Virus record (IMG/VR): IMGVR_UViG_3300040811_000687
Strand: one strand, 5' to 3'
DNA length: 64,000 nt
From: a virus
In this document: positions 1 to 64,000 of the stretch, one piece after another
Position numbering within the stretch: the stretch's first letter is position 1
How the letters are laid out: every line of letters starts with the position of its first letter
Program-made: the position numbers and the translations under genes
The notes under the pieces: generated by a model
Seen by the model: only the letters and a program-made list of their open reading frames with translations
Told to the model about the DNA's origin: nothing
The model's database searches: none

Positions 1-843
1 TTAAATAAATTAAAAGGCAAAGGTAGAATATATGGTTGTAATGGATTGTATAGAGATTTTACACCAGATGTTTTAGTTGCAGTTGATCAAGGTATATGCC
101 ATGAAATATACAACAGTGGTTATTGTCAAGACAATGAGACATATTTAAGAGGTTGGACTAGATTGCCAGCAATGTTATATGAGTCTGTTATAAATGCAGG
201 TGCCTCAATAACTGCCGAAGAAATGGCTGTAGTCAAAGAAAAGAAATTAATTAATGAAAATGAGAGAGGTGATTGTCAAGAGTTTGTAATGCATGGCTCT
301 AATATATCAGGTGCAGTTAAGATATTAAAAGAGAATAAAGACATAGAGTCTAAAAATGTAAATCATACTGCTGTAGATGTTAGTTGGTGTTCTATGAATA
401 GTAAAGAACAATCTATTGACGATGTGATGACGCCTAGAGATTGGGGTTTCGCTGCTGGTCCTACTGCTGGTGCAATTTCTATATTAAAAGAAAAACAACC
501 AAAGGCAACAGACTTATATAATGACGCAGATAATAATGAACATAAAATAAGTTTAGAAATGTTTTTAATTGGCCACGACTTGGCTAGTAACGATGACAAG
601 ATTAATAATCTATACAAAGATACCAAATATTATGGTCTAAAAGAACAACAACAAGTACCAACAAAAAACTGGATACAACAGTGGAAGTCTTTGATTGTTA
701 ATAATCCTGGTGTGACCTTTTACAAGGTAAATCCAAAGGCAGATTTGGGACATGACGCAATAAGCAGACCTATAAAAGAGTGGGAAGGACTAAAGAACGT
801 CTTTTATATAGACTATCCTACCATGGAAACACTAATAGGCTAA
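1..843 (+). CDS. Conserved phage protein, 5'-truncated by the window edge
   Basis: Frame is open from base 1 (LNKLKGKGRIYGCNGLYRDFTPDVLVAVD). The GCNxxYRDFxPDxLVAVD and 'FLIGHDL' motifs resemble DUF115/MAF-like phage proteins. Confidence 0.6.
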   Translation, partial: LNKLKGKGRIYGCNGLYRDFTPDVLVAVDQGICHEIYNSGYCQDNETYLRGWTRLPAMLYESVINAGASITAEEMAVVKEKKLINENERGDCQEFVMHGSNISGAVKILKENKDIESKNVNHTAVDVSWCSMNSKEQSIDDVMTPRDWGFAAGPTAGAISILKEKQPKATDLYNDADNNEHKISLEMFLIGHDLASNDDKINNLYKDTKYYGLKEQQQVPTKNWIQQWKSLIVNNPGVTFYKVNPKADLGHDAISRPIKEWEGLKNVFYIDYPTMETLIG

Positions 844-850
844 AGGAACA

Positions 851-879
851 TTGACACAGAGGTGTAAATGTGTTATATT
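851..879 (+). promoter_or_regulatory. Sigma70-type promoter with extended -10
   Basis: TTGACA (851-856), 17 bp spacer, TG-n-TATATT (874-879). ATG at 886 follows 6 nt later. Confidence 0.75.
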
Positions 880-885
880 AAAGCT

Positions 886-1095
886 ATGACTAAAAAGAGT
901 AAAGATCGGAATATAGTAGTAAATAATTATGTAAGATATTGGGACAATTCAACTGATAATGGACATGACATATCTATTTTGAAAACAGATGGCAGTCACA
1001 TTAATATTAAGTTGAGGTGGCCAAAAGGTGAAAATAGACTAATTAAACCTGGTAGAGCTCATAAAACAGTTATAAATAAATATGAATCCGATTAA
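886..1095 (+). CDS. Small basic hypothetical protein, probably leaderless (start revised from 868)
   Basis: The 868 ATG lies inside the promoter spacer; ATG 886 sits at the predicted TSS. Confidence 0.55.
   Translation: MTKKSKDRNIVVNNYVRYWDNSTDNGHDISILKTDGSHINIKLRWPKGENRLIKPGRAHKTVINKYESD
1071..1078 (+). promoter_or_regulatory. T4-type late promoter upstream of gp32
   Basis: TATAAATA followed by an AT-rich leader and an AAGGAG RBS. Confidence 0.6.
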
Positions 1096-1142
1096 TACAG
1101 GATACACAAATATAATAATACAATAATAAGGAGAATACAAAT

Positions 1143-2036
1143 ATGGATTTTGAAGCATTAAAATCATCATCAAGTGGCTTTGATAAATTAACTAAAGCTC
1201 TTGAAACAAACCTCAATCCCGAGGATCAATCAAACAAAAACAAATATCAAGACGACAGACTTTGGAAACCAGAGTTAGACAAAACAGGAAATGGTTACGC
1301 TGTAATCAGATTTCTACCTGCCACAGAGGGAGAAGATTTACCTTGGCAAAGAGTTTGGTCTCATGCCTTTCAAGACAAAGGTGGTTGGTATATTGAAAAC
1401 TCATTAACAACAATGTCTCAAAAAGATCCTGTGTCCGAAGAAAACACAAGATTGTGGAACACTGGTGTTGATAGTGATAAAGAAATTGCTAGAAAGAGAA
1501 AAAGAAAATTATCTTATTACTCAAATATTCTAGTAGTGTCAGACCCAAAACATCCAGAGCATGAAGGCAAGGTGTTCTTATTCAAATTTGGTAAAAAGAT
1601 TTTTGATAAGATTACTGAAGCAATGCAACCGGCTTTTGAAGACGAAAGTCCAATTAACCCATTTGATTTTTGGAAAGGTGCAAACTTTAAACTAAAAATC
1701 AGAAAAGTTGATGGCTATTGGAACTATGACAAGTCTGAATTTGAGGCAGTAACACAAGTTGCTGAAAGTGATGACAAGATTAAAGAAATCTGGTCAAAAC
1801 AATATCCTCTAAAACCATTCTTGGCACCTGAAAATTTTAAGTCCTATGATGAACTCAAAGAGAAACTGAATAGGGTTATTTCTGGTACAAGAAGCACTAA
1901 AACTGTTGAAAGCGATGAGCTCCCGCCAAGCGCTTCAGCGCCTAGTGTGAAAAGTATGGAAGCACCTAGTACTCCATCTGCTAGTGATGATGACGATACG
2001 TTATCTTACTTTAGTAAATTAGCAGAGGACGAATAA
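1143..2036 (+). CDS. gp32: Single-stranded DNA-binding protein gp32
   Basis: DDRLWKPELDKTGNGYAVIRFLP, WYIENSLTT, GANFKLKIRKVDGYWNYDKSEF, acidic tail DDDDTLSYFSKLAEDE. Confidence 0.97.
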   Translation: MDFEALKSSSSGFDKLTKALETNLNPEDQSNKNKYQDDRLWKPELDKTGNGYAVIRFLPATEGEDLPWQRVWSHAFQDKGGWYIENSLTTMSQKDPVSEENTRLWNTGVDSDKEIARKRKRKLSYYSNILVVSDPKHPEHEGKVFLFKFGKKIFDKITEAMQPAFEDESPINPFDFWKGANFKLKIRKVDGYWNYDKSEFEAVTQVAESDDKIKEIWSKQYPLKPFLAPENFKSYDELKEKLNRVISGTRSTKTVESDELPPSASAPSVKSMEAPSTPSASDDDDTLSYFSKLAEDE

Positions 2037-2075
2037 TCTAAACCGTTCCCTCCGTTTAGAAAGTGACAATACTTT

Positions 2076-2107
2076 AAGGGCTAGATAGCAATATCTAGCC
2101 CTTTTTT
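2076..2107 (+). terminator. Intrinsic terminator after gp32
   Basis: GGGCTAGATA-GCAA-TATCTAGCCC followed by TTTTTT. Confidence 0.92.
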
Positions 2108-2110
2108 CGT

Positions 2111-2118
2111 TATAAATA
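2111..2118 (+). promoter_or_regulatory. T4-type late promoter
   Basis: TATAAATA 6 nt before the gp2 ATG, with no SD sequence. Confidence 0.8.
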
Positions 2119-2124
2119 TACCGT

Positions 2125-2655
2125 ATGGCAATAAGCATATTAGATACACTGGTTGATAAGTCAGATGGTGCTGTTAAGTCAGCGTCATGGTACAGAAAAG
2201 CAGTAGGTTCTATAGCAGACAGAATAACAGCAAATAAACTAATGAGACAAGGTAAACTTATTGGTAGACCAAGTGTTGGTAGATTAAACATGTTTGTATA
2301 TGACCCTAAATATAAGCAGACATTACCATATTACGACACTTTTCCTTTAGTGTTGCCGTTAGAGCCAATCAAAGGTGGTTTTGCAGGTATTAATTTTCAT
2401 TATCTGCCACCAAACCAAAGATTTACTCTATTGACACAATTGCAGAGATTTGCCGTACAAGGTAACAAAGTAAATGAGACTAATAGATTTGATGTAAGTT
2501 ACAGTAGAGTTAAAAGACTACCATTAACAAAAAATGCTATTAAAAAGTATTTGTGGGCACACACTAGAAGTAATTATTTAAGAGTTGATTACGATGAGGC
2601 TGCCTTAGCAGTATATTTACCAGTAGCACAATTTAAGAAGGGAAGACCATACTAA
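2125..2655 (+). CDS. gp2: DNA end protector protein gp2
   Basis: YDPKYKQTLPYYDTFPLV and GINFHYLPP motifs; position after gp32. Confidence 0.9.
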   Translation: MAISILDTLVDKSDGAVKSASWYRKAVGSIADRITANKLMRQGKLIGRPSVGRLNMFVYDPKYKQTLPYYDTFPLVLPLEPIKGGFAGINFHYLPPNQRFTLLTQLQRFAVQGNKVNETNRFDVSYSRVKRLPLTKNAIKKYLWAHTRSNYLRVDYDEAALAVYLPVAQFKKGRPY

Positions 2656-3635
2656 TGGCAATATTAAGAGGCGGAAAAAGAATTGGTGGTTTTGATATCA
2701 GAATTGGTATACCACGAGACAGATCACTAGACAATGTAACAGGTGATCCAAGATTAAAACGTACACAAGGTGGTAATCCTGAGTCTACAATGGGTAGAGT
2801 ACAGGCAATGGTAAATGAGGCAGAGGGTTTTGCTCGTAAGGCAAGATTTTATGTTGAGTTTATGTTGCCTAAATCACTAGGTGGTGGACCAGATGGTACT
2901 CCAGGCTCAGTGTCTTCACCAATGGTAGATGAAACCTATGATTCATTTTACACACAATCAAAATTAAATCAGGTACATATAGCAAACGGTAGACGTGTAC
3001 AAGCATTTTGTAGTGCTATTGAAATGCCTGATAGAGAAATTATTACTAAAGAAGTTAGACATGGTAACACACCAGTTAGACATGTTGCATATGATTTTAA
3101 ATCACAAGAGATCACAGCAACTTTCTATGCAGACAAATTTATGAGAGAAAGATCATACTTTGAAATGTGGCAAGGCGCCGCTTTTAGTACTAAATCTTTT
3201 AACATGAATTACTATAAGAACTATGTAACAGATATGAGAATATATCAATTAGGTTCATTTGAGTCATCACAAGAGAGAGACGAAATAACCTATGGTGTAC
3301 AACTATTTGATTGTTTACCAACATCAATTAGTAAAGTAGAATATTCGCATGATGAAAATACAGTACAGACATTTTCAGTTACATTTAAATTTATGTATTG
3401 GATTAATTTCTTTTTAGATAATCAAGGCAACATAGAACTTGGTCAATCTAAATTTGGAAAACCATCAGTGAAACAAGATTCAGGTTTATTAGGTGGTTTA
3501 CTAGGTAAACTACCACCAGAATTGAGACGAGCAGGTAGAGACGTGTTGAACAAGTTGAGACGTAGAGTACCACTAGGTAAAATTACCGGTGGTAGAGCGT
3601 TCCCACCTTTCAAACTACCACCTATAAATATATAA
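2655..3635 (+). CDS. gp54: Baseplate-tail tube initiator gp54-like
   Basis: Tail-tube-fold signatures (FCSAIEMPDR, ATFYADKFMRERSYFEMWQ, FSVTFKF); gp2-54-26 synteny. Confidence 0.75.
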   Translation: MAILRGGKRIGGFDIRIGIPRDRSLDNVTGDPRLKRTQGGNPESTMGRVQAMVNEAEGFARKARFYVEFMLPKSLGGGPDGTPGSVSSPMVDETYDSFYTQSKLNQVHIANGRRVQAFCSAIEMPDREIITKEVRHGNTPVRHVAYDFKSQEITATFYADKFMRERSYFEMWQGAAFSTKSFNMNYYKNYVTDMRIYQLGSFESSQERDEITYGVQLFDCLPTSISKVEYSHDENTVQTFSVTFKFMYWINFFLDNQGNIELGQSKFGKPSVKQDSGLLGGLLGKLPPELRRAGRDVLNKLRRRVPLGKITGGRAFPPFKLPPINI

Positions 3636-3653
3636 TAACAAGGAGATAATATT

Positions 3654-4388
3654 ATGGCATTACCGATAATAGAAACACCAACTTATGAGTTGACACTTCC
3701 TTCCCAAGACGAGATAGTAAAATACAGACCTTTCCTTGTTAAAGAAGAAAAATTAATGTTAATAGCTCTTGAGTCAGGTGAAGAAAAAGAAATAAACATG
3801 GCGACTAAAACAATTTTAGACGCATGTACATTTAACAAACTAAAGATAGAAGAATTACCAACATTTGATATAGAATACATGTTCTTACAAATAAGAGCAA
3901 AGTCAGTTGGTGAAGTAACTAAATTCAAAGTTATTTGTCCAGACGACAAAAAAACATACACTGATATTGAGATAGACTTATCAAAAGTTGAGGTGCAAGT
4001 TGATGATGAACATACGAACAAAGTAGTAATTGATGAACAAAGGCAATTGGGTGTTGTTCTCAAATATCCTACGATGTCCATGATGACTAATACACAAATA
4101 CAGTCAGCAGACTATGACACAGCATTTGATATGATGGTCGGTTGTATACACGAAATCTTTGAAGGAGAGAAAGTGTATCCTGGAGTAGATAGTACAAGAG
4201 AAGAATTAAAAGATTTTTTAGAGAAGTTACCACAAGGTGCTTTTGATAAAATTAAAAAGTTTTTTGACACTATGCCTAGATTGAGACACGAGCAAGAAGT
4301 TACAAATCCAAAGACAGGTGTTAAAAGTACAGTTACATTTAGCGGATTACAAGATTTTTTCGGATTGGCCTCACCCATAGTAGCCTAG
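3654..4388 (+). CDS. gp26: Baseplate hub assembly protein gp26
   Basis: MALPIIETPTYELTLPS, YRPFLVKEEK, FDIEYMFLQIRAKSVGE, FFDTMPRL, GLQDFF. Late promoter at 3623-3630 and AAGGAG RBS. Confidence 0.92.
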   Translation: MALPIIETPTYELTLPSQDEIVKYRPFLVKEEKLMLIALESGEEKEINMATKTILDACTFNKLKIEELPTFDIEYMFLQIRAKSVGEVTKFKVICPDDKKTYTDIEIDLSKVEVQVDDEHTNKVVIDEQRQLGVVLKYPTMSMMTNTQIQSADYDTAFDMMVGCIHEIFEGEKVYPGVDSTREELKDFLEKLPQGAFDKIKKFFDTMPRLRHEQEVTNPKTGVKSTVTFSGLQDFFGLASPIVA

Positions 4389-4546
4389 AGGCATATTTTG
4401 AAGTTAATTTTGCGTTAATGCAACACCATAAATATGGTATAACAGAAATTGAACAGATGATTCCGTGGGAACGAGATATATATGTTTCAATGTTAATTAA
4501 TTATATAAAAGAAGAAAACGAAAAAAGACAAAGGGAGAAACAGTAA
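4355..4546 (+). CDS. gp51: Baseplate hub assembly catalyst gp51-like, probably reached by -1 frameshift from gp26 (absent from ORF track)
   Basis: The -1 frame reads FFRIGLTHSSLEAYFEVNFALMQHHKYGITEIEQMIPWERDIYVSMLINYIKEENEKRQREKQ. The first ATG (4418) lies inside the conserved region and has no RBS. Confidence 0.8.
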   Translation, partial: FFRIGLTHSSLEAYFEVNFALMQHHKYGITEIEQMIPWERDIYVSMLINYIKEENEKRQREKQ

Positions 4547-4842
4547 TGAATACTGAAACAAAAAAAGTAAATTTAGAATTAGAGATTGACACTAATACTG
4601 TTGACTCTAGTAAAAACAGATATCAAGGTTTAATTGACCTTGCAAAAGCAATAGACAGTTGGAGAATATTTCCAAGAGTATTCATATCAACATACATTTT
4701 TTTACTATACAAAGTAGTAATATGGTATATGAACTTACAGGCACCTACTATGGAACAAAGTGGGTTAGTATCAATAGTTGTTGGTGCTGGCGCTGCCTGG
4801 TTTGGTTTATATACAGGAAGTAGAGCAAAATCAACTAAATAG
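4546..4842 (+). CDS. Small membrane protein with two predicted TM segments (holin-like architecture)
   Basis: DSWRIFPR then two hydrophobic stretches; TAATG coupling to the gp51 frame. Confidence 0.6.
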   Translation: MNTETKKVNLELEIDTNTVDSSKNRYQGLIDLAKAIDSWRIFPRVFISTYIFLLYKVVIWYMNLQAPTMEQSGLVSIVVGAGAAWFGLYTGSRAKSTK

Positions 4843-4847
4843 TATAT

Positions 4848-6215
4848 ATGGCATTACCAAGTTTAGATACAACAGCAAATGATCAAACTATATCAGCAAT
4901 TGATAAGTTAGGCAAGGCAATAATGGAAAAGGCATCCATGTCAATACAAGGTGCTACAAAGGCCATTGTACCTAGTATACCTAAAATGATTAATCAGTTG
5001 ACAGAGGATTTAGCAAAAGGTCCTGTTCATAGTTTTGGTAAAGTGATCAGAAAATTAGAGAACATGGTAGAGACATTAGGTCTTGATTTAAGATCATATA
5101 ACAATGACTTGGCTGATATGTTACAAGAAAGAGAACAACAGGCTCGTAAGTCAGAGGATACAGTACAAAAGTTAAGACAACAAAATATTGTTGCACGTGT
5201 TAATAAAGATACAAAAGAAGTTGAGATATTAACCAGATCACAAATTAGACAAGAAAAAAAGTTAATAGAAAAGAAAGAGAAAACAATCAAACTTTTAGAA
5301 AAAGAAATCAGACTAGACACTAGAAATTTACAACAAAAAAATAATCTTTCTCCAAGAGAGAAAGGTGACACAAAGAAAAGAATAGAAGCAAATGCTTTAA
5401 AATTAGATAAGTTGACAGCTGAAAGAGACGAACAAGCAAATGATGTAACAGTTGACACAGGTAGAACTGAAAAAGGTCTACCAATGTTTTTAGAAATGAT
5501 GAAAGATGGTTTTCTAGAACCATTTAGAGCAATTGGTGAATCTTTTAACATGATGAAAGATATGGGAAAAGGCACTGCTGATCTATTTAATTTCTTATCA
5601 GGTGGATTATTTCTTAAAGCATTTAAGGGTATCACTAAAGGTTTAAAAGCAATTAGTGGTTTCTTTACATTGGCTAGACTAGTATTAGTTGCTAAATTTG
5701 CATTGGTCATTGGTGCTATAACATTTGTAGCAGCTAAGATCAATAAGATCAAAGACTTCTTTGCTGGCATAATAGATTATTTTAGAAATTCAAAACTTGG
5801 TAAATTATTAGGTCTATCAAAAGAAACACCTGAAGAAAAAGAAAGTAGAAAAATTGAGAATAAAAATAGAGGCACATCTATGGTTGATATAGATAGTCAC
5901 TATGATAGTTTTCCAACTATTTCAAATGCAAAAGAAGAAAATAAAAATACTATTGTAGGTGCTAGTGATAATGTTAGTAAAATGACTAATGAGAAAATAT
6001 TTAACAGTAAAGCAACACAGAATGACGCCGTTAAAGAATTTGATAAGCTAACAAAAGAGGCTAATTCTCAAATGAGCAAAGGTAATGTAATAATTAATAA
6101 TGCACCAACAAGTGTACAGACAAATAATAGTGGTTCAGTGACTTCAGGTTTTACCAATAATAATCCAGACGAGACGATTACAAATACATCTAGAGCTAGA
6201 TGGTCTAATATGTAA
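4848..6215 (+). CDS. Tape-measure/gp29-like baseplate hub protein (putative)
   Basis: Long coiled-coil plus amphipathic/hydrophobic helices; located between gp51 and gp4/gp48. Confidence 0.55.
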   Translation: MALPSLDTTANDQTISAIDKLGKAIMEKASMSIQGATKAIVPSIPKMINQLTEDLAKGPVHSFGKVIRKLENMVETLGLDLRSYNNDLADMLQEREQQARKSEDTVQKLRQQNIVARVNKDTKEVEILTRSQIRQEKKLIEKKEKTIKLLEKEIRLDTRNLQQKNNLSPREKGDTKKRIEANALKLDKLTAERDEQANDVTVDTGRTEKGLPMFLEMMKDGFLEPFRAIGESFNMMKDMGKGTADLFNFLSGGLFLKAFKGITKGLKAISGFFTLARLVLVAKFALVIGAITFVAAKINKIKDFFAGIIDYFRNSKLGKLLGLSKETPEEKESRKIENKNRGTSMVDIDSHYDSFPTISNAKEENKNTIVGASDNVSKMTNEKIFNSKATQNDAVKEFDKLTKEANSQMSKGNVIINNAPTSVQTNNSGSVTSGFTNNNPDETITNTSRARWSNM

Positions 6216-6644
6216 TTAAGATAAATCTTTTTCAGTTATAATTTTAAATTCAGCACCTTGATCTTTACAGTATTTGGTAGCGGCTTGCCATTTAGCTTTA
6301 TTTCGTATATATTCTAATGACTCACGCATGTAAGACTTGGTCTTTCTGCTAGTTGGTTTTTTAGGTGGCACACATTGACGTGATGGTTTAATTTCTATTA
6401 CTAACTTACTGCCTGTTTTGGTCTTTACAATGAAGTCTGGAAAATATCTGTGCCATTTGTTGTCAATAGGACTATAATATCTAATTGGTAACTCCTCACT
6501 TGCCCAATGGTCTATATTATCACTTTTATCCAAATACACCATCATACGTCTTTCTAATAGTGAACGGTATATAATGTTATTTGGATCACCAACATACTTG
6601 CTGGGGTTGATTGGTTTATATATTCCCTTAAAAGATTTCTTCAT
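6216..6644 (-). CDS. gp4: Head completion nuclease gp4 (start revised to MKKSFKGIYKP)
   Basis: YKPINPSKYVGDPNNIIYRSLLE, WASEE, HRYFPDF, IEIKP, NKAKWQAA, FKIITEKDL. Confidence 0.93.
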   Translation of the reverse strand: MKKSFKGIYKPINPSKYVGDPNNIIYRSLLERRMMVYLDKSDNIDHWASEELPIRYYSPIDNKWHRYFPDFIVKTKTGSKLVIEIKPSRQCVPPKKPTSRKTKSYMRESLEYIRNKAKWQAATKYCKDQGAEFKIITEKDLS

Positions 6645-6650
6645 AACCGT

Positions 6651-6658
6651 TATAAATA
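6651..6658 (+). promoter_or_regulatory. Late promoter for the gp48 operon
   Basis: TATAAATA in the gp4/gp48 divergent gap; AAGGA RBS downstream. Confidence 0.7.
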
Positions 6659-6684
6659 TACAAGTATATATAAAGGAATTAAAT

Positions 6685-7830
6685 ATGGCATGGACATCTA
6701 AAGTAGCAAACATTATCAAGGGCAAAGTAGGAACAATGATTGGCTCATCAATAGCCAATAAATTAAGTTTTGCCTCATCTGGTCAAACAACCAAAGTGGC
6801 TGCTAAATTATTAAATAAATCTCCGTTAGAGATAGGTACAACAGGACCTATGTCACACATGGAGTCTATGAACAATCCATACAGTTATGGTACAGTATAT
6901 TATCCACAAGAGGCAGGTAATTTAGGTGCTGGTCACTATATTATATTTGATGTAGTATCTCACAAGTCATCTAAATTTAAACAACAAACATTTAAGAACG
7001 GTGCTTTGACAAATGCTTCAGGAGCAGTACCTGGTAAACCAAGAGTTGCCAACATAAAAAGAAATGGTATCACACAGGCAAAAAGATTAAGATCAACTTC
7101 TTCAGGTGCTATGTCAAAAGTTGGTGATACGCACAATTATATTTCAGACAGTATTATATTATATACACCAGCAGAGGCAATGAAATTTAATTACAGTGCC
7201 AGTTATGAAGACACACAAACAGGTCTTGCAGGTGATGTGGCTAGCATGATTGGTGGTGTAATGAACGATCCAGGTTTCTTAAACAAAATTCAGGCTGCCG
7301 GTGAGGGTATTGGTGGTATTGGTAGAGAGTTGTTGAAGTCAGGAGCTTTTGCAGCTGCTAGTATAATACCAGGTTTTGAAAATAGTAGACAATTATTTGA
7401 TAAGTCATTAGGTCAGGCAAAGAACCCTAATCTAGAAACAATATTTCAGTCAGTGCCATTTAGATCATTTAGTTTTCCTTTCTTATTTGCACCAAAAGAC
7501 GAGAAAGAGAAAGATCAAGTACACAAAATTTTACAACTGTTTAGATTTCATATGTTGCCTGAACACCAAAGCGCTGCTATAAAATCAGGTTATTTCAACA
7601 CACCGTCAGAGTTTCAGATTACATACATGTACAGAGACAGTGAGAACGCATACTTACCAAGAATAAGTCGTTGTGTATTAAAAGAATGTAATATAGATTA
7701 CGCACCAGAGGGTGTTGTATCATCATTAATCGCAGATGAAAAAGGCGCACCACCAACTATTATTAAAATGGATTTAACATTTGGTGAAACAGAAATTATG
7801 ACTAAAGAAACAGTAGCAGAGGGATTCTAA
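6685..7830 (+). CDS. gp48: Baseplate tail-tube cap gp48 (start revised from 6574)
   Basis: NPNLETIFQSVPFRSFSFPFLFAPK, PSEFQITY, CVLKECNIDYAP, LTFGETEIMTK. Confidence 0.88.
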   Translation: MAWTSKVANIIKGKVGTMIGSSIANKLSFASSGQTTKVAAKLLNKSPLEIGTTGPMSHMESMNNPYSYGTVYYPQEAGNLGAGHYIIFDVVSHKSSKFKQQTFKNGALTNASGAVPGKPRVANIKRNGITQAKRLRSTSSGAMSKVGDTHNYISDSIILYTPAEAMKFNYSASYEDTQTGLAGDVASMIGGVMNDPGFLNKIQAAGEGIGGIGRELLKSGAFAAASIIPGFENSRQLFDKSLGQAKNPNLETIFQSVPFRSFSFPFLFAPKDEKEKDQVHKILQLFRFHMLPEHQSAAIKSGYFNTPSEFQITYMYRDSENAYLPRISRCVLKECNIDYAPEGVVSSLIADEKGAPPTIIKMDLTFGETEIMTKETVAEGF

Positions 7831-7831
7831 T

Positions 7832-8353
7832 ATGTATTTTGAAACATTTCCATTAATGAACTACAGCAATGATAAGATCACAACTAAACAAGTAACAGAT
7901 TTATTCAGACGTATAAAAATTAAAGAGAAAATACTTGACGAAGCAAGTTTGTATCAAGAGTATGATGTACCAAATGGCGAAAGACCTGAAGATACAGCAA
8001 TGAAACATTTTGGTGATCCTCAATATCATTGGGTAATATTAATGACAAACAAAAGTCAAGATGGTTTTTATGATTGGCCATTAGATTTCAGAGCATTTGA
8101 AACTTTTATAACAGACAAGTATGCCAATCCAGACGCAACACACCATTATGAAAAGGCACAAACAAGTGGTAAAACAACATCAAATGATTACTCACACTTG
8201 ATAGAAGTAAACAGTACAGAGCCAGGTGCTTTATCAGTCTCTAATAGACAATATGAAGAAAGAATACAAGACGCAAAAAGAAAAATTAAACTTCTTAATC
8301 CAGGTTTCTTGCCTGTATTATTAGAAGAATTTGACAAATTGATGAATGAATAA
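7832..8353 (+). CDS. gp53: Baseplate wedge gp53
   Basis: MYFETFP, GERPEDTAMKHFGDPQYHWVILMTN (LysM-like), YDWPL, HHYE. Confidence 0.92.
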   Translation: MYFETFPLMNYSNDKITTKQVTDLFRRIKIKEKILDEASLYQEYDVPNGERPEDTAMKHFGDPQYHWVILMTNKSQDGFYDWPLDFRAFETFITDKYANPDATHHYEKAQTSGKTTSNDYSHLIEVNSTEPGALSVSNRQYEERIQDAKRKIKLLNPGFLPVLLEEFDKLMNE

Positions 8354-8355
8354 TT

Positions 8356-9846
8356 ATGTACAATCAAATAAATGCTGATACACTAACAAGAGCAGGCCAA
8401 TTTGCCTTATCAGACATACAATTAATATCTTATCAATCTTCCGATGGCGGCAGTGAGCCAAAAAAGGTAAGTGTACGATCACTAGTGCTTGAGATAAACA
8501 TTTACGAAGATATATTTTCAAAAGGTCTATCAGGTAATGTTGTATTACTTGACGGTCAAAATCTTACCAACCACTTACCACTTACAGGCTTTGAACGTAT
8601 AGAATTTAAACTGAATACACCAGGTATTGCAAAAGGTTTTGATTTCACGGCTACAACAGGTCACCCGATGTACATATACAAAATATCAGGTAGACAAGAG
8701 GCAACACCAAGAACGCAGATGTACGTATTACACTTTGCTTCTAAAGAGATATTAACAAACGAAACAAAGAAAATTTATAGATCAATGTCAGGCACCATAG
8801 ATGATATGGTCTTGGACGTTTTTAGAACTGATTTAGAATCAAAAAAGACATTAATACTAGAAGAAACAAAAGGCATACGTAAATACGTGCCAGTAGGTGA
8901 AAGACCATTTGATTTCATAGAAGGATTATCCAAGTCTGCCGAGTCGGCGAGATACAATAATAGTGGTATGTATTTCTATGAAGACAGTACAGGTTTTAGA
9001 TTTAGAAGTTTAGAAAATATGTTGGCGATTACAGATGGCGCTGCTAGACCAGTGGTCGCAAGATTTGAAAAGAAACCTAGATCAATTAAAGGTGGTACAG
9101 GTATTACCAATATCATACAAGAAATGCAAACAGTTGATGGTTTCACAATAGACAACCAGTTTGACACAATAAAGAATTTAAGAAATGGTGTTTACGCAAG
9201 TAGAACAATCAGCCATGATATGTTTAACAAGACATACACTAATTTTGATTATGATTACAATCTAGAGTTTGAGAATATATTTCATACTGAACATGATGGT
9301 AATGGTGGTAAAACAGATAACAAGTCAATTGCACCATTAATTAATTATCATGGTAAACAATTTAGTGATTTCGCAGATACAGCATTATATCTACAATCAA
9401 CAACAACCAATACACATGATAATTTTGAAGATGAACCAAAAGGCACAAACATGGCCAAAAGACTTGCACAAAGAATGGCTTTCGCTGCTGGCCAGGTATC
9501 ATTAACAGCAAGAGGTTTTACTGGATTGTCCGTTGGTGATGTAGTTGCACTAGAGATTCCGGCATACGAACCTGCCGGTGTAGACAACCCTCTAGATAAT
9601 GATCCGTACATGTCTGGACGCTACCTGGTTAAGTCCATACGACATAAAATAGACACAGCTAAAGATATGCACACAATGGCCATTAATACCATGAAGGACG
9701 CAGTAAGGGTCGCATATCCAGAGGAGAGTATAGATACATTTACAGGTAGAGAAAACGCAGAGGCCACCAACATATTACAATACGATTTAGACGACATGTT
9801 AATAACAGAGGCAAGCAAAGGAGACAACGATGGTATACTCTCATAG
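8356..9846 (+). CDS. Baseplate hub protein (gp27-like)
   Basis: INIYEDIFS...LSG, LPLTGFE, FYEDSTGFRFRSLE, SGRYLVKSIRH; located between gp53 and gp5. Confidence 0.7.
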   Translation: MYNQINADTLTRAGQFALSDIQLISYQSSDGGSEPKKVSVRSLVLEINIYEDIFSKGLSGNVVLLDGQNLTNHLPLTGFERIEFKLNTPGIAKGFDFTATTGHPMYIYKISGRQEATPRTQMYVLHFASKEILTNETKKIYRSMSGTIDDMVLDVFRTDLESKKTLILEETKGIRKYVPVGERPFDFIEGLSKSAESARYNNSGMYFYEDSTGFRFRSLENMLAITDGAARPVVARFEKKPRSIKGGTGITNIIQEMQTVDGFTIDNQFDTIKNLRNGVYASRTISHDMFNKTYTNFDYDYNLEFENIFHTEHDGNGGKTDNKSIAPLINYHGKQFSDFADTALYLQSTTTNTHDNFEDEPKGTNMAKRLAQRMAFAAGQVSLTARGFTGLSVGDVVALEIPAYEPAGVDNPLDNDPYMSGRYLVKSIRHKIDTAKDMHTMAINTMKDAVRVAYPEESIDTFTGRENAEATNILQYDLDDMLITEASKGDNDGILS

Positions 9847-9988
9847 TTTTCAAGATATACAGAGAATCTCCGAGTTTTCCGACCGCTCCGCTCGCTTTGA
9901 CGATAGATATTACTCTAACGGCCAATACAATGGCCATACGAGAGGTAGAACGCATAATATAACACATACCAACGTGAAAGGCAAATGA
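9830..9988 (+). CDS. 52-aa hypothetical protein (absent from ORF track)
   Basis: AAGGAG RBS, ATG 9830 (MVYSHSFQDIQRISEF...VKGK). Stop overlaps the next start (ATGA). Confidence 0.45.
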   Translation: MVYSHSFQDIQRISEFSDRSARFDDRYYSNGQYNGHTRGRTHNITHTNVKGK

Positions 9989-10239
9989 ATAATACAATGA
10001 ATAAACTGATAGATAAAATCAACAAATCCATAGAAACGGTCTCTCTGGAGGCCTTTGATAAGGCATACTCTTATAAACTCTTATATTTCTATAAGGGCCA
10101 ACAAGAAGTAATAAACACAATGAAACTTGAAGCTAAAGACAAGCTAGCGCATGTCTTGGCCTATATGGGGTATAGGTTATATCACAATCCGTTGAATAAG
10201 GCAAGGGATAAGTATAATGCGTACAAAGAAAAGAAATAG
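9985..10239 (+). CDS. Hypothetical protein
   Basis: 84-aa ORF coupled to the upstream small ORF. Confidence 0.5.
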   Translation: MNNTMNKLIDKINKSIETVSLEAFDKAYSYKLLYFYKGQQEVINTMKLEAKDKLAHVLAYMGYRLYHNPLNKARDKYNAYKEKK

Positions 10240-10300
10240 GCATTTATGACGTATAGCGTAGTGATTAAAAATAAACATTTATCGGAAAATATTTAAGCAT

Positions 10301-11449
10301 ATGGCAAGATTTATAGGAAAGAATACAGATTTTACATGGTTTTCAGGTGTAGTAGAAGACAGACATGACCCTCTCTTTGCTGGCCGTTTAAGAGTTAGAT
10401 GTTTAGGTTTTCATACAGACAACAAGAGTGAGTTACCTACAGAGGACTTACCATGGGCTATGTGTGTGTTATCAACGGCCTCACCAGGTATTTCTGGTCT
10501 TGGCCAATCTCCTTCTTTTCTTGTTGAGGGTAGTTGGGTGTGGGGATACTTTCGGGACTCTGGCCACCAAGAGCCAGTGATTATTGGTTCTTTACCTGGT
10601 AAACCCTATGATCTTGGCAATCCTAATAAAGGATTTAGTGATCCAAATCGTAGGTCGGAGGATGAGGAGGAAGAAGAATACAATCAATCAGTTTATCCTA
10701 AGGAGACAGGTGAGGTAGATACCAATAGATTGGCCGTTAATGATAGTGAGAAAGAACATACTTCGTTGACTACACGTAAGGCCGATAGAGAAAACAATTT
10801 GGATATACCAACGGCAGACTTTGATACAATAACGGCAGCCGATGGATCAAGTATAATCGCAAGTGATTCGGACACCTGGTCACAGCCGGTCATCCCTTAC
10901 TCGGCCGTTTATCCATATAATCATGTGTTTGAGAGTGAACAAGGCCATATCAAAGAATACGATGATTCATGGGAATATGATGAGTACACAAACGAATACC
11001 ACTATTACACACGTATACACGAAAGACACAAAAGTGGTACAGGTTATGAAATAGATAACAGTGGTAATATTGTAAAGTTGGTAAAGGCCAGCAGTTACGA
11101 AATAATTGACGGTGACCACTATGTAAATATCAAACAGGACTCCGACATTACCATTAATGGCCGTCATAAGATATTCATTAACAAAGATGGCTTTGAAAAT
11201 AACCATTACGACATACACGTAGGTGCCAACGCCAATATTAATATACAAGTAGACACAGGCGATATCAATATGGTTACCAAAGGTGGCCGTATCAATGTGA
11301 ACGCAGGCGGTGATTATAATGTTAAAGTAGGTGGTAATTACACATTATCAGTAGATGGTAATAAACAAGAAGATGTAGCAGGTTCTAAAACATCAAACAC
11401 AACAGGCGCAGTAGTACATAGAGGGGCTACAATAGATTTAAATCCGTAG
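10301..11449 (+). CDS. gp5: Baseplate central spike gp5 (OB fold plus beta-helix, no lysozyme domain)
   Basis: WFSGVVEDRHDPLFAGRLRVRCLGFHT, LPWA, GSWVWGYFRD, YPYNHVFESEQGH, C-terminal VxG repeats and IDLN. Confidence 0.92.
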   Translation: MARFIGKNTDFTWFSGVVEDRHDPLFAGRLRVRCLGFHTDNKSELPTEDLPWAMCVLSTASPGISGLGQSPSFLVEGSWVWGYFRDSGHQEPVIIGSLPGKPYDLGNPNKGFSDPNRRSEDEEEEEYNQSVYPKETGEVDTNRLAVNDSEKEHTSLTTRKADRENNLDIPTADFDTITAADGSSIIASDSDTWSQPVIPYSAVYPYNHVFESEQGHIKEYDDSWEYDEYTNEYHYYTRIHERHKSGTGYEIDNSGNIVKLVKASSYEIIDGDHYVNIKQDSDITINGRHKIFINKDGFENNHYDIHVGANANINIQVDTGDINMVTKGGRINVNAGGDYNVKVGGNYTLSVDGNKQEDVAGSKTSNTTGAVVHRGATIDLNP

Positions 11450-11618
11450 AGATATTTTTCCATATATGGCTCGCTATTGGCCATATGGTACCAGGATTTA
11501 ATCTATAAATGCAATAACAATCATTAGCATTGTTCTTATCTTAATTTTTTTCCTGGAGGATTTTCCTGGTGGCTGGAAGCAGGCCATACCTTTCTTTATC
11601 TCGTATTACATATTAGGC

Positions 11619-11647
11619 TTGACTTTAGTCATAATACCAGATATAGT
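11619..11647 (+). promoter_or_regulatory. Sigma70-type promoter
   Basis: TTGACT-17bp-TATAGT; ATG 6 nt downstream. Confidence 0.7.
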
Positions 11648-11653
11648 ATACCT

Positions 11654-11743
11654 ATGGACATCATACTCGCAATACTAGTGCCAGCCATACCATTAGGTTT
11701 AGTTACTTTATTACTTCTATTTTGGAATAACGAGAAGCCCTAA
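11654..11743 (+). CDS. 29-aa single-TM peptide, leaderless (absent from ORF track)
   Basis: MDIILAILVPAIPLGLVTLLLLFWNNEKP, starting at the predicted TSS of the upstream promoter. Confidence 0.55.
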   Translation: MDIILAILVPAIPLGLVTLLLLFWNNEKP

Positions 11744-11999
11744 ACTGTCACAGCCTATACATTGGCCGTTTCTTATACATAACGGTGTAGTTCCGTAAGG
11801 AAAGCTCCTAGGTCCATAAGGCCTGAAACTTACATATTCACATTATAATCACTCTAAAAAGGATAAATAGTATTAGAAGCATTATGCTTTTTATATTATC
11901 CTCAAATTGATTTTTTTATACAGTAGAGTTCTTTCCTGTTTAAACGAAAGAATGACTATGGCATCCAATAAGGACATAGTAAAAAATAAAAAGGATTAA

Positions 12000-12326
12000 A
12001 TGGCAAAATTGCAAAAATATGCTTTGATGGCATTAAAGAAGAAATCACCTAAAGTACCTAATTATACATGTACAGATATTGATAATATTATTACGACTCT
12101 TGGCCAATTACACGAAGGCACGAAAAAGATGACGAAGTTGCGTTTAGATGTTTTAGAACGTAAATTAGAAAGATTAAGAAGTTCTAATGAGTCGTTAAGG
12201 GATAGTGGTATCTACTGGTATGGTGTCTGTAAGAAGATTATTAAAAGTGTTAAGAACGTTAAGAAGGCCACTTTAAGTAAAGTAAATAAAAAAAATCGGA
12301 AAAATCGGAAATTAAACTCTGATTAA
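12000..12326 (+). CDS. Basic coiled-coil hypothetical protein
   Basis: AAGGA RBS; LERLRSSNESLRDSG coiled coil. Confidence 0.6.
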   Translation: MAKLQKYALMALKKKSPKVPNYTCTDIDNIITTLGQLHEGTKKMTKLRLDVLERKLERLRSSNESLRDSGIYWYGVCKKIIKSVKNVKKATLSKVNKKNRKNRKLNSD

Positions 12327-12344
12327 TACTAGGAGAGAAGTAAA

Positions 12345-12563
12345 ATGGGAGAATATTTTTTAGTTATCGTATTTTGTATGTTTGGTGAATGTCAGAATTT
12401 GGATCAACCAAAAGCTTTTGGTAGTTATGGAGAATGTTACGAACAGGCTCAAGCAACAGCAATGATGATGAATAGACAATATCCAAACAGTACAGGTGAA
12501 ATCTATTGTTTAGACAAAGAACAATACAAGTTGTATCTGGAAGCATTTGATGAAAGTGCATAA
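12345..12563 (+). CDS. Small exported Cys-containing hypothetical protein
   Basis: AGGAG RBS, hydrophobic N-terminus, 4 Cys. Confidence 0.6.
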   Translation: MGEYFLVIVFCMFGECQNLDQPKAFGSYGECYEQAQATAMMMNRQYPNSTGEIYCLDKEQYKLYLEAFDESA

Positions 12564-12571
12564 ATATAAGT

Positions 12572-13234
12572 ATGATAGAGAATACTTTCAAAAAAAGAAA
12601 ACATGTTTTACATTATGATACAAAGGACATACCTACACAAGAACAAATAACAGATATACTTACAAAAGCTATACCTTTAGCTACCAGTAAACAAAAGGCA
12701 TTTGCTTTTAAAGCATTTGTTTTAGGACCTGATTTAGTAAGAAGTGATAAGTTACTTACTGCTTGTGAAGGTGAAAATGATGAAATGAATAGAAAACTTG
12801 GTGAACAGAATCTTCCATCTGATCCAAATCCAGGTCTATTACATTTAGCAACAGCTCCTTATACATTAATATGGACACCAAGATTAGTTGATCCTAATAC
12901 ATATCATAAGAAAAAATTTATGCAAAAAAAAGGTGCATGGGAAATGAATAATTCCTCAAGTATTTTGAAATGTAAACAAATATCTATAGAAATTGGTATG
13001 ATGTCCAAGATGGTTATGGGTGTTGCTTTAGATTCAGGTTTAGATTCTTCTTTTTGTTTATGTTATAGTAGGATATTAAGTGATTGGAAACCTTTTATAC
13101 CTCAAATTGAATTTTCTCCAATCTTAATACAAACAATAGGAAAAGCAAAATCATATTACTGGGAAATGTTAACACCTGAAGAAAGTATAGATAATACCAA
13201 TCCAACAATAGAAGACTTATTTAAATTCGTATGA
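12572..13234 (+). CDS. Nitroreductase-family flavoprotein
   Basis: KRKHVLHYD...ATSKQ...TAPY...IEIGM...GLDSSFC...IGKA layout; paralogue of 38060..38749. Confidence 0.7.
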   Translation: MIENTFKKRKHVLHYDTKDIPTQEQITDILTKAIPLATSKQKAFAFKAFVLGPDLVRSDKLLTACEGENDEMNRKLGEQNLPSDPNPGLLHLATAPYTLIWTPRLVDPNTYHKKKFMQKKGAWEMNNSSSILKCKQISIEIGMMSKMVMGVALDSGLDSSFCLCYSRILSDWKPFIPQIEFSPILIQTIGKAKSYYWEMLTPEESIDNTNPTIEDLFKFV

Positions 13235-13539
13235 TAACACTTACAGATAAAGCAAAACAACATTTACAATCACTAAAAGAAAAACATAATGTTAAGTATG
13301 TGAGACTTGAAGTTAAAGGTGGTGGTTGTGCTGGTTTTGAATATGAATGGAGTTTTGATAATGAATCTAGTTCAGATGATATGGTCGTTGAAGATTTATT
13401 AGTGATTGATAGTTTATATGAATTGTATATAATGGGTATGGAGTTAGACTATAAAGAAGAAATCTTTGGTAGTAACTTTGTATTTAATAATCCAAATGCT
13501 AAAAGTTCTTGTGGTTGTGGAACCTCTTTTAGTGTGTAA
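13231..13539 (+). CDS. iscA: A-type Fe-S carrier (IscA/HesB/ErpA family)
   Basis: ITLTDKA, GGGCAGFEY, FNNPNAKSSCGCGTSF. Confidence 0.95.
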   Translation: MITLTDKAKQHLQSLKEKHNVKYVRLEVKGGGCAGFEYEWSFDNESSSDDMVVEDLLVIDSLYELYIMGMELDYKEEIFGSNFVFNNPNAKSSCGCGTSFSV

Positions 13540-13556
13540 CTAAATAGTTTTATATT

Positions 13557-14240
13557 ATGGAAACAAACAGTCAGAAAATAAAAGAATACACAAAAAAAAA
13601 TGGTGTTGAAGTTAAGGAAAATAGTTTCTTTGATAGAAGACATAGAAGATTAAATATTGATCTTTCTCATAGATGTCCTTTAGAGTGTTTACGTTGTGGT
13701 CGTCAAATAAGTTTTTTATTTAAAGGACTAAAAGTACCAGGTAGGGATTTAACTATAGAAGAATTTGAAAAGATAACAGATCATTTTAAAAGTATATCAT
13801 TTTGTGGTCAATATTCAGACCCTATACATCACCCAAAATTTAAAGAATTATTAGAAATATCAAAAAGAAAAAACGTTAGAGTAGAGGTACATGTTGCTTC
13901 TTCACTTAAACCAGAAAAAGCATACATTGAAGCTTTTAAAGCTTACCCACAGGCAGATTGGATTTTTGGTATTGATGGTTTACCTAAAGAAAGTCACAAG
14001 TATAGAAAAAACCAAGATGGGGAAAAACTATTTAAAATAATGTTAGAATCTAAAAAACATCTTATTAAAAAACCATTATGGCAATTTATTATCTTTAGTT
14101 ATAACGAACACAATTTGAATAATGCAATGCAAATGGCCAAAGATAATGATGTTGATTTTGTATTAATAAATTCAGCTAGATGGAGTGCCGATGATGATTG
14201 GTTAATGCCAAAAACTAGGAGAGAAATGACAGATGAGTAA
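13557..14240 (+). CDS. Radical SAM enzyme (core only)
   Basis: CPLECLRC (CxxxCxxC), FCGQYSDP, FGIDGL, WQFIIFSYNEH. Confidence 0.9.
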   Translation: METNSQKIKEYTKKNGVEVKENSFFDRRHRRLNIDLSHRCPLECLRCGRQISFLFKGLKVPGRDLTIEEFEKITDHFKSISFCGQYSDPIHHPKFKELLEISKRKNVRVEVHVASSLKPEKAYIEAFKAYPQADWIFGIDGLPKESHKYRKNQDGEKLFKIMLESKKHLIKKPLWQFIIFSYNEHNLNNAMQMAKDNDVDFVLINSARWSADDDWLMPKTRREMTDE

Positions 14241-14616
14241 ACTTGATAACAGATTAGGAGGAAAAAAAAGAAGAGCTGAAGGAGATATTGAATTGGATCC
14301 TTTATGTTTTAAAGATGAGATTGCTTTTGCAGTCACTAATCAAGGTGTATTAGTACCTTGTTGTAGATTTGACGACCCAGCAACTATGGGTGATACTCAA
14401 ATGAAACCTTTAATAGAAGCAAGTAAAATTTCCGAAAATAATACAATAGATGATATTTTGAAAAAAGAAGAATGGAAACAATTTGCAGATAACTTATCAA
14501 AAAATATAGGACCTGCTGCTTGTTTAACTACATGTGCTAAAGCAAAAAAATATACACAAGTAGTAGAGTGGATAGATACAGAAAAAGGTGTAGCAACTAG
14601 TGTGGAAAAAAAGTAA
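14233..14616 (+). CDS. Stand-alone twitch/SPASM-like Fe-S domain protein
   Basis: PLC...AVTNQGVLVPCC...ACLTTC; overlaps the radical SAM stop codon. Confidence 0.75.
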   Translation: MSKLDNRLGGKKRRAEGDIELDPLCFKDEIAFAVTNQGVLVPCCRFDDPATMGDTQMKPLIEASKISENNTIDDILKKEEWKQFADNLSKNIGPAACLTTCAKAKKYTQVVEWIDTEKGVATSVEKK

Positions 14617-14672
14617 CCCACACCCAAACCAAAAAGGCTATGATGGCTAACTAAATATATAAAGGATAAATT

Positions 14673-15089
14673 ATGAACGATAAAAAAGTAGGATTTACAT
14701 GTAGTACTTTTGATTTGTTACATGCTGGCCATGTACAAATGTTGAAAGACGCCAAAGACCAATGCGATTACTTAATCGTAGGTTTACAAACAGACCCAAC
14801 TATAGATAGACCTGACACCAAAAATAAACCAATACAAACATTGGTAGAAAGAGGTATACAGTTATCAGCAGTTAAGTATGTAGATGAAGTTATTACGTAT
14901 CAAACTGAACAAGACTTGGAAGATATATTAACAATGTTTAATATATCAGTAAGAATTATGGGAGAAGAATATCAAGGTACAGACTTCACAGGTAAGGAGA
15001 TATGTGTTAAGAAACATATAAAGATAGTTTACAACAAAAGAGATCACCGTTTTTCATCAACGGATTTAAGAAAAAGAATTAAAAATTAG
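14673..15089 (+). CDS. Cytidylyltransferase (TagD/RfaE-like)
   Basis: GFTCSTFDLLHAGH (HxGH), DYLIVGLQTD, KYVDEV, FSSTDLR. Confidence 0.92.
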   Translation: MNDKKVGFTCSTFDLLHAGHVQMLKDAKDQCDYLIVGLQTDPTIDRPDTKNKPIQTLVERGIQLSAVKYVDEVITYQTEQDLEDILTMFNISVRIMGEEYQGTDFTGKEICVKKHIKIVYNKRDHRFSSTDLRKRIKN

Positions 15090-15099
15090 GAGAAAAAAT

Positions 15100-15324
15100 A
15101 TGAGTAATTTTGACAGTCACGACAAAGATCACGATCACGATAGATCGTATGAAAATGAATCTACAAGAGATACAACACCTATGGTTTCTATATCATTAAG
15201 AGAATATGATAAGTTAAAATCAAGAAGTGCTTTCATCACAGACAAAGCAACGATTGATATTATAGATAATCTTGAAAGACTTGTTAGAGCATTAAGAAAA
15301 CATATAATTAGATCAGAGATTTAA
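15100..15324 (+). CDS. Hypothetical protein
   Basis: AGGAG RBS; His/Asp-rich N-terminus. Confidence 0.6.
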   Translation: MSNFDSHDKDHDHDRSYENESTRDTTPMVSISLREYDKLKSRSAFITDKATIDIIDNLERLVRALRKHIIRSEI

Positions 15325-15585
15325 TTATCTGTGATATACGGCAAAAGTTGTCGCCATGTTCATATGACAAAATGATTGTGGTCTTTTATAGAATTGAGTA
15401 GAGTTTCCTCTATATCTATATCTAATCTTTTTTGCATTTTTTTGAGCAGATACTTCTTTAAAGTAATTTAAATATTTAATTGGTATATTTGAAGCAATAC
15501 AACTACCAACAGGTGTTAAGTGTTTTAATAATAATGGGTTAACAACCCTTTCAAATATTTTTTTTTGTCTTGTTTTATTTTTCAT
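15325..15585 (-). CDS. Hypothetical protein (putative early operon)
   Basis: Coupled to the upstream gene; IRYRYRG motif. Confidence 0.6.
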   Translation of the reverse strand: MKNKTRQKKIFERVVNPLLLKHLTPVGSCIASNIPIKYLNYFKEVSAQKNAKKIRYRYRGNSTQFYKRPQSFCHMNMATTFAVYHR

Positions 15586-15929
15586 TATACTCCTACTCCG
15601 TAATGTCTATAATCAACAATTGGCATAAAGTCATAAGCGTATTCATTATCAGGTAATGCACCCGACATTTGAACATGACAATCATTTTTCTTTCTATTAT
15701 CAAAAAAAGTTTGTAAAGTCTTCTTTAAGTTATTTGCCATTTGTTCATGTATTGAAACATTAAACTTAGCAAACAATGTACCACACATAATAGTACAATC
15801 AGTAGCACTTTCAGCTAATGCAAGTTTCATTATGTCTTTTCTTAATTGAATAGACTCGTTTTTATCATCAGCCATTTCTTGACCTTGTTGTTCTTGTAAT
15901 CTTAACTCGTTATATTTTTCTGGTGTCAT
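15585..15929 (-). CDS. Hypothetical protein (start revised to MTPEKY)
   Basis: GAGGA RBS before ATG 15929; removes the overlap with the upstream gene. Confidence 0.6.
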   Translation of the reverse strand: MTPEKYNELRLQEQQGQEMADDKNESIQLRKDIMKLALAESATDCTIMCGTLFAKFNVSIHEQMANNLKKTLQTFFDNRKKNDCHVQMSGALPDNEYAYDFMPIVDYRHYGVGV

Positions 15930-15931
15930 AA

Positions 15932-16315
15932 TTATCCTCTCAATCTTGATTGTGAATCCATATACAAAGGACCAGTCCATCTAACATGGTAATTACCGTC
16001 AAGTACATTACCTCTAGCTTTGTTTAGTGCAGGAGCATTAAAACCAGCAGCCTTTAATATGTCGCCTTTTTTAAAATGTTTAAAGTCTTCTTTTACGATA
16101 AAAGCAAATACTCCGTTTTCTTTTACAACTTTCATATACTTTTTACCTTGTGATACTTTAATCATATTGTCCCAATTGTCAATTTGTTCTTGTGAGTAAG
16201 TTGAAACATTACCATTTTTATCTGTAGTCCAAGAAATATAATCTTCTTTGGCACCGTTCATCATATTCTTAACTCCTTCATCTAAAGAAGTTGCGTTTTT
16301 AGTTACTAATGACAT
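15932..16315 (-). CDS. Conserved phage hypothetical protein
   Basis: GKKYMKVV...FAFIV...GDILKAAGFNAPALNKARGNV motif, familiar from phage early genes; GGAGG RBS. Confidence 0.7.
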   Translation of the reverse strand: MSLVTKNATSLDEGVKNMMNGAKEDYISWTTDKNGNVSTYSQEQIDNWDNMIKVSQGKKYMKVVKENGVFAFIVKEDFKHFKKGDILKAAGFNAPALNKARGNVLDGNYHVRWTGPLYMDSQSRLRG

Positions 16316-16521
16316 TATTTGTCCTCCTTGTATAAGTCTTGAGCATATAAAGCTAAGATATAAGACGCAATACCTATCAAGGCCATTGAAGCACCTTGTA
16401 AATATTTGTCTATTTCAATTGAACCTACGGCACCAACCATTGCTAAAGTACCGACTGTCGCCATTATTACCGACATGTATTCTATTATTTTTTTCATAGT
16501 GTATCCTTTTGTTTTTTTCAT
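16315..16521 (-). CDS. Small two-TM membrane protein
   Basis: Two hydrophobic helices; first gene after the sigma70 promoter. Confidence 0.6.
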   Translation of the reverse strand: MKKTKGYTMKKIIEYMSVIMATVGTLAMVGAVGSIEIDKYLQGASMALIGIASYILALYAQDLYKEDK

Positions 16522-16532
16522 ATTACTTGTCC

Positions 16533-16561
16533 ACTATACCAGATAAATACAGTAAAGTCAA
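16533..16561 (-). promoter_or_regulatory. Sigma70-type (early) promoter
   Basis: Minus strand TTGACT-17bp-TG-G-TATAGT with an upstream T-tract. Confidence 0.8.
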
Positions 16562-16579
16562 GAAAAAAAAGCGTAAAAT

Positions 16580-16759
16580 ATGAAAATAATTAAAATAATT
16601 GCAGTTTGTTCACTTTTTGTACTGGTTTCCTGTTCAAAAACTGTTGAGGATTGTAAAATTAAGCCGAATTTAGAAAAAATTAGCGAATCAGCGCTAAAAA
16701 ATAAAGAAAATTTAAGTGAAACTGAGCTAAAACATGCTCAAATGTCTTGTAAATTTTAA
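16580..16759 (+). CDS. 59-aa lipoprotein (absent from ORF track)
   Basis: MKIIKIIAVCSLFVLVSC|SK: signal peptide with LVSC lipobox. Confidence 0.6.
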   Translation: MKIIKIIAVCSLFVLVSCSKTVEDCKIKPNLEKISESALKNKENLSETELKHAQMSCKF

Positions 16760-16773
16760 TTATAAATAATATT

Positions 16774-16965
16774 ATGATAAATTCACAAATTTATTGTCAA
16801 AATTGTGGACACGAATCGCATTGTGGCGAAAATTGTTTACAAGATTACGGAGAATCACAAAAAACCGTATGTTGTACACATTGTAGTTGCGAAAAAGACA
16901 ATGATAATTGGGAAGATACTGTAAAATACGATTTAAACAATGAAGATTTATTTAATGGAGCATAA
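16774..16965 (+). CDS. Cys/His-rich small protein (metal-binding)
   Basis: CQNCGHESHCGENC...CCTHCSC; TATAAATA at 16761-16768. Confidence 0.65.
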   Translation: MINSQIYCQNCGHESHCGENCLQDYGESQKTVCCTHCSCEKDNDNWEDTVKYDLNNEDLFNGA

Positions 16966-16967
16966 AA

Positions 16968-17225
16968 ATGGCAAAAATGAGAATATTTAAGTTTTGGAAT
17001 GAAGCAGGTGATGAAAAAGAGAAAGAAGCGATGAGTTTGAAGAAGGCAATAATGTCAGTTCAAGGCGATTTTAAAGATAAATGGATAGGAGCTGAATATA
17101 TTAGTAAAAAAGGTAAAAATATTAGCACCTCTATACAAATACCAGTTGGTAGAAAAATTAGAGAAGCGGCCAGAGTAGAAAAAGCAAGAGCGGCTGCTAA
17201 AGCTTTAAAAGAAATGGGGAGATAA
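16968..17225 (+). CDS. Hypothetical protein
   Basis: GGAG RBS; in operon with PAAR. Confidence 0.6.
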   Translation: MAKMRIFKFWNEAGDEKEKEAMSLKKAIMSVQGDFKDKWIGAEYISKKGKNISTSIQIPVGRKIREAARVEKARAAAKALKEMGR

Positions 17226-17525
17226 ATGCCGTCAATTTGTAGGAAAGGCGATAGTTTAAGTACCGGTCATATATGTACTGGTACAACAACACTAGATACG
17301 CCTGGCCAAAGTACAGTTCGGGCAAATAGTATATTAATCGCAAGAGTGGGTGACCCAACAGTAAGTCACCCTTTCCCACCGGCACCTCCTTGTGCCCCTC
17401 ACGTTGCAAACGTTAATGTAGGCAGTTCAACAGTTTCAGTTTGTGGTAGTCCAATAGCTAGAATAGGGGATAGTACAGACGCTGGAGCAATGACTTCAGG
17501 TTCTTCAAATATCTTTGCTGGTTAA
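17226..17525 (+). CDS. PAAR-repeat spike tip protein (gp5.4-like)
   Basis: ICRKGD, IARVGD and IARIGD repeats; His/Cys metal ligands; GSSNIFAG terminus. Confidence 0.92.
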   Translation: MPSICRKGDSLSTGHICTGTTTLDTPGQSTVRANSILIARVGDPTVSHPFPPAPPCAPHVANVNVGSSTVSVCGSPIARIGDSTDAGAMTSGSSNIFAG

Positions 17526-17543
17526 CGTATAAATATATACGTA

Positions 17544-17969
17544 ATGCCAAATTTTGATAGTAGTAACACTAACAACAGTAAACGAGCAAATAGAATCTAT
17601 AAAGACTTGGATTTGAATTTTGGTCGTAATGTAGTAACAGGTGATGTAAATAAGTTAACCGATGTAGAGGCCGTTAAAAGAAGTGTTAGAAATTTAATTA
17701 ATACTTCTCATTTTGAGAGACCTTTTCACCCAGAAATTGGCAGTGATGTTAGAAGAATGTTATTTGAACCAATGACACCTCTTACAGCACTTAACTTACA
17801 AAGAAAAGTTGGCGAAGTTCTAAATAATTTTGAACCTAGAATAAAATTAGTACAAATTTTAGCTAGTCCAAATTTAGATAGAAATAGTTATCATTTAACA
17901 ATTATGTTCTATGTTATAGGTTCATCGGAGCCAATAACAGTAGAAACATTTTTAGAAAGATTAAGATAA
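17544..17969 (+). CDS. gp25: Baseplate wedge gp25
   Basis: YKDLDLNF, AVKRSVRNLI, ERPFHPEIGS, FEPRI; TATAAATA at 17528-17535. Confidence 0.95.
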   Translation: MPNFDSSNTNNSKRANRIYKDLDLNFGRNVVTGDVNKLTDVEAVKRSVRNLINTSHFERPFHPEIGSDVRRMLFEPMTPLTALNLQRKVGEVLNNFEPRIKLVQILASPNLDRNSYHLTIMFYVIGSSEPITVETFLERLR

Positions 17970-17970
17970 A

Positions 17971-19812
17971 ATGGCAAGCAATAAACTAGTAGTATCTGAT
18001 TTTGACTTTGATAACATAAAATCAAATTTAAAAACATTTTTACAAAATCAACCAGAATTTTCAGACTATAATTTTGAAGGATCAGGCTTTGCCGTTCTTT
18101 TAGATACATTAGCATACAATACACACTATCTTGGCTTCAATGCTAATATGTTGGTTAACGAAACTTATTTAAATAGTGCAGATATAAGAAAAAATATAGT
18201 TGCATTAGCAAAGATGATAGGATATACACCATCATCTGTTAGAGCGCCAGTATCAACTATTGACATAACAGTAAACAACGCTTCAGGTTCAAGTATCTTA
18301 ATGAACAAAGGTACAACGTTTACAAGTTCAGTAGATGGTACAAGTTATAACTTTTTAACTAACGAAGATATTACAATTACGCCTTTAAATGGTGTTTATA
18401 AATTTTCAAACGTTAATTTATATGAAGGTACTTTAGTTACTTTTAAATATACAGTTGATAGTACAGATACAGATCAAAAGTATATAATACAAAATTTAAA
18501 TGCTGATACTTCTACTTTAAAAGTAACAGTTCAAAACTCTGTATCAGATTCAACATTAAACACTTACACATTAGCTACAGGTTTAAGAAATATAACAGAT
18601 ACATCTAAAATTTACTTCTTACAAGAAACAGATAACGGTAAATTTGAAGTTTATTTTGGTGATGGCGTTATTGGTAAAAAATTAGAAGATGGTAACATAG
18701 TTATATTAGAATATATTGTTACAAACAAAGATGAGGCTAATGGAGCTAAAACTTTTGAGTTAGCTGGTAGTATTGGTACTTTTAATAATGTAACTATATC
18801 TACTAAAGCAAATGCTCAAGGCGGATCAGAGGCTGAAACAAAAGAGTCTATAAGATTTAATGCACCTTTACAATATACATCACAAGACAGAGCAGTTACA
18901 GCTACAGATTATGAATCAATAGTTAAGACATTATATCCTAATGCGTTATCTGTTAGTGCTTGGGGAGGAGAAGACGATGAAACACCGGTTTATGGTGTTG
19001 TGAATATCGCTATCAAAGCAGCTTCAGGTTCTACTTTAACAGAAACAACAAAAGCCTCTATTGTAAAAGAATTAATACCTTACAACGTAGCTTCAGTTAG
19101 ACCAATAATAGTTGATCCAGAAACAACATCAATTGTATTATCAAGTGTTGCTAAGTATGATAAAAAAGGTACTAGTAAGTCTGCCGACACTATTAAGTCA
19201 GAAATAGTTACGGCTGTTACAAACTATAACACAACTACTTTACAAAAATTTGATGGTGTGTTTAGATTTTCTAAATTAACAGGTTTAATAGATGATGTTG
19301 ATACAAATATACTATCTAACATAACAACTATTAATATGAGAAAGAATTTTACACCAACTATAGGGTCTTCAACAAAATACGATGTGTATTTTAGAAATGC
19401 AATTTATAATCCTCATTCAGGTCATTCAAGTGTTTTATCATCAACTGGTTTTAAAGTTACAGGCAGTGATAACGAAATGTTTTTAGATGATGATAGTAAT
19501 GGTAACGTTAGAAGATATTATCTAGTGAGTGGTGTTAAAACTTATGCTAATAATACACAAGGTACTATTAATTATGAAACAGGTCAAGTTACTTTAAATT
19601 CATTAAATGTAGCTTCAATATCAAATATAAGAAATGCTGTTTCCACCGTTATTGAAATTACAGTTAAACCAAATTCAAACGATATTGTGCCTGTTAGAAA
19701 TCAAGTGGTAGAAATAGACGTTACAAACTCAAATATAACTGTAGAGGAAGATACATTTGTTGGTGGTTCATCTGAAGCCGGCGTAGGCTACAATACTACA
19801 ACAAGTTACTAA
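17971..19812 (+). CDS. gp6: Baseplate wedge gp6
   Basis: DFDFDNIKSNLK, DYNFEGSG, LLDTLAYNTHY, YFGDGVIG, QDRAVTATDY, WGGED. Confidence 0.95.
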   Translation: MASNKLVVSDFDFDNIKSNLKTFLQNQPEFSDYNFEGSGFAVLLDTLAYNTHYLGFNANMLVNETYLNSADIRKNIVALAKMIGYTPSSVRAPVSTIDITVNNASGSSILMNKGTTFTSSVDGTSYNFLTNEDITITPLNGVYKFSNVNLYEGTLVTFKYTVDSTDTDQKYIIQNLNADTSTLKVTVQNSVSDSTLNTYTLATGLRNITDTSKIYFLQETDNGKFEVYFGDGVIGKKLEDGNIVILEYIVTNKDEANGAKTFELAGSIGTFNNVTISTKANAQGGSEAETKESIRFNAPLQYTSQDRAVTATDYESIVKTLYPNALSVSAWGGEDDETPVYGVVNIAIKAASGSTLTETTKASIVKELIPYNVASVRPIIVDPETTSIVLSSVAKYDKKGTSKSADTIKSEIVTAVTNYNTTTLQKFDGVFRFSKLTGLIDDVDTNILSNITTINMRKNFTPTIGSSTKYDVYFRNAIYNPHSGHSSVLSSTGFKVTGSDNEMFLDDDSNGNVRRYYLVSGVKTYANNTQGTINYETGQVTLNSLNVASISNIRNAVSTVIEITVKPNSNDIVPVRNQVVEIDVTNSNITVEEDTFVGGSSEAGVGYNTTTSY

Positions 19813-19820
19813 TTTAGCCA

Positions 19821-22436
19821 ATGGCAAAATTTGATAATAAAATATCCAACTTAATAAACACTCAATTACCAGATTTTGTTGTTGACGATCACCCAAAATT
19901 TGTAGAATTTCTAAAAACTTATTATCAATTTATGGAAGCTGCCGAGTTAGGCGTAACTTCTATTGAATCTACAGACGGAATTAATTTAGAAAATCAAACA
20001 GGCGTACAAAACAATTTAGTATTAAATGGTGGTTCACTTGGTGCTGAAAATACTCAATTAGACCTTGGTGATAAGATAATATTAGAAGATAGTAGTTTTG
20101 GTAAATTTACATATAGAGAAACTATAACAGGACAAACTTCTAAAGCAACAGCTATAATATTAGCTGAAGATTTAGATTTAAATAGACTATTCATAACATC
20201 ACAAGACAAATTTATAACAGGTGAAATTATTAAAGGAGAAAGTTCTAACGCTGAAGCAATTGTTAATACATACAGACCTAATCCTGTTCAAAGTATTCAA
20301 CAATTAACAAATTTTAGAGATCCAGATAAAGTTATTTCTCAATTTTTAGATAATTTTAGAAATGAGTTTTTTAAAACTATTCCAGACAATTTATCTTCAG
20401 GAATAAACAAAAGAAATTTAATAAAAAATATAAAATCTTTATATAAGTTAAAAGGTACACAAAAAGGTCACGAAGTATTTTTTAGAATACTTTTTAACAA
20501 TCAATCTGAAACATTTTATCCTAGAGAACAAATGTTAAAAGTATCAGATGGTAAATGGAATACACAAACAGTTTTAAGAGTATTAAGTACACAAGGAGAA
20601 ACTTTAAGTTTAATAGGAAGACAAATAAAAGGAAGAACATCAAATGCAACGGCAATAGTAGAAAATGTTGGAAAATTTTATGTTGGCGCTGATGAAGTTT
20701 CTGAAATTACTATAAACAAAAAAAGTCTTGTAGGTACTTTTGCTGTAAGTGAAACTATAGAGGGTACTGAAAGTGATCAGTCAGATTATTACATTCTAGC
20801 TACTATTACAGGTGTACCAGGAACAAAAACAATTAATAATGATGGTAATCTTTATACTACAAACGATTTAATAACAATTTCAGGAGGAGGTCAACAAGCC
20901 TCTATGCAAATTAGTGATGTTGGTTCTGGTAAAATAACTGAAATAGTTGTTGATAATGGTGGATCAGGATACGAAATAGGAGATACTTTATCTTTTAATA
21001 ATACAGGTACTTTTGGTAGCAATGCTTCAGGTGTTGTTACAGTTGTTAACGGTGCAGTTTCTAATGAAGATACTGATCATATTGTACTAGAAGAAGAAAC
21101 ATCTGCCGGTGATCATCTTACAGGAGATAAAATTGTTTTTGAATCAGGAACAGGTATAGGAGATATTACAGATATTTATTTAACAAATGGTGGTGACGGT
21201 TATAAATCTTTACCAACTGTTACTGTAACGTCTGATTCAGGTACAGCTTCGGAAATATTAGCATATGGTGATAACGTAGGAAGAATTTTGGGAATAACAA
21301 CATCAAATTTAGGTATTAAATACGAAAACTCTCCTTCTCCATCTTTAGCATTCATAAACAACTTATTTTGTACTACAGTTACAGGTACATTTACTAATGG
21401 AGATACAGTTACAGGTGGTAATTCAAGTGCTACAGGATTAGTTTCAGGTTGGGATTCTTCTAGAAACATATTAAAATTAAAAGAGGTTTCAGGAACCTTT
21501 CAAGCAAACGAAACAATAACATCTGTATCAGCTAGTGCAGTGCTTAAAAATATAGATGTAGCTTCAATAAGTTTAGATGTAACTGCTGTAGTAGACACAG
21601 ACGGAAAATTCTTAAATGAAAAAGGTCATATTTCAGAAACTACAATGAAAGTACAAGATAGTTTATATTATCAAGATTTTTCTTATGTATTAAAAGTAGG
21701 TAACTCAATTAATTCATGGAGAGACGCATTTAAAAAAACAATGCATACTTCAGGTTTTTATTTTACAGGACAAGTTAATTTAGAAAGTAGATTAGATTTA
21801 AAAAATAGAATAGCGCAGGCTGTTAATACAGGTGTAGACGGAACGCCTATAAAACAAATGTTGAGTTTGTTGTTTAGTTCTATGTTTGGTAGAAAATTGG
21901 GAACAATAGATGATAGTTCTAGTTTAAGATCAAATCCTCAACAAGACGTTTCTTCTTATGGCACCAATACAAGAGCTGTAACTTTAAGACGAGAACCTAT
22001 TGGTGTTAAACTAAATTTAAGATTAAGAAGAAAAGTTGGAACAGGTATACTACCTGATTTAAACAGTATTAATATAAGTCAAGGATTTGCATATTGTGGA
22101 CCAAGTTTTGGTTCAATAAACAAATATGCTAATACAGCATATGGTGTCACTGGTAATAGATCAGGTGGTATCAATGGTACAACTGGTATTACTTTTGCAG
22201 TTTTAAATGATTTAAAAATAACTGGTACTAGATCAAGTCTAGACGGTACACCAGCATTATTAAAAACGATAACTAACAATGCCGGGGGTGGACCAAATGA
22301 AGATGATTTTGCAAGGATGTTAAAGACCAACTTTACTTTTCCAGCAGATATTACATTCCCAGGAGAAGAATCGTTTAGTGGTACTACCAATAAATTTGAT
22401 AGCACAAATGAAAAATTTGATCAAACAAACGTATAA
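19821..22436 (+). CDS. gp7: Baseplate wedge initiator gp7-like
   Basis: QLPDFV...FVEFLKTYYQFME, LIKNIKSLYKLKGT, QDSLYYQDFSYVLK, HTSGF. Confidence 0.8.
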   Translation: MAKFDNKISNLINTQLPDFVVDDHPKFVEFLKTYYQFMEAAELGVTSIESTDGINLENQTGVQNNLVLNGGSLGAENTQLDLGDKIILEDSSFGKFTYRETITGQTSKATAIILAEDLDLNRLFITSQDKFITGEIIKGESSNAEAIVNTYRPNPVQSIQQLTNFRDPDKVISQFLDNFRNEFFKTIPDNLSSGINKRNLIKNIKSLYKLKGTQKGHEVFFRILFNNQSETFYPREQMLKVSDGKWNTQTVLRVLSTQGETLSLIGRQIKGRTSNATAIVENVGKFYVGADEVSEITINKKSLVGTFAVSETIEGTESDQSDYYILATITGVPGTKTINNDGNLYTTNDLITISGGGQQASMQISDVGSGKITEIVVDNGGSGYEIGDTLSFNNTGTFGSNASGVVTVVNGAVSNEDTDHIVLEEETSAGDHLTGDKIVFESGTGIGDITDIYLTNGGDGYKSLPTVTVTSDSGTASEILAYGDNVGRILGITTSNLGIKYENSPSPSLAFINNLFCTTVTGTFTNGDTVTGGNSSATGLVSGWDSSRNILKLKEVSGTFQANETITSVSASAVLKNIDVASISLDVTAVVDTDGKFLNEKGHISETTMKVQDSLYYQDFSYVLKVGNSINSWRDAFKKTMHTSGFYFTGQVNLESRLDLKNRIAQAVNTGVDGTPIKQMLSLLFSSMFGRKLGTIDDSSSLRSNPQQDVSSYGTNTRAVTLRREPIGVKLNLRLRRKVGTGILPDLNSINISQGFAYCGPSFGSINKYANTAYGVTGNRSGGINGTTGITFAVLNDLKITGTRSSLDGTPALLKTITNNAGGGPNEDDFARMLKTNFTFPADITFPGEESFSGTTNKFDSTNEKFDQTNV

Positions 22437-22460
22437 ATATAACTATAAATAAAGATAGAA

Positions 22461-23729
22461 ATGGCAAAACAAACAATATCAATCGGTTCAACTCCAAATG
22501 ACGGCACAGGCACTACTATTAGAGCTGGTGGAGATATAATCAACGATAACTTTAACGAAATTTATACTAATTTTGGAGACGGTACTAATTTAGTTTCTGG
22601 TATAATTACTGGTAAAATTGAAGGTACAAATTTTTCTAATAGTATCATCGTTGGTCACTCTACAACAGGAACACTAAACGACGCTAATACAAATACTGCT
22701 ATTGGTTTAGCAGCTATGGATGCCATAACTTCAGGAGATGGAAACACTGCCATAGGTTATGAATCGGCTACTAGTTTACAAGATGGTCAAGATAATATTT
22801 CTATAGGTAAAGCAACATTAGCGAGTGCAACATCGGCTACAAATAACGTAGCTGTTGGAAGATCAGCTTTAAATGCCAACTTAACATCAACAAATAATAC
22901 TGCTGTAGGTCATGAAGCAGGTAAATTAGTAACAGGAAGAAATAATACTTTAATAGGTGCTGAAGCTGGAGATAATATTACAACAGGATCAGGAAATGTA
23001 ATTATTGGAAATTCAGATGCAGATTCAGCTACAGGCGATAGACAAATGGAAATTGCAGGATTTGATGGATCAACACATACAGTTTGGTTAAAAGGAGATA
23101 GTACAGGTGAGGTTACTGTAACAATGGATCCGGTCTCAGTTTTAGGTGTTGCAACTAAGCAATACGTAGATAATACAGCAGCCGGTTTAAATGTACACGA
23201 ATCAGTTGCAGTTGCAACTACACAAGATTTAGCTACCGAAACAGGTGGAACAGTTACATATGATAACGGAACATTAGGTGTTGGAGCAACTTTAACATTG
23301 AGTTCAGCTATGTCAACTTTAGACGGTTACAGTTTAGTAAATGCAGATAGAGTTTTGGTTAAAAATGAGGCAAATCAAGCACATAACGGAATATATGTAA
23401 GAACGAGTTCAACAGTTTTAACAAGATCAACAGACTATGATCAAGTTTCTGATGTTCAATCAGGAGATACTGTTTTTATAGTAAACGGAACAGTAAACGA
23501 AAACAGTACTTTTGTTCAAACAAATGCAATGGTTACTATGGGTACCACTAATATTACTTGGTCACAATATGCTAAAGCAGGAACAGGTACTATGTCTACT
23601 CAAAATGCAAATAGTGTCAATATTACTGGTGGATCAATCAGTTTATCAGCCGTTTCAAATACTCAAAGTCTACTGATAAAAGACTCTAGTGGTTCAACAT
23701 TAAAAACAATTTATGGAACATCATCATAG
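22461..23729 (+). CDS. Baseplate-attached fibre protein with gp9/gp10-type N-terminus
   Basis: MAKQTISIGSTPNDGTGTTIRAGGDIINDNFNEIY; NTAIG beta-repeats; ATKQYVD; RVLVKNE..NGIYV. Tandem TATAAATA at 22432 and 22444. Confidence 0.8.
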   Translation: MAKQTISIGSTPNDGTGTTIRAGGDIINDNFNEIYTNFGDGTNLVSGIITGKIEGTNFSNSIIVGHSTTGTLNDANTNTAIGLAAMDAITSGDGNTAIGYESATSLQDGQDNISIGKATLASATSATNNVAVGRSALNANLTSTNNTAVGHEAGKLVTGRNNTLIGAEAGDNITTGSGNVIIGNSDADSATGDRQMEIAGFDGSTHTVWLKGDSTGEVTVTMDPVSVLGVATKQYVDNTAAGLNVHESVAVATTQDLATETGGTVTYDNGTLGVGATLTLSSAMSTLDGYSLVNADRVLVKNEANQAHNGIYVRTSSTVLTRSTDYDQVSDVQSGDTVFIVNGTVNENSTFVQTNAMVTMGTTNITWSQYAKAGTGTMSTQNANSVNITGGSISLSAVSNTQSLLIKDSSGSTLKTIYGTSS

Positions 23730-23756
23730 GAAGTATTATAAATAGGAATAACAATT

Positions 23757-25226
23757 ATGCCAGCGATAATAACAAATAAATTTAGAATTAATAATAGTGA
23801 GCAGTTTCACGAATCTTTCACAGAAGCTTCTCCAAATATTTACTATCTAGGTCTAGCAAGACCACAAGCTTATGGTACATTTACAAGAGGTGATGGCCGA
23901 ACAGATTATGAAGGAACAGACACAAATCCAGTAACACCAAGTGATACTGTAGTTACAGAATTTTCTGCTTTTGATGACTTATTAGCTGCTAAAAAAATTA
24001 CAAGTTCAGATGTTAGTTTTGCAGTACCAAGAAGAAATTGGACAACTGGAACAACATACGATATTTACAGACACGACTATGGAGAATTTGTTACAGGTAG
24101 TACTTTAACAAGAAATACAGCTAATAGTGGTGCAATAACTTTACATGACGCTAATTTTTATGTATTAACTACAGATAGAAATATCTACAAGTGTATTGAC
24201 AATGACGGTAATACTGCTTCAACAATAGAACCAACAGGAACAGGTAATGCTGTTATAACAACTGCTGATGGTTACAAATGGAAATACATGTACACTATGT
24301 CAGCTTCTCAACAATCAAATTTTTTATCAACTGACTTTATGGCAGTTTCAACTAACTCAACTGTTAGTTCAGCCGCTATAGATGGTTCAATTGATTGTAT
24401 TAGAATTAAATCAGCAGGTTCAGGTGGAACAGACGGAACACATTCAGTAACAATTAAAGGTGATGGATCAAGTGCAACAGCTAATGTTGTAGTTTCAGGT
24501 GGTATTATTACAGAGGTAACTATGACTAACGTAGGATCAGGTTATACTTTTGGTACAGTTTCAAACGCAGAAATAGTAACTGCTGGTGCAACAAACTTAA
24601 CAGGTGCAGAATTAGATGTGATTATATCTCCAAAAGGTGGTCACGGTTTTAATGCAGTACAAGAATTAGGTGGTTTCTTCGTAATGTTAAATATAAATTT
24701 AGAAGGAGCAGAATCAGCAAACTCTGGAGATTTTCATGCTGGTAATGACTTTAGAAAAATTTGTTTAATCAGAGATCCAAAAGCTTCAGGTTCAGCTGCA
24801 AGTGCTTCAACTTTAAGAGGTACTAAAGCAGTAAGACTAGCAGCTTCTCCTACACCAGGAACATTTACAGTTGACGAAGAAATTAATCAAGCAACTACAG
24901 GCGCTGTCGCTAAAGTTGTAGAGTGGGACGCAACAAACAGAATTTTATATTACATTCAATCAAGACATAATGACGCCGGCGTTGACGCTAATGGTAACTT
25001 GACAGCTATTTCTAGTACTCATGTAATTACTGGTCAATCGTCTTCAGCAACAGGAACGCCAGACACAAGCGTTTCGGCAACAGTTAACAATGTTGTATTT
25101 TCAAGTGGGTATTCTGCTTCTGAAATAGATCATGACTCTGGCGATGTATTGTACATAGAAAACAGAGCACCTATTCAAAGAGCAACAGACCAAACAGAAA
25201 ATATTAAACTAGTTATTGAGTTTTAA
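23757..25226 (+). CDS. gp8: Baseplate wedge gp8
   Basis: MPAIITNKFRI, VPRRNWTTG, YKCIDN, DGYKWKYMY, SGDVLYIENRAPI, ENIKLVIEF. Confidence 0.92.
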   Translation: MPAIITNKFRINNSEQFHESFTEASPNIYYLGLARPQAYGTFTRGDGRTDYEGTDTNPVTPSDTVVTEFSAFDDLLAAKKITSSDVSFAVPRRNWTTGTTYDIYRHDYGEFVTGSTLTRNTANSGAITLHDANFYVLTTDRNIYKCIDNDGNTASTIEPTGTGNAVITTADGYKWKYMYTMSASQQSNFLSTDFMAVSTNSTVSSAAIDGSIDCIRIKSAGSGGTDGTHSVTIKGDGSSATANVVVSGGIITEVTMTNVGSGYTFGTVSNAEIVTAGATNLTGAELDVIISPKGGHGFNAVQELGGFFVMLNINLEGAESANSGDFHAGNDFRKICLIRDPKASGSAASASTLRGTKAVRLAASPTPGTFTVDEEINQATTGAVAKVVEWDATNRILYYIQSRHNDAGVDANGNLTAISSTHVITGQSSSATGTPDTSVSATVNNVVFSSGYSASEIDHDSGDVLYIENRAPIQRATDQTENIKLVIEF

Positions 25227-25237
25227 AGGGAGATATT

Positions 25238-28200
25238 ATGCCAAGTCCAACAGACTTTAATCTTTCACCTTACTACGATGACTTTAATGAAACAAAGAAG
25301 TTTCATAGAGTTCTTTTTAGACCTGCTTTTGCAGTACAAGGTAGAGAGTTAACACAATCACAATCTATTCTACAAAATCAGATTGAGAGATTATCAGATC
25401 ACGTCTTTGAACAAGGCGCTATGGTTATACCTGGCGATATCAGTTATGACTTAAATTACTATGCAGTAAAATTAACTTCGTTTACAGACTCAGCTGGTGT
25501 AGGTGTTACATTAAACGATTTTATTGGTTTAACATTAACAGGCGCTTCTTCAGGTGTAAAAGCAAGAGTTGTTAATGTTGTAGCAACAGATGGTACTGAC
25601 CCCAATACTTTATTTGTAAAATATTTAAATTCAGGTACTAATAATACATCAACTGCTTTTTCAGCAGAAACAATTTCAGTAAATACTACTTTACAATCTA
25701 CATCAACAACAGTTTCAGCAGTAGTATCTTCTACAGCAACAGGTAGTGCAGCTTCAGTTAAAGAAGGTGTTTACTATATAAATGGTTATCATGTTAAGGT
25801 AAGTGATCAAAATTTAATACTAGACAAGTATACAAACACACCATCTTACAGAGTAGGTTTAACAGTAACAGAAAGTTTCGTAACTCAAAACGATGACGTA
25901 ACTTTAAATGATAATGCTCAAGGAGTTTCAAACACAAATGCTCCAGGTGCTCATAGATTTAAAATAGATTTAACATTAACTAAAAAATCATTAGCTGCTA
26001 CAGATGACGCAAACTTTGTAGAGTTGCTAAGATTAAAAAATGGTATTATTCAAAACCAAGTTAGAACAACTGAATATGCAGTATTAGAAGATACTTTAGC
26101 AAGAAGAACATTTGATGAATCTGGTGATTATGTAGTAAAAGACTTTGATATAGATTTAAGAGAACATTTAATTTCAGGTACTAATAGAGGTATCTACACT
26201 TCAAGCGATGGTGGATCAGAAAGTAAAATTGCTGCTGGTATGGAATCAGGTAAAGCATATGTAAAAGGTTATGAAATAGAAACTTTAGGTACTACTTTTG
26301 TTGATGTAAATAAAGCAAGATCATTTGATACACAAAATAATTCTACTACTAGATTTGATGTAGGTAACTTTGTAAATGTAAATAATGTTTACGGTTCTCC
26401 AGACATAGGATTTGTATCATCTGGACCTGTTGCAGCTTTTAAAGAAGTAAATTTATATAAAGAAAAAACAGCTGTAAGAGGAACAGAAAATGCAGGATCA
26501 GGTTCAAATATAAAATCAGTAGGTCATGCTAAATCTAAAGGATTTCAATATGTTTCAGGTAATGCTGTTAGTGGTGCTTATTCTAGTTCAAGTGCAACAG
26601 AAAATGTATTCAGACATTATCTATTTGATGTTGTTATGTTTACTCATATCAACGTTGCAAAAAATCAGGCATTTACAAATGGAGAAGAAATTACAGGTGG
26701 TACTTCAGGTGCCAAAGGTACTGTTGATCAATTATCAACAAGCAATCAATATTCAATTACAGGTGCAACAGCGGCTAATCCTGTAGTTATTACTGCTACA
26801 AACACTTTACAAGACGGTCAACAAGTGACAATCAACAGTGTTGGTGGTATGACAGAATTAAATGGTAACACTTATACAGTTAAAAATCCAACTAGTTCAA
26901 ATTTTGAATTAGATGTGGATGGTTCTTCTTTTACCACGTATACAAGTGGTGGTACAGCAGATCAATCAGTTGTAGTATTATATAATGTATCAGGAACATT
27001 TGTACCAGGAGAAACTATAACAGGTGGTATTTCATCTAACACTGCTACTATTCAAGCAGACGCTAGAGGCTTTAAAGGTGTCACTTCATATGATTTCTCA
27101 TCTACAAAACAAATTGGTATGCCAGGTACTCCTACATACACAGCAGATACAATTTTAGATAGTACAAACGGAGAAAGTTTACAAATTACAGGTACATTAT
27201 CTATTGCAAACAGTAGTACAACTGTTACAGGTTTCGGTACTAAATTTAATACAGAATTAAGATTAGGTGATTCAATTACATTTACTACAGACGCAGGTTC
27301 TTCAATAACAAAAATTATTGAGGCAATTGTTTCAGATACTTCTTTAGAATTATCATCAGCTGTTGGTGGTTCAGACGTATCAACTAAATCAAATGCAACT
27401 AGAAATAGATCAACACTTAAAGATACAAATAAAAATATTTCTATATTTAAGTTACCATATGAAACAGTTAAAACATTAAAAACAGCTTCAAACTCTGGTG
27501 CTAGTGATACAAGTTTTAAAGTTAGAAGACAATTTGTAAAAACATTAACTGGAAACGGTGACGAAACTATTTCAGCAGGAACAGACGAGACATTTGCTTC
27601 TTTATTAGATTCAGATTTTTCAGTTTCAATTATGTCAACTGGTTCTGGTGGATCAGGTGCAGTAGGAGATTTTTTATCTTTACAAGGAAACAACCACGAA
27701 GGAAACCCTATATTTACATTAAGTGGTTCTCCAACAGGAAAATCTTTAGTATTAGACTTTGGTGCTAATTATGCAGGACATAAAATTAAAATTTTAGCAA
27801 CAGTTAATAGAGCTGTTGTAGAAGAAAAATCAAAAGTTTTAGTACAAAATGCAACGAGAGCCCACACTTCATTAGCAGATATTAAAAAACAAGGTGGTAT
27901 GAGATTAGGCAAAAGTGATATTTACAAATTAAATTCTGTTAAAATGGCAACTTCTTTTGGTACTTATTCATCTTCAGGAGAAATTGATATTACAGATAGA
28001 TTTACTTTAGACAATGGACAAAGAGATAACTTCTATGATATAGGTAGAATAACTTTAAATAAAGGCGCAGTAGACCCAACAGGTTCTATTCAAATTGACT
28101 TTGATTATTTTTCTCATGGTTCAGGAGATGTTTTCACTGTTGATAGTTATTCAGGAGTTGTTGACTATGCAGATATTCCTTCTCATACTTCGGATACGAC

Positions 28201-31200
28201 AGGTGAAGTTTATGAATTAAGAGATTGTTTAGATTTTAGACCTAGAGTTGATGATAACTCTACAATCAATAAAGGAGAAGTTGACAGATATTATAACGGT
28301 GCTGGTGCTTCAACAGTTGATGTTGTTAAATTTGGTACTGATATAACTTCAGATTTAGAATACTATTTGCCAAGAATAGACAAGGTGTTTGTAGATAAAG
28401 ATGGTAAATTTAAAATATCTGAAGGATCAAGTGCATTAGTACCTCAATCTCCAAAAAATTTAGATGGTGCAATGCATTTATACACATTAGATATACCAGC
28501 ATACACACTTGACACAGCAGATATTACAATTACAAAAGTTGATAACAAACGTTACACTATGAGAGATATTGGTAGATTAGAAAATAGAATTGAAAACATT
28601 GAATACTATACTCAACTTTCTTTATTGGAAATGCAAGCTCAAAACTTGCAAACACAAGACGCTCAAGGATTTGACAGATTTAAAAATGGCTTTATAGTAG
28701 ACAATTTTACAGGACATAGTATAGGTGATGTAAGAAATTTAGACTACAAAGTATCAATGGATATGGCAAGAGGTGAAGTTAGACCTATGTTTAATGAGGA
28801 TGCCGTACAATTGATTGAAAGTGATAATGACGGAACTACGATTACTTCGGCTGATAGAACGGATGCCAAGTATGCAAAAACAGGAGATTTAATTACATTA
28901 CCTTATAGTGAGGCAACTTTAATTGATCAACCATTTGCTAGTAAATTTGTTAACGTAAACCCATTTGATATTTTTAGTTGGACTGGTTCTATTGCGTTAA
29001 CACCTCCGTCAGACGAATGGAAAGAAACAGAAAGAGCACCTGAATTAGTTGTTAATAGAACAGGTGGCTTTGACACGTTAGTACAAAATTTAGGAAATCC
29101 TAATCTTTCAAGTGTAGAGATAGGTACTATATGGAATGAATGGCAAGAACATTGGTCAGGAACACCAACAGTAACAAGTTCAAGAGTTTTAGGACAACAT
29201 AGAGTGGGTAGAAGAATTGTACAAAGAACACAAGAAACTTTATCTGGTCAAATGTCTAACACTAGAACAGGTATTAGAACAAGAATAGTACCACAAGTAA
29301 TAAGAAATTCAATAGGCGACAGAGTTGTTAGTGTTGGTATTGTTCCTTTTTTAAGAAGTAGAACATTAACATTTAGTGCTACAAGAATGAAACCTGAAAC
29401 AAGAGTTTATCCTTTCTTTGATAATATTGATATATCAAGCTATATTACACCAACAGGTGGTTCATTAGGTGGAAATTTAGTTACAGATATTAACGGTGCT
29501 GTATCAGGTACTTTTGCAATTCCTGACTCAAAAAATAATTCTAATCCTAGATGGAGAACAGGTACAAGAGTATTCAGATTAACTTCTTCATCAACAAATG
29601 TATTAAGTACAGCAGTTGAAACTTCAGGAGAAGCAGACTACTTAGCCAAAGGTGCTTTAGAAACAATACAAGAAACAATTATTTCTACAAGAGAGCCTTT
29701 GACATTAAGAGAAAGTACAGTTGAATCAGTTAGTTTAGGAAATAGAACAAGTACAAGAAATGTAGATACTACAATAGGTTGGACAGATCCATTAGCACAA
29801 ACATTTATGATAGATGATATTGGTGGTGTATTCTTAACTTCAATGGACTTATTCTTTAGTTCAAAAGATGACAATATTCCAGTAACAATACAAATTAGAG
29901 AAGTAGTAAATGGTTATCCAGGAAAAAGAATAGTTCCTTTTTCTGAAAAAACTTTAAATCCAAGTGCAGTGTCAACAAGTACAGACGCAACAACGGCTAC
30001 TACATTTACTTTTGATTCACCAATTTACTTACAAGAAAAAACAGAATATTGTTTTGTTGTGTTGTCTAACTGTAATGCTTACAACTGTTATGTTGGAAGA
30101 TTGGGTGAAAAGGTAATAGGATCAGATAGAACAATTTCTCAACAACCATATGCTGGTGTTATGTTTAAATCACAAAACGGTTCTACATGGACAGCTGAAC
30201 AAAACGAAGATATTAAATTTAAAATTAAAAGAGCAGAATTTGAAAATGTTACAGGTACAGTTACTTTATGTAATGATGATTTACCTGTTAGAACATTAAA
30301 AAATAATGCATTAAGAACAACAAACAGTTCAGGTGTAATTAGAGTTTCGCATCCCAACCACGGTATGCATGGTACATCAAACAATGTCACAATTGCTGGA
30401 GTTCCATCAGGTACCTACAATGGTATTGCTCATAATCTTATTAATGGAACATATACAAGTATTTCTAACGTAACTTTAGATAGTTATGATATAACTACTA
30501 CAGGAACGGCAAATGCTACTGGAGATATAGGTGGTGACGTTATAACAGCAACCCAGAATAGATTGTATGATGTACTAAACTTAAATCTACAAACAGTAAA
30601 TGTTCCAGGTACAAATATCTCTTATGATATGAGACCTACTACAGGTAGATCAATACATGGCACAGAAACAGAATTTAGTTTAACGTCAGCTGATAGTCCA
30701 GTTGCTACAATTTCAAATGACAATATTTACTTTACAGCTCCTCAAATGGTCGCTAGTACAATCAATGAAACAAATAAGATGGCAGGTAGTAAATCTTTAT
30801 TTGTTAACTTAACATTTACAACTACAAATACTAAACTTTCTCCTGTATTAGATATGCAAAGAGTTAGTGCATATGTAGTTCAAAACAGAATTAATAAAGC
30901 AACTACAAGTAATACACCTAATTATATTTCAGATATAGAAAGTTCAGGAACATCATCAGCGGCTGCTTATATAACTAAACCGGTTGTACTAGAAAACTTA
31001 TCAACTGCTTTAGATGTTAGATTAACACAAAATGTAAGATCAACTTCAAATGTTAAATTATATTTCAGATTATCATCTTCGGAAGAATCTAGAAATATTT
31101 CAGACATAGGCTGGACACCGTTCAACACAGCTGGAGAAGAAGACATAACTGTCACACCAGCAGAAAATGATGAAACGTATAACGAATACAAATATAGTGC

Positions 31201-31312
31201 AAGTGGCTTAACAGAATTTAATACTTTTCAAATTAAAATAGTTATGGAAGGAACAAACTCTGCTTATCCACCTATAATAAGAGATTTAAGAGGTATTGCA
31301 TTGGCAGTATAA
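25238..31312 (+). CDS. Large virion structural protein (VrlC/DUF4815-like)
   Basis: NLSPYYDDF, VLFRPAFAVQGRELTQ, APGAHR, LARRTFDESGDY, KRYTMRDIG, DRFKNGFIVDNF, DPLAQTF. Confidence 0.88.
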   Translation: MPSPTDFNLSPYYDDFNETKKFHRVLFRPAFAVQGRELTQSQSILQNQIERLSDHVFEQGAMVIPGDISYDLNYYAVKLTSFTDSAGVGVTLNDFIGLTLTGASSGVKARVVNVVATDGTDPNTLFVKYLNSGTNNTSTAFSAETISVNTTLQSTSTTVSAVVSSTATGSAASVKEGVYYINGYHVKVSDQNLILDKYTNTPSYRVGLTVTESFVTQNDDVTLNDNAQGVSNTNAPGAHRFKIDLTLTKKSLAATDDANFVELLRLKNGIIQNQVRTTEYAVLEDTLARRTFDESGDYVVKDFDIDLREHLISGTNRGIYTSSDGGSESKIAAGMESGKAYVKGYEIETLGTTFVDVNKARSFDTQNNSTTRFDVGNFVNVNNVYGSPDIGFVSSGPVAAFKEVNLYKEKTAVRGTENAGSGSNIKSVGHAKSKGFQYVSGNAVSGAYSSSSATENVFRHYLFDVVMFTHINVAKNQAFTNGEEITGGTSGAKGTVDQLSTSNQYSITGATAANPVVITATNTLQDGQQVTINSVGGMTELNGNTYTVKNPTSSNFELDVDGSSFTTYTSGGTADQSVVVLYNVSGTFVPGETITGGISSNTATIQADARGFKGVTSYDFSSTKQIGMPGTPTYTADTILDSTNGESLQITGTLSIANSSTTVTGFGTKFNTELRLGDSITFTTDAGSSITKIIEAIVSDTSLELSSAVGGSDVSTKSNATRNRSTLKDTNKNISIFKLPYETVKTLKTASNSGASDTSFKVRRQFVKTLTGNGDETISAGTDETFASLLDSDFSVSIMSTGSGGSGAVGDFLSLQGNNHEGNPIFTLSGSPTGKSLVLDFGANYAGHKIKILATVNRAVVEEKSKVLVQNATRAHTSLADIKKQGGMRLGKSDIYKLNSVKMATSFGTYSSSGEIDITDRFTLDNGQRDNFYDIGRITLNKGAVDPTGSIQIDFDYFSHGSGDVFTVDSYSGVVDYADIPSHTSDTTGEVYELRDCLDFRPRVDDNSTINKGEVDRYYNGAGASTVDVVKFGTDITSDLEYYLPRIDKVFVDKDGKFKISEGSSALVPQSPKNLDGAMHLYTLDIPAYTLDTADITITKVDNKRYTMRDIGRLENRIENIEYYTQLSLLEMQAQNLQTQDAQGFDRFKNGFIVDNFTGHSIGDVRNLDYKVSMDMARGEVRPMFNEDAVQLIESDNDGTTITSADRTDAKYAKTGDLITLPYSEATLIDQPFASKFVNVNPFDIFSWTGSIALTPPSDEWKETERAPELVVNRTGGFDTLVQNLGNPNLSSVEIGTIWNEWQEHWSGTPTVTSSRVLGQHRVGRRIVQRTQETLSGQMSNTRTGIRTRIVPQVIRNSIGDRVVSVGIVPFLRSRTLTFSATRMKPETRVYPFFDNIDISSYITPTGGSLGGNLVTDINGAVSGTFAIPDSKNNSNPRWRTGTRVFRLTSSSTNVLSTAVETSGEADYLAKGALETIQETIISTREPLTLRESTVESVSLGNRTSTRNVDTTIGWTDPLAQTFMIDDIGGVFLTSMDLFFSSKDDNIPVTIQIREVVNGYPGKRIVPFSEKTLNPSAVSTSTDATTATTFTFDSPIYLQEKTEYCFVVLSNCNAYNCYVGRLGEKVIGSDRTISQQPYAGVMFKSQNGSTWTAEQNEDIKFKIKRAEFENVTGTVTLCNDDLPVRTLKNNALRTTNSSGVIRVSHPNHGMHGTSNNVTIAGVPSGTYNGIAHNLINGTYTSISNVTLDSYDITTTGTANATGDIGGDVITATQNRLYDVLNLNLQTVNVPGTNISYDMRPTTGRSIHGTETEFSLTSADSPVATISNDNIYFTAPQMVASTINETNKMAGSKSLFVNLTFTTTNTKLSPVLDMQRVSAYVVQNRINKATTSNTPNYISDIESSGTSSAAAYITKPVVLENLSTALDVRLTQNVRSTSNVKLYFRLSSSEESRNISDIGWTPFNTAGEEDITVTPAENDETYNEYKYSASGLTEFNTFQIKIVMEGTNSAYPPIIRDLRGIALAV

Positions 31313-31316
31313 AAAT

Positions 31317-31538
31317 ATGGCAGTTAAAACATTAAAAGTTGAAGGATTTGAAAGTTTAGTAAGAGACGTAAACACTAGTGCTATAATTAATACTAACAGA
31401 GCAGACTATAACAACTATATGAAAAGAGTTAAGACTAGAGAAAATAATAGTGATATGGTAAGAGGTCTTTGTAAAGAGATAAATACTTTAAAGAAAGAAT
31501 TATTTGAAATAAAAAAATTGATAAAGGATAAAAAATAA
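31317..31538 (+). CDS. Small coiled-coil protein, conserved after VrlC-like genes
   Basis: KVEGFESLVRDVNTSAIIN; C-terminal coiled coil. Confidence 0.7.
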   Translation: MAVKTLKVEGFESLVRDVNTSAIINTNRADYNNYMKRVKTRENNSDMVRGLCKEINTLKKELFEIKKLIKDKK

Positions 31539-32074
31539 TGGCTGTAAAAAATATATCAACTACTGATACACTAGAAACATTTAGAACGACATTTAACGAT
31601 TTAGCGGCTAATGATTTTGGTGACGCAGCTTTATTAGCACCCGCTGGTATTTCAGCAACCTCTGTTGTTGGTGCAGTAGTTGAGTTATCTTCTCAAATAG
31701 GTTCTGGAGAAGGACACTACATAAGAGACGCAAGTTCAACAGTTCAGTTGATTGCTCCAGGTAATACTATATCTTTTTTAGGTACAAGTAATCAAATAAC
31801 TGCTACAGTTTCAAGTCCAGATACAGTGACGTTAGCTTTTCCAACTAACGTGACGGTTACTAACTTAACAGTTAGTGGTACATTGAACGGACAATCAATT
31901 ACTTTTCCAAGTGCAACAGGAGAAATTATAACAACTGGATCAACTGATTTAGTTAGTGAAAGTATGATGGCTAATGACGCAATTAGTTCAACTGAATTGA
32001 AATCATTATCTACACTATTAATTAAAGATAGTTCAGGTACTACATTAAAAACTATACACGCTGCTGGCGTGTAA
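31538..32074 (+). CDS. Virion structural/fibre protein
   Basis: N-terminal TDTLETFRTTFN motif; Thr/Ser-rich; shared C-terminal LLIKDSSGTTLKTI. Confidence 0.7.
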   Translation: MAVKNISTTDTLETFRTTFNDLAANDFGDAALLAPAGISATSVVGAVVELSSQIGSGEGHYIRDASSTVQLIAPGNTISFLGTSNQITATVSSPDTVTLAFPTNVTVTNLTVSGTLNGQSITFPSATGEIITTGSTDLVSESMMANDAISSTELKSLSTLLIKDSSGTTLKTIHAAGV

Positions 32075-32108
32075 AAACTAGTCACTTAACGGTGACATAA
32101 ATAACATT

Positions 32109-32840
32109 ATGAATATATTATTAACAGGCAGTGAAGGATTTATAGGTAAACACCTTCATAAATTTTTAGAACAAAACAATCACAAAGTAATACCAATAGA
32201 TAAATTATCAGGTAACGATTTAATAAATTGTGACCTTAAATACGATGTAGATTTAGTCATACACTTGGCTGGTCTATCAGGAGTCAGAGATAGTTTAGAT
32301 AGACCCACAGAATACTGGAAAGAAAATGTAATTGCAGGCCAAAGACTATTTGATTATTTTCCAAACACAAGAATACTATATGCTAGTTCATCAACGGCTG
32401 TAGATCCTTGGAGAAATCCATATGCAATGAGTAAGAAGTCTTTAGAGAGTATAGCACCAAAGAATAGTGTAGGTATGAGATTTACAACTGTATACGGACC
32501 TGGTGCAAGAGAGCATATGTTAATACCAAGAATATTAAGAGACGATGTTCCTTTTATACATACAAATCATACAAGAGACTTTATTCATATAAATGATTTA
32601 ATCATGGCCATTGATACATTAATGAAATCAGATTTTAAAGGAATATGTGATGTTGGTAGAGGAGAATCTTATAACTTAATAGAGTTATTAACTTACTTCG
32701 GAATTGACGCTGAAAAAAGAATTGGGAACGAGTTTGAGAGAGAAGATAATAAAGCAGACAACAAAGTATTAAACAAATTAAACTGGTCAACTACAATTGA
32801 CCTTTACGATTATATAAAGGAGTATAAAAATGTCAACTGA
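32109..32840 (+). CDS. NAD-dependent epimerase/dehydratase
   Basis: LLTGSEGFIG, VIHLAG, YASSS, YAMSK (YxxxK), RFTTVYGP, RDFIH. Confidence 0.93.
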   Translation: MNILLTGSEGFIGKHLHKFLEQNNHKVIPIDKLSGNDLINCDLKYDVDLVIHLAGLSGVRDSLDRPTEYWKENVIAGQRLFDYFPNTRILYASSSTAVDPWRNPYAMSKKSLESIAPKNSVGMRFTTVYGPGAREHMLIPRILRDDVPFIHTNHTRDFIHINDLIMAIDTLMKSDFKGICDVGRGESYNLIELLTYFGIDAEKRIGNEFEREDNKADNKVLNKLNWSTTIDLYDYIKEYKNVN

Positions 32841-33366
32841 TATGAAAATAAATGTAGCTAGTGTAGAACATAAAGAAATAGGATTTGGTGAAGAATTACT
32901 AAAAAATCATTTTGCAGGAGCTCACTTTACAAACAACGAAAGAACATGGATAGAAGTTTTAACTAATGAAAATGGAGATAGTCTTTCTTCACATCACATT
33001 GAATACGATTTAGATCATCCTAATTGTCAAGCATTAATGAAATTTACTACGTTAGATGATATACATGAAGCTACGTATATTAAAGTGAATAAGGAAAGAA
33101 AAGAATTTGAAGAATTTGCAATTCAAATTGCTAAAAGAGACGGTCTTGTACAAACAGACGATACTTCTCCAAGTAGAATACTTGATTATATTTTTAGTGA
33201 TAAAGAAGCAGATGAAGATGAAATGTTTGCTTTAAAAATTGCTTTATTTGAAGTAGACAAGATAAAAGATTCTAAAAATCTTGACGGTAAAAAAGCATTA
33301 AGAAAAAGTAAGACTAGAATAGAATTACTTAAAGGTGCTATTGATCTTTATAGTGAGGCAGAATAA
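32830..33366 (+). CDS. Hypothetical protein
   Basis: AAGGAG RBS; helical C-terminus (FALKIALFE). Confidence 0.65.
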   Translation: MSTDMKINVASVEHKEIGFGEELLKNHFAGAHFTNNERTWIEVLTNENGDSLSSHHIEYDLDHPNCQALMKFTTLDDIHEATYIKVNKERKEFEEFAIQIAKRDGLVQTDDTSPSRILDYIFSDKEADEDEMFALKIALFEVDKIKDSKNLDGKKALRKSKTRIELLKGAIDLYSEAE

Positions 33367-33925
33367 AATCTGACCACCAACCTTGCCAACCTGGTTCTAA
33401 TAGGTGGTTCATTTGACCTAGAGTGCAAATACTAAATTCTTTTGGTGGTATTTCATATATATGGTTTTTAATAGAAGGACAAACTTTATCATAGTTTTTA
33501 TAATCTATTTCTCTATAGTAAAATTCATCACTACCTCTATCATATTTTTCTAGGTAAACATCTTCGTCTTCTTTAAATTTATCCCATATATGAGATACAT
33601 CGCCTGTCCAAGAAACGATAGTTGAGTTAAGTGGTGTATGAGCTTCTTCTCTCCACCACAAATCATTCAATAAAGTAAAGTCTTTACGAAATAAATCTGG
33701 TAATTCTTTCCATATAATAACATCTAAATCAAAGTATAGATTTTCTCCGTCTCTAAATTTATCATACATTTGAAACTTGTTATACCAATTACCATAAATG
33801 TCATTTTCAATAACTTCAAAACTATCATAAGATATTCCAGAATGGAAATCTATCATATACTTTAAATTATCAACATGCCATTGAGTAAATTTGTTACCAA
33901 ACCTACAAACTATTATTCTTCTCAT
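33338..33925 (-). CDS. GT-A glycosyltransferase-like protein
   Basis: VCRFGNKF...WYNKFQM...LYFDLDVII (DxD)...NSTIVSW. Confidence 0.75.
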   Translation of the reverse strand: MRRIIVCRFGNKFTQWHVDNLKYMIDFHSGISYDSFEVIENDIYGNWYNKFQMYDKFRDGENLYFDLDVIIWKELPDLFRKDFTLLNDLWWREEAHTPLNSTIVSWTGDVSHIWDKFKEDEDVYLEKYDRGSDEFYYREIDYKNYDKVCPSIKNHIYEIPPKEFSICTLGQMNHLLEPGWQGWWSDFILPHYKDQ

Positions 33926-34848
33926 ATTACAACTTTATTTTCTTCAGGATTACTATTTGCTGGACCAGTACACATAGTTAAACATCTTTTAGGTTTATCT
34001 TTTGTTGGTCTTTTAATTATATTAAAAAATTTAATCCATTCTTTACTATTAATTATATCTTCAACTGTATCATTATTATCCATATGAAGACTATCATTAA
34101 ATAAATCTTTTATTATTGGTTCGTTGTATCTGGTATTTAACCAACAACAAGGAAGTATTTTTCCTTTATTATTCCATGCCAAATCTCTTTTTGTTTTTAA
34201 ACATTTAGGTTCAAAAACTTTTTTTTCTTCAGGTTTAGTTATTTTATATACTATTTTACCTAACTTTTCTTCTTTCACTTCTTTTATGCCGTTATCTGTT
34301 CTAGATGAATAAATTAATAAAAGAGGTATATTATGCAATTTTGCCAATTGTTCAACTTCTTTTATATCATTTTTATTATAATCAAATACAATACATTGCC
34401 ATTGTACTTTAAGTCCTTGCTTAACTGCTTTTAACATAATATTAAAAAGATATTCTCCTTTTTGATGTATTCTATACTTATGGCTATCTTTTGGAAGTCC
34501 ATCAATACCAAAAACCCAGGTTGTTTTTTCTGAAGAAGCTTTAAATGCTTCATCATACCATTTTTCAGGTCTTTGTGAAGCTGCTGTAGAAATTTCTGTT
34601 TTAATATCTTTCTTCTTACACAACTTTAACATTTCTATAAAGTTTGGATTAAAGATAGGGTCTGAAAATGTTCCACAAAAACTAATTTTTTTGAAATAAT
34701 CAGTTAATTTGTCAAGTTGTTCTAATGTTAAATCTTTTCCTGGAATACTTTGGCCTTCTTGTTTATATTGTTGTCTAGCACAAGCAGCACATTCTAATGT
34801 ACACTTATTTCCAGAGTCAATATTAATAGCTCTATCTCTAAAATTCAT
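33922..34848 (-). CDS. Radical SAM enzyme with fused twitch/SPASM-like domain
   Basis: CTLECAAC, FCGTFSDP, FGIDGL; C-terminal PKC...GKILPCCW...RCLTMC. Confidence 0.9.
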   Translation of the reverse strand: MNFRDRAINIDSGNKCTLECAACARQQYKQEGQSIPGKDLTLEQLDKLTDYFKKISFCGTFSDPIFNPNFIEMLKLCKKKDIKTEISTAASQRPEKWYDEAFKASSEKTTWVFGIDGLPKDSHKYRIHQKGEYLFNIMLKAVKQGLKVQWQCIVFDYNKNDIKEVEQLAKLHNIPLLLIYSSRTDNGIKEVKEEKLGKIVYKITKPEEKKVFEPKCLKTKRDLAWNNKGKILPCCWLNTRYNEPIIKDLFNDSLHMDNNDTVEDIINSKEWIKFFNIIKRPTKDKPKRCLTMCTGPANSNPEENKVVI

Positions 34849-34862
34849 AACATAATTTAAAC

Positions 34863-35756
34863 TTATTTAATTTCTGTAACTTTTATATTTCTTTTATATG
34901 CTGAAGAATTTATTTTTGTATCAGCAGTTTCGGGAATAATATGTTCAACACCATATGGATCAATCATTGTTTTATTTTCATTACCTTTTATATTAACTAG
35001 TTTTGCCTTTCTCATTTTCATTCCTGTACGAGGATGAACTTCTTGACCGGTTAAAGTAATTCTACTTCCATTACCTGCACCTATTAAAAGTTCAGTATCA
35101 TCTTGTTCCCAACGTGGTCGGTTTTCATTTGGATAACCTACACCTAAACCATAGGCTACTTTCTTAATACCTTTATCTATATCATCTAAAATTCCTAATT
35201 TTTTTCCCCAAAAATCATTTCCGTTTACATCATTATGACTTTTATTTGGTCCAGTAACATATCCCATTTTAGCTGCAGCTCTCATAGTCAACCCTAAAGA
35301 TATGCCAATACTACAATAAGAATTTATCCATCTTTCATGGTGTGAATTTGGTTTTAAAGAACCATCAGCGTTACAGTTTAATTGTGTGTCAGGTTCTTTA
35401 GCTACCCATATAATGTAAATACTAGCATTTGCTTGTGTGTTTCTCCATGTTGATGGTGGATTTCTTCTATGAGTATTACCCCAAGTATATCTAGATATTT
35501 CTTGAATTACTTTTCTATCCCATGTATAATATAAATCAAAATGTGATTCATATTGTTTGCTAGGGGTATTTTGAGCAATATACAATAATTCTGCTACATG
35601 TCTTTCTTTATTTTCAATTTTATCATCTTCAAATTTTTTATAATCCCAGTTTCTTTGACATTTAGTAATTTGTTCTAATATTTTATGTTCTTCATCCCAA
35701 TCATAAGTCTCATTCATGTATTTTCTCATACCTTTTTCGTATCTGTTTATTGCCAT
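34863..35756 (-). CDS. Nitroreductase-family protein (divergent)
   Basis: CQRNWD, AQNTPSKQ, SIGISLG...AAAKMGYVTG, GLGVGYP. Confidence 0.7.
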   Translation of the reverse strand: MAINRYEKGMRKYMNETYDWDEEHKILEQITKCQRNWDYKKFEDDKIENKERHVAELLYIAQNTPSKQYESHFDLYYTWDRKVIQEISRYTWGNTHRRNPPSTWRNTQANASIYIIWVAKEPDTQLNCNADGSLKPNSHHERWINSYCSIGISLGLTMRAAAKMGYVTGPNKSHNDVNGNDFWGKKLGILDDIDKGIKKVAYGLGVGYPNENRPRWEQDDTELLIGAGNGSRITLTGQEVHPRTGMKMRKAKLVNIKGNENKTMIDPYGVEHIIPETADTKINSSAYKRNIKVTEIK

Positions 35757-35781
35757 TTCTAATATTCCTTTCTAAATTTTT

Positions 35782-36390
35782 TTATATCTTACCCACTAAT
35801 AAAAATCTTGTTCCTCTTTCGTCTGTGACTTCATCTTCAGCTAAGACTTTTGATGTAACTGGTAATTGTTTTTTAAATTGTTCTATATCATCAACACAAT
35901 TATTATGTCCTTCTATATCCCACATATTATTTGAAGTAAAGGCAAAATGAGCTTTAGTATCTATTTTTAATTCGTTCATAGATGGCATATGCTCACAAGA
36001 AGTATTGATAATTAAATCAGTTTTTTTAATTCTACTTGAATCGGGTGCCCAATCAAAAACATCTGCTATTATGAAATCTACATTTTTATAATGTGAAAAC
36101 AATCTATTTTTAGCTATACTTACAACTTCATTATCCAAATCTATTAATGTAATTCTTTTTACTTTTTTAAACGCTGGTATTAATATGCTACCATACCAAC
36201 CACCAAAAATAACTATTTCACTATTAGAATTTATATCAATATTGTTGTATATCATATTTACTAATTTTTCTTTAGTTCTAAATTGATTAGGACTATATGA
36301 ATCTAAAAGATCATCATTGTGTCTGGCCTCTGCCATTATATTTTTAAATAATTGTAAATCTATATCCATTTTATTGATTATTGTTTCCAA
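35782..36390 (-). CDS. Class I SAM-dependent methyltransferase
   Basis: IVIFGGWYG, LIDLD, ADVF, DLIINTSCEHM. Confidence 0.8.
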   Translation of the reverse strand: METIINKMDIDLQLFKNIMAEARHNDDLLDSYSPNQFRTKEKLVNMIYNNIDINSNSEIVIFGGWYGSILIPAFKKVKRITLIDLDNEVVSIAKNRLFSHYKNVDFIIADVFDWAPDSSRIKKTDLIINTSCEHMPSMNELKIDTKAHFAFTSNNMWDIEGHNNCVDDIEQFKKQLPVTSKVLAEDEVTDERGTRFLLVGKI

Positions 36391-37166
36391 TATTTATACA
36401 AAGTGTTAGTGTTATTTTCATGTACAGTTCTACCTACACCTGTATAATGGAAAATTTTTAATTTTTCATCTGGTTCGTCTAGTAACATATAATCAGTATC
36501 AAATGTTTTTGAATATAACATGTTTAACTGTATCATATCTTCTTTATTTTCGGTGTATTTACCTAACCATTCTGGTGGTGTTAAAGTTAACTTACTTTCT
36601 TTTTCAAATATTTTCCAATCAACATAATTCTGTTCTCCATAATACTTAAAATGTACCTTACCTATATTATAATAGTGTAATTGCCAATAAGACGGGTTGA
36701 GTGCAAAATCGTCCCATACATGCTTTAATTGTCCTGATTTAAACTTGTAAAAGCCTCCGTTTAACGGTAGAATATTATGATCACGTAACTTTTCAGGATC
36801 TTTAATTTTTTTAGTATCATTATTCCACCAAACACCATAAGATACTAACTCATTATCTCCAACAGGAAAACCTATAAGATCGTCTACGTTACCTACAATA
36901 ACTTGATCTATATCCATTATTATTATATCATCACCTGGTTGTTGGCCACCAAATAAAGGACTAAAGAATTTTAATTTATGCCAGTGTTTTTTAATATCAC
37001 TATGATGATTATATGGTAGTACAATGTCAGCTTCAACATTAGGATCATCACTTATACATACTGATATAAAAGGTATGGTACTATTCTTTCTTAAAGCTTT
37101 ATAAAAGTTACCAACATAATCTGGTGTATAACTACCTTTATAATATACAGTACATATTCTAAGCAT
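36378..37166 (-). CDS. GT-A glycosyltransferase-like protein
   Basis: WHKLKFF, IMDIDQVI (DxD), NGGFY, GEQNYV, IFHYTG. Confidence 0.78.
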   Translation of the reverse strand: MLRICTVYYKGSYTPDYVGNFYKALRKNSTIPFISVCISDDPNVEADIVLPYNHHSDIKKHWHKLKFFSPLFGGQQPGDDIIIMDIDQVIVGNVDDLIGFPVGDNELVSYGVWWNNDTKKIKDPEKLRDHNILPLNGGFYKFKSGQLKHVWDDFALNPSYWQLHYYNIGKVHFKYYGEQNYVDWKIFEKESKLTLTPPEWLGKYTENKEDMIQLNMLYSKTFDTDYMLLDEPDEKLKIFHYTGVGRTVHENNTNTLYKYWKQ

Positions 37167-38043
37167 TAATGTTTCTCCAAACTATATCAAACCTTTTGTT
37201 AATGGCATGTATGAAGTTTGCAGTTGAAGGTATAAACATTTGTGTATCAAAGAAATAATGCCATTTTTGATCTAACCATTGTACCGGTACTTTATGTTCT
37301 TTTAATTTAACAGCAAATATTGTTTCATTATCATAACCAAAAAAATCAGCAATCTTTTTAGGAAATATATCTGTTTCTCCTATAAGACTTTTCATTAATT
37401 GTATTGTTTCTTTAAAATCTTTAAAATATTCTAATTGATCTAAATGTTTTTTACTAATGCCTACTATACCTGTATTGATAACATCATTTTCAGGACTTAA
37501 TCCTTTTTCTATTAACATAGCCTGAGCATTATAGAATTTTGCATTAGGACTTCTTATAGTTTGTGTTTTATCAGTTATCTTTTGAATAGGAGATACTCTC
37601 TCGTTATTATTTAAAACGCATACACCTTTTGATAAGTCCCACACTTCAAAAAAGTTTTCAGTAGTATTGGTAACTACATCAAAGTCTAGATATAAAACTT
37701 CATCATACTCTTTACTAAATTCATATAATAAATGTATTTTGAAAAAATTAACTATGTTATAACTTGTGATTTCTGGATAAAATTCTCTCATCCACTTATA
37801 ATAATCAATATAACTAGTATCTAAAGAACCAAATTTTGTATCGTTTTCTACCATTACAAAATCTATACCTATTGATTTAGCATAGTTGACTTTATTTTCT
37901 ACTAACTGTTTATAGTTTTTTTGAAACTCATTTTTAGTATTGTAGTTTGTAGGTATGGCTCCTTCTTTTTTTATATGTTTATCAAATATATCTAATTCTT
38001 CTTTAGGTATATCTATGAATAAACTGAATATTACTCTTTTCAT
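37159..38043 (-). CDS. GT-A glycosyltransferase-like protein (GT8-like)
   Basis: YDEVLYLDFDVV, INTGIV, DNET, WHYF, FIHAINK. Confidence 0.78.
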   Translation of the reverse strand: MKRVIFSLFIDIPKEELDIFDKHIKKEGAIPTNYNTKNEFQKNYKQLVENKVNYAKSIGIDFVMVENDTKFGSLDTSYIDYYKWMREFYPEITSYNIVNFFKIHLLYEFSKEYDEVLYLDFDVVTNTTENFFEVWDLSKGVCVLNNNERVSPIQKITDKTQTIRSPNAKFYNAQAMLIEKGLSPENDVINTGIVGISKKHLDQLEYFKDFKETIQLMKSLIGETDIFPKKIADFFGYDNETIFAVKLKEHKVPVQWLDQKWHYFFDTQMFIPSTANFIHAINKRFDIVWRNINA

Positions 38044-38059
38044 TTCACTCCTTTTCTTA

Positions 38060-38749
38060 TTATAACCAAGTAACTATTTCTTCTATTTCAGGTTTAATAT
38101 CTTCACTAACACTTAAAGGTGTTAATGTTTGTCTTCTAGTTTTTTCAGCATAACCAATACTCATCATAGAAATTGGCATACGTGTACACCATTTTAATCC
38201 AGCGTCTTGCCATTGTTTTTGATCTCTAATGAAACATGAGTTATATGATATATCAATGTCTTTTTCTAACAAATAATTTGTTAAATTTTGCATAAAGAGT
38301 CCTACTTCTACAGCAAAAACAGAAACAAGCCTATCTGCCTTTTCCTCAATCATTTGTTCAGGATGATGTCCTTCAGCTATTTTTTTTTCATAAAATTTGT
38401 TTGCTTTTTTACATACTCTAGCAGTAATAACTACCAAATAAGGATTTAATTTTATATGTTCGTAGAAAGGATTTACTGCCCCACCTTGTGTATGATTTTG
38501 ATATCCTGCTTTAACGGCATCGTCTTCGGCTCTAATATGATCCTTACGTACCATACTATAAACAGCGTCTTTGTCTTTCTGTTTTTCAGGACCTAAAACA
38601 AATACCTCATATGGATTAAAATTATTTTTAGATGGTGATGTTTTCCATGCCTTCCATAAAGCGTCCTTGACCTCATCTAACGGAGGTATTTTTTCACTAT
38701 ACTTTCTAACGTGTCTTCTTTTTGTTTCTAATAATTCAAATGTGTTCAT
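38060..38749 (-). CDS. Nitroreductase-family flavoprotein
   Basis: RRHVRKYSEK, AWKTSPSKNNFNPYEVFV, VEVGLF, SIGY. Confidence 0.8.
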   Translation of the reverse strand: MNTFELLETKRRHVRKYSEKIPPLDEVKDALWKAWKTSPSKNNFNPYEVFVLGPEKQKDKDAVYSMVRKDHIRAEDDAVKAGYQNHTQGGAVNPFYEHIKLNPYLVVITARVCKKANKFYEKKIAEGHHPEQMIEEKADRLVSVFAVEVGLFMQNLTNYLLEKDIDISYNSCFIRDQKQWQDAGLKWCTRMPISMMSIGYAEKTRRQTLTPLSVSEDIKPEIEEIVTWL

Positions 38750-38750
38750 A

Positions 38751-40286
38751 TTATTTTCTTATTATATAGTCATTAATAACTAGTATATCTAATGCTGTCT
38801 TTTTAAATGTTTTTAATGCATGTTCAGGACTTTCTACAATAGGTTCTTGACAATTAAAACTTGTATTAAGCAACATGGGTACGCCAGTAATTTCTCCAAA
38901 CTCTCTTATTAGTTCATAGAATTTACTATTGTCATTTTTGTTTACAGTTTGTATTCTAGCAGTACCATCAACGTGAGTAACACCAGGTATTACTGATTTT
39001 TTATATTCTTTAACCTTACATATTCTTGACATATAAGGACTAGGTAAATTAGTATCAAAATATTCTTTATAGTGTTCTTCTAAAACTGCTGGTGCAAATG
39101 GTCTAAAGTCTTCTCTCATTTTTATTGTGCCATTGATGATATCTTTGATATCAGGATTACGAGGGTCAGCTAATATACTTCTATTACCTAATGCTCTATT
39201 ACCACTTTCTGATTTACCTTGAAACCAACCTACTATTTTACCATCAGCAATTGCCTGAGCAACTTCTTTGTATGAAATTAACTTTTCAGCACCTTTATAG
39301 TAATCATATGATTTACCAGCATAAACGTTAGACTTATGTACATTATTATTTATTGTATAATCGGCATGTTGATAAGCACCAATAGCTTGGCCTTCATCAC
39401 CTATTGCAGGTGGAACAAATACATTATCCCATTTTTCGGTAAACATTTCATTACAATAACCGTTATATGCAACACCACCAGCAAGACATAAGTTATCTGA
39501 ACTTTTTAAAGGATAAACATGTTCTTTAATTCTTTCCATAGTAATTTCTTGTAGTGTATATGCTAAATCATCTATACCATGTTTATCTATTTCTATGTGT
39601 TTCCATTCAGGATACTTTCTTTCTAAAATAGGTCCTTCTAATATAGTGGTTAATACATTATAATAGTAATCACTATGTTTACCATAACCAACTTTACCCA
39701 TAAGTTTACTTGCACCTAATGTTCCAAAACCTGTAAGATTAGACATATGATTCCACAACCAGCCAATAGGAAGTTGTGATGATAAATTAGTTGCTTTACC
39801 GTCTCTATCAAAAAATAAACATCTATATCTTGAGCCAATACCATCTATTGCAAGTACATCACTTTGTTGATAACCTGAATTTAAAAATGCATAAGCGGCA
39901 TGTGATTGATGATGATCAATATAATAGATACCGTCTTTATAATGATTTTGCCATAATGATTTAACTTCATAGTCTAAAATCTCATCGTGACCTTTGAATA
40001 TAGTATTAAATAATTCTTCTTTTGATTTTCTTATACCACCATAAGTATATGTAAATGCTAAAACACCCTCCTCTGGCTTTTTAAGATATTCACTTAAAAA
40101 TTCATCATTTAAAGTATAATCACCAGGATTTAATATATCTGATTGATGATTGTAAGCTTCTGCTCTGTATGGTAGATTATGTTTAAATCTAGTGTGTCTT
40201 TCTCTTTGATTGTGATATACACCATCATAGGTATTGTGATCGTGTAAGTTAATTGCAACAGCATTTATTTTCATTTTATTCTCCAT
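38751..40286 (-). CDS. O-carbamoyltransferase (NodU/CmcH/TobZ family)
   Basis: IDHHQSHA, DGIGS, LAGGVAYN, GWFQGKSESGNRALGNRSILADP, REDFRPFAP, THVDGTARIQTV, LLNTSFN. Confidence 0.95.
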   Translation of the reverse strand: MENKMKINAVAINLHDHNTYDGVYHNQRERHTRFKHNLPYRAEAYNHQSDILNPGDYTLNDEFLSEYLKKPEEGVLAFTYTYGGIRKSKEELFNTIFKGHDEILDYEVKSLWQNHYKDGIYYIDHHQSHAAYAFLNSGYQQSDVLAIDGIGSRYRCLFFDRDGKATNLSSQLPIGWLWNHMSNLTGFGTLGASKLMGKVGYGKHSDYYYNVLTTILEGPILERKYPEWKHIEIDKHGIDDLAYTLQEITMERIKEHVYPLKSSDNLCLAGGVAYNGYCNEMFTEKWDNVFVPPAIGDEGQAIGAYQHADYTINNNVHKSNVYAGKSYDYYKGAEKLISYKEVAQAIADGKIVGWFQGKSESGNRALGNRSILADPRNPDIKDIINGTIKMREDFRPFAPAVLEEHYKEYFDTNLPSPYMSRICKVKEYKKSVIPGVTHVDGTARIQTVNKNDNSKFYELIREFGEITGVPMLLNTSFNCQEPIVESPEHALKTFKKTALDILVINDYIIRK

Positions 40287-40301
40287 TCTTAATAAATTTA
40301 T

Positions 40302-40670
40302 TTATAATCCCATTAAATCTCTTATTTCGGGATCAATCATATCCCTAGACCACGTAGGTGTCATTGTAATTCTAACTTTGCATTTAAGTCCTGGTATACT
40401 TTCAACGGCTTGTCTTACTCCGTTAACTATTTCATCTACGGCAGGACAAAAAGCAGACGTTAAACTCATTAATACAAATACATATCTTTCAGAGGTAACT
40501 TTAACATCATATATAAGTCCGAGTGTGTATATATCTGTAGAAATTTCAGGATCATAACAAGTTTTAAGTTTCTCTGTAATTTTATTAATAAACTCTAGAC
40601 GCATTTCTTGATCGTCTTTAATATCTGATAAAGTAGCGTTTACTTGTGGATCAATTGATGGTTCATTCAT
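40302..40670 (-). CDS. DUF59/SufT-like Fe-S assembly protein
   Basis: YDPEISTDIYTLGLIYDV, MSLTSAFCP, PTWSRDMI. Confidence 0.9.
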   Translation of the reverse strand: MNEPSIDPQVNATLSDIKDDQEMRLEFINKITEKLKTCYDPEISTDIYTLGLIYDVKVTSERYVFVLMSLTSAFCPAVDEIVNGVRQAVESIPGLKCKVRITMTPTWSRDMIDPEIRDLMGL

Positions 40671-40673
40671 AAT

Positions 40674-40988
40674 TTATTTTTTACTTTCTATTGTACAAAC
40701 TCTTTTACAAGGTTTAGGTGCCTTATCATAATCAATCAAACTATTTGGTAAAGTTTTTTTAAACCACTCTTTATTTAGTATATTTTTTAAAGAGTCATTT
40801 TTTATGTTATATTCTTCTTTTTTAGATAGATAGTCTTTTATAATAGGATGTGATCTACCATCAGTTTCTTTTTTGTTTTCATAATCTATAAAATGTAATT
40901 TTAAAAAACAACATTGAAACACTTGTCCGTCAGGCTGTATTAAACACCTACTACTTTCTTTCCATTTACAAATAATACTTTTAGCCAT
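40674..40988 (-). CDS. Stand-alone twitch/SPASM-like domain protein
   Basis: ICKW...IQPDGQVFQCCF...PCKRVC. Confidence 0.75.
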   Translation of the reverse strand: MAKSIICKWKESSRCLIQPDGQVFQCCFLKLHFIDYENKKETDGRSHPIIKDYLSKKEEYNIKNDSLKNILNKEWFKKTLPNSLIDYDKAPKPCKRVCTIESKK

Positions 40989-41679
40989 TTTCTTTATTTT
41001 TTGGATATTTGTCTACTGCTATCTGTACTGTTGTATCCGTAGCAGCTTCTAAATATTCATCTTCTCCTTTTTCATTGACAAAATGCCATTTTGATTTACC
41101 ATCAAATCTATCTGATAAACAAAATTCATGGTTATGTGATCCCCATTTCTTTGCTAAATCTAATATATCTTTTTTATAATCCTGGTTATGTTTAAATATA
41201 ATTGTTTGAGATAACGGTATTGCTTTTGTTTTTGACAAAGCATACATATTATTTAAAGATTTTTTTAATGAAGCACCACGTCTATATTTGGTGTGCATTT
41301 CTTCATTAATACCATCTATATCAAAAACGATTGCTAATCTTTTATCACAATAATTACCTATTTCTTCATAAAACTTTTCTGACCTAATACTACCATTTGT
41401 TGTTATGGTTACTTTAGATTTTATTGAATTGTCTATTATGTAATATATAATCTTTTTTATATCTTTGGCCATCAAAGGATCTCCCCATAAACCACAAAAA
41501 CTATATTCTTCCATGTCATCTAAATCATTTATTGGAAAAGCAGTTTGAAACTGTTCTAATGACCAAGTATCTAGAGGAAGTAATTCGTGAGTTTTTAATC
41601 CGTTAGGATCAGTTCTTCTACATTGTGGGCATTTAATGTTACAAAGATTAGTAACAGAAATATCAACCGTTTTCATCAT
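40981..41679 (-). CDS. Radical SAM enzyme (core only)
   Basis: CNIKCPQC, FCGLWGDP, TTNGS, FDIDG, IIFKHNQ. Confidence 0.9.
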   Translation of the reverse strand: MMKTVDISVTNLCNIKCPQCRRTDPNGLKTHELLPLDTWSLEQFQTAFPINDLDDMEEYSFCGLWGDPLMAKDIKKIIYYIIDNSIKSKVTITTNGSIRSEKFYEEIGNYCDKRLAIVFDIDGINEEMHTKYRRGASLKKSLNNMYALSKTKAIPLSQTIIFKHNQDYKKDILDLAKKWGSHNHEFCLSDRFDGKSKWHFVNEKGEDEYLEAATDTTVQIAVDKYPKNKENG

Positions 41680-42515
41680 AATTTTAATATATTACTATAC
41701 TTTTCAATAGGAAAATGTCCTTTCGGTTGTACATATTCTTTACATGTTACACAATACTTCTCATATTTGAATAACTGGAAGTTCATCATCTTATCAATGT
41801 TTTCTTTAGTCATAGGAAAAGACCTAGACAATTCGGTGTTATTTGCAAATTTTTTACTACAGTGTACTATATGTTTTTTTTCAAAATCTATAACAGGTAC
41901 CATAGGAAAAGCAGCACACATTTTACGATCTATTTCAGCCGCCTGTGTGTGTACTTCTTCTACATCACCTTTAGATGGTGTTCTACCGTTAAATGCTTTG
42001 AACATAGTATTTTTATGTTCTAATTGTTTTTTAAATTCTGGATAGTTAGCTATATACTTAAAGTAATTAGGCGTTTTAAGTACTACATTATAATTATTCA
42101 TATCATTAGGTGCTAGATAATCGTAGTTACCTAATTTTTTTATTTTATCTGGATAAAAATCCAGTGTTAAGTGTTCTACGTATAATATTTCAGGATCTTC
42201 TAATATTTCAGGATATCTTTTTCTTATAAAAGAATTAGATAAAACTTGAGGAATAAAATTAGGATATTCTTTTACCATTGCAATTACTTCACGAAGGTTT
42301 TTAATTAAACCTGGTTCACCACCAAGTAAACATATTCTAACTTTATATTCTTTTAACGCTTCTAAGGTTGATCTTAAAAAATCTAAATCTACTGTCAAGT
42401 TTCTCATTTCTAGAGTATAACTTGTACAATAATGACAATCTTTATTACAAGACATAGATAAAAAGAAATCTATCGCTAAATAATTTTTTTGTGCGTATTC
42501 TAGATCAAATTTCAT
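41676..42515 (-). CDS. Radical SAM enzyme (divergent)
   Basis: CNKDCHYC, LLGGEP; C-terminal Cys (MCAA...HCSK...YCVTC). Confidence 0.85.
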   Translation of the reverse strand: MKFDLEYAQKNYLAIDFFLSMSCNKDCHYCTSYTLEMRNLTVDLDFLRSTLEALKEYKVRICLLGGEPGLIKNLREVIAMVKEYPNFIPQVLSNSFIRKRYPEILEDPEILYVEHLTLDFYPDKIKKLGNYDYLAPNDMNNYNVVLKTPNYFKYIANYPEFKKQLEHKNTMFKAFNGRTPSKGDVEEVHTQAAEIDRKMCAAFPMVPVIDFEKKHIVHCSKKFANNTELSRSFPMTKENIDKMMNFQLFKYEKYCVTCKEYVQPKGHFPIEKYSNILKL

Positions 42516-43294
42516 ATAATTTTATATATTGAGAGTCTTTGTATAATATCATCTGCTATAAATTTGTGTCCTTTTTCGTTAGGGTGTTTATCTAAAGTAG
42601 ATACCATTCTATCTGTTATATAACCGTTTTTATACAATTTGTGCATAACGTCTAACATACTAAATTGAGTAAAATTAAGTTTATCTTGAGGTATATTATC
42701 AGTTAAAAAATTTTTTATCTTATATTTATATTTTGCAATACATCTTTTTATTTCTGTTTCATCTAATTCACGACTTCTTATTGCTTTATATGGTAGTATC
42801 GTATCGTCTTTTGTCAATTTAGGATTAATTAATATATCTCGTTCAGTAGGCTTTAATCCTTCAAACATACTTTCATAAATAGCTCCCAACATAAAATGGC
42901 AATAAGGTAAATTAAATCTTTCACATAGTATTTGAAAGCTCATAAATTGTCGCATTGATTTTTTTACACAATTTAATAAATCCATAGATTTGTGGACTCT
43001 GTTGGATCTCCAACGACCAAACCATCCTTCTTGATAATCTTCTCTATGAGATTGTGTCCAAGCTGCTATAACTAATCCTATTTCTTCTTTTGGTGTGTTT
43101 AATATTTCATCTTGTAGAGTAGAATATATAAATTCATTACCTTGACCACCTTTACCTAAACAAACTAGTTCCATACCTAAATGTTTTGCAAGATGTTCGG
43201 GCCATTTTGGCCATGAAAAGTCCCATGTAGGATGGCACACTGATTCAAAATCTAAATCTGTACAACTATCTCCACTAACTATTAATTTTTTCAT
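42512..43294 (-). CDS. SGNH/GDSL-like hydrolase or acyltransferase
   Basis: VSGDSCT, WPEHLA, GKGGQGN, DKHPNEKGH. Confidence 0.7.
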   Translation of the reverse strand: MKKLIVSGDSCTDLDFESVCHPTWDFSWPKWPEHLAKHLGMELVCLGKGGQGNEFIYSTLQDEILNTPKEEIGLVIAAWTQSHREDYQEGWFGRWRSNRVHKSMDLLNCVKKSMRQFMSFQILCERFNLPYCHFMLGAIYESMFEGLKPTERDILINPKLTKDDTILPYKAIRSRELDETEIKRCIAKYKYKIKNFLTDNIPQDKLNFTQFSMLDVMHKLYKNGYITDRMVSTLDKHPNEKGHKFIADDIIQRLSIYKII

Positions 43295-44078
43295 ATAAAA
43301 ACTCCATCATTTTAATTTGTCCTTTTGCATTTGGATGACTGTCGTAATCTGATATTCTTAAATTTCTGACCGTTTCAAGACCTTCTTGTAAAGAATTACT
43401 TAGCTGTAGACTTTCTTCTATCGTAGTTTTATGTTCAAGACAATAACCATTTAGTTCATTTAGAGCTGGCCAACCTATAAAATTATTTATATCAATATGT
43501 TTCTCAAAATCCATAACCATATTTTCTAAAAATTCTTGATCTTCTTTTTTATTTCCAGGATATTTTATTCTAGGCATTTCCTCTGCAGGCTTTGATTGTT
43601 TCATATGGCTAATAATTTCATCATCATTGGGCCACGATCCTTCTAACCAACTCCAAAATAAAGGTATCATTTGAAAGTGTAAGTATTTTAAATTCCATCG
43701 TTGACAGACATTTTGATAACTTAAATAGTACATTAATGATCTTTTTGTCCAACCAAAAATATCACCATCTGAATTAGGAACTTTAACTTCCCATTTTAAT
43801 CTTCGTCCCTCTTGCCAAGTATATCTTTGTGCTTGTGACCAACCTGTTATAACTAATCCTATTCTTTCTTTATCTGTATTAGCTATTGTTTCAAGTACAG
43901 ATTCATAAATATAATCATTTCCATAACCAGATTTTGCTACATTGATACATTTCATATCTAGTTTTTCTGCTAACAACTCTGGCCATTTTGGCCAAGATGT
44001 ATCTATTTCAGGATGTATATGACTCTTATAATTTTTATCTGTAAAACTATCACCACCAGCTATTAATATTTTTTTCAT
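43275..44078 (-). CDS. SGNH/GDSL-like hydrolase or acyltransferase (paralogue)
   Basis: AGGDSFT, WPELLA, AKSGYGN, DSHPNAKG. Confidence 0.7.
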   Translation of the reverse strand: MKKILIAGGDSFTDKNYKSHIHPEIDTSWPKWPELLAEKLDMKCINVAKSGYGNDYIYESVLETIANTDKERIGLVITGWSQAQRYTWQEGRRLKWEVKVPNSDGDIFGWTKRSLMYYLSYQNVCQRWNLKYLHFQMIPLFWSWLEGSWPNDDEIISHMKQSKPAEEMPRIKYPGNKKEDQEFLENMVMDFEKHIDINNFIGWPALNELNGYCLEHKTTIEESLQLSNSLQEGLETVRNLRISDYDSHPNAKGQIKMMEFLYEKINS

Positions 44079-44377
44079 ATTTTACTCCAGAATAATTTAT
44101 TAAATGCTATTTTCATTTTTTGTTTAGGTCCTTCTTTAAAGTTTAATGGACCGTAGTCATACTCTGGTGTTATATAAGTTTTTTCAACTATATATTCATA
44201 AACCGGTTCATTGTACTCATTAATTAAACTCTCATCAAATATATCACTGGTGCCTAATGCTCTTTTTATCATTTGACAGGTCTTAATAAGATTTTGATCA
44301 GTTATAGCAACAGGATTACCATTACTATCAATGTAGCTGATTTGATCTAAAGTTTGATTTGCTATTATTTCTATCAC
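44075..44377 (-). CDS. Hypothetical protein
   Basis: Translationally coupled within the operon. Confidence 0.55.
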   Translation of the reverse strand: MIEIIANQTLDQISYIDSNGNPVAITDQNLIKTCQMIKRALGTSDIFDESLINEYNEPVYEYIVEKTYITPEYDYGPLNFKEGPKQKMKIAFNKLFWSKI

Positions 44378-45426
44378 AGTGAGGCTAATATTGTATTACA
44401 TGTGTTATTTATTTCTTCATCTGTTAAAAAAGGATCAATTGGTAATGTTAAAATTGTATCACTGATATGTTTACAATTAATACAATCATCGCTTCTATGT
44501 GATATGTTTTTATACATAGGGCGTTCAGATATAGGTTTTTCATAGTGTACATTGGCATTTAATCTCTTTTTAACTCTGTTTCTTGTTTCTTTGTCTTCAA
44601 ATCTTACAATATATTTATGATACGTATGATTGACACCATTTGAGGTTGATTGTATAATTATGTCGTCCTTTAGTTGTTCATCATATTTTTTTGCTATTAT
44701 TTGTTTAGCCTCAACATATTGATCTAGTTTTTTTAATCTATAATCAATAAACTTTGCATTAAAGAATAACATTTTAGAGTTGTATCCTAGTATCTCATGG
44801 TTACCATGTTTTCTTAGCTTAATACACATATCAGCATAGTCTTTGTTATCTGTCAATACCACACCACCTCCGGCGATCCCACCTATCGTTTTGTTCGCAT
44901 TAAAACTTATTGTACTTAATTCTCCTAGAGTACCTGCTTTAACACCGTTAAGACTAGAACCTATGGCCTGAGCTGCGTCTTCTATAAATGATATGTTTTT
45001 TTCTTTACAAAATTTTAATATCTCTGTTATATCTGACATATTACCAAATAAATGTGGATAGACAATTGCTTTTACTTTGTCTGAATACATACGTTTGATA
45101 CTGTCAAGTGATATATGATAAGTTTCTTTATCTATATCGCAAAATACAGGAGTTGCACCTACCATAGATATACAAGACGCTGTTGATATCCACGAAAAGT
45201 TGGTTGTCAATACTTCATCGCCTGGTTTTATATTTAAACATTTTAAAGAAAACATTAAAGCGTCTGTACCGTTTTGACAAGCAACAGCATATTTTCTTCC
45301 TATTGTATCTGTAATTGTTTTTTCTAAAAACTCTATATTTTGTTCTTGTTTTTCTTGCATACACTCATCAAAAAGTTTAAGATATTCTTCTTTGTTTAGT
45401 GCATAATCTTTATTCCATGAATCCAT
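44374..45426 (-). CDS. DegT/DnrJ/EryC1/StrS PLP sugar aminotransferase
   Basis: NGTDAL, PGDEV, GATPVFCD, IEDAAQAIG, SFNANK (PLP lysine). Confidence 0.95.
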   Translation of the reverse strand: MDSWNKDYALNKEEYLKLFDECMQEKQEQNIEFLEKTITDTIGRKYAVACQNGTDALMFSLKCLNIKPGDEVLTTNFSWISTASCISMVGATPVFCDIDKETYHISLDSIKRMYSDKVKAIVYPHLFGNMSDITEILKFCKEKNISFIEDAAQAIGSSLNGVKAGTLGELSTISFNANKTIGGIAGGGVVLTDNKDYADMCIKLRKHGNHEILGYNSKMLFFNAKFIDYRLKKLDQYVEAKQIIAKKYDEQLKDDIIIQSTSNGVNHTYHKYIVRFEDKETRNRVKKRLNANVHYEKPISERPMYKNISHRSDDCINCKHISDTILTLPIDPFLTDEEINNTCNTILASL

Positions 45427-45845
45427 TATTTTATTTCCTCTACTACTTTTTTACCTTCAGCTGAAAAGTGAGTTTCTATTTTTATTTTATCTTCTTTTTC
45501 TCTTACTTTACAGTGATGTATACAAACTGATTGTACTTTTTTTAAACTGTCTTCATCTCCTATATCTCTAGCATTAATTAAATCATTTTCAAACTCAACC
45601 CATTCTTTTGTTTCAAGTATTTCATTTATACTATTATAGTCTTCAAGTTTACTTACATCATACAAAGGTTTAAATTCTTTTGAATTTATTATATTTTTTT
45701 CGTCACACCAACAACATGGTAATAAATAACCTCTATTATTAACTGCCATAGGCATAACATGTTTTCTACCATGCCATTCGTAATTTCCTTGTCTATCTTT
45801 ATCCGGTAAACAGAGAGGACTTAATTTAATTCTTTGTTTTGCCAT
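45426..45845 (-). CDS. Stand-alone twitch/SPASM-like domain protein
   Basis: PLC...AVNNRGYLLPCCW...VCIHHC. Confidence 0.75.
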   Translation of the reverse strand: MAKQRIKLSPLCLPDKDRQGNYEWHGRKHVMPMAVNNRGYLLPCCWCDEKNIINSKEFKPLYDVSKLEDYNSINEILETKEWVEFENDLINARDIGDEDSLKKVQSVCIHHCKVREKEDKIKIETHFSAEGKKVVEEIK

Positions 45846-46513
45846 TTGTAATTTCCATCTTTATCTTTTTCAGTTTGTTTTGTTAATAGTGTTTTAATTC
45901 CGGAAGAACCTGTTGGTCTTAAAGGATCTGGTTTACCATTATCATCCCTCCATCTAGAAGATTGAACCAATATAAATTCAAGTCCGTTGTCCGAAGCCAT
46001 TTTTTTGGCTTCTTCTATATTATTTTCATTGTAATTAAATATTATGTATTGCCATTGTGGTGTGGTATTTAAATGTTGTTTTGCTATTTTCATTATCTCA
46101 AACATCTTTTCTCCGTCTTGATTTTTTCTATACTTATGACTATCTTTCGGTAAGCCGTCACAGGCAAATACCCACCTTGCATTTGGATTTGCTTTAAATG
46201 ATTTAATAAACCATGATATAGGTTTAGCCGTGGCTGCGCTGTGAACTGTAGCTCCAATATTTTTTTTATTAAATAGTTCTAGTATTTCATTAAATCTAGG
46301 GTGATGTACAGGATCCGATAATTGTCCACAAAAGCCAACTGATTTAAAATGATCTGTTATCATATCTATTTCATGCAATGTTAGATCACGCCCATGTGGT
46401 ATTAAGCCTTTATTTGTAAAGGCCGTTTGTCTTTGACAATTAGGACATTCTAAAGGACATCTATGAGATAAATCCAAATTCAGTGCGTGTAATCTTTTTT
46501 TAAAATATGACAT
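45821..46513 (-). CDS. Radical SAM enzyme (core only), close paralogue of 13557..14240
   Basis: LNLDLSHRCPLECPNCQRQ, FCGQLSDP, DGLPKDSHKYRKNQDGEK. Confidence 0.9.
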   Translation of the reverse strand: MSYFKKRLHALNLDLSHRCPLECPNCQRQTAFTNKGLIPHGRDLTLHEIDMITDHFKSVGFCGQLSDPVHHPRFNEILELFNKKNIGATVHSAATAKPISWFIKSFKANPNARWVFACDGLPKDSHKYRKNQDGEKMFEIMKIAKQHLNTTPQWQYIIFNYNENNIEEAKKMASDNGLEFILVQSSRWRDDNGKPDPLRPTGSSGIKTLLTKQTEKDKDGNYKWQNKELN

Positions 46514-47379
46514 TATAATTGATTTATAGCTTCTATAAGTGTATTTATATTACTTTTATTTATCGGGTCCGTTAAACAGTTTGCTGGCCTTTTATAATAA
46601 ACAGGTCCTGCGTCTTTAATATTTTTATCTCTTGCATATATAAAATTCATTCCAAAAAAACGACACTCCTGCATTAATCTTGGTGCCGGATCAAATGTGT
46701 GTTTAGTATAAACGTAAGTGTCAAACATACCTAATAAATTTTTTACAGGTACAAATACATGATTTAAATTATGGTCTATGTACTTATCTTTGTATGCCAA
46801 GATACCATGATTTTGGTATTTGTGAATATGTTTTTTTAGTTCAGTATAATAACTTTCGTTTGTACCTAAAAATAGATACTTAAACTTAACGTCTTTAACT
46901 ATAGGTTTATATACACTGTAATTAATAATCTTTTCAAATTGTCTACCTATACCATTAACATATACCTCGTGATCGCATAAGTCAATTACTTTTTCTGGTT
47001 TAAAAAATTCTAGTGCTAAAGGATATTCTTTAGGGTGGTTTTCTGAATATACTGATATAAGAGGTTTCTTAAATAACAAACGTAAAGTCAATTGTGTATC
47101 TTTATCATAGTCTCTAATACTTTTATATGCCAAAGTTAACATACTTCTACCCATAATTAAATTTACATCAGCTTCTTCATAATCAAAATATACATTTTTC
47201 ATATGTATATACTTTTCTGTTAAGGCCTCTATATAAGTTTCTTTGGTAAATCTGTAGTGAGGTATGATTATAAGTTTTGCATTAATACCTAAATCGTTTA
47301 GATATTGTACTTGTTCAAAACTATAATGCATTAAACCATCGCCTGGTTTAGAAGTCACTATTACGTTTAATCTAGTCAT
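46513..47379 (-). CDS. Hypothetical protein, possibly GT-B-like
   Basis: First gene of the 14 kb minus-strand operon. FDPAPRLMQEC resembles the GT-B nucleotide-binding segment. Confidence 0.5.
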   Translation of the reverse strand: MTRLNVIVTSKPGDGLMHYSFEQVQYLNDLGINAKLIIIPHYRFTKETYIEALTEKYIHMKNVYFDYEEADVNLIMGRSMLTLAYKSIRDYDKDTQLTLRLLFKKPLISVYSENHPKEYPLALEFFKPEKVIDLCDHEVYVNGIGRQFEKIINYSVYKPIVKDVKFKYLFLGTNESYYTELKKHIHKYQNHGILAYKDKYIDHNLNHVFVPVKNLLGMFDTYVYTKHTFDPAPRLMQECRFFGMNFIYARDKNIKDAGPVYYKRPANCLTDPINKSNINTLIEAINQL

Positions 47380-47384
47380 ATATT

Positions 47385-47413
47385 ATTATAACATTTTTTG
47401 ATTAATTTGTCAA
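47385..47413 (-). promoter_or_regulatory. Consensus sigma70 promoter for the enzyme operon
   Basis: Minus strand TTGACA-17bp-TG-T-TATAAT; ATG 5 nt downstream. Confidence 0.85.
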
Positions 47414-47422
47414 TGTTGTACA

Positions 47423-47443
47423 TATTTATAACACTTATAAATA
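47423..47443. promoter_or_regulatory. Divergent pair of late promoters
   Basis: TATAAATA on minus (47423-47430) and plus (47436-47443). Confidence 0.7.
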
Positions 47444-47464
47444 GTTATATAACATGGAGGCTAT

Positions 47465-47635
47465 ATGACTATAAAAGCAAAACACAAAGATTTAAAAAAG
47501 CAAGTTAAAGAAGCTGAAGTAAAAAGAGAAACTAGACGTGGTTCAAGAAGTTGGACAGATTTACGTACATTAAAAAAATTAAAACTAAAAATGAAAGATA
47601 AGTTAAGATTATCTAAAAAAAGAATGAGTTTATGA
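47465..47635 (+). CDS. 56-aa DUF465/YdcH-like coiled-coil protein (absent from ORF track)
   Basis: GGAGG RBS; KHKDLKKQV...LKKLKLKMKDKL; ATGA overlap with the next gene. Confidence 0.65.
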   Translation: MTIKAKHKDLKKQVKEAEVKRETRRGSRSWTDLRTLKKLKLKMKDKLRLSKKRMSL

Positions 47636-48087
47636 AGACTTACCAGTACGATTTAGAAAAGATTAAAAAAGAGTTAGAAACTTTACCAGATTATAATAAA
47701 CAATTATATCTACAAGGTTATTCTAAAGACATGGATCCTGAAGAAGGAGCTGGTAAAGGTTATGACGTAGATAAAGTAGAACACACATATACTGTTCCTT
47801 TATTTGATATACCTTATATTAATAGTATAATGGAAGAACACAAACTTACTAGAACAAGATTGATGAGAATGAAACCTAAAGCATGTTATCTTTGGCATAA
47901 TGACTTGACACAAAGATTACATATACCAATAGTAACAAATGAACACTGTTTCTTATTACTAGATAATGATAGAATACACATACCAGCCACAGGAGAGGCG
48001 TATGTAATAGACACTAGAAAAAAACATACAGCACTAAATTGTTCAAAAGAAGATCGTACTCATATTGTTGGAGGACTACCTTATTAA
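47632..48087 (+). CDS. 2OG-Fe(II) oxygenase, Asp/Asn beta-hydroxylase-like
   Basis: RLMRMKP...WHND (HxD), RLHIPIVTN, HTALN, RTHIV. Confidence 0.82.
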   Translation: MKTYQYDLEKIKKELETLPDYNKQLYLQGYSKDMDPEEGAGKGYDVDKVEHTYTVPLFDIPYINSIMEEHKLTRTRLMRMKPKACYLWHNDLTQRLHIPIVTNEHCFLLLDNDRIHIPATGEAYVIDTRKKHTALNCSKEDRTHIVGGLPY

Positions 48088-49388
48088 TGGATAATACATT
48101 ATATGACGCCGTTATTACATCACTGCCAGGAATGGATAAGGGTAAACCTGCACCTGGTCCTTCTTTTTTAAAAGGATATTTAGAACCATTAGGATTTAAA
48201 ATTAAAGTTATAGATGGTAATCAATTAGATACTTTAGAAAATATACACAAAGAAATTGCAAAATATAAATTTAGATGGTTAGGTATATCTGTATTTTCTT
48301 TTATGCAAAAAGAAGATGGTTTAAAATTAGGAGAAAAATATGATAATGCTTTTTACGGAGGATCAGGTGTTGATATAAAATGGCCTTCTAAAAATTTTAT
48401 AGTAGGAGAAGGAGAATATGCTGTACAAGAATTTTTAAAAGGAAATTTTGATTATCCTGGTATTAACGGAAGACTACCAAAACAGATAGAAAACATAGAA
48501 GATTTGCCACCACCAGATTATTCAGACGTAATAAAAGAACACAAATATGGCAGATTTATAATATCTGGTTCTAGAGGTTGTGTTAGAAATTGTACTTTCT
48601 GTGATGTTGCAAGTATCTGGCCAAAATTTAGATGGAAATCAGGTAAAAAAATTGCTGACGAAATACATAGTGTTGCTGAACATACTAAATCTGAAAAGAT
48701 AGCATTTTCCGATTCATTGGTTAATGGTTCAATGAAACATTTTAGAGATATGGTTTACGAATTATCTATAAAAAAGAAAAAGGTAAAATGGGAAGGACAG
48801 TTTATTGTCAGAGCTGAAAAGACTTTTTCGCAAGAAGATTTTGATAATTTGGCAAACTCTGGTTGTAATGGTTTGGAAATGGGTATAGAATCAGGTAATG
48901 AAAGTGTTAGAAATCATATGAAAAAAAAGTTTACTAATGATGATATAAAATACTTTGTTACCAATTTAGGAGAAAGAAAAATTAAAATGAAGTTCTTACT
49001 GATTGTAGGATATCCTACGGAAACGGAAGAAATGTTTGAAGATACTATGCAACTATTAAGAGACTATGCAAAGTATTCACATTTAATCAGTGTATCTCAC
49101 CACGTTATGATGACTTTTGAAAATACACCTTTAGATTTTGAACATAGAGAATTGTTTGGTGGAGAATTTGGCTTCAAATGGAAAAATCAAAACTCCGATT
49201 TTGATATAAGATTTCAAAGATTTATAAAACTTTATGAATTAGGAAACCAATTAGGTTATCAGTTTCAACAACATTGTATTGACAAAATAGAAAGATACAA
49301 ATCTGATAAACTTAATGAAAATAGAAAGTCTATAGGAATTGATCACCCTAGAAAGAAAAAAGTTAATTCTTTACATGTACAATCTTAA
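48087..49388 (+). CDS. Cobalamin-dependent (class B) radical SAM enzyme (start revised from 48039)
   Basis: N-terminal B12-binding-type region (GISVFS, GG, GEGE); SRGCVRNCTFC; GIESG; IVGYPTET. GGAGG RBS and TAATG coupling. Confidence 0.88.
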   Translation: MDNTLYDAVITSLPGMDKGKPAPGPSFLKGYLEPLGFKIKVIDGNQLDTLENIHKEIAKYKFRWLGISVFSFMQKEDGLKLGEKYDNAFYGGSGVDIKWPSKNFIVGEGEYAVQEFLKGNFDYPGINGRLPKQIENIEDLPPPDYSDVIKEHKYGRFIISGSRGCVRNCTFCDVASIWPKFRWKSGKKIADEIHSVAEHTKSEKIAFSDSLVNGSMKHFRDMVYELSIKKKKVKWEGQFIVRAEKTFSQEDFDNLANSGCNGLEMGIESGNESVRNHMKKKFTNDDIKYFVTNLGERKIKMKFLLIVGYPTETEEMFEDTMQLLRDYAKYSHLISVSHHVMMTFENTPLDFEHRELFGGEFGFKWKNQNSDFDIRFQRFIKLYELGNQLGYQFQQHCIDKIERYKSDKLNENRKSIGIDHPRKKKVNSLHVQS

Positions 49389-50992
49389 AAAGATTTATTA
49401 AAACCTAAAGTAAATTTTCTTCCTTCTTGACTAAACCCATGAGGTGATTCATAATTTTCATCAAATAGATTTAACAAACTAACACCAAAGTCTATACCAT
49501 AATAATTATATCCAAGATTTAAATCTAACAAATGTGTTTCAGGCATTGTTATAGTTGACCAATTAGAATTATGCACATCTAAATGTCTGCCTTTATATTT
49601 GTAATTAGTAGTTATAGAAAAGTTATTTTTTAAATCTTTTGTATTCATAAATCCAACAGACCAATTAGGTCTTCTTAATTGTACTACATCAATCTTTTTA
49701 CTATTTAAATGACTAATAAAAAATTTAGAATTTTCTTGATTATAACTAAACTCTATACCGTCAGTATTTAAATCACCAATATCATTTTTAAATATAGTTG
49801 TTGCAAAATTATTTTTAGTTAATGTTAACTCTTGTGATTCTCCATATTCAATAGCAGTCCATGTTGTCTTATCTTTATAACTTGTTGATGTACTACCACT
49901 TATACTTAAACCATCTTCTACCTCTTTAAAGAAACCTAATTTATATGTTTCGTGTTCTTCATCAAACCTATGATGATATGAAAATATATTGTGTGAAAAA
50001 TTAAAGAAGTATCCTAGATTATGATGTTGACTTGCTAAAGATTCATTATGTTTATAATCAAAGCCAAAACCATATTTTTCTTTTTGATGTGTTCCTCTTA
50101 TTGTATAGTTTTCACTTTCATAATGAGAGTCGTCATAGTCTCTATCATATTCATGTGTATGAAAAGTTAAACTATTATTTAAATAATCAACACCTGTTTG
50201 TAAGGCAAAGAAAGTATTATCTGCCCATTTACCGTCTTGTATGGAAACACTATGACCATCTATATCAGAGAAAGTGTTTCTTGCAAACCAAGATGTTCGC
50301 CAATGTATTTGATCATACCATTTACTTACGTTAACACCTATTGTTTTATTATTTGTTCCATCTTTTTCGTCAGCTCCTGATAAAACAGAAACGTTTTGCG
50401 ACTTATGTTCGCCAGCTGAAAAAGATATATCAAAGTCATTTAATTTAGTATAGTAATTACCACTAATAGTTTTATCATTACCATTACCACCAATACTTAA
50501 TTTTTTATCATAATCTACAGTTGTTCTAAAATTAATTGCACCACCAACAGCGTCTGCTCCCCAATGAGCACCTTGTGACCCTTTGTATACATCTATTTGT
50601 ACAACATTAAACATAAAGTCTTGACCAACATCGTGGGCGCCTGTAGGTGTAGAGTAATCATTGATTGATATTCCATTTAATAATACTAATGTATGATTAG
50701 AATTAGTGCCTCTTAAAAACACCGATGATTGTTGACCTGTAGGACCTGATTGAGTTATGTCTAAACCTTGAACATAGTTTAATACTTTAGGTAAATCAAT
50801 TAGATTATACTTTTGAATTTCAGATTTTTTAATTGTAAGTGTAGGTGTTATCTTATCACCTAATGCGTTTGAGTTGTTTATGTTTGGATATATTGTAAGA
50901 CAAGGAATATCGTCATCCCATTTACAATCATCTTCCTTGGAATAGGCAACATTAGCCCATACCAAGATTAATATAAGAATTAATCTTATCAT
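49385..50992 (-). CDS. btuB: TonB-dependent outer-membrane cobalamin receptor, BtuB-like
   Basis: Signal peptide; plug GLDITQSGPTGQQSSVFLRGTNSNHTLVLLNG; GADAVGGAIN; C-terminal NLFDENY...GRKFTLGFNKSF. Cobalamin riboswitch directly upstream. Confidence 0.88.
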   Translation of the reverse strand: MIRLILILILVWANVAYSKEDDCKWDDDIPCLTIYPNINNSNALGDKITPTLTIKKSEIQKYNLIDLPKVLNYVQGLDITQSGPTGQQSSVFLRGTNSNHTLVLLNGISINDYSTPTGAHDVGQDFMFNVVQIDVYKGSQGAHWGADAVGGAINFRTTVDYDKKLSIGGNGNDKTISGNYYTKLNDFDISFSAGEHKSQNVSVLSGADEKDGTNNKTIGVNVSKWYDQIHWRTSWFARNTFSDIDGHSVSIQDGKWADNTFFALQTGVDYLNNSLTFHTHEYDRDYDDSHYESENYTIRGTHQKEKYGFGFDYKHNESLASQHHNLGYFFNFSHNIFSYHHRFDEEHETYKLGFFKEVEDGLSISGSTSTSYKDKTTWTAIEYGESQELTLTKNNFATTIFKNDIGDLNTDGIEFSYNQENSKFFISHLNSKKIDVVQLRRPNWSVGFMNTKDLKNNFSITTNYKYKGRHLDVHNSNWSTITMPETHLLDLNLGYNYYGIDFGVSLLNLFDENYESPHGFSQEGRKFTLGFNKSF

Positions 50993-50995
50993 GTT

Positions 50996-51097
50996 GAGTT
51001 TCCTTGCTCGTTGTATGGCCTAGGTGGCATTCGGAGTATAACCGTATCAAGTAATCTGGACGAATTTCACGTCACTTTCCCACTACACTTTTAGGCC
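50996..51097 (-). ncRNA. Class II cobalamin riboswitch (AdoCbl-variant/Cbl-IIa, env8-like)
   Basis: Minus strand GGCCUAAAAGUGUAGUGGGAAAGUGACGUGAAAUUCGUCCAGAUUACUUGAUACGGUUAUACUCCGAAUGCCACCUAGGCCAUACAACGAGCAAGGAAACUC. Shows GGCCUA/UAGGCC closing helix, GGGAA, T-loop, GCCAC B12 box, and P13 whose loop holds the RBS (CAAG can pair with L5 CUUG). Confidence 0.95.
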
Positions 51098-51114
51098 ATT
51101 GTTATATACTATAT

Positions 51115-51143
51115 AGTATATAATATTTTATCTAAAATGGCAA
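51115..51143 (-). promoter_or_regulatory. Sigma70-type promoter for riboswitch-btuB
   Basis: TTGCCA-17bp-TATACT; the -10 lies within a 22-bp perfect palindrome (51102-51123). Confidence 0.65.
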
Positions 51144-51165
51144 CTTTCCGAATATAAATAACTGT

Positions 51166-51507
51166 ATGGCTGGAATAGCAAACTTAACGATAGACCAAGG
51201 GTCCAATTTTACATACGATTTAGAAGTCACTAATACCGATGGTACAGATTTTGATCTTACTGGATTTACGATGGTTGCTAAAATGTCTAAAGGTTATTCC
51301 TCTACATATCCTAGAACATCATTTACTTGTACAGTAACAAATCCTACAGAGGGTGTGGTAACTATAAGTTTAACTGCCGATCAAACAAAAGCTTTAAAGG
51401 CAGGTCGTCACGTATTTGATGTTGTAGCTACTCACGCTGATAGTACTGTTACTCGTTTATTAGAGGGTATTGTTATCGTAACTCCATCTGTAGTCAAATC
51501 TTTTTAA
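51166..51507 (+). CDS. Small virion structural protein (Ig/BppU-like)
   Basis: NLTIDQGSNF, DLTGFT, ISLTADQT, GRHVFDV, RLLEGIVIVTP; TATAAATA at 51153-51160. Confidence 0.75.
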   Translation: MAGIANLTIDQGSNFTYDLEVTNTDGTDFDLTGFTMVAKMSKGYSSTYPRTSFTCTVTNPTEGVVTISLTADQTKALKAGRHVFDVVATHADSTVTRLLEGIVIVTPSVVKSF

Positions 51508-52880
51508 GCAAGATATTCAAATACTGCTTTGTTCATACCTTTGTTAACAAGTTTAAACTGTGCTTTAGTCATAAAGCTTTCTAGAGTAGCCCAATTTAAA
51601 CCACTTATATCGTCAAAAACCCATACAGTTTGATCTGCTTTTCTTTGATTAAAGAATACTGCTTCTTTTAAAACACTTTTTGTATCATGTGGACCGTCAA
51701 AGTGTATCATTTCATATTTGTCTATCATTCTTTTATATTCATCATAGACAGGATAACCATTAGCAAAACTATTCATAAATTCTGAATCTTCTAGATTTAC
51801 AAGATGAAACTCTGGATAATCTTCAGCAAAATTTATTAGCGTAGTTTTTCTCATTAAATTATCATAGTTAAATTTTCTGGCTAATACACTATCAGAAGCT
51901 GCATAGTCAATATTACCATATGGATCAACACCTAAATGAACAAGACTAGTATTAGGATGATAATGTCTGTATGCGTCTATAATAGTTTTACTTCCTAGAC
52001 CTAATCTAACACCAATCTCCATACTTTGACCAATAGGATTTTTTAATCTTTGTACTGCTTCTGCTAATGAAGTATATTCTACACTATCACCAGTAAATTT
52101 TTCTCCTTCATTTACTTCTAGTGAATATTTTCCAGTTTTAGGATCAATACCTGGATAAACTCTACTAACATCTTTTGCAGTCTTATCAATAAATCTAGTA
52201 TCTTTTTCACCTTTGCCTTCAACTTCTTGAACATAAGTTTTTTCAATAGGTGGTTTTTCTTCAAACATATTACGATTATCCATAATTTGTCCTACTTCAA
52301 ATGTACTGTTACCTGTGTGTCTACAACGTATTGTAGTATCTGCCCATATTTTAAAACCTTTTGCTCTTGCTTTTCTACAAAAGTCAACATCTTCAGATAA
52401 TGTATTATTATGATCAAGTGCTGAATGATATGTGTATTGAGGATAACCAACTTCTCTAAATACTTTTCCTTTAATAAGGGCACAACCCATACCACAACCA
52501 ACTATTTCTAAAAACGGAGTATCTTTAACTTTTACCCAAGGAATACGTCTAGAACCACCGTTATTAGAAGCTTCATAAATTTCTAATGAGTGTGTTCCTG
52601 GTATTCTTTGAATATAAAGACCTGATACAATATCTACATCATGTGCTAACATTTTAACTAGTGTATCTTTATCAAAAGATATATCACTATCTACTGAAAA
52701 CAAATAATCATAATGTTCTCCCCATTTAGCAATTAGATTTCTAATTTGATCTACTTGATAACCAAAAAAGAATTGAAATTCAACTTTGTATCCTTCTGGT
52801 ATTGTAAGATCATATATCGCTTTGTATGTTTCTGGTTCTATATACTTGTTTGTTGGTATTGCTATTAATACTTTTTTCAT
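51504..52880 (-). CDS. GT-A glycosyltransferase fused to a class I methyltransferase
   Basis: N-terminal VLIAIP, FSVDSD, GMGCALI, SEDVDFC; C-terminal EIGVRLG, GVDPYG, IHFDGPH, VFDD. Confidence 0.85.
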   Translation of the reverse strand: MKKVLIAIPTNKYIEPETYKAIYDLTIPEGYKVEFQFFFGYQVDQIRNLIAKWGEHYDYLFSVDSDISFDKDTLVKMLAHDVDIVSGLYIQRIPGTHSLEIYEASNNGGSRRIPWVKVKDTPFLEIVGCGMGCALIKGKVFREVGYPQYTYHSALDHNNTLSEDVDFCRKARAKGFKIWADTTIRCRHTGNSTFEVGQIMDNRNMFEEKPPIEKTYVQEVEGKGEKDTRFIDKTAKDVSRVYPGIDPKTGKYSLEVNEGEKFTGDSVEYTSLAEAVQRLKNPIGQSMEIGVRLGLGSKTIIDAYRHYHPNTSLVHLGVDPYGNIDYAASDSVLARKFNYDNLMRKTTLINFAEDYPEFHLVNLEDSEFMNSFANGYPVYDEYKRMIDKYEMIHFDGPHDTKSVLKEAVFFNQRKADQTVWVFDDISGLNWATLESFMTKAQFKLVNKGMNKAVFEYLA

Positions 52881-54907
52881 TGTTTCATTATCCTATTCGC
52901 ATTTTTGGTTTGTTCGTCTCCGTTAATTTTATAATCGTTTAAAGGATTTATATCATTATAATTATATATTATATCTGATACAACTTTTACCTTATCTGGA
53001 TCAGCTTGTTCTATGAGTGAATAAAATATAGAACCGTCTCCGCCAGCTTTGTACCAGTTTTTGTTTTCGTCTTGGAAATTACTGTCATCAATATCATTTA
53101 AAAGTCCTGCTTTAAATGTTCTCAAATGTGTGTATGGCATGTTCCAATTAAATTTGTATTTTCTATATTCTTTCTTTTGTTTTATTTCCTCTGGATAGTT
53201 TTGTGCTATCAAAGGTATTCTATCAACCATTGAGTAACAAGACCCATAGGTAAATTCTGTAGTGCCGTCATAAAGATTATTGTAAAAGTGAAGTATCTCA
53301 TTATCATTTATAAAAGAATCATCACCATCTAAAAACATAACAATGTCATCTTCTTTACAATATTTTCTTATAGACTCTATTTGATTTCTAACAGCGCCTT
53401 TATTTTCTTCATTACGAATCACTTTTATTTTATCACTTTCCCATTGTTTGGCAATGTTGTAAGTATTATCTGTAGAGGCGTCATCAATTACAATCATTTC
53501 ATAGTTATCATAATCTTGTGAGACAACTGATTCAATACAGTTGCTAATATATTTTTCAGAGTTGTAAGTAGGAGATATTATAACTATCTTTTGTTCTACT
53601 TTTCTTGGTAAATAATTTTCTTCTATATTAGTAAATCTTCTACCAAAAACTTTTCTAACTCTAGAATTTATATGACATACTTTTCTATATTCTTCTTTTG
53701 ATAAGTAATTTCCTAATTGTCTATATAGATGTTGTTTCCATTGTAAGGCTACAGAGTCCCAACCTACAATACCTTTAATTTGATTACAAGCATATTGTTT
53801 TTGTTGATGTAAATATCTATTATGATGAGCCATTAATACAGTGTTGACAAATTTATCTACTTGTTTATTTTTTGGTATCCATGGAAATAAACCATTAGGT
53901 TCTATTGCATAATCTATTAAGTAACAAGCTTCGTTTACTGCTGTTTCTTCTAAAGCACCAAAACGTGTAGTGATTAAAGGAGTGTTATATGCTATTGCTT
54001 CTAAAGATGATATACCAAATGTTTCAGGAAAAGCACCTGGAAATAATTTATAACTTGCTCTTTCTAATATATCTGCTATTTCAGATTGTTTTATAACACC
54101 TGTAAATTCTATACCTAAATTTTTATTTTTAGGATCATTTGACATTTTAGTCCATTCTTTTCCTTGAGCGTCTAACTCTTGTCCTGGAAAAACATAAAAA
54201 CCACCAATACATATTAGTTTAGCTTCAGGTATTTTTTCTTTTATTTTTGGCCATATATCGTTAACTAAAGGTGCCATACCTTTTGTGAAAGCTGCATTGA
54301 AAACATATAAGTGTGGGTCTTTCTTTCTTATATCAACATCATTTTTATAAGTTACTATTCCATTTCTAGTTTGAAAAAATTTATGTTTTAATACTTCCAT
54401 GTTTCTTCTTTTACCATGGTCACAATTCATCACATAAGTTGAATGAAAATCTGATAAAGTAAATACTTCATCTATATGCCCTTGTATTAAAAGGTCTTCT
54501 AATATAAGATCGCCGTTTGCAAATGTGTCATGCATCCAAACTGCTTTATGTCTAGCATTAGCTGTGATTGCTGAATATCTTTGAGGATTATATCCTTCAA
54601 ACTGTTTATATAAGTTAGGTGTTATGAAAGGAATTATAGTTCTTAATGAAATTACAATATCAAATTTGAAATCACTTTTATAATCTAAAATAGTATTGTC
54701 AAAATATTGTACACCATCATAAGTGCCTTCTCTTGCGAGTTTTGAGTCTTTATTACAGTTGTTGAAAATAGTTACTTTGAAACCTAACTTTGTTAGTTCT
54801 TTGGCCATCAAGATAGTCGCAGACTCGCTACCACCAAGGCCTCTTTTCTTTAATGTATCTCCGTCATACGGAAGACCAATTATATCTAAAAATGCAATAG
54901 AAATCAT
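52877..54907 (-). CDS. Bifunctional glycosyltransferase (GT-B/GT4-like plus GT2)
   Basis: GLGGSE, WMHD, ETFGISSLEA; then IISPTYN, VIDDASTD, FLDGDD. Confidence 0.9.
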   Translation of the reverse strand: MISIAFLDIIGLPYDGDTLKKRGLGGSESATILMAKELTKLGFKVTIFNNCNKDSKLAREGTYDGVQYFDNTILDYKSDFKFDIVISLRTIIPFITPNLYKQFEGYNPQRYSAITANARHKAVWMHDTFANGDLILEDLLIQGHIDEVFTLSDFHSTYVMNCDHGKRRNMEVLKHKFFQTRNGIVTYKNDVDIRKKDPHLYVFNAAFTKGMAPLVNDIWPKIKEKIPEAKLICIGGFYVFPGQELDAQGKEWTKMSNDPKNKNLGIEFTGVIKQSEIADILERASYKLFPGAFPETFGISSLEAIAYNTPLITTRFGALEETAVNEACYLIDYAIEPNGLFPWIPKNKQVDKFVNTVLMAHHNRYLHQQKQYACNQIKGIVGWDSVALQWKQHLYRQLGNYLSKEEYRKVCHINSRVRKVFGRRFTNIEENYLPRKVEQKIVIISPTYNSEKYISNCIESVVSQDYDNYEMIVIDDASTDNTYNIAKQWESDKIKVIRNEENKGAVRNQIESIRKYCKEDDIVMFLDGDDSFINDNEILHFYNNLYDGTTEFTYGSCYSMVDRIPLIAQNYPEEIKQKKEYRKYKFNWNMPYTHLRTFKAGLLNDIDDSNFQDENKNWYKAGGDGSIFYSLIEQADPDKVKVVSDIIYNYNDINPLNDYKINGDEQTKNANRIMKQ

Positions 54908-54935
54908 TTATTTAAATTATCAACTCACTACAGTT

Positions 54936-54977
54936 TATTTATAAATATACTATAACAGAATATTAAAAAAATGTCAA
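54936..54977. promoter_or_regulatory. Bidirectional late promoter plus minus-strand sigma70 promoter
   Basis: Palindrome TATTTATAAATA (54936-54947) carries TATAAATA on both strands. Minus strand TTGACA (54972-54977)-17bp-TATAGT (54949-54954). Confidence 0.75.
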
Positions 54978-55023
54978 TGCTTGGACATTAAAATAAAAAT
55001 ATGAGGGAAATAAGTATCGCAAT

Positions 55024-57075
55024 ATGCCAGTAATTCAAAACGCTAGTGTTCGTGTCGGCCTAGGACGTATAGGTTATACAGGATCAGGAGGTCCAACAGG
55101 TTTTACAGGTTCCAAAGGGGATCCAGGGGCTGCCGGATCACCAGGTGGTTATTCAGGTTCACAAGGTTTCACAGGATCACGTGGTGAACAAGGTCCAGGT
55201 GGTGGTTACACTGGTTCAGTAGGTGCTGTAGGTTTTACAGGATCCTCAGGAGGTTTAGGGTACACAGGTTCATCTGGTACAGTTGGTTTCACTGGCTCAA
55301 CAGGAGTAGGTTATACAGGATCAAAAGGTGCTGACGGATCAGATGGTGCTGTTGGTTTTACTGGTTCTACCGGAGCAGGATATACAGGATCAAAAGGTGA
55401 CGCAGGCTCAGATGGTGCCGTAGGTTTTTCAGGATCAAAAGGAGATACAGGTTCACAAGGTATACAAGGTGTAACAGGTTTTTCAGGATCAAAAGGAGAT
55501 ACTGGTACAGCAGGCGCTATAGGATATTCAGGATCAAAAGGAGATACAGGTTCACAAGGTATACAAGGTGTAACAGGTTTTTCAGGATCAAAAGGTGACG
55601 CAGGCTCAGATGGTGCCGTAGGTTTTACAGGATCAAAAGGTGATCAAGGTGTAATAGGTTTTTCAGGTTCAAAAGGAGATACAGGAACAGCAGGTGCTGA
55701 TGGTTCAGATGGTGCCGTAGGTTTTACAGGATCAGTTGGTATAGGTTACACTGGTTCAGCAGGTGCCACAGGTCCTCAAGGTCCAGGTGGTGGTTATACT
55801 GGTTCAGCAGGTGCCGTAGGTTTTACAGGATCAGCAGGATCAGGAGGAGATTCTCCTTTTGTATTTACAACTTCAGGAGATTATAGAACACTTACAGGTT
55901 ATATAGAAAGTGGTGTAACAAGTACAGTTAGAACAGCAGAATTTTCAGGTGATCTTTTAAGATTAACTTTAGCAACTTTTACTCCTACATTTTCAGCTTC
56001 ATCAACTCCAAGTTCATCATTAAATTGGGATGTTCCTTGTACAGGATTTTCTGTATCAGTAGATAACCCTAGTGATGTCACAAACGATTTTATAAGTTCA
56101 GTTTACTCTATCACTCAATCAAGTGGAAGTGTTAACGGTACTTTAAGTAATTATTCAGCAGGTAGTTATTCACAAACACCAGCAGGTGGTGTAGATTGGA
56201 ATCAAACTTTTACTGTAGACAATTCAAGTTCATATATTAGACCAATATCAACTAGTCGTACTGGAGGTTCGGCTGGTGCAACAATTAAATTTAATCATAA
56301 TGACGGCAGTGAATCAGAATATACAGATTCAAATACAAGTTTTTCTGTAAACTGGTCAACAGCGTCTATGAGTTTATCTAAAACTAATGTTAGCGGAAAA
56401 ACATTTTTAAAATCTTATGCTAGTACATCGTACTCTACTAGCACAAGTGGTATATCAAATTCAAGTAACACTTCACATGCTTTAACAGCAAGTGGTGGTT
56501 CTTTGAGTACAAATTCAGGAAGCGGATATGTGAGTGGGACATTTACATTTACATCACCTATACACAAAGACAATACAAGCGATACACGTACTATCTCAAA
56601 TACGTGTACGTTTACAAGACCTGTTGATGTAACAGGTTCCTCATATACGACAGATCAGTCGTCAACAACAAGCAACATATCTGCTTCATTTACGTATCCG
56701 TCTTTCTGGATCTGGACAACAGGAGTAGGAACTACTCCAACACTCTCCGATATAATAGATGATTCAACATCTACAGGTTTTGAATCGGCAGTTAATCAGT
56801 TGTCAGATCAAACAAGAACATTTTCAGTACAATCAGTTACTAATTCAGATTCTAATCCTAGGGCATTTTGGTTTGCTGTTAGAAATTCAGCGTCTCAACC
56901 TGGTACATTTAAAACAGGTGCAAGTGCAGGATTATTAAGTGATGTTAGTACAACAGATGGTGGAACAATTACACTAGTACCTGATTCACCATTATCAGGA
57001 CAAACAGGAGAAAGTTATCATTTATATGGATTTACTTTACAACCAGGAACAACTTACGTGGAGATAGGAGCATAG
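55024..57075 (+). CDS. Collagen-like fibre protein with Ser/Thr-rich C-terminal domain
   Basis: About 260 aa of G-X-Y repeats (GFTGS/GYTGS/KGD), then a beta-rich domain. Confidence 0.85.
   Translation: MPVIQNASVRVGLGRIGYTGSGGPTGFTGSKGDPGAAGSPGGYSGSQGFTGSRGEQGPGGGYTGSVGAVGFTGSSGGLGYTGSSGTVGFTGSTGVGYTGSKGADGSDGAVGFTGSTGAGYTGSKGDAGSDGAVGFSGSKGDTGSQGIQGVTGFSGSKGDTGTAGAIGYSGSKGDTGSQGIQGVTGFSGSKGDAGSDGAVGFTGSKGDQGVIGFSGSKGDTGTAGADGSDGAVGFTGSVGIGYTGSAGATGPQGPGGGYTGSAGAVGFTGSAGSGGDSPFVFTTSGDYRTLTGYIESGVTSTVRTAEFSGDLLRLTLATFTPTFSASSTPSSSLNWDVPCTGFSVSVDNPSDVTNDFISSVYSITQSSGSVNGTLSNYSAGSYSQTPAGGVDWNQTFTVDNSSSYIRPISTSRTGGSAGATIKFNHNDGSESEYTDSNTSFSVNWSTASMSLSKTNVSGKTFLKSYASTSYSTSTSGISNSSNTSHALTASGGSLSTNSGSGYVSGTFTFTSPIHKDNTSDTRTISNTCTFTRPVDVTGSSYTTDQSSTTSNISASFTYPSFWIWTTGVGTTPTLSDIIDDSTSTGFESAVNQLSDQTRTFSVQSVTNSDSNPRAFWFAVRNSASQPGTFKTGASAGLLSDVSTTDGGTITLVPDSPLSGQTGESYHLYGFTLQPGTTYVEIGA
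55072..55845 (+). repeat. Coding collagen-like tandem repeats
   Basis: Recurrent ggttttacaggatca and tcaggatcaaaagg units. Confidence 0.85.
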
Positions 57076-57076
57076 T

Positions 57077-58570
57077 ATGGCTACAAATTACGATGGTCTA
57101 ACACGAAACGTCTGGCCAGGAACATGGAGTACCGGCACTAACTCGCCTATCGTTATAGATACGGAAGTTAGAGGTACACTTCAAAGTATTTCTGGTGATA
57201 GTGGAGATAGATTAACAGATATTCCAGGTGCAAGAATAACAGAGGGTATGTTAGTATATGTTAAAAACGGATATACTTCAGGTTCAACTACATACACAGC
57301 AGACAAATATTATACTTACAAACTTCAAGGTAGTGAAGTACGTAGTAGTGTTACAGGTGCAGTGCCAAATGCCGACGCCAACTGGTCATTATTCAGTGTT
57401 GGTGGTGGATCAGGTTATACAGGATCAGCCGGCGCTATAGGTTTTACAGGATCAGCAGGTGCTGTAGGTTTTACAGGATCAGCAGGCGCTATAGGATATT
57501 CAGGATCAAAAGGTGATCAAGGTACTGTAGGTTTTTCAGGTTCAAAAGGAGATATAGGATATTCAGGATCAAAAGGAGATACTGGTACAGCAGGCGCTAT
57601 AGGATATTCAGGATCAAAAGGAGATACTGGTACAGCAGGCGCTATAGGATATTCAGGATCAAAAGGTGATCAAGGTGTTATTGGTTACACAGGTTCAATA
57701 GGTTTTTCAGGATCAAAAGGAGATATAGGATATTCAGGATCAAAAGGAGATACTGGAACAACAGGTGCTGATGGTTTAGATGGTGCTGTAGGTTTTTCAG
57801 GTTCAAAAGGAGATATAGGATATTCAGGATCAAAAGGTGATCAAGGTATAATTGGTTATACAGGTTCAAAAGGTGATCAAGGTGATCAAGGTGTTATTGG
57901 TTACACAGGTTCAATAGGTTTTTCAGGATCAAAAGGTGATCAAGGTATAATTGGTTATACAGGTTCAGAGGGAAATTTAGATATAGCAGTTGCTTCAACT
58001 CCTCCAGTTTCAGCAGGTATTGGTGATGTTTGGATTGATGACGCAACAGGTATTCAATACTTCTACATGAACGATGGTAACAGTAATCAATGGGTAGAAT
58101 TAAGTAACCAAGGTGTTGTAGGATTTACAGGTTCAGCTGGTGCTAGTACGTTATCTTCTCTTACAGACGTAACTATTAGTACACCACAAAAAGGCCATAC
58201 TTTAGTTTATGATGGTTCAGGTTGGGTACAAACACAAACTCCAATTTCACAATTTGTTGTAACAGCCAATGGTTCAAGTGCATACAGATTTGATGGTGCA
58301 GGATTCCCTAGTACGAGTGGCGATAATCCTACTATCTACCTTAAAAAAGGTCAAACATATTACTTTAGAAATACAACTAGTGGACATCCATTTAGAATAC
58401 AATCTACTACAGGTACAGGTGGAACAGTATATGATACAGGTGTTACTGATAATAACGCCTCAGGATCAACAGGTGTAGTTATATTTCATGTTCCTATGAG
58501 TGCTCCTGCGACATTATACTATCAATGTTCATCGCATGGTTCTATGGTAGGAACAATTACTATAGTTTAA
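57077..58570 (+). CDS. Collagen-like fibre protein with C-terminal cupredoxin-like fibre domain
   Basis: GYSGSKGD repeats; GDVWIDD..QYFY.NDG..QWVELSNQG module; NPTIYLKKGQTYYF, GHPF, LYYQCSSHGSM. Confidence 0.85.
   Translation: MATNYDGLTRNVWPGTWSTGTNSPIVIDTEVRGTLQSISGDSGDRLTDIPGARITEGMLVYVKNGYTSGSTTYTADKYYTYKLQGSEVRSSVTGAVPNADANWSLFSVGGGSGYTGSAGAIGFTGSAGAVGFTGSAGAIGYSGSKGDQGTVGFSGSKGDIGYSGSKGDTGTAGAIGYSGSKGDTGTAGAIGYSGSKGDQGVIGYTGSIGFSGSKGDIGYSGSKGDTGTTGADGLDGAVGFSGSKGDIGYSGSKGDQGIIGYTGSKGDQGDQGVIGYTGSIGFSGSKGDQGIIGYTGSEGNLDIAVASTPPVSAGIGDVWIDDATGIQYFYMNDGNSNQWVELSNQGVVGFTGSAGASTLSSLTDVTISTPQKGHTLVYDGSGWVQTQTPISQFVVTANGSSAYRFDGAGFPSTSGDNPTIYLKKGQTYYFRNTTSGHPFRIQSTTGTGGTVYDTGVTDNNASGSTGVVIFHVPMSAPATLYYQCSSHGSMVGTITIV
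57412..57966 (+). repeat. Coding collagen-like tandem repeats
   Basis: ggatattcaggatcaaaaggagat units. Confidence 0.85.
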
Positions 58571-58723
58571 TTAAAAACTATTGTATTATTAACAGATTTG
58601 AAGAAGAATTATATTATAAATAGATGTAGAAAAGAAAAAAAAGACTTTTCTTGCAAGAATTATATGATAAAGAATTGAATTTTTAAATTTAAAAAAACAA
58701 TAATAAATTAGGAGACAACAAAA

Positions 58724-59737
58724 ATGGCAATTAACTTTCCAAGTAGTCCCGCATTAAATGACATATACACTCTCGGTACAAGACAGTGGAAATGGAATGG
58801 TAATGGCTGGGCTCTACAACCTCTTACAGCGGGTTTCACTGGATCAATCGGTTATACTGGTTCTAAAGGTGATATCGGGTATACAGGTTCTAAAGGGGAT
58901 ACTGGTTTAGGCTTCAACATTGCGAAGACATACACTAGTGTCGCTAACTTAACAGCGGATACAAGTCCATCAGGCATTAATACTGGTGAATTTGCTATCA
59001 TTGAAAACGGCTCTTTAACAGACGCCGAAAATTCTAGATTATACCTATGGAACGGTTCAGCATACTCATTCGTATCTGACCTTTCAGGTACAATTGGTTT
59101 CACAGGATCTTTTGGTTACACTGGATCTAAAGGGGATCAAGGTGTTATAGGTTACACTGGTTCTAAAGGGGATCAAGGTGTTATAGGTTACACTGGTTCT
59201 AAAGGTTTCACAGGATCAAAAGGTGACATTGGTTACACTGGTTCTAAAGGGGATCAAGGTGATATAGGTTACACAGGATCAAAAGGTGACATTGGTTACA
59301 CTGGTTCTAAAGGTTTCACAGGATCACAAGGTGACATTGGTTACACTGGATCAAAAGGTGACATTGGTTACACTGGATCTTTAGGTTTCACAGGATCAAA
59401 AGGTGATATAGGTTACACAGGATCAAAAGGTGACATTGGTTACACTGGATCTGAAGGTAATCTTGATATCACAACTTCATCTACTCCGCCAACATCTGGC
59501 GTAGGCGAAGGTGATATTTGGGTAGACAGCGCAACTGGTGTACAATACTTTTACTACAACGATGGTAACAGTACACAATGGGTAGAGCTTTCTAACCAAG
59601 GTGTTGTTGGATTTACAGGATCACAAGGTGCTCAAGTAGACACTGTTGATTCAAGTAACTTCAGCTCAGCTGTAACTTTACTAATCAAAAATAGTTCAGG
59701 TACTACATTAAAAACAATCATAGGTAACGCTACATAA
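58724..59737 (+). CDS. Collagen-like fibre/adaptor protein
   Basis: N-terminal INFPSSP..WKWNG..W; GYTGSKGDI repeats; QWVELSNQG module; C-terminal LLIKNSSGTTLKTI. Late promoter at 58615. Confidence 0.85.
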   Translation: MAINFPSSPALNDIYTLGTRQWKWNGNGWALQPLTAGFTGSIGYTGSKGDIGYTGSKGDTGLGFNIAKTYTSVANLTADTSPSGINTGEFAIIENGSLTDAENSRLYLWNGSAYSFVSDLSGTIGFTGSFGYTGSKGDQGVIGYTGSKGDQGVIGYTGSKGFTGSKGDIGYTGSKGDQGDIGYTGSKGDIGYTGSKGFTGSQGDIGYTGSKGDIGYTGSLGFTGSKGDIGYTGSKGDIGYTGSEGNLDITTSSTPPTSGVGEGDIWVDSATGVQYFYYNDGNSTQWVELSNQGVVGFTGSQGAQVDTVDSSNFSSAVTLLIKNSSGTTLKTIIGNAT

Positions 59738-59770
59738 TAAGTAGAGCAAATTAAAAGGAGAAAATAAATT

Positions 59771-60700
59771 ATGGCAACAAGAAACCCATTAGTATACAGC
59801 AGTGGAAATCTAGTTGAAATGACTTCAGCTCAAGTTGACGCAGTTATAGATAATATTGTTTATCAATATTCTTTATCGCCGTCAGTTACGTTATCAGTAG
59901 TAGGTTCAAGTGGCTCTTTAGGAGCAATTTCTGATACAAGATTACAAGCAGGTGCTATTTCTAATAGTTCTACTAGTTTTCCAGGATCAGGTACAACACA
60001 AGACCCTCAAACTGTAACAACAAACTATGATAAAGTAAGTCAAACAGTTGCTTCGGTTACGCCGACAACTGATACAGGTACAACATGGCCGGTATACTAC
60101 ACAAGTGGTGGTGAAATTCATGCTATGCCTTTAGCAGATATTAAGGATACGTTCTTACATCCTGCTATTGATTTACTTACAGCAAGTACAACTACAACGC
60201 AACAAGGTGGTACATATTTTGTATCATCTTCAGCGTCTGTTAGTGGTGCTACTGAAGTTAGTGGTTCAAACACACCTATATTCATTGACACAAGAGCCAA
60301 CACTGGCGCTTATGCTGCTGGATCTATAGGTGACCACGCACAAGATAACCCAACTACGATTACTAGTTACTATTTACAGAGAGTAAATGGTGCTACGTCA
60401 TCTTACGAAAATCTATTAAATATAGACGGTACAACTCACTTACAACAAACTGGTTCATCTTTTGATACTTTGTGTCAAGAGTGGATTAGAGCGACTGCAA
60501 GTGCTTCAGTAGACGGATATACGATTAGATACAACTTTAATGGTTCAGGTACTACAAGAGGTACAGGTATGGCTAACACTATACTTGATGGCTCTAGTTA
60601 CAATACTAGACAAGTTGGTGATGACTATAGAGCGCAAGAGTTTCCAGCAGGTTCGGTAACGACAGCTGCAACTCACACGCTAAAGATTGTTAAAGCATAA
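59771..60700 (+). CDS. Thr/Ser-rich virion structural protein
   Basis: AAGGAG RBS; composition and context among fibre genes. Confidence 0.7.
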   Translation: MATRNPLVYSSGNLVEMTSAQVDAVIDNIVYQYSLSPSVTLSVVGSSGSLGAISDTRLQAGAISNSSTSFPGSGTTQDPQTVTTNYDKVSQTVASVTPTTDTGTTWPVYYTSGGEIHAMPLADIKDTFLHPAIDLLTASTTTTQQGGTYFVSSSASVSGATEVSGSNTPIFIDTRANTGAYAAGSIGDHAQDNPTTITSYYLQRVNGATSSYENLLNIDGTTHLQQTGSSFDTLCQEWIRATASASVDGYTIRYNFNGSGTTRGTGMANTILDGSSYNTRQVGDDYRAQEFPAGSVTTAATHTLKIVKA

Positions 60701-60729
60701 TAATCTATAGTAATCAAAGGTGCAAAATT

Positions 60730-60761
60730 AACCCCCGGAGCCTAGGTTTCGGGGGTTTTTT
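60730..60761 (+). terminator. Intrinsic terminator
   Basis: AACCCCCGGAGC-CTAG-GTTTCGGGGGTT plus T-tract. Confidence 0.88.
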
Positions 60762-60838
60762 ATTGGAAAATAACTTGTTTAAAATGTTATAAATATTATA
60801 AATATGGTGATAGAACAAATAGAAGGAACAAAATTTAA

Positions 60839-63310
60839 ATGCCAACAATAAACTTTCCATCAGGTCCGTCTCTAAACGATACATATAATTTAGGTTTACG
60901 TACATGGAAATGGAATGGGGACGCATGGGCTTTAGAACCATTAACAGGTGGATTTACAGGATCACAAGGTTATACAGGATCAGTTGGTATAGGTTATACA
61001 GGATCAGTTGGTATAGGTTACACTGGTTCATCAGGTTATACAGGATCTAATATTGTTTTATTAGACGAAACACAAACTTTAACAAATAAAACACTTACAA
61101 CACCAGATGTTAATACATCATTGAAAATGGTTAGTAGTGGACAATTACAATTCAGAGATAATCAATCGTATATTTCAGAAAATGGTGGAATTATGTTATT
61201 TAACGCCGCGGCAGGACGTGGAGTTAGAATGTTCTCTGCCGGTGCTGAAAGAGTTGCTGTATCATATGCTGGTGACTTAGAATTAAAAGCAGGTACAGAT
61301 ATAATCTTTGAAGGATCAACAGCAAACGATTTTGAAACAACACTAACGGTTACTGACCCAACAGCAGACAGAAATATAACATTACCTGACTCAAGTGGTA
61401 CAGTTGTACTAGCAGACACTACTGACACATTAACAAATAAAACACTTACTAGTCCAAACATAAACGAAGCAGTTGCGTTGACTGCTACTGCTACGGAACT
61501 TAACTATTTGGATGGTGTTACTGGTATTACATTAGGTACTGCTAACGAATTACTTGTTGTTGGTAGTGATGGTTCTAGTATTGCAAGCGATAGCACTTTA
61601 GCAGTTGATACTAGCAATAATAGATTAGGTATCAATCAATCCTCACCTGAAGTAACATTACATATGACAGGCGAAGATGCTCAAACAGCACAAATTCGTA
61701 TGGAACAGTACAATGATAGTGCTGACGCTCCAGATGTAAGAACAAGAAGATACAGAGGTACAATTGCCTCACCAAGTGCCGTATCATCAGGCGATTATCT
61801 ATTTAGAAGTAACCACGAATACTATAATGGTTCATCACTTATTGTCGGTGGTAGTTTTGCTTTTGATAACACTAACAATGCCAATAGAACACAGTTTGCT
61901 GTTTCAGTTAACACAGATGGTACATCAGCGGATCCTAATATCGCAAGTAAAACACAATTTAAGATTGATGGTAATGATAGTGGTGCTATTACATTCAACA
62001 ACGCATACAAGTTTCCAACAATTGATGGTAACGCTAATCAAGTTTTAAAAACAGATGGTTCAGGAAATTTATCTTTTACAGATGTTTCTGGTGGATCTGG
62101 TGGAACTTCTTGGCAATCAACTATCGTAACAGGAACAACTTTAACAGCAGTAGCTGGAAATGGTTATTGGATTAACACAACATCAAATGCTTGTACTGTT
62201 ACACTTCCTGCTTCAGCAAGTGTTGGAGATTCAATTCAAATAGTAGATTACGCAGGTACTTTTGCCACAAACAATATTACATTAACTTCTAGTTTAAATA
62301 TAGAAGGTGGAACAAGTGATAAATTTTTAACTACCAACAGAGAAGGCGTAACCATAACTTACGCAGATGCTACTCAAGGTTGGGTTGCAACATCTGGAGT
62401 TAATTCAGGCGACCAAGGAATAGACCCAACTAATTCAGCTATTATAGCAGACTTTTTAGTTATTGCTGGAGGTGGTGGGGGTGGCTCAAGTGGTCAAGTT
62501 GATACAGCTGGTGGTGGTGGAGGTGCTGGTGGTTACAGAAATTCTTATTCCACAGAAAGTTCTGGTGGAGGTGGTTCTTCTGAAACATCTTTAAATTTAA
62601 CTACTGGAACAACTTATACAATAACAGTTGGTGCTGGTGGTGGAGGTGGTGCAGGAGGAGCTGCTGGCTCAGTTTGGAATCAAGGTGCTACTGGTTCTAA
62701 TTCTATTATATCTGGTTCTGATATTACAACAATTACTTCATCAGGTGGTGGTGGAGGTGGAACATATTATGATGGTGGTATTGCTGGTGGTTCTGGTGGT
62801 GGTGGAGGTGCTTTTACTGCTCAAACAGGTGGAAGTGGAACATCTAATCAAGGTTTTTCTGGTCAAACTACTTCTTCTCAAGGACAAAATTCAGGTCAAA
62901 TAGCTGGTGGAGGAGGTGGAGCTTCTGAAGCTGGAGGTACAGATGGTGCTGGTCATGGAGGAGATGGATTATCTTCTTCTATAACTGGTTCGTCAGTATC
63001 TAGAGGTGCTGGTGGTGGAGGTGCTGGAAACGTATCAAGTAGTGGAGGAACTGGTGGAGGTGGTGATGGAAAAAATTCATCTGGAGCTGGTAATGGTACT
63101 GCTGGAACAACAAATACTGGTAGTGGTGGAGGTGGTGCATATACAGGCAATTCAGGTAGTCATTCAGGAGGAGCAGGAGGTTCAGGTGTCGTAATTTTAA
63201 GATTACCAACATCACAATATTCTGGCACAACAACAGGTTCTCCAACTGTTACAACAGATGGAACAGACACAATATTAATTTATAACGCAAGTGGGAGTTA
63301 CACAGCATAA
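60839..63310 (+). CDS. Tail fibre protein with C-terminal glycine-rich domain
   Basis: INFPSGP..WKWNG N-terminus, short collagen stretch, TLTNKTLT motifs, VIAGGGGG...GGAGGSGVVILR. Tandem TATAAATA at 60788 and 60797. Confidence 0.85.
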   Translation: MPTINFPSGPSLNDTYNLGLRTWKWNGDAWALEPLTGGFTGSQGYTGSVGIGYTGSVGIGYTGSSGYTGSNIVLLDETQTLTNKTLTTPDVNTSLKMVSSGQLQFRDNQSYISENGGIMLFNAAAGRGVRMFSAGAERVAVSYAGDLELKAGTDIIFEGSTANDFETTLTVTDPTADRNITLPDSSGTVVLADTTDTLTNKTLTSPNINEAVALTATATELNYLDGVTGITLGTANELLVVGSDGSSIASDSTLAVDTSNNRLGINQSSPEVTLHMTGEDAQTAQIRMEQYNDSADAPDVRTRRYRGTIASPSAVSSGDYLFRSNHEYYNGSSLIVGGSFAFDNTNNANRTQFAVSVNTDGTSADPNIASKTQFKIDGNDSGAITFNNAYKFPTIDGNANQVLKTDGSGNLSFTDVSGGSGGTSWQSTIVTGTTLTAVAGNGYWINTTSNACTVTLPASASVGDSIQIVDYAGTFATNNITLTSSLNIEGGTSDKFLTTNREGVTITYADATQGWVATSGVNSGDQGIDPTNSAIIADFLVIAGGGGGGSSGQVDTAGGGGGAGGYRNSYSTESSGGGGSSETSLNLTTGTTYTITVGAGGGGGAGGAAGSVWNQGATGSNSIISGSDITTITSSGGGGGGTYYDGGIAGGSGGGGGAFTAQTGGSGTSNQGFSGQTTSSQGQNSGQIAGGGGGASEAGGTDGAGHGGDGLSSSITGSSVSRGAGGGGAGNVSSSGGTGGGGDGKNSSGAGNGTAGTTNTGSGGGGAYTGNSGSHSGGAGGSGVVILRLPTSQYSGTTTGSPTVTTDGTDTILIYNASGSYTA

Positions 63311-63687
63311 TGGCACATTTCGCAAAATTAGGAGTTGGTAATATAATTGAAAGAGTTGAAGTAGTATCAAATGATATTGCAACAACTGAACAAGCAGGAA
63401 TAGATTTTTTAAATAATTTATATAATTCAAGAGATGTTTGGAAACAGACTTCTTATAATACTTATGGTGGAGAACATAGATTAGGTGGAACACCATTTAG
63501 AAAAAATTATGCTGGAGTTGGTTATTCTTATGACCAAACTAGAGACGCTTTCATATCACCTAAACCTTTTAATAGTTGGATATTAAATGAAACAACTTGT
63601 CTTTGGGAAGCACCAGTTGCTTATCCAGATGATGATAACGACTATACTTGGAATGAATCAACACAAACTTGGGATTTAGTTGAATAG
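63310..63687 (+). CDS. Partner protein of Gly-rich fibre (MAHFAK family)
   Basis: MAHFAKLG, WKQTSYN, FRKNYAGVGYSYD..RDAFI.PKPF.SW, WEAPVAYP; TAATG-coupled. Confidence 0.8.
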   Translation: MAHFAKLGVGNIIERVEVVSNDIATTEQAGIDFLNNLYNSRDVWKQTSYNTYGGEHRLGGTPFRKNYAGVGYSYDQTRDAFISPKPFNSWILNETTCLWEAPVAYPDDDNDYTWNESTQTWDLVE

Positions 63688-63720
63688 TATAAAGGATTAA
63701 AAAAAAGGATAAATATAAAC

Positions 63721-64000
63721 ATGGCAACTCCAACAACAAGAGAAGAATTAAAAGACTACGCTTTAAGAGCATTAGGTCAACCTGTTATAGAAATTAACGT
63801 TGACAATGATCAATTAGAGGATAGATTAGATGAAGCTTTACAATATTATTCTCAATATCATATGAATGCAATAAGAAGATGTTACTTAAAATATGAGTAT
63901 ACACAAGCTGATTATGATAGAATTGTTACTAACGGAGACGTAGCAGAATCACAAACTAAAAATTCGGTAACTACAACATGGAAAGAAAATCAAAATTTTA
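63721..64000 (+). CDS. gp13: Neck protein gp13, 3'-truncated by the window edge
   Basis: MATPTTREELKDYALRALGQPVIEINVDNDQLEDRLDEALQYY. Confidence 0.9.
   Translation, partial: MATPTTREELKDYALRALGQPVIEINVDNDQLEDRLDEALQYYSQYHMNAIRRCYLKYEYTQADYDRIVTNGDVAESQTKNSVTTTWKENQNF

Follow-up and report, generated by a model that had tools for sequence, protein, structure and literature searches.

Why is a four-base palindrome, GGCC, crowded into one short region of a phage genome, across genes and intergenic DNA alike, and what might read it there? The DNA in question, here called the window, is a 64,000-nt stretch, and its source is a T4-like phage of SAR11-type ocean bacteria, of the pelagimyophage type. 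The whole window holds 67 GGCC sites, 26 of them clustered around gene 5 and 41 elsewhere. An exact position count places the 26 in 9453-12266 with no further site inside that interval, and every position listed in a preliminary description of the region is indeed a GGCC. That description had also seen about one GGCC between 17.7 and 32.3 kb; the sole site between 17669 and 32337 is at 23895. The features of the region are as follows.

9453..12269, no strand: GGCC array of 26 sites, defined by counts, significance and spacing
8356..9846, + strand: tail/baseplate protein gene (phrog_350), its last 450 nt forming the upstream shoulder of the array; from family match and site usage
9830..9988, + strand: small ORF of 52 aa with 2 GGCC sites, lineage-restricted; from the ORF list and comparison of relatives
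9985..10239, + strand: small ORF of 84 aa with 3 GGCC sites; from family and atlas searches
10301..11449, + strand: gp5 baseplate hub / cell-puncturing protein with 11 sites, the core of the array; from family matches
11450..11999, no strand: non-coding stretch with 4 sites (11479, 11582, 11764 and 11820)
11503..11511, + strand: T4-type late-promoter-like CTATAAATG and, after it, a conserved ~60-nt leader; from an alignment of seven relatives
11619..11743, + strand: sigma-70-type (early-type) promoter TTGACT-17-TATAGT, kept in relatives; from a promoter search and the alignment of relatives
12000..12326, + strand: ORF of 108 aa with 2 GGCC sites, the downstream edge of the array

Family searches assign to gp5 an OB domain and C-terminal repeats, without a lysozyme domain. 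The 84-aa ORF matched nothing in either family or atlas searches, and family scans of the window place no terminase gene in the array. The upstream shoulder shows within a single gene: the phrog_350 gene uses 1 of 18 synonymously possible GGCC in 8356-9393 and 4 of 17 in 9394-9843. The non-coding stretch has its four sites against ~0.4 expected, a rough estimate of ours from GC content, and the short palindromes reported in it (CCATATATGG, TGGCCA, CCATATGG and GGTACC) were located at 11461-11492. By its likeness to the T4 late consensus TATAAATA, CTATAAATG is a putative late promoter. The early-type promoter lies directly 5' of a leaderless 29-aa hydrophobic ORF (11654-11743). In relatives, the GGCC of this stretch flanks the conserved elements at shifting positions. 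Two candidates for a factor co-varying with the array came to nothing: the 108-aa ORF is present in relatives both with and without the array and was rejected, and the small upstream ORFs are lineage-restricted and yielded nothing in atlas searches.

The density of the word is far above chance. Base composition predicts ~3.6 sites in 2.8 kb, and the site frequency of the remaining window predicts 1.9; 26 are observed. When 4-mers of the array region were compared with those of the rest of the window, GGCC was the top word (z = 17.5), and the next-ranked, TGGC and GCCA, are its own flanks. When every 4-mer was scanned, GGCC peaked in the 3-kb interval at 9251, which has 25 sites where 2.1 are expected (P ~7e-19); a collagen-repeat gene at 55 kb gives the one local 4-mer signal in the window that is stronger. 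As a separate observation, the window contains no TCGA at all, with 191 expected. The sites have a mean spacing of ~110 bp and are placed more evenly than at random (gap CV 0.62 vs 0.94, P 0.008), and spacing analysis of the array found no helical phasing. No extended consensus surrounds them, only weak half-site biases and background-like preferences: they have no G before and no C after, the same as GCCC and GGGC genome-wide. The skew analysis that had been proposed as a further check shows no GC-skew inflection at the locus, and neither promoter-like nor terminator-like sites are in excess in the region.

To what extent protein coding accounts for the sites can be judged from synonymous positions. 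Gp5 carries 11 GGCC against 3.07 +/- 1.37 under within-gene synonymous shuffling, a number reached in 0 of 500 shuffles, and against 0.54 expected from the codon usage of the window; a similar shuffle excess is found in 11 of 14 array-carrying relatives. The five ORFs of the region together have 23 sites where ~2 are expected. GGCC occupies 52-74% of synonymously possible positions in gp5 (11 of 21 in this phage), compared with 3.7% elsewhere in the window; HTVC008M and another relative, L029, are at 0%. Codon choice depends on the neighbouring codon: Gly is GGC in 68% of cases when the next codon begins with C and 32% otherwise, and Ala is GCC in 59% after a G-ending codon and 26% otherwise. 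Where the dipeptide is conserved, the silent base within GGCC is kept in 27 of 32 comparisons, as opposed to 166 of 370 for other four-fold gp5 codons (P 1e-5), while wobble bases next to conserved sites have diverged (GGC followed by CGT, CGG, CGC or CGA). Individual sites nevertheless turn over, with 48 GGCC site columns across 18 gp5 sequences, some of them conserved, and lineage-specific gp5 insertions bear GGCC sites as well. The sites fall in two reading-frame positions and in non-coding DNA, and in Pelagibacter phage Mosig also in oppositely oriented genes downstream of gp5. Thus the proposals that coding does not explain the sites, and that a DNA signal is laid over coding sequence, are well supported: the enrichment survives both GC and codon correction, and silent and non-coding sites are conserved, or replaced so that density persists.

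The array is also shared. The gene-5 zone is the sole GGCC peak in the complete genome of Mosig and in three long IMG/VR contigs (G002, G003 and G004), one of which, G002, is depleted in GGCC outside the array (13 sites vs ~30 expected). Among environmental relatives, 55 of 67 have at least 5 GGCC per kb in gp5, against an upstream median of 0.4 per kb, and the averaged profile is flat-topped over gp5, its shoulders reaching from -850 to +2000. The array is common to two well-supported clades ~0.9 substitutions per site apart, so the concern that it might be absent in relatives, or recently imported, does not hold. In the post-gp5 non-coding stretch of the relative L023 (7370-7435), a GGCC-bearing 13-mer, AAGCAGGCCATAC, is present in four tandem copies. 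Sister lineages such as HTVC008M, in contrast, have zero sites in gp5; HTVC008M avoids GGCC altogether (22 vs 112 expected), and two cyanophage regions have 2 sites in 28 kb. Taken together, these results make it likely that the array, with ~1 site per 100 bp over 2.8 kb and present once per genome, is maintained by selection on duplex DNA over gene 5 and its flanks in a widespread pelagimyophage-type clade of T4-like phages. Our literature search found no earlier report of such an array.

Some explanations would need no DNA-level function. The region does differ from its surroundings in GC content (0.37 vs 0.32) and in dinucleotide signature, as a compositional artefact or a segment recently imported from a genome with other oligonucleotide usage would, but we give this hardly any credence: GGCC is 7-fold above local composition and survives codon shuffling, the array spans two distant clades and most environmental relatives, and sites are kept while adjacent silent positions diverge. 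A by-product of recombination or repair, in which G/C-biased mismatch correction of the very-short-patch type restores functionless GGCC at a hot spot, is less improbable but still unlikely. It would fit the coincidence of the array with a GC3 island (0.31-0.44 vs 0.11-0.27) and relaxed CpG depletion (o/e 0.8 vs 0.4), the 3-4 times greater use of GGC and GCC in gp5 than in other genes in all relatives, GGCC-free ones included, the breaking of assemblies at gp5, and the unusual divergence of gp5 reported among pelagimyophages (PMC7029224). Yet the effect is specific to the full word (13.7-fold, against ~2-fold for GGC and 1.1-fold for GCC outside GGCC), sister lineages whose gp5 is equally GC-rich lack sites entirely, nucleotide identity to relatives does not consistently fall at gp5, and the tandem 13-mers of L023 are not a repair product. 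A search for Vsr-type endonucleases in Mosig, HTVC008M and three SAR11 genomes was negative, and the phages showed no C5 methyltransferase. An RNA-level element is even less probable. GGCC in the transcript would be an endoribonuclease target, or form pairings that adjust how stable the gp5 message is or how well it is translated; the profile's plateau coincides with the gp5 ORF, T4 gp5 is needed in few copies per virion, and strand tests cannot discriminate because the palindrome is identical in transcripts of either strand. But the array extends over several ORFs and a promoter-bearing non-coding gap and, in Mosig, over oppositely oriented genes; base preferences flanking the sites are roughly strand-symmetric, and no Rfam family matches in the region.

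Among readings at the DNA level, the preliminary description had left the choice between origin, packaging and methylation. The DNA-level signal stands; methylation is not backed by gene content. GGCC is a classical methyltransferase target, and a host or phage enzyme modifying it could make the dense patch an epigenetic switch or timer, with a parallel in the GATC clusters of E. coli oriC. In a marine survey, methylated GGCC turned up solely in viral genomes (PMC9516812), and a C5 methyltransferase is encoded in two of the three closed SAR11 genomes. That enzyme, however, is nearer M.HhaI than M.HaeIII (E 1e-43 vs 1e-25), and a single host strain yielded both Mosig, which bears the array, and HTVC008M, which avoids GGCC. 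The search for a GGCC-specific methyltransferase detected no C5 or N4/N6 enzyme (PF00145, PF01555) in complete Mosig, HTVC008M or G002-G004, and none among the ORFs of the 64-kb window. HaeIII/NgoPII nucleases were likewise absent from Mosig, HTVC008M and the three long relatives, in a search of low power, since control genomes also lacked an RE_HaeIII match. In the three SAR11 genomes the HhaI-like C5 methyltransferase of two hosts was the sole GGCC-enzyme candidate, with no N4 methyltransferase or HaeIII/NgoPII nuclease detected. We regard methylation, or another base modification, as improbable. Packaging seems somewhat less so, though we doubt it: a terminase small subunit or helper would bind the sites, and a headful series would begin with a cut close by. 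The P1 pac site, with its clustered hexamers, offers a parallel, there is one array per genome, and some lineages deplete GGCC elsewhere but cluster it here, as expected if ectopic sites were harmful. Contigs also end here unusually often, 36 of 67 IMG/VR contigs within gp5 and 10 more no further than 600 bp after it, although these ends are scattered over ~1 kb and strain-level variation breaking assemblies could equally account for them. T4-type terminases, moreover, package DNA with no strict need for a pac site, and the pac sites that are known occupy no more than a few hundred bp, within or beside terminase genes. The array, 2.8 kb among baseplate genes with no terminase, does not match the compact (~160 bp), methylation-controlled pac site of P1 beside its packaging genes, nor was a methyltransferase found for control in that style. 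A decoy that soaks up a GGCC-binding host or phage protein as genome copies rise, like datA or plasmid iterons, is about as improbable as methylation. The sites are many, simple, evenly spread and at one locus, with density kept by turnover and not by fixed positions; but we know of no candidate protein to be titrated, and the host SAR11 HIMB4 has neither an AT-rich GGCC cluster pointing to a host factor nor GGCC avoidance, its only cluster sitting in a segment of 48-57% GC.

We tentatively favour a selected array of recognition sites that acts as an origin-like zone for initiating replication or recombination, and hold this as the leading reading while recognizing that it may well be wrong. 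The array would be a multi-site landing zone for a factor recognizing the palindrome as a dimer, and this factor would mark the locus where a DNA transaction starts, with replication or recombination begun in an origin-like manner. By binding at many sites, or by site-directed nicking or cutting there, it might open or break the DNA and so seed replication forks. The proposed reader is no recognizable C5 or N4 methyltransferase and no HaeIII/NgoPII-type nuclease. This origin-like reading is favoured because T4 has its origin oriE within gene 5, at the corresponding point of the gene order, because an early-type promoter and an AT-rich stretch lie just after gp5 among late genes, and because L023 has multiplied a GGCC-bearing 13-mer into iteron-like tandem copies. 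The parallel with T4, raised earlier for the gene 53-5 region, is closer than was stated: the T4 RefSeq record puts oriE at 79355, within gene 5, which also contains repEA and repEB in antisense orientation; evenly spaced direct repeats lie in the gene 5 coding sequence at 79402-79569, 47 nt from oriE. The iterons of oriE, which depend on an early promoter and are conserved in syntenic regions of relatives, have been described (PMC3016281). Several observations weigh on the other side. Known origins are far smaller than a 3-kb array and far less simple than a 4-bp word; the genomes and window ORFs searched yielded no protein that would read GGCC; and there is neither a skew inflection nor promoter-like sites above shuffled expectation. 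Relatives do not conserve the antisense promoter-like site at 11268-11240 inside gp5, and no repEA/repEB homologues or repE-like ORFs were seen in the window. The T4 repeats coincide with the beta-helix peptide repeats of gp5, and their own role was never established (PMC3016281). Because Melnitz, HTVC008M and two cyanophages have no cluster of any palindrome at gp5, the origin, if real, would be lineage-specific.

A broader possibility, which we put forward with more doubt than the origin-like reading, is that the dense array is a unique genomic landmark read by an unrecognized GGCC-specific factor, for example for programmed nicking or cutting, restricted to the gene-5 zone, that launches recombination-dependent replication, or for sliding-clamp loading in late transcription. 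If so, the same factor would explain GGCC depletion elsewhere in some lineages, and the cis-acting element would work by a principle without a described precedent among phage origins and pac sites. The hosts of pelagimyophages, SAR11, are the most abundant ocean bacteria, and we know of no report of where replication or packaging starts in these phages. The array offers a sharply defined, experimentally tractable handle, with one locus per genome and silent positions near the coding limit, present in most environmental relatives and erased in sister lineages. Identifying its reader would reveal a new sequence-specific DNA factor of these phages or their hosts, and could also account for GGCC being enriched in some genomes and avoided in others. 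As a lesson in method, local word clustering combined with synonymous-site tests can reveal cis-acting elements within phage genes.

The array resembles several known systems in part. Like the GATC clusters of E. coli oriC and P1 pac, it concentrates a 4-bp palindrome at one cis-acting locus far above chance, but those clusters span 160-250 bp and act through Dam methylation and SeqA or pacase, whereas the GGCC array is more than 10 times longer with no cognate methyltransferase detectable. With plasmid and phage iteron or titration loci (RK6 gamma origin, P1 incA, E. coli datA) it shares many short words at one locus, there protein-binding, and the tandem multiplication in L023; iterons, however, are direct repeats of 12-22 bp, and here the only common core is palindromic and 4 bp long. 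Restriction-site avoidance likewise involves a 4-bp palindrome, a HaeIII-type target strongly selected at silent positions, and sister lineages and cyanophages do avoid GGCC. Here the sign is reversed, the word being enriched locally until it nears the coding limit, and 26 clustered plus 41 other sites mean that restriction by a classical GGCC enzyme cannot be what this lineage faces. T4 oriE differs in having six 12-nt direct repeats in ~170 bp rather than a 4-bp palindrome over 2.8 kb (evenly spaced 12-nt repeats are absent from the window, and among relatives only L023 comes near), and the early-type promoter here runs on the sense strand, not antisense to gene 5. In setting the two agree: the gene order 53, 5, PAAR, 6 is the same, a short repeated DNA word overlies gene 5 in both, with oriE inside the gene and the array centred on it, and the early-type promoter that the T4 origin needs among late genes has a counterpart just after gp5.

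The GGCC array lies within a T4-like myovirus baseplate module, part of which is laid out as follows.

6574-7830, gp48-like tube cap
7832-8353, gp53
8356-9846, tail protein
between the tail protein and gp5, two small ORFs
10301-11449, gp5, with OB domain and C-terminal repeats, without lysozyme domain
directly after gp5, non-coding gap of 550 bp, then small ORFs
11500-11743, late-promoter-like CTATAAATG and its leader (about 60 nt), conserved across relatives
11500-11743, after CTATAAATG, sigma-70-type promoter right before a leaderless 29-aa hydrophobic ORF, conserved

No deposited phage matches the window at the nucleotide level. Among isolates, Pelagibacter phage Mosig has the most similar gp5 protein (56%), ahead of HTVC008M (38%), which places the window in the pelagimyophage group.

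All 26 GGCC positions listed in the preliminary description were confirmed, with no further site within 9453-12266. Composition predicts 3.6 sites for this region and the rate elsewhere in the window 1.9. The remaining 61 kb holds 41 sites, and the stretch reported to have about one between 17.7 and 32.3 kb has exactly one between 17669 and 32337. No other 4-mer of the array region comes near the enrichment of GGCC (z 17.5); GGC not within GGCC is merely about twofold up, and GCC not within GGCC is not enriched. No consensus longer than GGCC emerges from the site flanks, where the absence of G before the site and of C after it is in line with the genome-wide scarcity of GGGC and GCCC. At each of the eight loci tested, the sites are spaced more evenly than under random placement and without helical phase. 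Elsewhere in the window, strong local 4-mer skews at 55024-57075 (CAGG, AGGA, ACCT, GATC) are due to a collagen-repeat gene.

Protein coding does not explain the array, in agreement with the preliminary description. Sites inside ORFs read as GGC-Cnn or nnG-GCC, and gp5 contains 11 of them versus 3.07 +/- 1.37 under synonymous shuffling inside the gene; with codons drawn according to the window's usage, 0.54 would be expected. GGCC is used at 11 of the 21 gp5 dipeptide positions where it is synonymously possible. That share is 43-74% in gp5 of relatives, 3.7% (38/1016) in the rest of the window and 0% in HTVC008M and one IMG/VR relative, L029. Codon choice in gp5 of array-carrying phages is context-dependent: glycine is written GGC in 68% of cases ahead of a C-starting codon versus 32% otherwise, and alanine GCC in 59% following a G-ending codon versus 26% otherwise. 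The preference is reversed in weak-array or array-free lineages. Two genes at 42512-44078 carry six GGCC sites that synonymous shuffling does not remove, so there the protein sequence dictates them.

Comparison of gene 5 in relatives, also suggested in the preliminary description, revealed the enrichment around gp5 in Mosig and in IMG/VR contigs whose protein identity is 54-88%. In the complete Mosig genome GGCC peaks nowhere but in the gp5 zone (94-98 kb, 14 sites), and the same is true of contigs of 55, 64 and 36 kb; outside this zone, GGCC is scarce in the 55-kb contig (13 sites versus about 30 expected). Among 67 loci, gp5 has at least five sites per kb in 55 (median 7.9), and the median more than 1.5 kb upstream of gp5 is 0.4 per kb. 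The profile averaged over 12 non-redundant loci is a plateau across gp5 of about one site per 108 bp, with shoulders that extend from about -850 to +2000, counted from the gp5 start codon, and background beyond. Synonymous shuffling is significant in 11 of 14 array-carrying sequences. A recent import or a compositional artefact, which the preliminary description had set against its own claim, is excluded because the enrichment survives shuffling and recurs in relatives. No palindrome cluster at gp5 was seen in Melnitz, HTVC008M or two cyanophages.

Two well-supported clades of the gp5 tree, separated by about 0.9 substitutions per site, have the array; Mosig (6 sites), the relatives L020 (4) and L029 (0), and HTVC008M (0) fall outside them. 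Counts differ among near kin (6, 9 and 10 inside one tight group), and across 18 sequences a site occurs in 48 columns, each in one sequence or more, lineage-specific insertions included. About six columns are common to both clades. Conserved columns have diverged adjacent wobble bases (GGC-CGT, CGG, CGC, CGA; GGC-CAT, CAC), and lineages free of GGCC encode these dipeptides by GGT-CGC, GGC-AGA or GGT-CAT. At conserved dipeptides, GGCC keeps its silent base in 27 of 32 comparisons, against 166 of 370 for other four-fold gp5 codons, the pairs being non-independent. Taken together, these patterns show what appears to be selection on the duplex DNA word GGCC itself, concentrated at one locus.

GGCC sites in the gap flank both CTATAAATG with its leader and the sigma-70-type promoter with its ORF, and their position shifts from relative to relative. 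In the relative L023, AAGCAGGCCATAC is present four times in tandem (7370-7435) shortly after gp5; the copies stand in place of the small-peptide gene, ahead of another ORF. Melnitz has five GGCC in 235 bp (16530-16780, L178), within repeated TGTCAAGGCC-like words that precede a sigma-70-type promoter in a variable region upstream of gp5.

Some 4-bp palindromes are extremely strongly avoided, and the avoided set varies between relatives: TCGA (0, 191 expected) and CGCG (1, 44) in the window; ACGT (0, 422), CGCG (0, 102) and GATC (19, 422) in Mosig; CATG (0, 158), CCGG (0) and AGCT (15, 158) in the long related contig G002. TCGA occurs 1594 times in the host-type genome HIMB4. SAR11 reportedly has almost no restriction systems (PMC7029224), which makes both the array and the avoidance more puzzling; phage-encoded nucleases or unsampled hosts are possible sources of the latter. 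AGCT is scarce genome-wide in HTVC008M (153 versus 441 expected) and has 23 sites in 3 kb at 72-75 kb (L097), over scaffold, prohead core and major capsid genes; codon usage in Ala-rich, highly expressed genes is a possible cause. Our literature search found no report of this array; of gp5, a pelagimyophage survey remarked solely on its unusual divergence (PMC7029224).

The sites might be a modification signal or titrate a GGCC binder, and we keep both as rivals of the reading favoured below. The methyltransferase search suggested at the outset gave no candidate in these phages: no C5 or N4/N6 methyltransferase, NgoPII nuclease or Vsr endonuclease was found among the window's ORFs or in Mosig, HTVC008M and the long relatives. 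HaeIII nuclease likewise had no match, in a search run without a positive control. Two of three closed SAR11 genomes, HIMB4 (L301) and HTCC8051 (L302), have full-length C5 cytosine methyltransferase genes, nearer to M.HhaI than to M.HaeIII; the HIMB4 gene has a HerA-type helicase as its neighbour, a hint of a defence island. HIMB4 shows no GGCC avoidance (756 sites versus 605 expected) and no AT-rich GGCC cluster. Small ORFs neighbouring gp5 do not co-vary with the array.

Biased repair could also have produced the array, a reading supported by the GC3 and CpG island that coincides with it (9480-12326; GC3 0.31-0.44 versus 0.11-0.27 in other genes, CpG o/e about 0.8 versus 0.4). GGC and GCC are 3-4 times commoner in gp5 than in other genes, GGCC-free relatives included. 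A packaging-related role and RNA-level effects are likewise retained. Of the 67 IMG/VR contigs (L005-L071), 36 end within gp5 and only 4 start there, and a further 10 end no more than 600 bp past the gene. This makes the GGCC domain a hot zone of assembly breaks, which could reflect variation among strains, genuine DNA ends or poor sequencing of this DNA. Over these rivals we favour, as a possible rather than a probable account, an origin-like initiation zone.

The parallel drawn earlier with T4 oriE holds for location: in RefSeq, the annotated position of oriE (79355) falls inside gene 5, which also contains repEA and repEB in antisense orientation. The T4 gene 5 coding sequence has six repeats at 24-nt spacing (79402-79569). 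These oriE iterons are conserved in syntenic regions, and their role is unproven (PMC3016281). The array differs from oriE in word type and span and has neither direct iterons nor repE genes nor a conserved antisense promoter; it is therefore not filed as oriE type. What the array has in common with T4 oriE is its locus and the principle of a repeated word that overlies gp5. Here an early-type promoter comes after gp5; T4 oriE depends on an early promoter (PMC3016281).

What the first reader, a model, noticed from the sequence alone, without database searches (positions are those of the whole stretch)
13557..46513. Radical SAM family with its twitch/SPASM domain encoded as a separate gene three times and fused once
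Three core-only radical SAM genes (13557, 40981, 45821) are each followed by an overlapping 104-139 aa ORF with C...G.(L/V).(P/Q)CC...CxxxC (14233, 40674, 45426). Paralogue 33922..34848 has the same motif fused at its C-terminus, a within-genome Rosetta stone. The 13557 and 45821 cores share long near-identical blocks (DLSHRCPLEC, DGLPKxSHKYRKNQDGEK). Auxiliary-cluster domains are normally in cis, so this suggests two-subunit enzymes with swappable subunits. Repeating three times with in-frame ATGs argues against sequencing frameshifts.
Basis: partly seen in the sequence, partly recalled or inferred. Interest (0 to 1): 0.7.

Follow-up and report, generated by a model that had tools for sequence, protein, structure and literature searches.

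The report
Phage radical SAM enzymes, split twitch subunit
A T4-like phage of the ocean bacterium SAR11 encodes three radical SAM enzymes whose second iron-sulfur domain, normally part of the same protein, is a separate small gene. A fourth copy is still fused, and the split is real and common in marine phages, but what the enzymes modify is unknown.

Summary
Three radical SAM cores (227, 232 and 230 aa) are each followed by an overlapping 127-, 104- or 139-aa ORF that carries the motif C-x12-G-x4-CC…C-x3-C. Two of the three small ORFs pass Pfam's SPASM cut-off. Paralogue 33922-34848 has the same domain fused at its C-terminus.

The split is not a sequencing error or a frameshift signal:
- The independent isolate Mosig has an orthologous split pair.
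- 88 other phage loci hold 109 core→small pairs, with junctions of -56 to +2 nt in both frames.
- Two lineages have the order small→core.
- Relatives show the small domain free, fused C-terminally, fused N-terminally, or fused to the downstream glycosyltransferase-like gene.

AlphaFold2 models the fused copy as a twitch-type radical SAM enzyme (pLDDT 89; BlsE, SuiB, MoaA at Z 17-18). The only disordered stretch is where the other copies are cut.

Core and small subunit diverge together (Mantel r 0.87), so "swappable subunits" is not supported here.

Five cysteines suffice for one auxiliary cluster, so "twitch" fits better than full SPASM. The substrate is unknown; the gene context suggests sugar tailoring.

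This scan noted the same architecture earlier in other marine phage genomes. I found no publication describing it.

The parts
13557..14240 (+). Radical SAM core 1 (227 aa, CPLECLRC; no auxiliary domain)
   Evidence: PF04055 at E 1e-6, 29.4 bits against a 29.5 cut-off. 54% identical to core 3. It sits in an all-split clade of the core tree.
14233..14616 (+). Small subunit 1 (127 aa), a twitch-like domain with C25-x12-G38-x4-C43C44…C97-x3-C101
   Evidence: PF13186 SPASM at 21.8 bits, above the 21.5 cut-off. It matches the N-terminal twitch part of NF033640 at E 0.0016. The overlap with core 1 is 8 nt, and AGGAGA lies 10 nt upstream of the ATG.
34300..34848 (-). Fused paralogue, radical SAM core part (residues 1-183)
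   Evidence: PF04055 at 34.1 bits. AF2 pLDDT is above 90 over this part.
34231..34299 (-). Fused paralogue, disordered linker (residues 184-206). This is where the split genes are cut.
   Evidence: It is the only stretch of the AF2 model with pLDDT below 50. The ends of the split cores and the starts of the small genes align here.
33922..34230 (-). Fused paralogue, twitch-like domain (residues 207-308; C216, G229, C234, C235, C289, C293)
   Evidence: PF13186 at residues 216-290. These residues are invariant in 14 relatives that carry the domain. The model aligns to BlsE over residues 2-305 at Z 18.0.
40981..41679 (-). Radical SAM core 2 (232 aa, CNIKCPQC), from a different family than cores 1 and 3
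   Evidence: PF04055 at 34.0 bits. It is 26% identical to core 1. Relatives at 57% identity or more are all 206-248 aa and core-only, whereas those at 31-51% identity are often 330-373 aa with PF13186.
40674..40988 (-). Small subunit 2 (104 aa), a twitch-like domain
   Evidence: PF13186 at 29.3 bits. It aligns end to end with the last ~100 residues of the fused relatives P0375 and P0377, at E 9e-13 and 8e-12.
45821..46513 (-). Radical SAM core 3 (230 aa, CPLECPNC)
   Evidence: PF04055 at E 4.5e-5. Its orthologue in phage Mosig is Mosig_00084, which is also split.
45426..45845 (-). Small subunit 3 (139 aa), a twitch-like domain with a 14-aa insert between the first Cys and the Gly
   Evidence: It aligns with the other small domains and keeps all invariant Cys, Gly and Trp residues. 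Its Mosig orthologue, Mosig_00085, is annotated as hypothetical.
13231..13539 (+). A-type Fe-S carrier (HesB/IscA-like), directly upstream of pair 1
   Evidence: PF01521 at E 7e-17.
40302..40670 (-). FeS_assembly_P (DUF59-type) protein, directly downstream of pair 2
   Evidence: PF01883 at E 2.7e-13. The same arrangement occurs in L005-L007.
33338..33925 (-). Glycosyltransferase-like gene X, downstream of the fused paralogue. In relatives the twitch domain is fused to this gene instead of to the core.
   Evidence: phrog_1962 glycosyltransferase at E 7e-5. P0124 and P0125 are twitch domain plus X-like domain. They follow a 222-aa core that is 54% identical to the fused paralogue.

Best explanation
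These are genuine two-gene radical SAM enzymes.

Proposed mechanism:
- The ~200-aa core binds the SAM-cleaving [4Fe-4S] cluster through CX3CX2C.
- The 104-139-aa product of the next gene is the twitch-type auxiliary domain, with five conserved Cys, enough for one [4Fe-4S] cluster.
- The small protein is made as a separate polypeptide from an overlapping, translationally coupled start.
- It docks on the open side of the core barrel, as the same domain does in cis in the fused paralogue and in BtrN, BlsE and MoaA.
- There it completes the active site and/or carries electrons.

The cut falls in a disordered linker. That explains why the domain tolerates being free, fused C-terminally, fused N-terminally, or fused to the neighbouring glycosyltransferase-like protein in related phages.

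The enzymes sit in the phage's sugar-tailoring island, so they most likely modify a nucleotide sugar or glycan. The island holds an epimerase/dehydratase, a DegT aminotransferase, a carbamoyltransferase, glycosyltransferases and a cytidylyltransferase, plus two Fe-S carrier or assembly proteins.

Shown: the genes, their homology, the conservation of the split, the range of architectures, the model of the fused form, and co-divergence of the partners.

Inferred: physical assembly of the two proteins, cluster binding, and the substrate.
For: Homology of the small ORFs to the auxiliary domain:
- Pfam SPASM hits.
- Alignment to the fused paralogue's C-terminus, with invariant Cys, Gly and Trp residues.

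The split is conserved:
- Mosig_00084/85 is a split pair with an 8-nt overlap.
- Other loci hold 109 core>small pairs, with overlaps from -56 to +2 nt in both frame offsets.
- Two lineages have the order small>core, which no frameshift could join into the usual protein.
- 187 stand-alone small relatives exist, and 108 of the 120 listed keep all five Cys.

Architectures among the 150 best cluster representatives:
- 66 core-only, 39 C-fused and 9 N-fused.
- The N-fused cluster has 75 members from several sources.
- An N-fused gene lies in a phage contig beside a split pair.
- A twitch-glycosyltransferase-like fusion lies at the position orthologous to the fused paralogue.

Structure:
- The AF2 model of the fused copy has pLDDT 89 and pTM 0.87, with only residues 184-206 disordered.
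- VIA-align gives SuiB Z 18.3, BlsE Z 18.0 over residues 2-305, MoaA 17.2 and BtrN 15.0. Foldseek ranks BlsE first at E 9.5e-11.
- The AF2 model of an N-fused relative has pTM 0.83, again with a disordered linker.

Other:
- Partners co-diverge at r 0.865.
- Pair 2 has its own fused relatives.
- Sugar and Fe-S genes lie in the neighbourhood.
Against: - No direct evidence that the two proteins bind each other or an Fe-S cluster. No complex prediction could be run, and I could not read model coordinates to measure Cys geometry.
- Small 3 misses the Pfam SPASM threshold, and its spacing from the first Cys to the Gly is 26 residues instead of 12.
- Cores 1 and 3 score at or below the PF04055 gathering cut-off (29.4 and 24.1 bits against 29.5).
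- 'Core-only' representatives from the 50% library lack genomic context, so some may be truncated gene calls or may lack a partner.
- The sugar-substrate assignment rests only on gene neighbourhood and on structural neighbours that also include peptide maturases (SuiB, anSME, SkfB).
Confidence: 0.8

Rival explanations
1. The splits are sequencing or assembly frameshifts, or decaying pseudogenes of normally fused genes.
For: Each small ORF is in a different frame from its core and overlaps it. Fused relatives exist.
Against: The same split occurs in the independently sequenced isolate Mosig and in 109 pairs from metagenomes of many sources. Split pairs range from about 2% to over 80% sequence difference, yet the Cys, Gly and Trp residues of the small domain stay invariant. 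Every small ORF has its own ATG. The small>core order cannot come from a frameshift.
Confidence: 0.02
2. Programmed ribosomal frameshifting at the overlap yields a single fused polypeptide, so the enzyme is effectively in cis.
For: The overlaps are short and A-rich. Junction 3 needs a -1 shift, the common type.
Against: Junctions 1 and 2 would need a +1 shift. I saw no canonical X XXY YYZ slippery site in the overlaps (by inspection). Across loci the overlap varies from -56 to +2 nt with both frame offsets, so no junction element is conserved. The -1 and +2 junctions and the reversed order leave no room for a shift. An AGGAGA lies 10 nt upstream of the small 1 start.
Confidence: 0.04
3. The small Cys-rich proteins are not docking domains. 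They are either substrates (RiPP-like precursors such as SCIFF) or free ferredoxin-like electron donors for the cores.
For: They are small Cys-rich ORFs next to radical SAM genes, as in RiPP loci. Structural neighbours of the fused model include peptide maturases.
Against: They are homologous over their whole length to a folded domain that is covalently part of the enzyme in 39 C-fused and 9 N-fused relatives. That domain is modelled at high confidence (pLDDT mostly about 90 or more over residues 207-290), and the whole model superposes on twitch/SPASM enzymes. There is no leader/core organisation and no repeats. Conservation covers Gly and Trp as well as Cys.
Confidence: 0.06
4. One reading: the small subunits are interchangeable between the paralogous cores (mix-and-match two-subunit enzymes).
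For: The window holds three pairs. In other phages one core is followed by two tandem small paralogues (L061). The domain has been re-attached in several ways during evolution.
Against: Core and small distances correlate at r 0.865, with 0 of 2000 permutations as high, and nearest neighbours match or nearly tie. Small subunits within the window are only 22-33% identical. Pair 2 belongs to another family. Each small gene is translationally coupled to its own core.
Confidence: 0.1

Closest known systems
Twitch-domain radical SAM enzymes acting on sugars or nucleotides: BlsE (PDB 7vob), BtrN (4m7t), MoaA (1tv7, 2fb2), DesII (8hzv), SpeY (7wzv)
   Same: The AF2 model of the fused paralogue superposes over its whole length, auxiliary domain included: BlsE Z 18.0 over residues 2-305, MoaA 17.2, DesII 16.1, BtrN 15.0. 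Foldseek ranks BlsE first. There are enough Cys for one auxiliary cluster. The genes sit in a sugar-pathway neighbourhood.
   Different: In three of the four copies the auxiliary domain is a separate polypeptide. Sequence identity to these structures is only 8-15%. FCGQxSDP stands where GGEP is usual. The cluster content and the substrate are untested.
SPASM-domain radical SAM maturases (anSME 4k39, SuiB 5v1q, PqqE 6c8v; Pfam PF13186, TIGR04085)
   Same: Pfam SPASM hits for small 1, small 2 and the fused copy. The CX9-15GX4C half-motif is present (C-x12-G-x4-C). Structural Z scores are 16-18.
   Different: The CX2CX5CX3C block is reduced to CX3C, and there is no seventh Cys, so two auxiliary clusters cannot be fully ligated. 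No peptide substrate or RRE domain is evident.
NCBIfam NF033640, N_Twi_rSAM (twitch domain N-terminal to the radical SAM core)
   Same: The small ORFs match the N-terminal twitch part of the model, and the cores match its later part. Nine relatives of the window's cores have this N-terminal arrangement.
   Different: All scores are far below the 170-bit cut-off: 15-39 bits for the window's proteins and at most 52 for N-fused relatives. These proteins are not members.
Accessory domains of radical SAM enzymes known to occur either free or fused: PqqD/PqqE and MftB/MftC (RRE domain), CofG/CofH versus FbiC (from my own knowledge, not tested here)
   Same: The same evolutionary pattern: one functional unit that is encoded as one gene in some lineages and as two in others.
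   Different: Those cases involve a peptide-binding domain or a second complete radical SAM core. They do not involve the Fe-S auxiliary (twitch/SPASM) domain, which is regarded as an integral C-terminal part of the enzyme.

Membership tests
Radical SAM superfamily (PF04055) | CX3CX2C motif near the N-terminus that ligates the SAM-binding [4Fe-4S] cluster | tested here: met
   CPLECLRC, CNIKCPQC, CPLECPNC and CTLECAAC. These Cys are present in 151-153 of 154 family cores.
Radical SAM superfamily (PF04055) | Profile match and partial TIM-barrel fold | tested here: met
   PF04055 at E 4e-8 to 4.5e-5. Core 2 and the fused copy are above the gathering score, core 1 is 0.1 bit below it and core 3 is below it. 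The AF2 model aligns to many radical SAM structures at Z 14-18.
SPASM domain (PF13186 / TIGR04085) | Seven-Cys motif CX9-15GX4C…CX2CX5CX3C…C that binds two auxiliary [4Fe-4S] clusters | tested here: not met
   Only C-x12-G-x4-CC and C-x3-C are conserved, which gives five Cys. The Pfam model still matches small 1 and small 2 above its cut-off, so the proteins are homologous to SPASM but truncated.
Twitch domain (truncated SPASM with one auxiliary cluster, as in BtrN, MoaA, SkfB, BlsE) | Abridged SPASM fold (beta-hairpin plus helix) next to the core, with 3-4 Cys ligands for a single cluster | tested here: met
   The AF2 model has strands at residues 223-225 and 230-232, followed by helices. The model superposes on BlsE, BtrN, MoaA and SkfB over the full length. 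Five Cys are conserved.
Twitch domain | Actually binds an auxiliary Fe-S cluster | not testable with these tools
   This needs Fe/S quantification, EPR or a crystal structure.
NF033640 N_Twi_rSAM | Whole-protein score of at least 170 bits | tested here: not met
   15.4-39.2 bits for the window's proteins. N-fused relatives reach at most 52.3 bits.
TIGR04317 tungsten-cofactor oxidoreductase radical SAM maturase (best NCBIfam hit of cores 1 and 3 and of the fused copy) | Whole-protein score of at least 380 bits | tested here: not met
   29.7-50.4 bits.
BlsE, cytosylglucuronate decarboxylase (TIGR04466) | Whole-protein score of at least 400 bits | tested here: not met
   Only core 2 hits, at 23.7 bits. 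The resemblance is structural.

The most novel reading that the evidence does not exclude
The twitch module is an autonomous, portable Fe-S subunit. Marine phages have repeatedly cut it off and re-attached it: free, N-terminal, C-terminal, or fused to the neighbouring glycosyltransferase-like enzyme. In some phages it is duplicated behind a single core. On this reading it acts as a docking and electron-transfer adaptor that couples the radical SAM core to partner enzymes, or that retunes substrate choice. That would make it a natural split-enzyme system with no described counterpart among radical SAM enzymes.
Probability: 0.25. Interest if true: 0.75.

Novelty: new variant of a known kind. Interest (0 to 1): 0.6.

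Why it matters
Auxiliary-cluster (SPASM/twitch) domains are treated as integral C-terminal parts of radical SAM enzymes. Their clusters are hard to study because they sit beside the SAM cluster in one polypeptide.

Why a natural split form is useful:
- Each cluster could be expressed, reconstituted and examined by spectroscopy separately.
- Fused, permuted and re-fused relatives are available as controls.
- It would show whether the domain is only structural or acts as an electron-transfer partner.

It also corrects annotation. The small genes are 'hypothetical' in the one isolate genome I could inspect (Mosig). They match no PHROG family, while their cores are labelled 'molybdenum cofactor biosynthesis enzyme'.

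It also flags an abundant, uncharacterised radical chemistry in the sugar island of SAR11 phages. These are among the most numerous viruses in the ocean.

Tried and rejected
- The search for related loci with the small-domain alignment failed because no block was conserved enough. I used the core alignment instead.
- The window's own assembly is not held. The nearest record, G001, is a 19-kb fragment with one small-domain match, so it was of little use.
- A profile search of the small domain against PDB sequences found nothing meaningful, with best E 0.88. The link to solved structures therefore rests on the fused model.
- Literature searches for a separately encoded SPASM or twitch domain found no precedent. 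The pelagimyophage genomics paper PMC7029224 mentions radical SAM cassettes in the host-recognition cluster but not the split. Absence from this library is not proof of absence.
- I inspected the three overlaps for slippery heptamers and saw none.
- The scan of 185,579 species genomes gave only 6 loci, all on short MAG contigs of scattered taxonomy and probably mis-binned phage. One shares its contig length and coordinates with an IMG/VR contig already fetched (L094 and L075, 7487 nt). This scan finds close relatives only, so cellular members further away are not excluded.
- The count of architecture changes comes from a 'quick' tree. It shows that changes were repeated, but the number is not precise. 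Starred branches force at least 9 changes for the split label, and parsimony gives about 30.

Full report
**What the window is**

The flanks carry T4-type genes. Megablast finds gp32, baseplate and related genes of Pelagibacter phage Mosig EXVC030M and of Prochlorococcus myophages. G+C is 29-38%. The window is therefore from a T4-like myophage of the SAR11 type. Its own record is withheld from the collections, and its assembly is not held.

**Check of the observation**

- Each core (227, 232 and 230 aa) has CX3CX2C and hits PF04055.
- The small ORFs 14233-14616 and 40674-40988 hit PF13186 SPASM above the gathering cut-off.
- The 308-aa paralogue 33922-34848 has both domains.
- The third small ORF, 45426-45845, has no Pfam hit. 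It aligns with the others, sharing C25, G38, C43, C44, W81, C97 and C101 in small-1 numbering.
- Cores 1 and 3 are 54% identical, the fused copy is 45% identical to core 1, and core 2 is only 26% identical.
- The junctions are 8-nt overlaps (ATGAGTAA and ATGGCTAA, small frame +1) and a 25-nt overlap (small frame +2).

**Is the split real?**

Yes, for six reasons.
1. The independently isolated phage Mosig has the orthologous pair Mosig_00084/85 in the same gene order, with an 8-nt overlap. The genes are annotated 'molybdenum cofactor biosynthesis enzyme' and 'hypothetical protein'.
2. A profile of the small domain finds 187 distinct stand-alone proteins of 57-244 aa in marine metagenomes. Of the 120 listed, 108 keep all five Cys, 117 keep the Gly and 119 keep the Trp.
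3. I scanned IMG/VR with the core alignment, which gave 406 confirmed stretches, of which 79 loci were kept. I then scored all ORFs of 88 loci with my own core and small HMMs. This gave 109 core→small pairs, 4 small→core pairs from two distinct lineages, and no fused gene other than the window's own.
4. The overlaps range from -56 to +2 nt with both frame offsets. No junction element is conserved, which argues against programmed frameshifting. I also saw no slippery heptamer in the window's three overlaps.
5. In L008 and L069 the small gene precedes its core. No frameshift could join those into the usual protein.
6. GenBank phage records other than Mosig have no match to the small proteins, and PHROGs has no family for them.

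**Range of architectures**

A profile of the cores was searched against 1.84 billion cluster representatives. It gave 3500 hits at E<=1e-3 and 167 at E<=1e-30. I classed the best 150 with my HMMs:

| Architecture | Count |
|---|---|
| Core-only | 66 |
| Small domain fused C-terminally | 39 |
| Small domain fused N-terminally | 9 |
| Fragments | 29 |
| Other extensions | 7 |

- One N-fused cluster has 75 members of 329-376 aa from NCBI, ENA, JGI and Tara.
- One N-fused gene lies in a phage contig with Mre11/Rad50-like genes and a peptide deformylase, immediately after a split pair.

A fourth arrangement turned up in the search for longer relatives of the small domain.
- P0124 and P0125 have the small domain at the N-terminus of a ~270-aa domain.
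- That domain resembles the window's gene 33338-33925 (E 0.002), which matches a PHROG glycosyltransferase family.
- In L092 this gene follows a 222-aa core that is 54% identical to the N-terminal part of the window's fused paralogue. An epimerase gene lies nearby, as in the window.
- So at one orthologous position the window has [core-twitch][X], and a relative has [core][twitch-X].

On a quick maximum-likelihood tree of 154 cores the three states need about 30 changes, and starred branches force at least 9 for the split label.
- The window's cores 1 and 3 lie in a clade of 35 or more rows with no fused member.
- The fused paralogue lies in a mixed clade.
- The tree is 'quick', and core-only leaves from the library lack genomic context. 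I therefore take 'repeated change' as shown and the exact number as rough.

**Pair 2 is an independent case**

- Its close relatives (57% identity or more) are all 206-248 aa and core-only.
- Relatives at 31-51% identity are often 330-373 aa and carry PF13186 plus PF04055.
- Small 2 aligns end to end with the last ~100 residues of two of those fused relatives, at E 9e-13 and 8e-12.

**Structure**

*The fused paralogue.* AlphaFold2, run with a 67-row alignment, gave mean pLDDT 89.0 and pTM 0.87.
- The only stretch below pLDDT 50 is residues 184-206. This is the linker between the core and the Cys-rich domain, and it is where the split genes end and begin.
- Foldseek ranks BlsE (7vob) first at E 9.5e-11.
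- VIA-align gives the scores below, with alignments running through the C-terminal domain.

| Structure | Z |
|---|---|
| SuiB | 18.3 |
| BlsE (residues 2-305) | 18.0 |
| MoaA | 17.2 |
| SkfB | 16.7 |
| anSME | 16.4 |
| PqqE | 16.3 |
| DesII | 16.1 |
| BtrN | 15.0 |

*An N-fused relative.* P0249 models with pLDDT 82.8 and pTM 0.83, again as two folded parts joined by a disordered linker at residues 92-136. I could not superpose the two models or read their coordinates. The claim that the domain docks on the same face in both forms is therefore inferred.

**SPASM or twitch?**

The SPASM signature is CX9-15GX4C, then CX2CX5CX3C, then a last C; this is established knowledge. Here only C-x12-G-x4-CC and C-x3-C are conserved. 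Five Cys cannot fully ligate two clusters, but they suffice for one. A further Cys in the core motif FCG is present in 131 of 154 cores. The domain is best called twitch-like. All NCBIfam hits are far below their cut-offs, including NF033640 (N-terminal twitch family) and TIGR04317. The proteins belong to no curated subfamily.

**Swappable subunits?**

For 43 non-redundant split pairs the matrices of core and small-subunit distances correlate at r = 0.865, with 0 of 2000 permutations as high.
- In 26 of the 43 pairs the nearest core and the nearest small subunit come from the same foreign pair.
- In the other 17 the difference is a near tie.
- The partners therefore descend together, which does not support mixing between paralogues.
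- One observation leans the other way. In L061 and its relatives a single core is followed by two tandem small paralogues. Alternative partners may exist in some phages, though not in this window.

**Context and likely role**

Pair 1 lies directly after an A-type Fe-S carrier (PF01521) and before a cytidylyltransferase. Pair 2 lies directly before a FeS_assembly_P protein (PF01883). Around pairs 2 and 3 and the fused copy lie these genes:
- an NAD-dependent epimerase/dehydratase;
- a DegT aminotransferase;
- a carbamoyltransferase;
- a GT8-like transferase and a PHROG-type glycosyltransferase;
- a methyltransferase;
- a nitroreductase;
- a GDSL-like hydrolase (weak Pfam hit, below the cut-off) and an unannotated paralogue of it;
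- one more radical SAM gene without this domain.

PMC7029224 describes this region of pelagimyophages as a large 'host recognition cluster' with glycosyltransferases, and it notes radical SAM cassettes as variable content. The best structural neighbours include sugar and nucleoside enzymes (BlsE, DesII, BtrN). I therefore think tailoring of a nucleotide sugar or glycan is the most likely job, at roughly 40-50%. Peptide or protein modification is not excluded.

**Prior knowledge**

Four literature searches found no description of a separately encoded SPASM or twitch domain. Earlier notes of this scan on other marine phage genomes describe the same split and reached the same reading. I read them after my own tests, and they did not change my conclusions.

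**Verdict**

Its 'swappable' clause is unsupported. This is a new variant of a known kind. It is of moderate to high interest for radical SAM enzymology and for the annotation of marine phages.

Noticed in passing
window 45772-45803 and 45840-45871: A 32-nt direct repeat (84% identical, spacing 68 nt) straddles junction 3. One copy encodes the tail of core 3 (DKDGNYKWQ). The other encodes a 14-aa insert in small 3 (DKDRQGNYEWH) between the first Cys and the Gly. This insert widens the spacing from C-x12-G to C-x26-G and probably explains why Pfam SPASM misses small 3.
   Followed up: partly
window 13231-13539 and 40302-40670: The phage carries its own A-type Fe-S carrier (PF01521) and a FeS_assembly_P/DUF59 protein (PF01883). 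Each lies directly beside a split radical SAM pair, which suggests the phage supplies cluster delivery for these enzymes.
   Followed up: partly
L092 2839-3507 and 3501-4592 (also P0124, P0125): In a related phage the twitch domain is detached from the core and fused to the N-terminus of the downstream glycosyltransferase-like gene. That gene is the homologue of window 33338-33925. This points to a core-twitch-transferase complex.
   Followed up: partly
L061 2447-3978 (also L063, L079): One radical SAM core is followed by two tandem small twitch-like paralogues of 149 and 150 aa, both with the full Cys motif.
   Followed up: no
L008 4001-5025 and L069 609-1651: Split pairs in reversed order, with the small gene first and the core second (4-nt and 1-nt overlaps). 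They match the domain order of the N-fused relatives.
   Followed up: yes
window 41676-42515: A fifth radical SAM gene (279 aa, CNKDCHYC) lies directly upstream of pair 2. It lacks this twitch domain but has C-terminal CxxC and other Cys residues. It is conserved next to the carbamoyltransferase in Mosig (Mosig_00088) and in many contigs. Its function is unknown.
   Followed up: no
L094-L099 (genome contigs): The only hits in 185,579 species genomes lie on 3-20 kb contigs of MAGs assigned to Planctomycetota, Rhodobiaceae, Pseudobdellovibrionaceae, Gammaproteobacteria, Rhodobacteraceae and Woesearchaeota. These are most likely phage contigs binned by mistake.
   Followed up: no
window 38060-38749 (also 12572-13234 and 34863-35756): A nitroreductase-family gene (PF00881) lies in the island. 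They may be flavin-dependent electron donors for the radical SAM enzymes.
   Followed up: no

Follow-up and report, generated by a model that had tools for sequence, protein, structure and literature searches.

What use would a virus have for a vitamin B12 switch? Within a 64,000-nucleotide stretch of viral DNA (IMG/VR record IMGVR_UViG_3300040811_000687; hereafter the window), a cobalamin riboswitch precedes a BtuB-like receptor gene, and this gene converges on an operon that ends with a radical SAM enzyme of the B12-dependent architecture. A preliminary description of the locus had proposed that the phage senses cobalamin and imports it on demand for its own enzyme. Such sensing, import and use of cobalamin is, in our analysis, the best reading of the locus and a fairly probable one. 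If true, it would place a metabolite-sensing switch on a virus-encoded outer-membrane importer, so that a virus would acquire a cofactor under feedback control. Viral riboswitches are uncommon: pelagimyophages surveyed in 2020 yielded none (PMC7029224), and glutamine riboswitches were the only ones in a 2022 study (PMC9004378). We found no paper describing a phage module of cobalamin riboswitch, receptor and enzyme, or its SAR11 counterpart.

The window virus is a T4-like pelagimyophage, i.e., a phage of ocean bacteria of the SAR11 type; its gp6 shares 70% identity with the gp6 of Pelagibacter phage Mosig. The promoter, riboswitch, receptor and operon listed in the preliminary description were each found at or near the positions given there.

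The riboswitch and its expression platform

The receptor transcription unit comprises the following features.

51115..51143, minus strand: sigma-70-like promoter, TTGCCA-17-TATACT, just upstream of the riboswitch
51017..51097, minus strand: AdoCbl-II (class II, env8-type) cobalamin riboswitch aptamer, RF01689
50996..51016, minus strand: expression platform, a 7-nt J1/13 linker and the P13/L13 hairpin GAG-CAAGGAAA-CUC, assigned from sequence and matching the published env8HyCbl numbering
49385..50992, minus strand: 535-aa BtuB-like TonB-dependent receptor

The promoter is assigned by consensus match only (10 of 12 positions), and sigma-70-like sites are about as frequent as expected for an AT-rich region (28 found, 25.5 expected). 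Its −35 element (TTGCCA or TTGACA) keeps its position in related phages and in the loci of SAR11, in line with the sigma70 promoter proposed earlier. Judged from its sequence, the receptor promoter is likely read by unmodified host RNA polymerase, which would mean early expression.

That the class II riboswitch is complete was corroborated with the Rfam AdoCbl-II covariance model (RF01689), which matched at 75.2 bits (E 6e-17; gathering score 36.5) over positions 1–81 of its 81. In the expression platform, the Shine-Dalgarno sequence AAGGA lies inside L13, 8 nt before the receptor ATG, and the hairpin ends 3 nt before the AUG. CAAG in L13 is complementary to CUUG in L5; at the level of sequence, this agrees with the kissing loop over the ribosome-binding site (RBS) that had been proposed. 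For env8HyCbl, translational repression through the L5-L13 kissing loop and a preference for small upper ligands have been shown experimentally (PMC5028336), and by analogy the window leader would bind cobalamin and repress receptor expression. The riboswitch is 93–99% identical in 20 of the 25 related viral loci. Its absence from L016, L017, L023, L026-29, L114 and L115/116 indicates that the regulation is dispensable.

The likeness to env8HyCbl (also env8Cbl-IIa; GenBank AACY021350931.1, PDB 4FRG), a member of the same Rfam family, extends to single residues. Counting G51097 as nucleotide 1, the two share the same 102-nt layout (PMC5028336, PMC6158498), with the 7-nt J1/13 linker, the P13/L13 hairpin at nt 89–102 and the same L5-L13 kissing loop over the RBS. 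Residues A9, G12, U13, U45, G96, A97 and A99 of env8HyCbl all fit the window. Position 98 differs, being A in the window, whereas the G98 of env8HyCbl is present in the sister loci L003, L007, L010, L013, L014 and L015; position 11 is U in the window, as opposed to C in six of eight related phage loci (L003 also has U, L014 has A). Previous work took env8 as an RNA from an anonymous marine metagenome, whereas the window lineage sits in a phage. The RNA is presumably nearly identical to the window riboswitch, judging from published residue numbers. The numbering used in two papers (PMC5028336, PMC6158498) indicates that env8HyCbl belongs to this phage lineage. The locus would then be the likely natural origin and genetic context of an RNA much used in structural work and in Riboglow, a platform for imaging.

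A loop-trimmed BtuB-like receptor

The receptor begins with a signal peptide and ends in Phe, features from which export and insertion into the outer membrane are expected; between them lie a plug (Pfam Plug, E 1e-17) and a short-looped barrel of about 22 strands. BtuB comes first both by family and by fold, as expected from the preliminary assignment. The best NCBIfam matches are TonB-B12 and BtuB, and the best 12 PDB fold matches of the structure model (pLDDT 70, about 22–23 barrel strands) are all E. coli BtuB, at TM 0.73–0.79 except for a computed model at 0.67. The protein nevertheless scores far below the BtuB equivalog cut-offs (TIGR01779 / NF007926; 95.3 bits vs 599.7, and 86.8 vs 836), and the Pfam barrel model PF00593 has no match in it. 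With a dN/dS of 0.13–0.23, the receptor is under purifying selection.

The classic counterpart is E. coli btuB (BtuB PDB 1NQE-1NQH, 2GSK; TIGR01779), where a riboswitch represses translation of an outer-membrane plug-and-barrel cobalamin receptor, as proposed for the window. BtuB gives the top match to the phage receptor both in fold (TM 0.79) and by family. Several differences stand out. The E. coli leader belongs to the classic AdoCbl class RF00174, as opposed to class II in the window. The phage receptor is 19% identical to BtuB and about 60 residues shorter, with trimmed extracellular loops; the corresponding loops hold B12 in E. coli BtuB. In place of the TonB box (DTLVVTA in E. coli) it has a conserved, Cys-bracketed C-x-W...P-C-L-T-I segment: in an alignment with receptors of other bacteria, P-C-L-T-I-Y-P, preceded by C-x-W, falls opposite DLVVTP/A, and the canonical TonB box is not present.

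The convergent operon

Facing the receptor gene are the following features.

47436..47443, plus strand: T4-type late promoter box TATAAATA, 21 nt before the orf56 ATG and followed by the RBS GGAGG
47465..47635, plus strand: orf56, 56 aa, very basic, variable operon member with a weak DUF465 match
47632..48087, plus strand: cupin, 151 aa, Asp/Asn beta-hydroxylase family (2OG/Fe(II) oxygenase type)
48087..49388, plus strand: radical SAM enzyme, 433 aa, class B architecture

The window holds 22 late-promoter boxes, no more than its composition predicts. All except those at 47430, 54943 and 6651 are on the coding strand of nearby genes, and many lie just upstream of gene starts. The stop codons of the radical SAM gene (49386–49388) and of the receptor gene (49385–49387) place the two convergent reading frames in the 4-nt overlap described before.

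The operon had been described as DUF465, a 2OG-Fe(II) oxygenase and a class B radical SAM enzyme, and the second assignment holds, as does the third at the level of architecture. The cupin matches PF05118 at 34.6 bits (cut-off 22.6) and has the metal triad H89-x-D91...H132. The DUF465 label for orf56 does not stand, its match to PF04325 reaching 15.9 bits (E 0.013) against a cut-off of 25; the protein is poorly conserved, with just ~30 aa kept in relatives, and is absent from the L026-type phage. The radical SAM gene was assigned to the ATG at 48087, which replaced TTG 48039 as the start; it forms a TAATG overlap with the cupin stop, by which the gene is, from its sequence, translationally coupled to the cupin.

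In the radical SAM enzyme (PF04055, E 1e-19), a CxxxCxxC barrel comes after an N-terminal Rossmann-like domain of the B12 type, the order found in class B enzymes such as MgmA, OxsB, TsrM, CysS and TokK, and its C-VRN-C-TF-C motif is invariant across the alignment. The top folds of its model (pLDDT 83) are MgmA, OxsB, TsrM and CysS, then AprD4, MiaB and TokK. It differs from the named class B enzymes in its low identity to them (14–18%), in scoring far below every NCBIfam cut-off and in its coupling to a small Asp/Asn-hydroxylase-type cupin. The top NCBIfam matches are mostly B12-binding radical SAM families, with MiaB/RimO-type families also listed. The Pfam B12-binding domain PF02310 matches weakly (E 0.076) and is recorded for homologues at 70–72% identity. 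AprD4, a close fold match, has the same architecture and is not known to bind cobalamin.

These weak matches raise the question of whether the module is real but serves something other than cobalamin proper, either because the sensed or imported molecule is another corrinoid or tetrapyrrole (pseudocobalamin, cobinamide), or because the enzyme is cobalamin-free like AprD4. The low identity of the receptor to E. coli BtuB, its scores far below the equivalog cut-offs, the marginal PF02310 hit and the presence of AprD4 and MiaB among the matches of the enzyme are compatible with such a module. Against it, a cobalamin riboswitch directly controls the receptor, for which BtuB ranks first by family and by fold; the N-terminal domain of the enzyme lacks the conserved Cys for an auxiliary cluster, so that it is not MiaB-like; and a B12-free enzyme would leave the linkage to B12 uptake with no obvious purpose. 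We therefore consider a molecule or cofactor other than cobalamin unlikely, and the radical SAM enzyme would probably bind and use cobalamin.

Linkage in phages and in SAR11

The preliminary description had suggested a test for co-occurrence of riboswitch, btuB and B12 radical SAM genes across marine myovirus genomes. Four distinct gene arrangements in phages place the receptor beside B12-type radical SAM genes. The first is the convergent pair of the window, found in the syntenic loci that extend beyond the receptor gene. In the second (L026-29), a receptor only 27% identical, with a DUF6580 gene upstream, faces the same pair of cupin and radical SAM genes (72% identity) in convergent orientation. 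The third (L019/L025) has the order SufE, B12-type radical SAM (30% identity), Fe-S assembly protein, riboswitch, receptor and ThyX. The fourth (L115/116) belongs to a phage that has Pam3-like genes in place of the pelagimyophage set; there, the receptor is directly followed by a gene for a 632-aa B12-binding radical SAM protein. In L014, L023 and L114 the receptor has no radical SAM neighbour.

The closest cellular relatives of the phage receptor are SAR11 receptors (30–35% identity), to whose clade the phage receptors are sister. The SAR11 loci (e.g., Ca. Pelagibacter sp. HIMB1506) carry a riboswitch of the same class and family (85–99 bits) upstream, a receptor of 620–630 aa with the same N-terminal Cys motif, and a gene for the DUF6580 membrane protein downstream. 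In 20 of 27 such loci, B12-type radical SAM genes lie within 8 kb, associated with a glycan island as in the phage. The host receptors are about 90 residues longer than the phage receptor and always paired with DUF6580, which the window phage lacks; the host leaders have a longer expression platform, a form kept by phages L019 and L025. The SAR11 type strain has no TonB-dependent transporter (PMC3400609), and according to PMC9296465 it was not known whether SAR11 btuB responds to B12, a question to which the host cassette gives a sequence-level answer.

The proposal of sensing and import thus gains comparative support from the four phage arrangements, most SAR11 loci, the riboswitch in 20 of 25 loci and the low dN/dS. 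Given the riboswitch control and the gene linkage, the receptor would transport cobalamin.

Energisation of the proposed uptake

The absence of tonB, exbBD and btuCDF from the window, noted previously, extends further. TonB_C was not found in five related viral records (12–43% complete), nor was Pfam TonB_C in three receptor-carrying SAR11 genomes; TonB-ExbBD and BtuCDF went undetected in the phage or host genomes examined, unlike in E. coli. How uptake would be energised is therefore a puzzle. Each of the three SAR11 genomes has one TolQ/ExbB-family match; in HIMB1506, the one examined further, TolQ and TolR form a pair, and both clear the Tol equivalog cut-offs. For the inner membrane, no DUF6580, BtuCDF or other candidate was found in the window phage. 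The DUF6580 partner is present in the hosts and in one other phage lineage (L026-29), where it makes sense only for transport.

A more far-reaching reading, which we put forward as a tentative possibility, joins these observations. SAR11 and its phages may have in common a separate branch of cobalamin receptors that needs no canonical TonB, relying instead on the N-terminal, disulfide-bracketed segment C-x-W...P-C-[LIV]-T-I together with either the sole TolQR-type motor of the cell or another energiser. With its trimmed, B12-switched copy, the phage might then enable B12 uptake in hosts from a clade where the receptor is absent from three quarters of the sampled species, and this would power a late, cobalamin-dependent modification of glycans on the virion or the surface; env8HyCbl, the most-studied class II cobalamin riboswitch, would be a viral RNA.

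Proposed mechanism

For the module as such, we envisage the following. Early in infection, host RNA polymerase would transcribe the leader and receptor mRNA from the sigma-70-like promoter. When cobalamin is scarce, the RBS would be free and the receptor made; directed by its signal peptide and C-terminal Phe, this BtuB-like plug-and-barrel with its trimmed loops would be exported, insert in the outer membrane of the host and capture corrinoid from seawater. Once hydroxo- or methyl-cobalamin, with their small upper ligands, is bound, L5 would kiss L13, the P13 hairpin containing the RBS would be stabilised and receptor translation would stop, giving feedback control during infection. Late in infection, the T4-type late promoter would drive the convergent operon, and the coupled cupin hydroxylase and class-B-type radical SAM enzyme would use cobalamin, most likely as a methyl carrier, on some substrate probably linked to the surrounding glycan and fibre island.

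Genomic setting of the module

The locus had been placed inside a T4-like structural region. The phage is T4-like, but instead of core structural genes the module is surrounded by a variable glycan and host-recognition island, between baseplate/VrlC-like genes and fibre genes, with glycosyltransferase and fibre genes adjoining the receptor gene. This setting would also suit a receptor that serves mainly in surface remodelling, in superinfection exclusion or as a phage or bacteriocin decoy, captured together with the host leader, so that the riboswitch came along as a passenger and selection is not for B12 import. The trimmed extracellular loops, the loss of the riboswitch in several lineages, the failure to find TonB and an inner-membrane partner, and the phages with a receptor but no nearby radical SAM gene all fit this surface role. 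It is harder to reconcile with the radical SAM linkage in four phage arrangements and 20 of 27 host loci, with the conservation of the riboswitch across 20 loci and with the DUF6580 partner of one phage lineage; on balance we judge it rather improbable, and prefer cobalamin import for the phage's own enzyme.

From its bacterial (SAR11) closest cellular relatives and its absence from all cultured phages of the INPHARED collection, one might suspect that the receptor segment is not phage DNA but inserted bacterial DNA or a product of chimeric assembly. This is highly improbable, since the junctions of the segment are common to 25 independent IMG/VR viral contigs from different samples, most with the same phage neighbours, and since just 30–35% identity to SAR11 receptors argues against a recent insert. 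In further phage contigs, relatives of the receptor adjoin the pelagimyophage hallmarks ribosomal protein S21, CsgGF, ThyX and a VrlC-like gene.

Phage origin and novelty of the module

The B12 module lies on phage DNA, as the preliminary description had claimed. T4-like genes for baseplate and fibres are present in the window, whose gp6 is 70% identical to the gp6 of Pelagibacter phage Mosig and 54% to those of the HTVC008M and Melnitz phages. Furthermore, the receptor occurs at 75–99% identity in 25 IMG/VR contigs from different samples, most of them with the same order of glycosyltransferases, LtfC-like gene, leader, receptor and convergent radical SAM, cupin and orf56 genes. This recurrence among largely constant neighbours led us to reject a chimeric origin. 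The elements are as follows.

51143-51115, minus strand: sigma-70-like site TTGCCA-17-TATACT, 5' of the aptamer
51097-51017, minus strand: AdoCbl-II cobalamin riboswitch aptamer (RF01689)
50996-51097, minus strand: leader of 102 nt, matching the residue numbering of env8HyCbl (AACY021350931.1)
50992-49385, minus strand: riboswitch-controlled gene for the BtuB-like receptor, 535 aa
47436, plus strand: T4-type late box TATAAATA, preceding the operon with the ribosome-binding site GGAGG
47465-47635, plus strand: orf56, very basic, with a sub-threshold DUF465 match
47632-48087, plus strand: cupin of the Asp/Asn beta-hydroxylase family, 151 aa
48087 (ATG), plus strand: start of the radical SAM enzyme, 433 aa, set by homologue alignment

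A DNA search of the module region against 50,697 phage records gave no match, and a protein search of phage records with the receptor returned nothing beyond BtuB plug matches of bacterial or contaminant origin. The nearest record (G001), a 19-kb fragment, lacks the module. A survey of pelagimyophages in 2020 found no riboswitches (PMC7029224) and a 2022 study glutamine riboswitches only (PMC9004378); our literature search retrieved nothing relevant on phage btuB, on cobalamin riboswitches in SAR11 phages or on SAR11 B12 radical SAM enzymes. Riboswitch-controlled btuB is itself known. What is new here is its carriage by a virus, its trimmed form and its pairing with a B12-type enzyme. Overall, the earlier observation is confirmed, and its interpretation as a cobalamin-sensing and uptake system is supported.

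The leader and its relation to env8HyCbl

In the Rfam scan, the aptamer scored 75.2 bits, well above the gathering score of 36.5 (E 6e-17), covered all 81 model positions and was the sole Rfam match in the whole window, which bears out the proposed class II cobalamin riboswitch. It is followed on its 3' side by a 7-nt linker, a small hairpin GAG-CAAGGAAA-CUC and the receptor AUG at 50992. The hairpin loop (L13) contains the Shine-Dalgarno AAGGA and also CAAG, complementary to the CUUG of loop L5. A translational kissing-loop platform has been described experimentally for env8HyCbl (PMC5028336), and the window leader, as read from its sequence, is a predicted platform of the same type. Folded on its own, the leader reaches a minimum free energy no better than that of shuffles (z -0.95); this is not counted against the riboswitch, since the folding of such RNA depends on ligand and tertiary contacts. 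As for the sigma-70 promoter proposed upstream, a sigma-70-like site is present and its -35 element is kept at the equivalent position in phage relatives and SAR11 loci, but sites of this type are no more frequent in the region than in shuffled sequence.

The likeness to env8HyCbl extends to individual residues. The comparison used published residue identities, with G51097 counted as nt 1. The window fits the A9-U13 closing pair, the wild-type G12, the pyrimidine at nt 11 and the 7-nt J1/13 linker (PMC6158498), as well as the P13/L13 hairpin (nt 89-102), the U45-A99 pair, G96 and the bulged A97 (PMC5028336). The two differ at nt 98, which is a bulged G98 in env8HyCbl (PMC5028336) and A98 in the window; G98 occurs in the sister loci L003, L007, L010, L013, L014 and L015. 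The pair printed as 'A48-G96' in PMC5028336 is taken as a misprint, as nt 48 is U and A46-G96 fits the geometry. On this residue-level agreement, env8HyCbl, a widely used model RNA, very probably belongs to the present phage-borne pelagimyophage lineage.

Among the 25 close loci, 22 have the riboswitch, 20 of the window type (93–99% identity) and two of another type; the loci L016, L017 and L023 lack it, as do the distant receptor types. Phage receptors that are 83–85% identical carry two very different leaders, the short env8 type or a SAR11-like type. The latter, compared with the window leader, has a conserved extension of ~40 nt, and also ~80 nt ahead of the ATG, in two phage contigs:

L019:5829-5950: SAR11-like leader
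L025:5828-5950: SAR11-like leader

Such differing leaders on close receptors point, at the sequence level, to leader replacement or recombination.

The receptor

The receptor begins with a signal peptide, contains a Plug domain (E 1e-17) and ends in Phe; it is under purifying selection (dN/dS 0.13–0.23). Its best NCBIfam matches are TonB-dependent B12 receptor models, yet these fall far below the equivalog cut-offs. AlphaFold modelling from 28 relatives gave a structure (pLDDT 70) with a plug and ~22 barrel strands, the connecting loops being very short. The top 12 PDB matches of this model are E. coli BtuB only (TM <=0.79), and siderophore and haem receptors rank after it. The BtuB-like designation thus holds for the Plug domain and for the best family and fold, but not at the level of the equivalog cut-offs.

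In a quick maximum-likelihood tree with an arbitrarily chosen root, the 535-aa phage receptors nest inside relatives of 604–618 aa, the two together form the sister group of the SAR11 clade (SH-aLRT 96–99), and a 587-aa phage receptor type falls outside. P0120 (locus L114, 611 aa), the only one of the 604–618-aa relatives checked, lies on a phage-like contig.

A parallel in SAR11 hosts

The nearest full-length cellular relatives of the receptor, from single-cell genomes and the isolate HIMB1506, all belong to the Pelagibacteraceae (30–35% identity, 620–630 aa). An AdoCbl-II riboswitch (85–99 bits) lies 5' of the receptor in five sampled host loci, and diverse B12-binding radical SAM genes lie <=8 kb away in 20 of 27, in a neighbourhood of methyltransferase and sugar genes. 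Across 81 sampled Pelagibacteraceae genomes, one Plug-domain receptor is present in 20, DUF6580 in 20 and both in 19. The cassette is therefore accessory, which agrees with the SAR11 type strain having no TonB-dependent transporter (PMC3400609).

DUF6580, a small protein that spans the membrane several times, comes after the receptor in the SAR11 loci and accompanies it in 19 of 20 SAR11 genomes and one phage lineage. It is a candidate inner-membrane corrinoid transporter. A comparison with PDB sequences gave no match, and the literature search no paper mentioning it. Examples of its gene are:

L056:9824-10330: DUF6580 gene
L031:9873-10403: DUF6580 gene
L027:12945-13334, minus strand: DUF6580 gene

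TonB box and energisation

PTLTIKK (residues 50-56) was rejected as the TonB box, since in the alignment it forms the first strand of the plug; P-C-L-T-I-Y-P stands where the TonB box is expected. Receptors of other bacteria have DLVVTP/A at this position. Those of the SAR11 and phage clade share C-x-W-x(3-5)-P-C-[LIV]-T-I, in which neither Cys varies.

About 50887-50926, minus strand: Cys-bracketed segment, receptor residues 23-36, common to the SAR11 loci L030-L056

Three SAR11 genomes that carry a receptor gave no Pfam TonB_C match, nor did five related viral records (12–43% complete), and TonB_2 searches of the SAR11 genomes and these records gave nothing usable. This phage has no DUF6580 and no other candidate inner-membrane step. 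Each of the same three SAR11 genomes has one MotA/ExbB-family match. In HIMB1506, the one genome in which its identity was assigned, this gene scores above the equivalog cut-off for TolQ and the one after it above that for TolR; next comes a 287-aa protein that matches no family.

The convergent operon

The end of the receptor gene overlaps that of the plus-strand operon by 4 nt (49385-49388), exactly as first described. No terminator lies between the convergent genes; the only terminator-like hairpin (49658-49672) falls inside the coding sequence of the receptor. The two transcripts, early for the receptor and late for the radical SAM enzyme, would thus be expected to run into each other as antisense. 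The window holds 22 TATAAATA boxes, equal to the expectation from composition. With the exception of those at 47430, 54943 and 6651, they share the coding strand of the genes around them, and many directly precede a gene start; any hint of function comes solely from this strand and placement.

The assignment of orf56 to DUF465 was not upheld, its match staying below threshold. The 2OG-Fe(II) oxygenase was recovered as the cupin, which scores 34.6 bits (cut-off 22.6) and has H89-x-D91...H132. Its stop overlaps the start of the radical SAM gene as TAATG.

In the homologue alignment of the radical SAM enzyme, CxxxCxxC is invariant and the N-terminal domain is Cys-free. B12-binding radical SAM families make up most of the top NCBIfam matches, and MiaB/RimO-type families are among them too. 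The Pfam B12-binding model gives only E 0.076 on the enzyme itself and is recorded for homologues at ~72% identity. The best folds for its model (pLDDT 83) are the cobalamin-dependent MgmA, OxsB, TsrM and CysS, followed by AprD4, MiaB and TokK. Motif, families, homologue domains and predicted fold together argue that the architecture is class B, and to this extent the earlier claim is sustained.

The surrounding island of aminotransferase, carbamoyltransferase, glycosyltransferase and fibre genes suggests that the cupin and radical SAM pair may serve in glycan or virion tailoring. Adjoining the module, two large multi-domain glycosyltransferase or methyltransferase genes (51504-61050) run divergent from collagen-like fibre genes; the tailoring enzymes may have them as targets or partners. 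A 230-aa radical SAM gene (weak Pfam match, E 4.5e-5) with an overlapping 139-aa partner lies immediately upstream of the module (45426-46513, minus strand).

Linkage of receptor and radical SAM genes in phages

The expected co-occurrence of receptor and B12-type radical SAM gene was found in four phage arrangements, but not throughout: in L014, L023 and L114, the receptor sits amid replication genes or beside ThyX and has no radical SAM gene in its vicinity. Besides the window type, three arrangements pair the two. First, the phage-like contig of L026-29 has an orthologous cupin and radical SAM pair, 72% identical to that of the window, which converges with a 4-nt overlap on the 587-aa receptor. 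This receptor is only 27% identical to the window's and is preceded by a DUF6580 gene. Second, L019/L025 have the order SufE, 497-aa B12-binding radical SAM, Fe-S assembly protein, riboswitch, receptor, ThyX. Third, L115/116 belong to a phage that has Pam3-like genes in place of the pelagimyophage gene set; here, a 632-aa B12-binding radical SAM gene lies 2 nt beyond the gene for a 517-aa receptor.

L027 (GCA_002691705.1, NZIR01000018.1) is a phage-like 46-kb contig in a bin named 'Candidatus Pelagibacter sp.', and carries a VrlC-like 2034-aa gene together with the cupin, radical SAM and receptor module. Its presence in that bin likely reflects a binning artefact or an infected cell.
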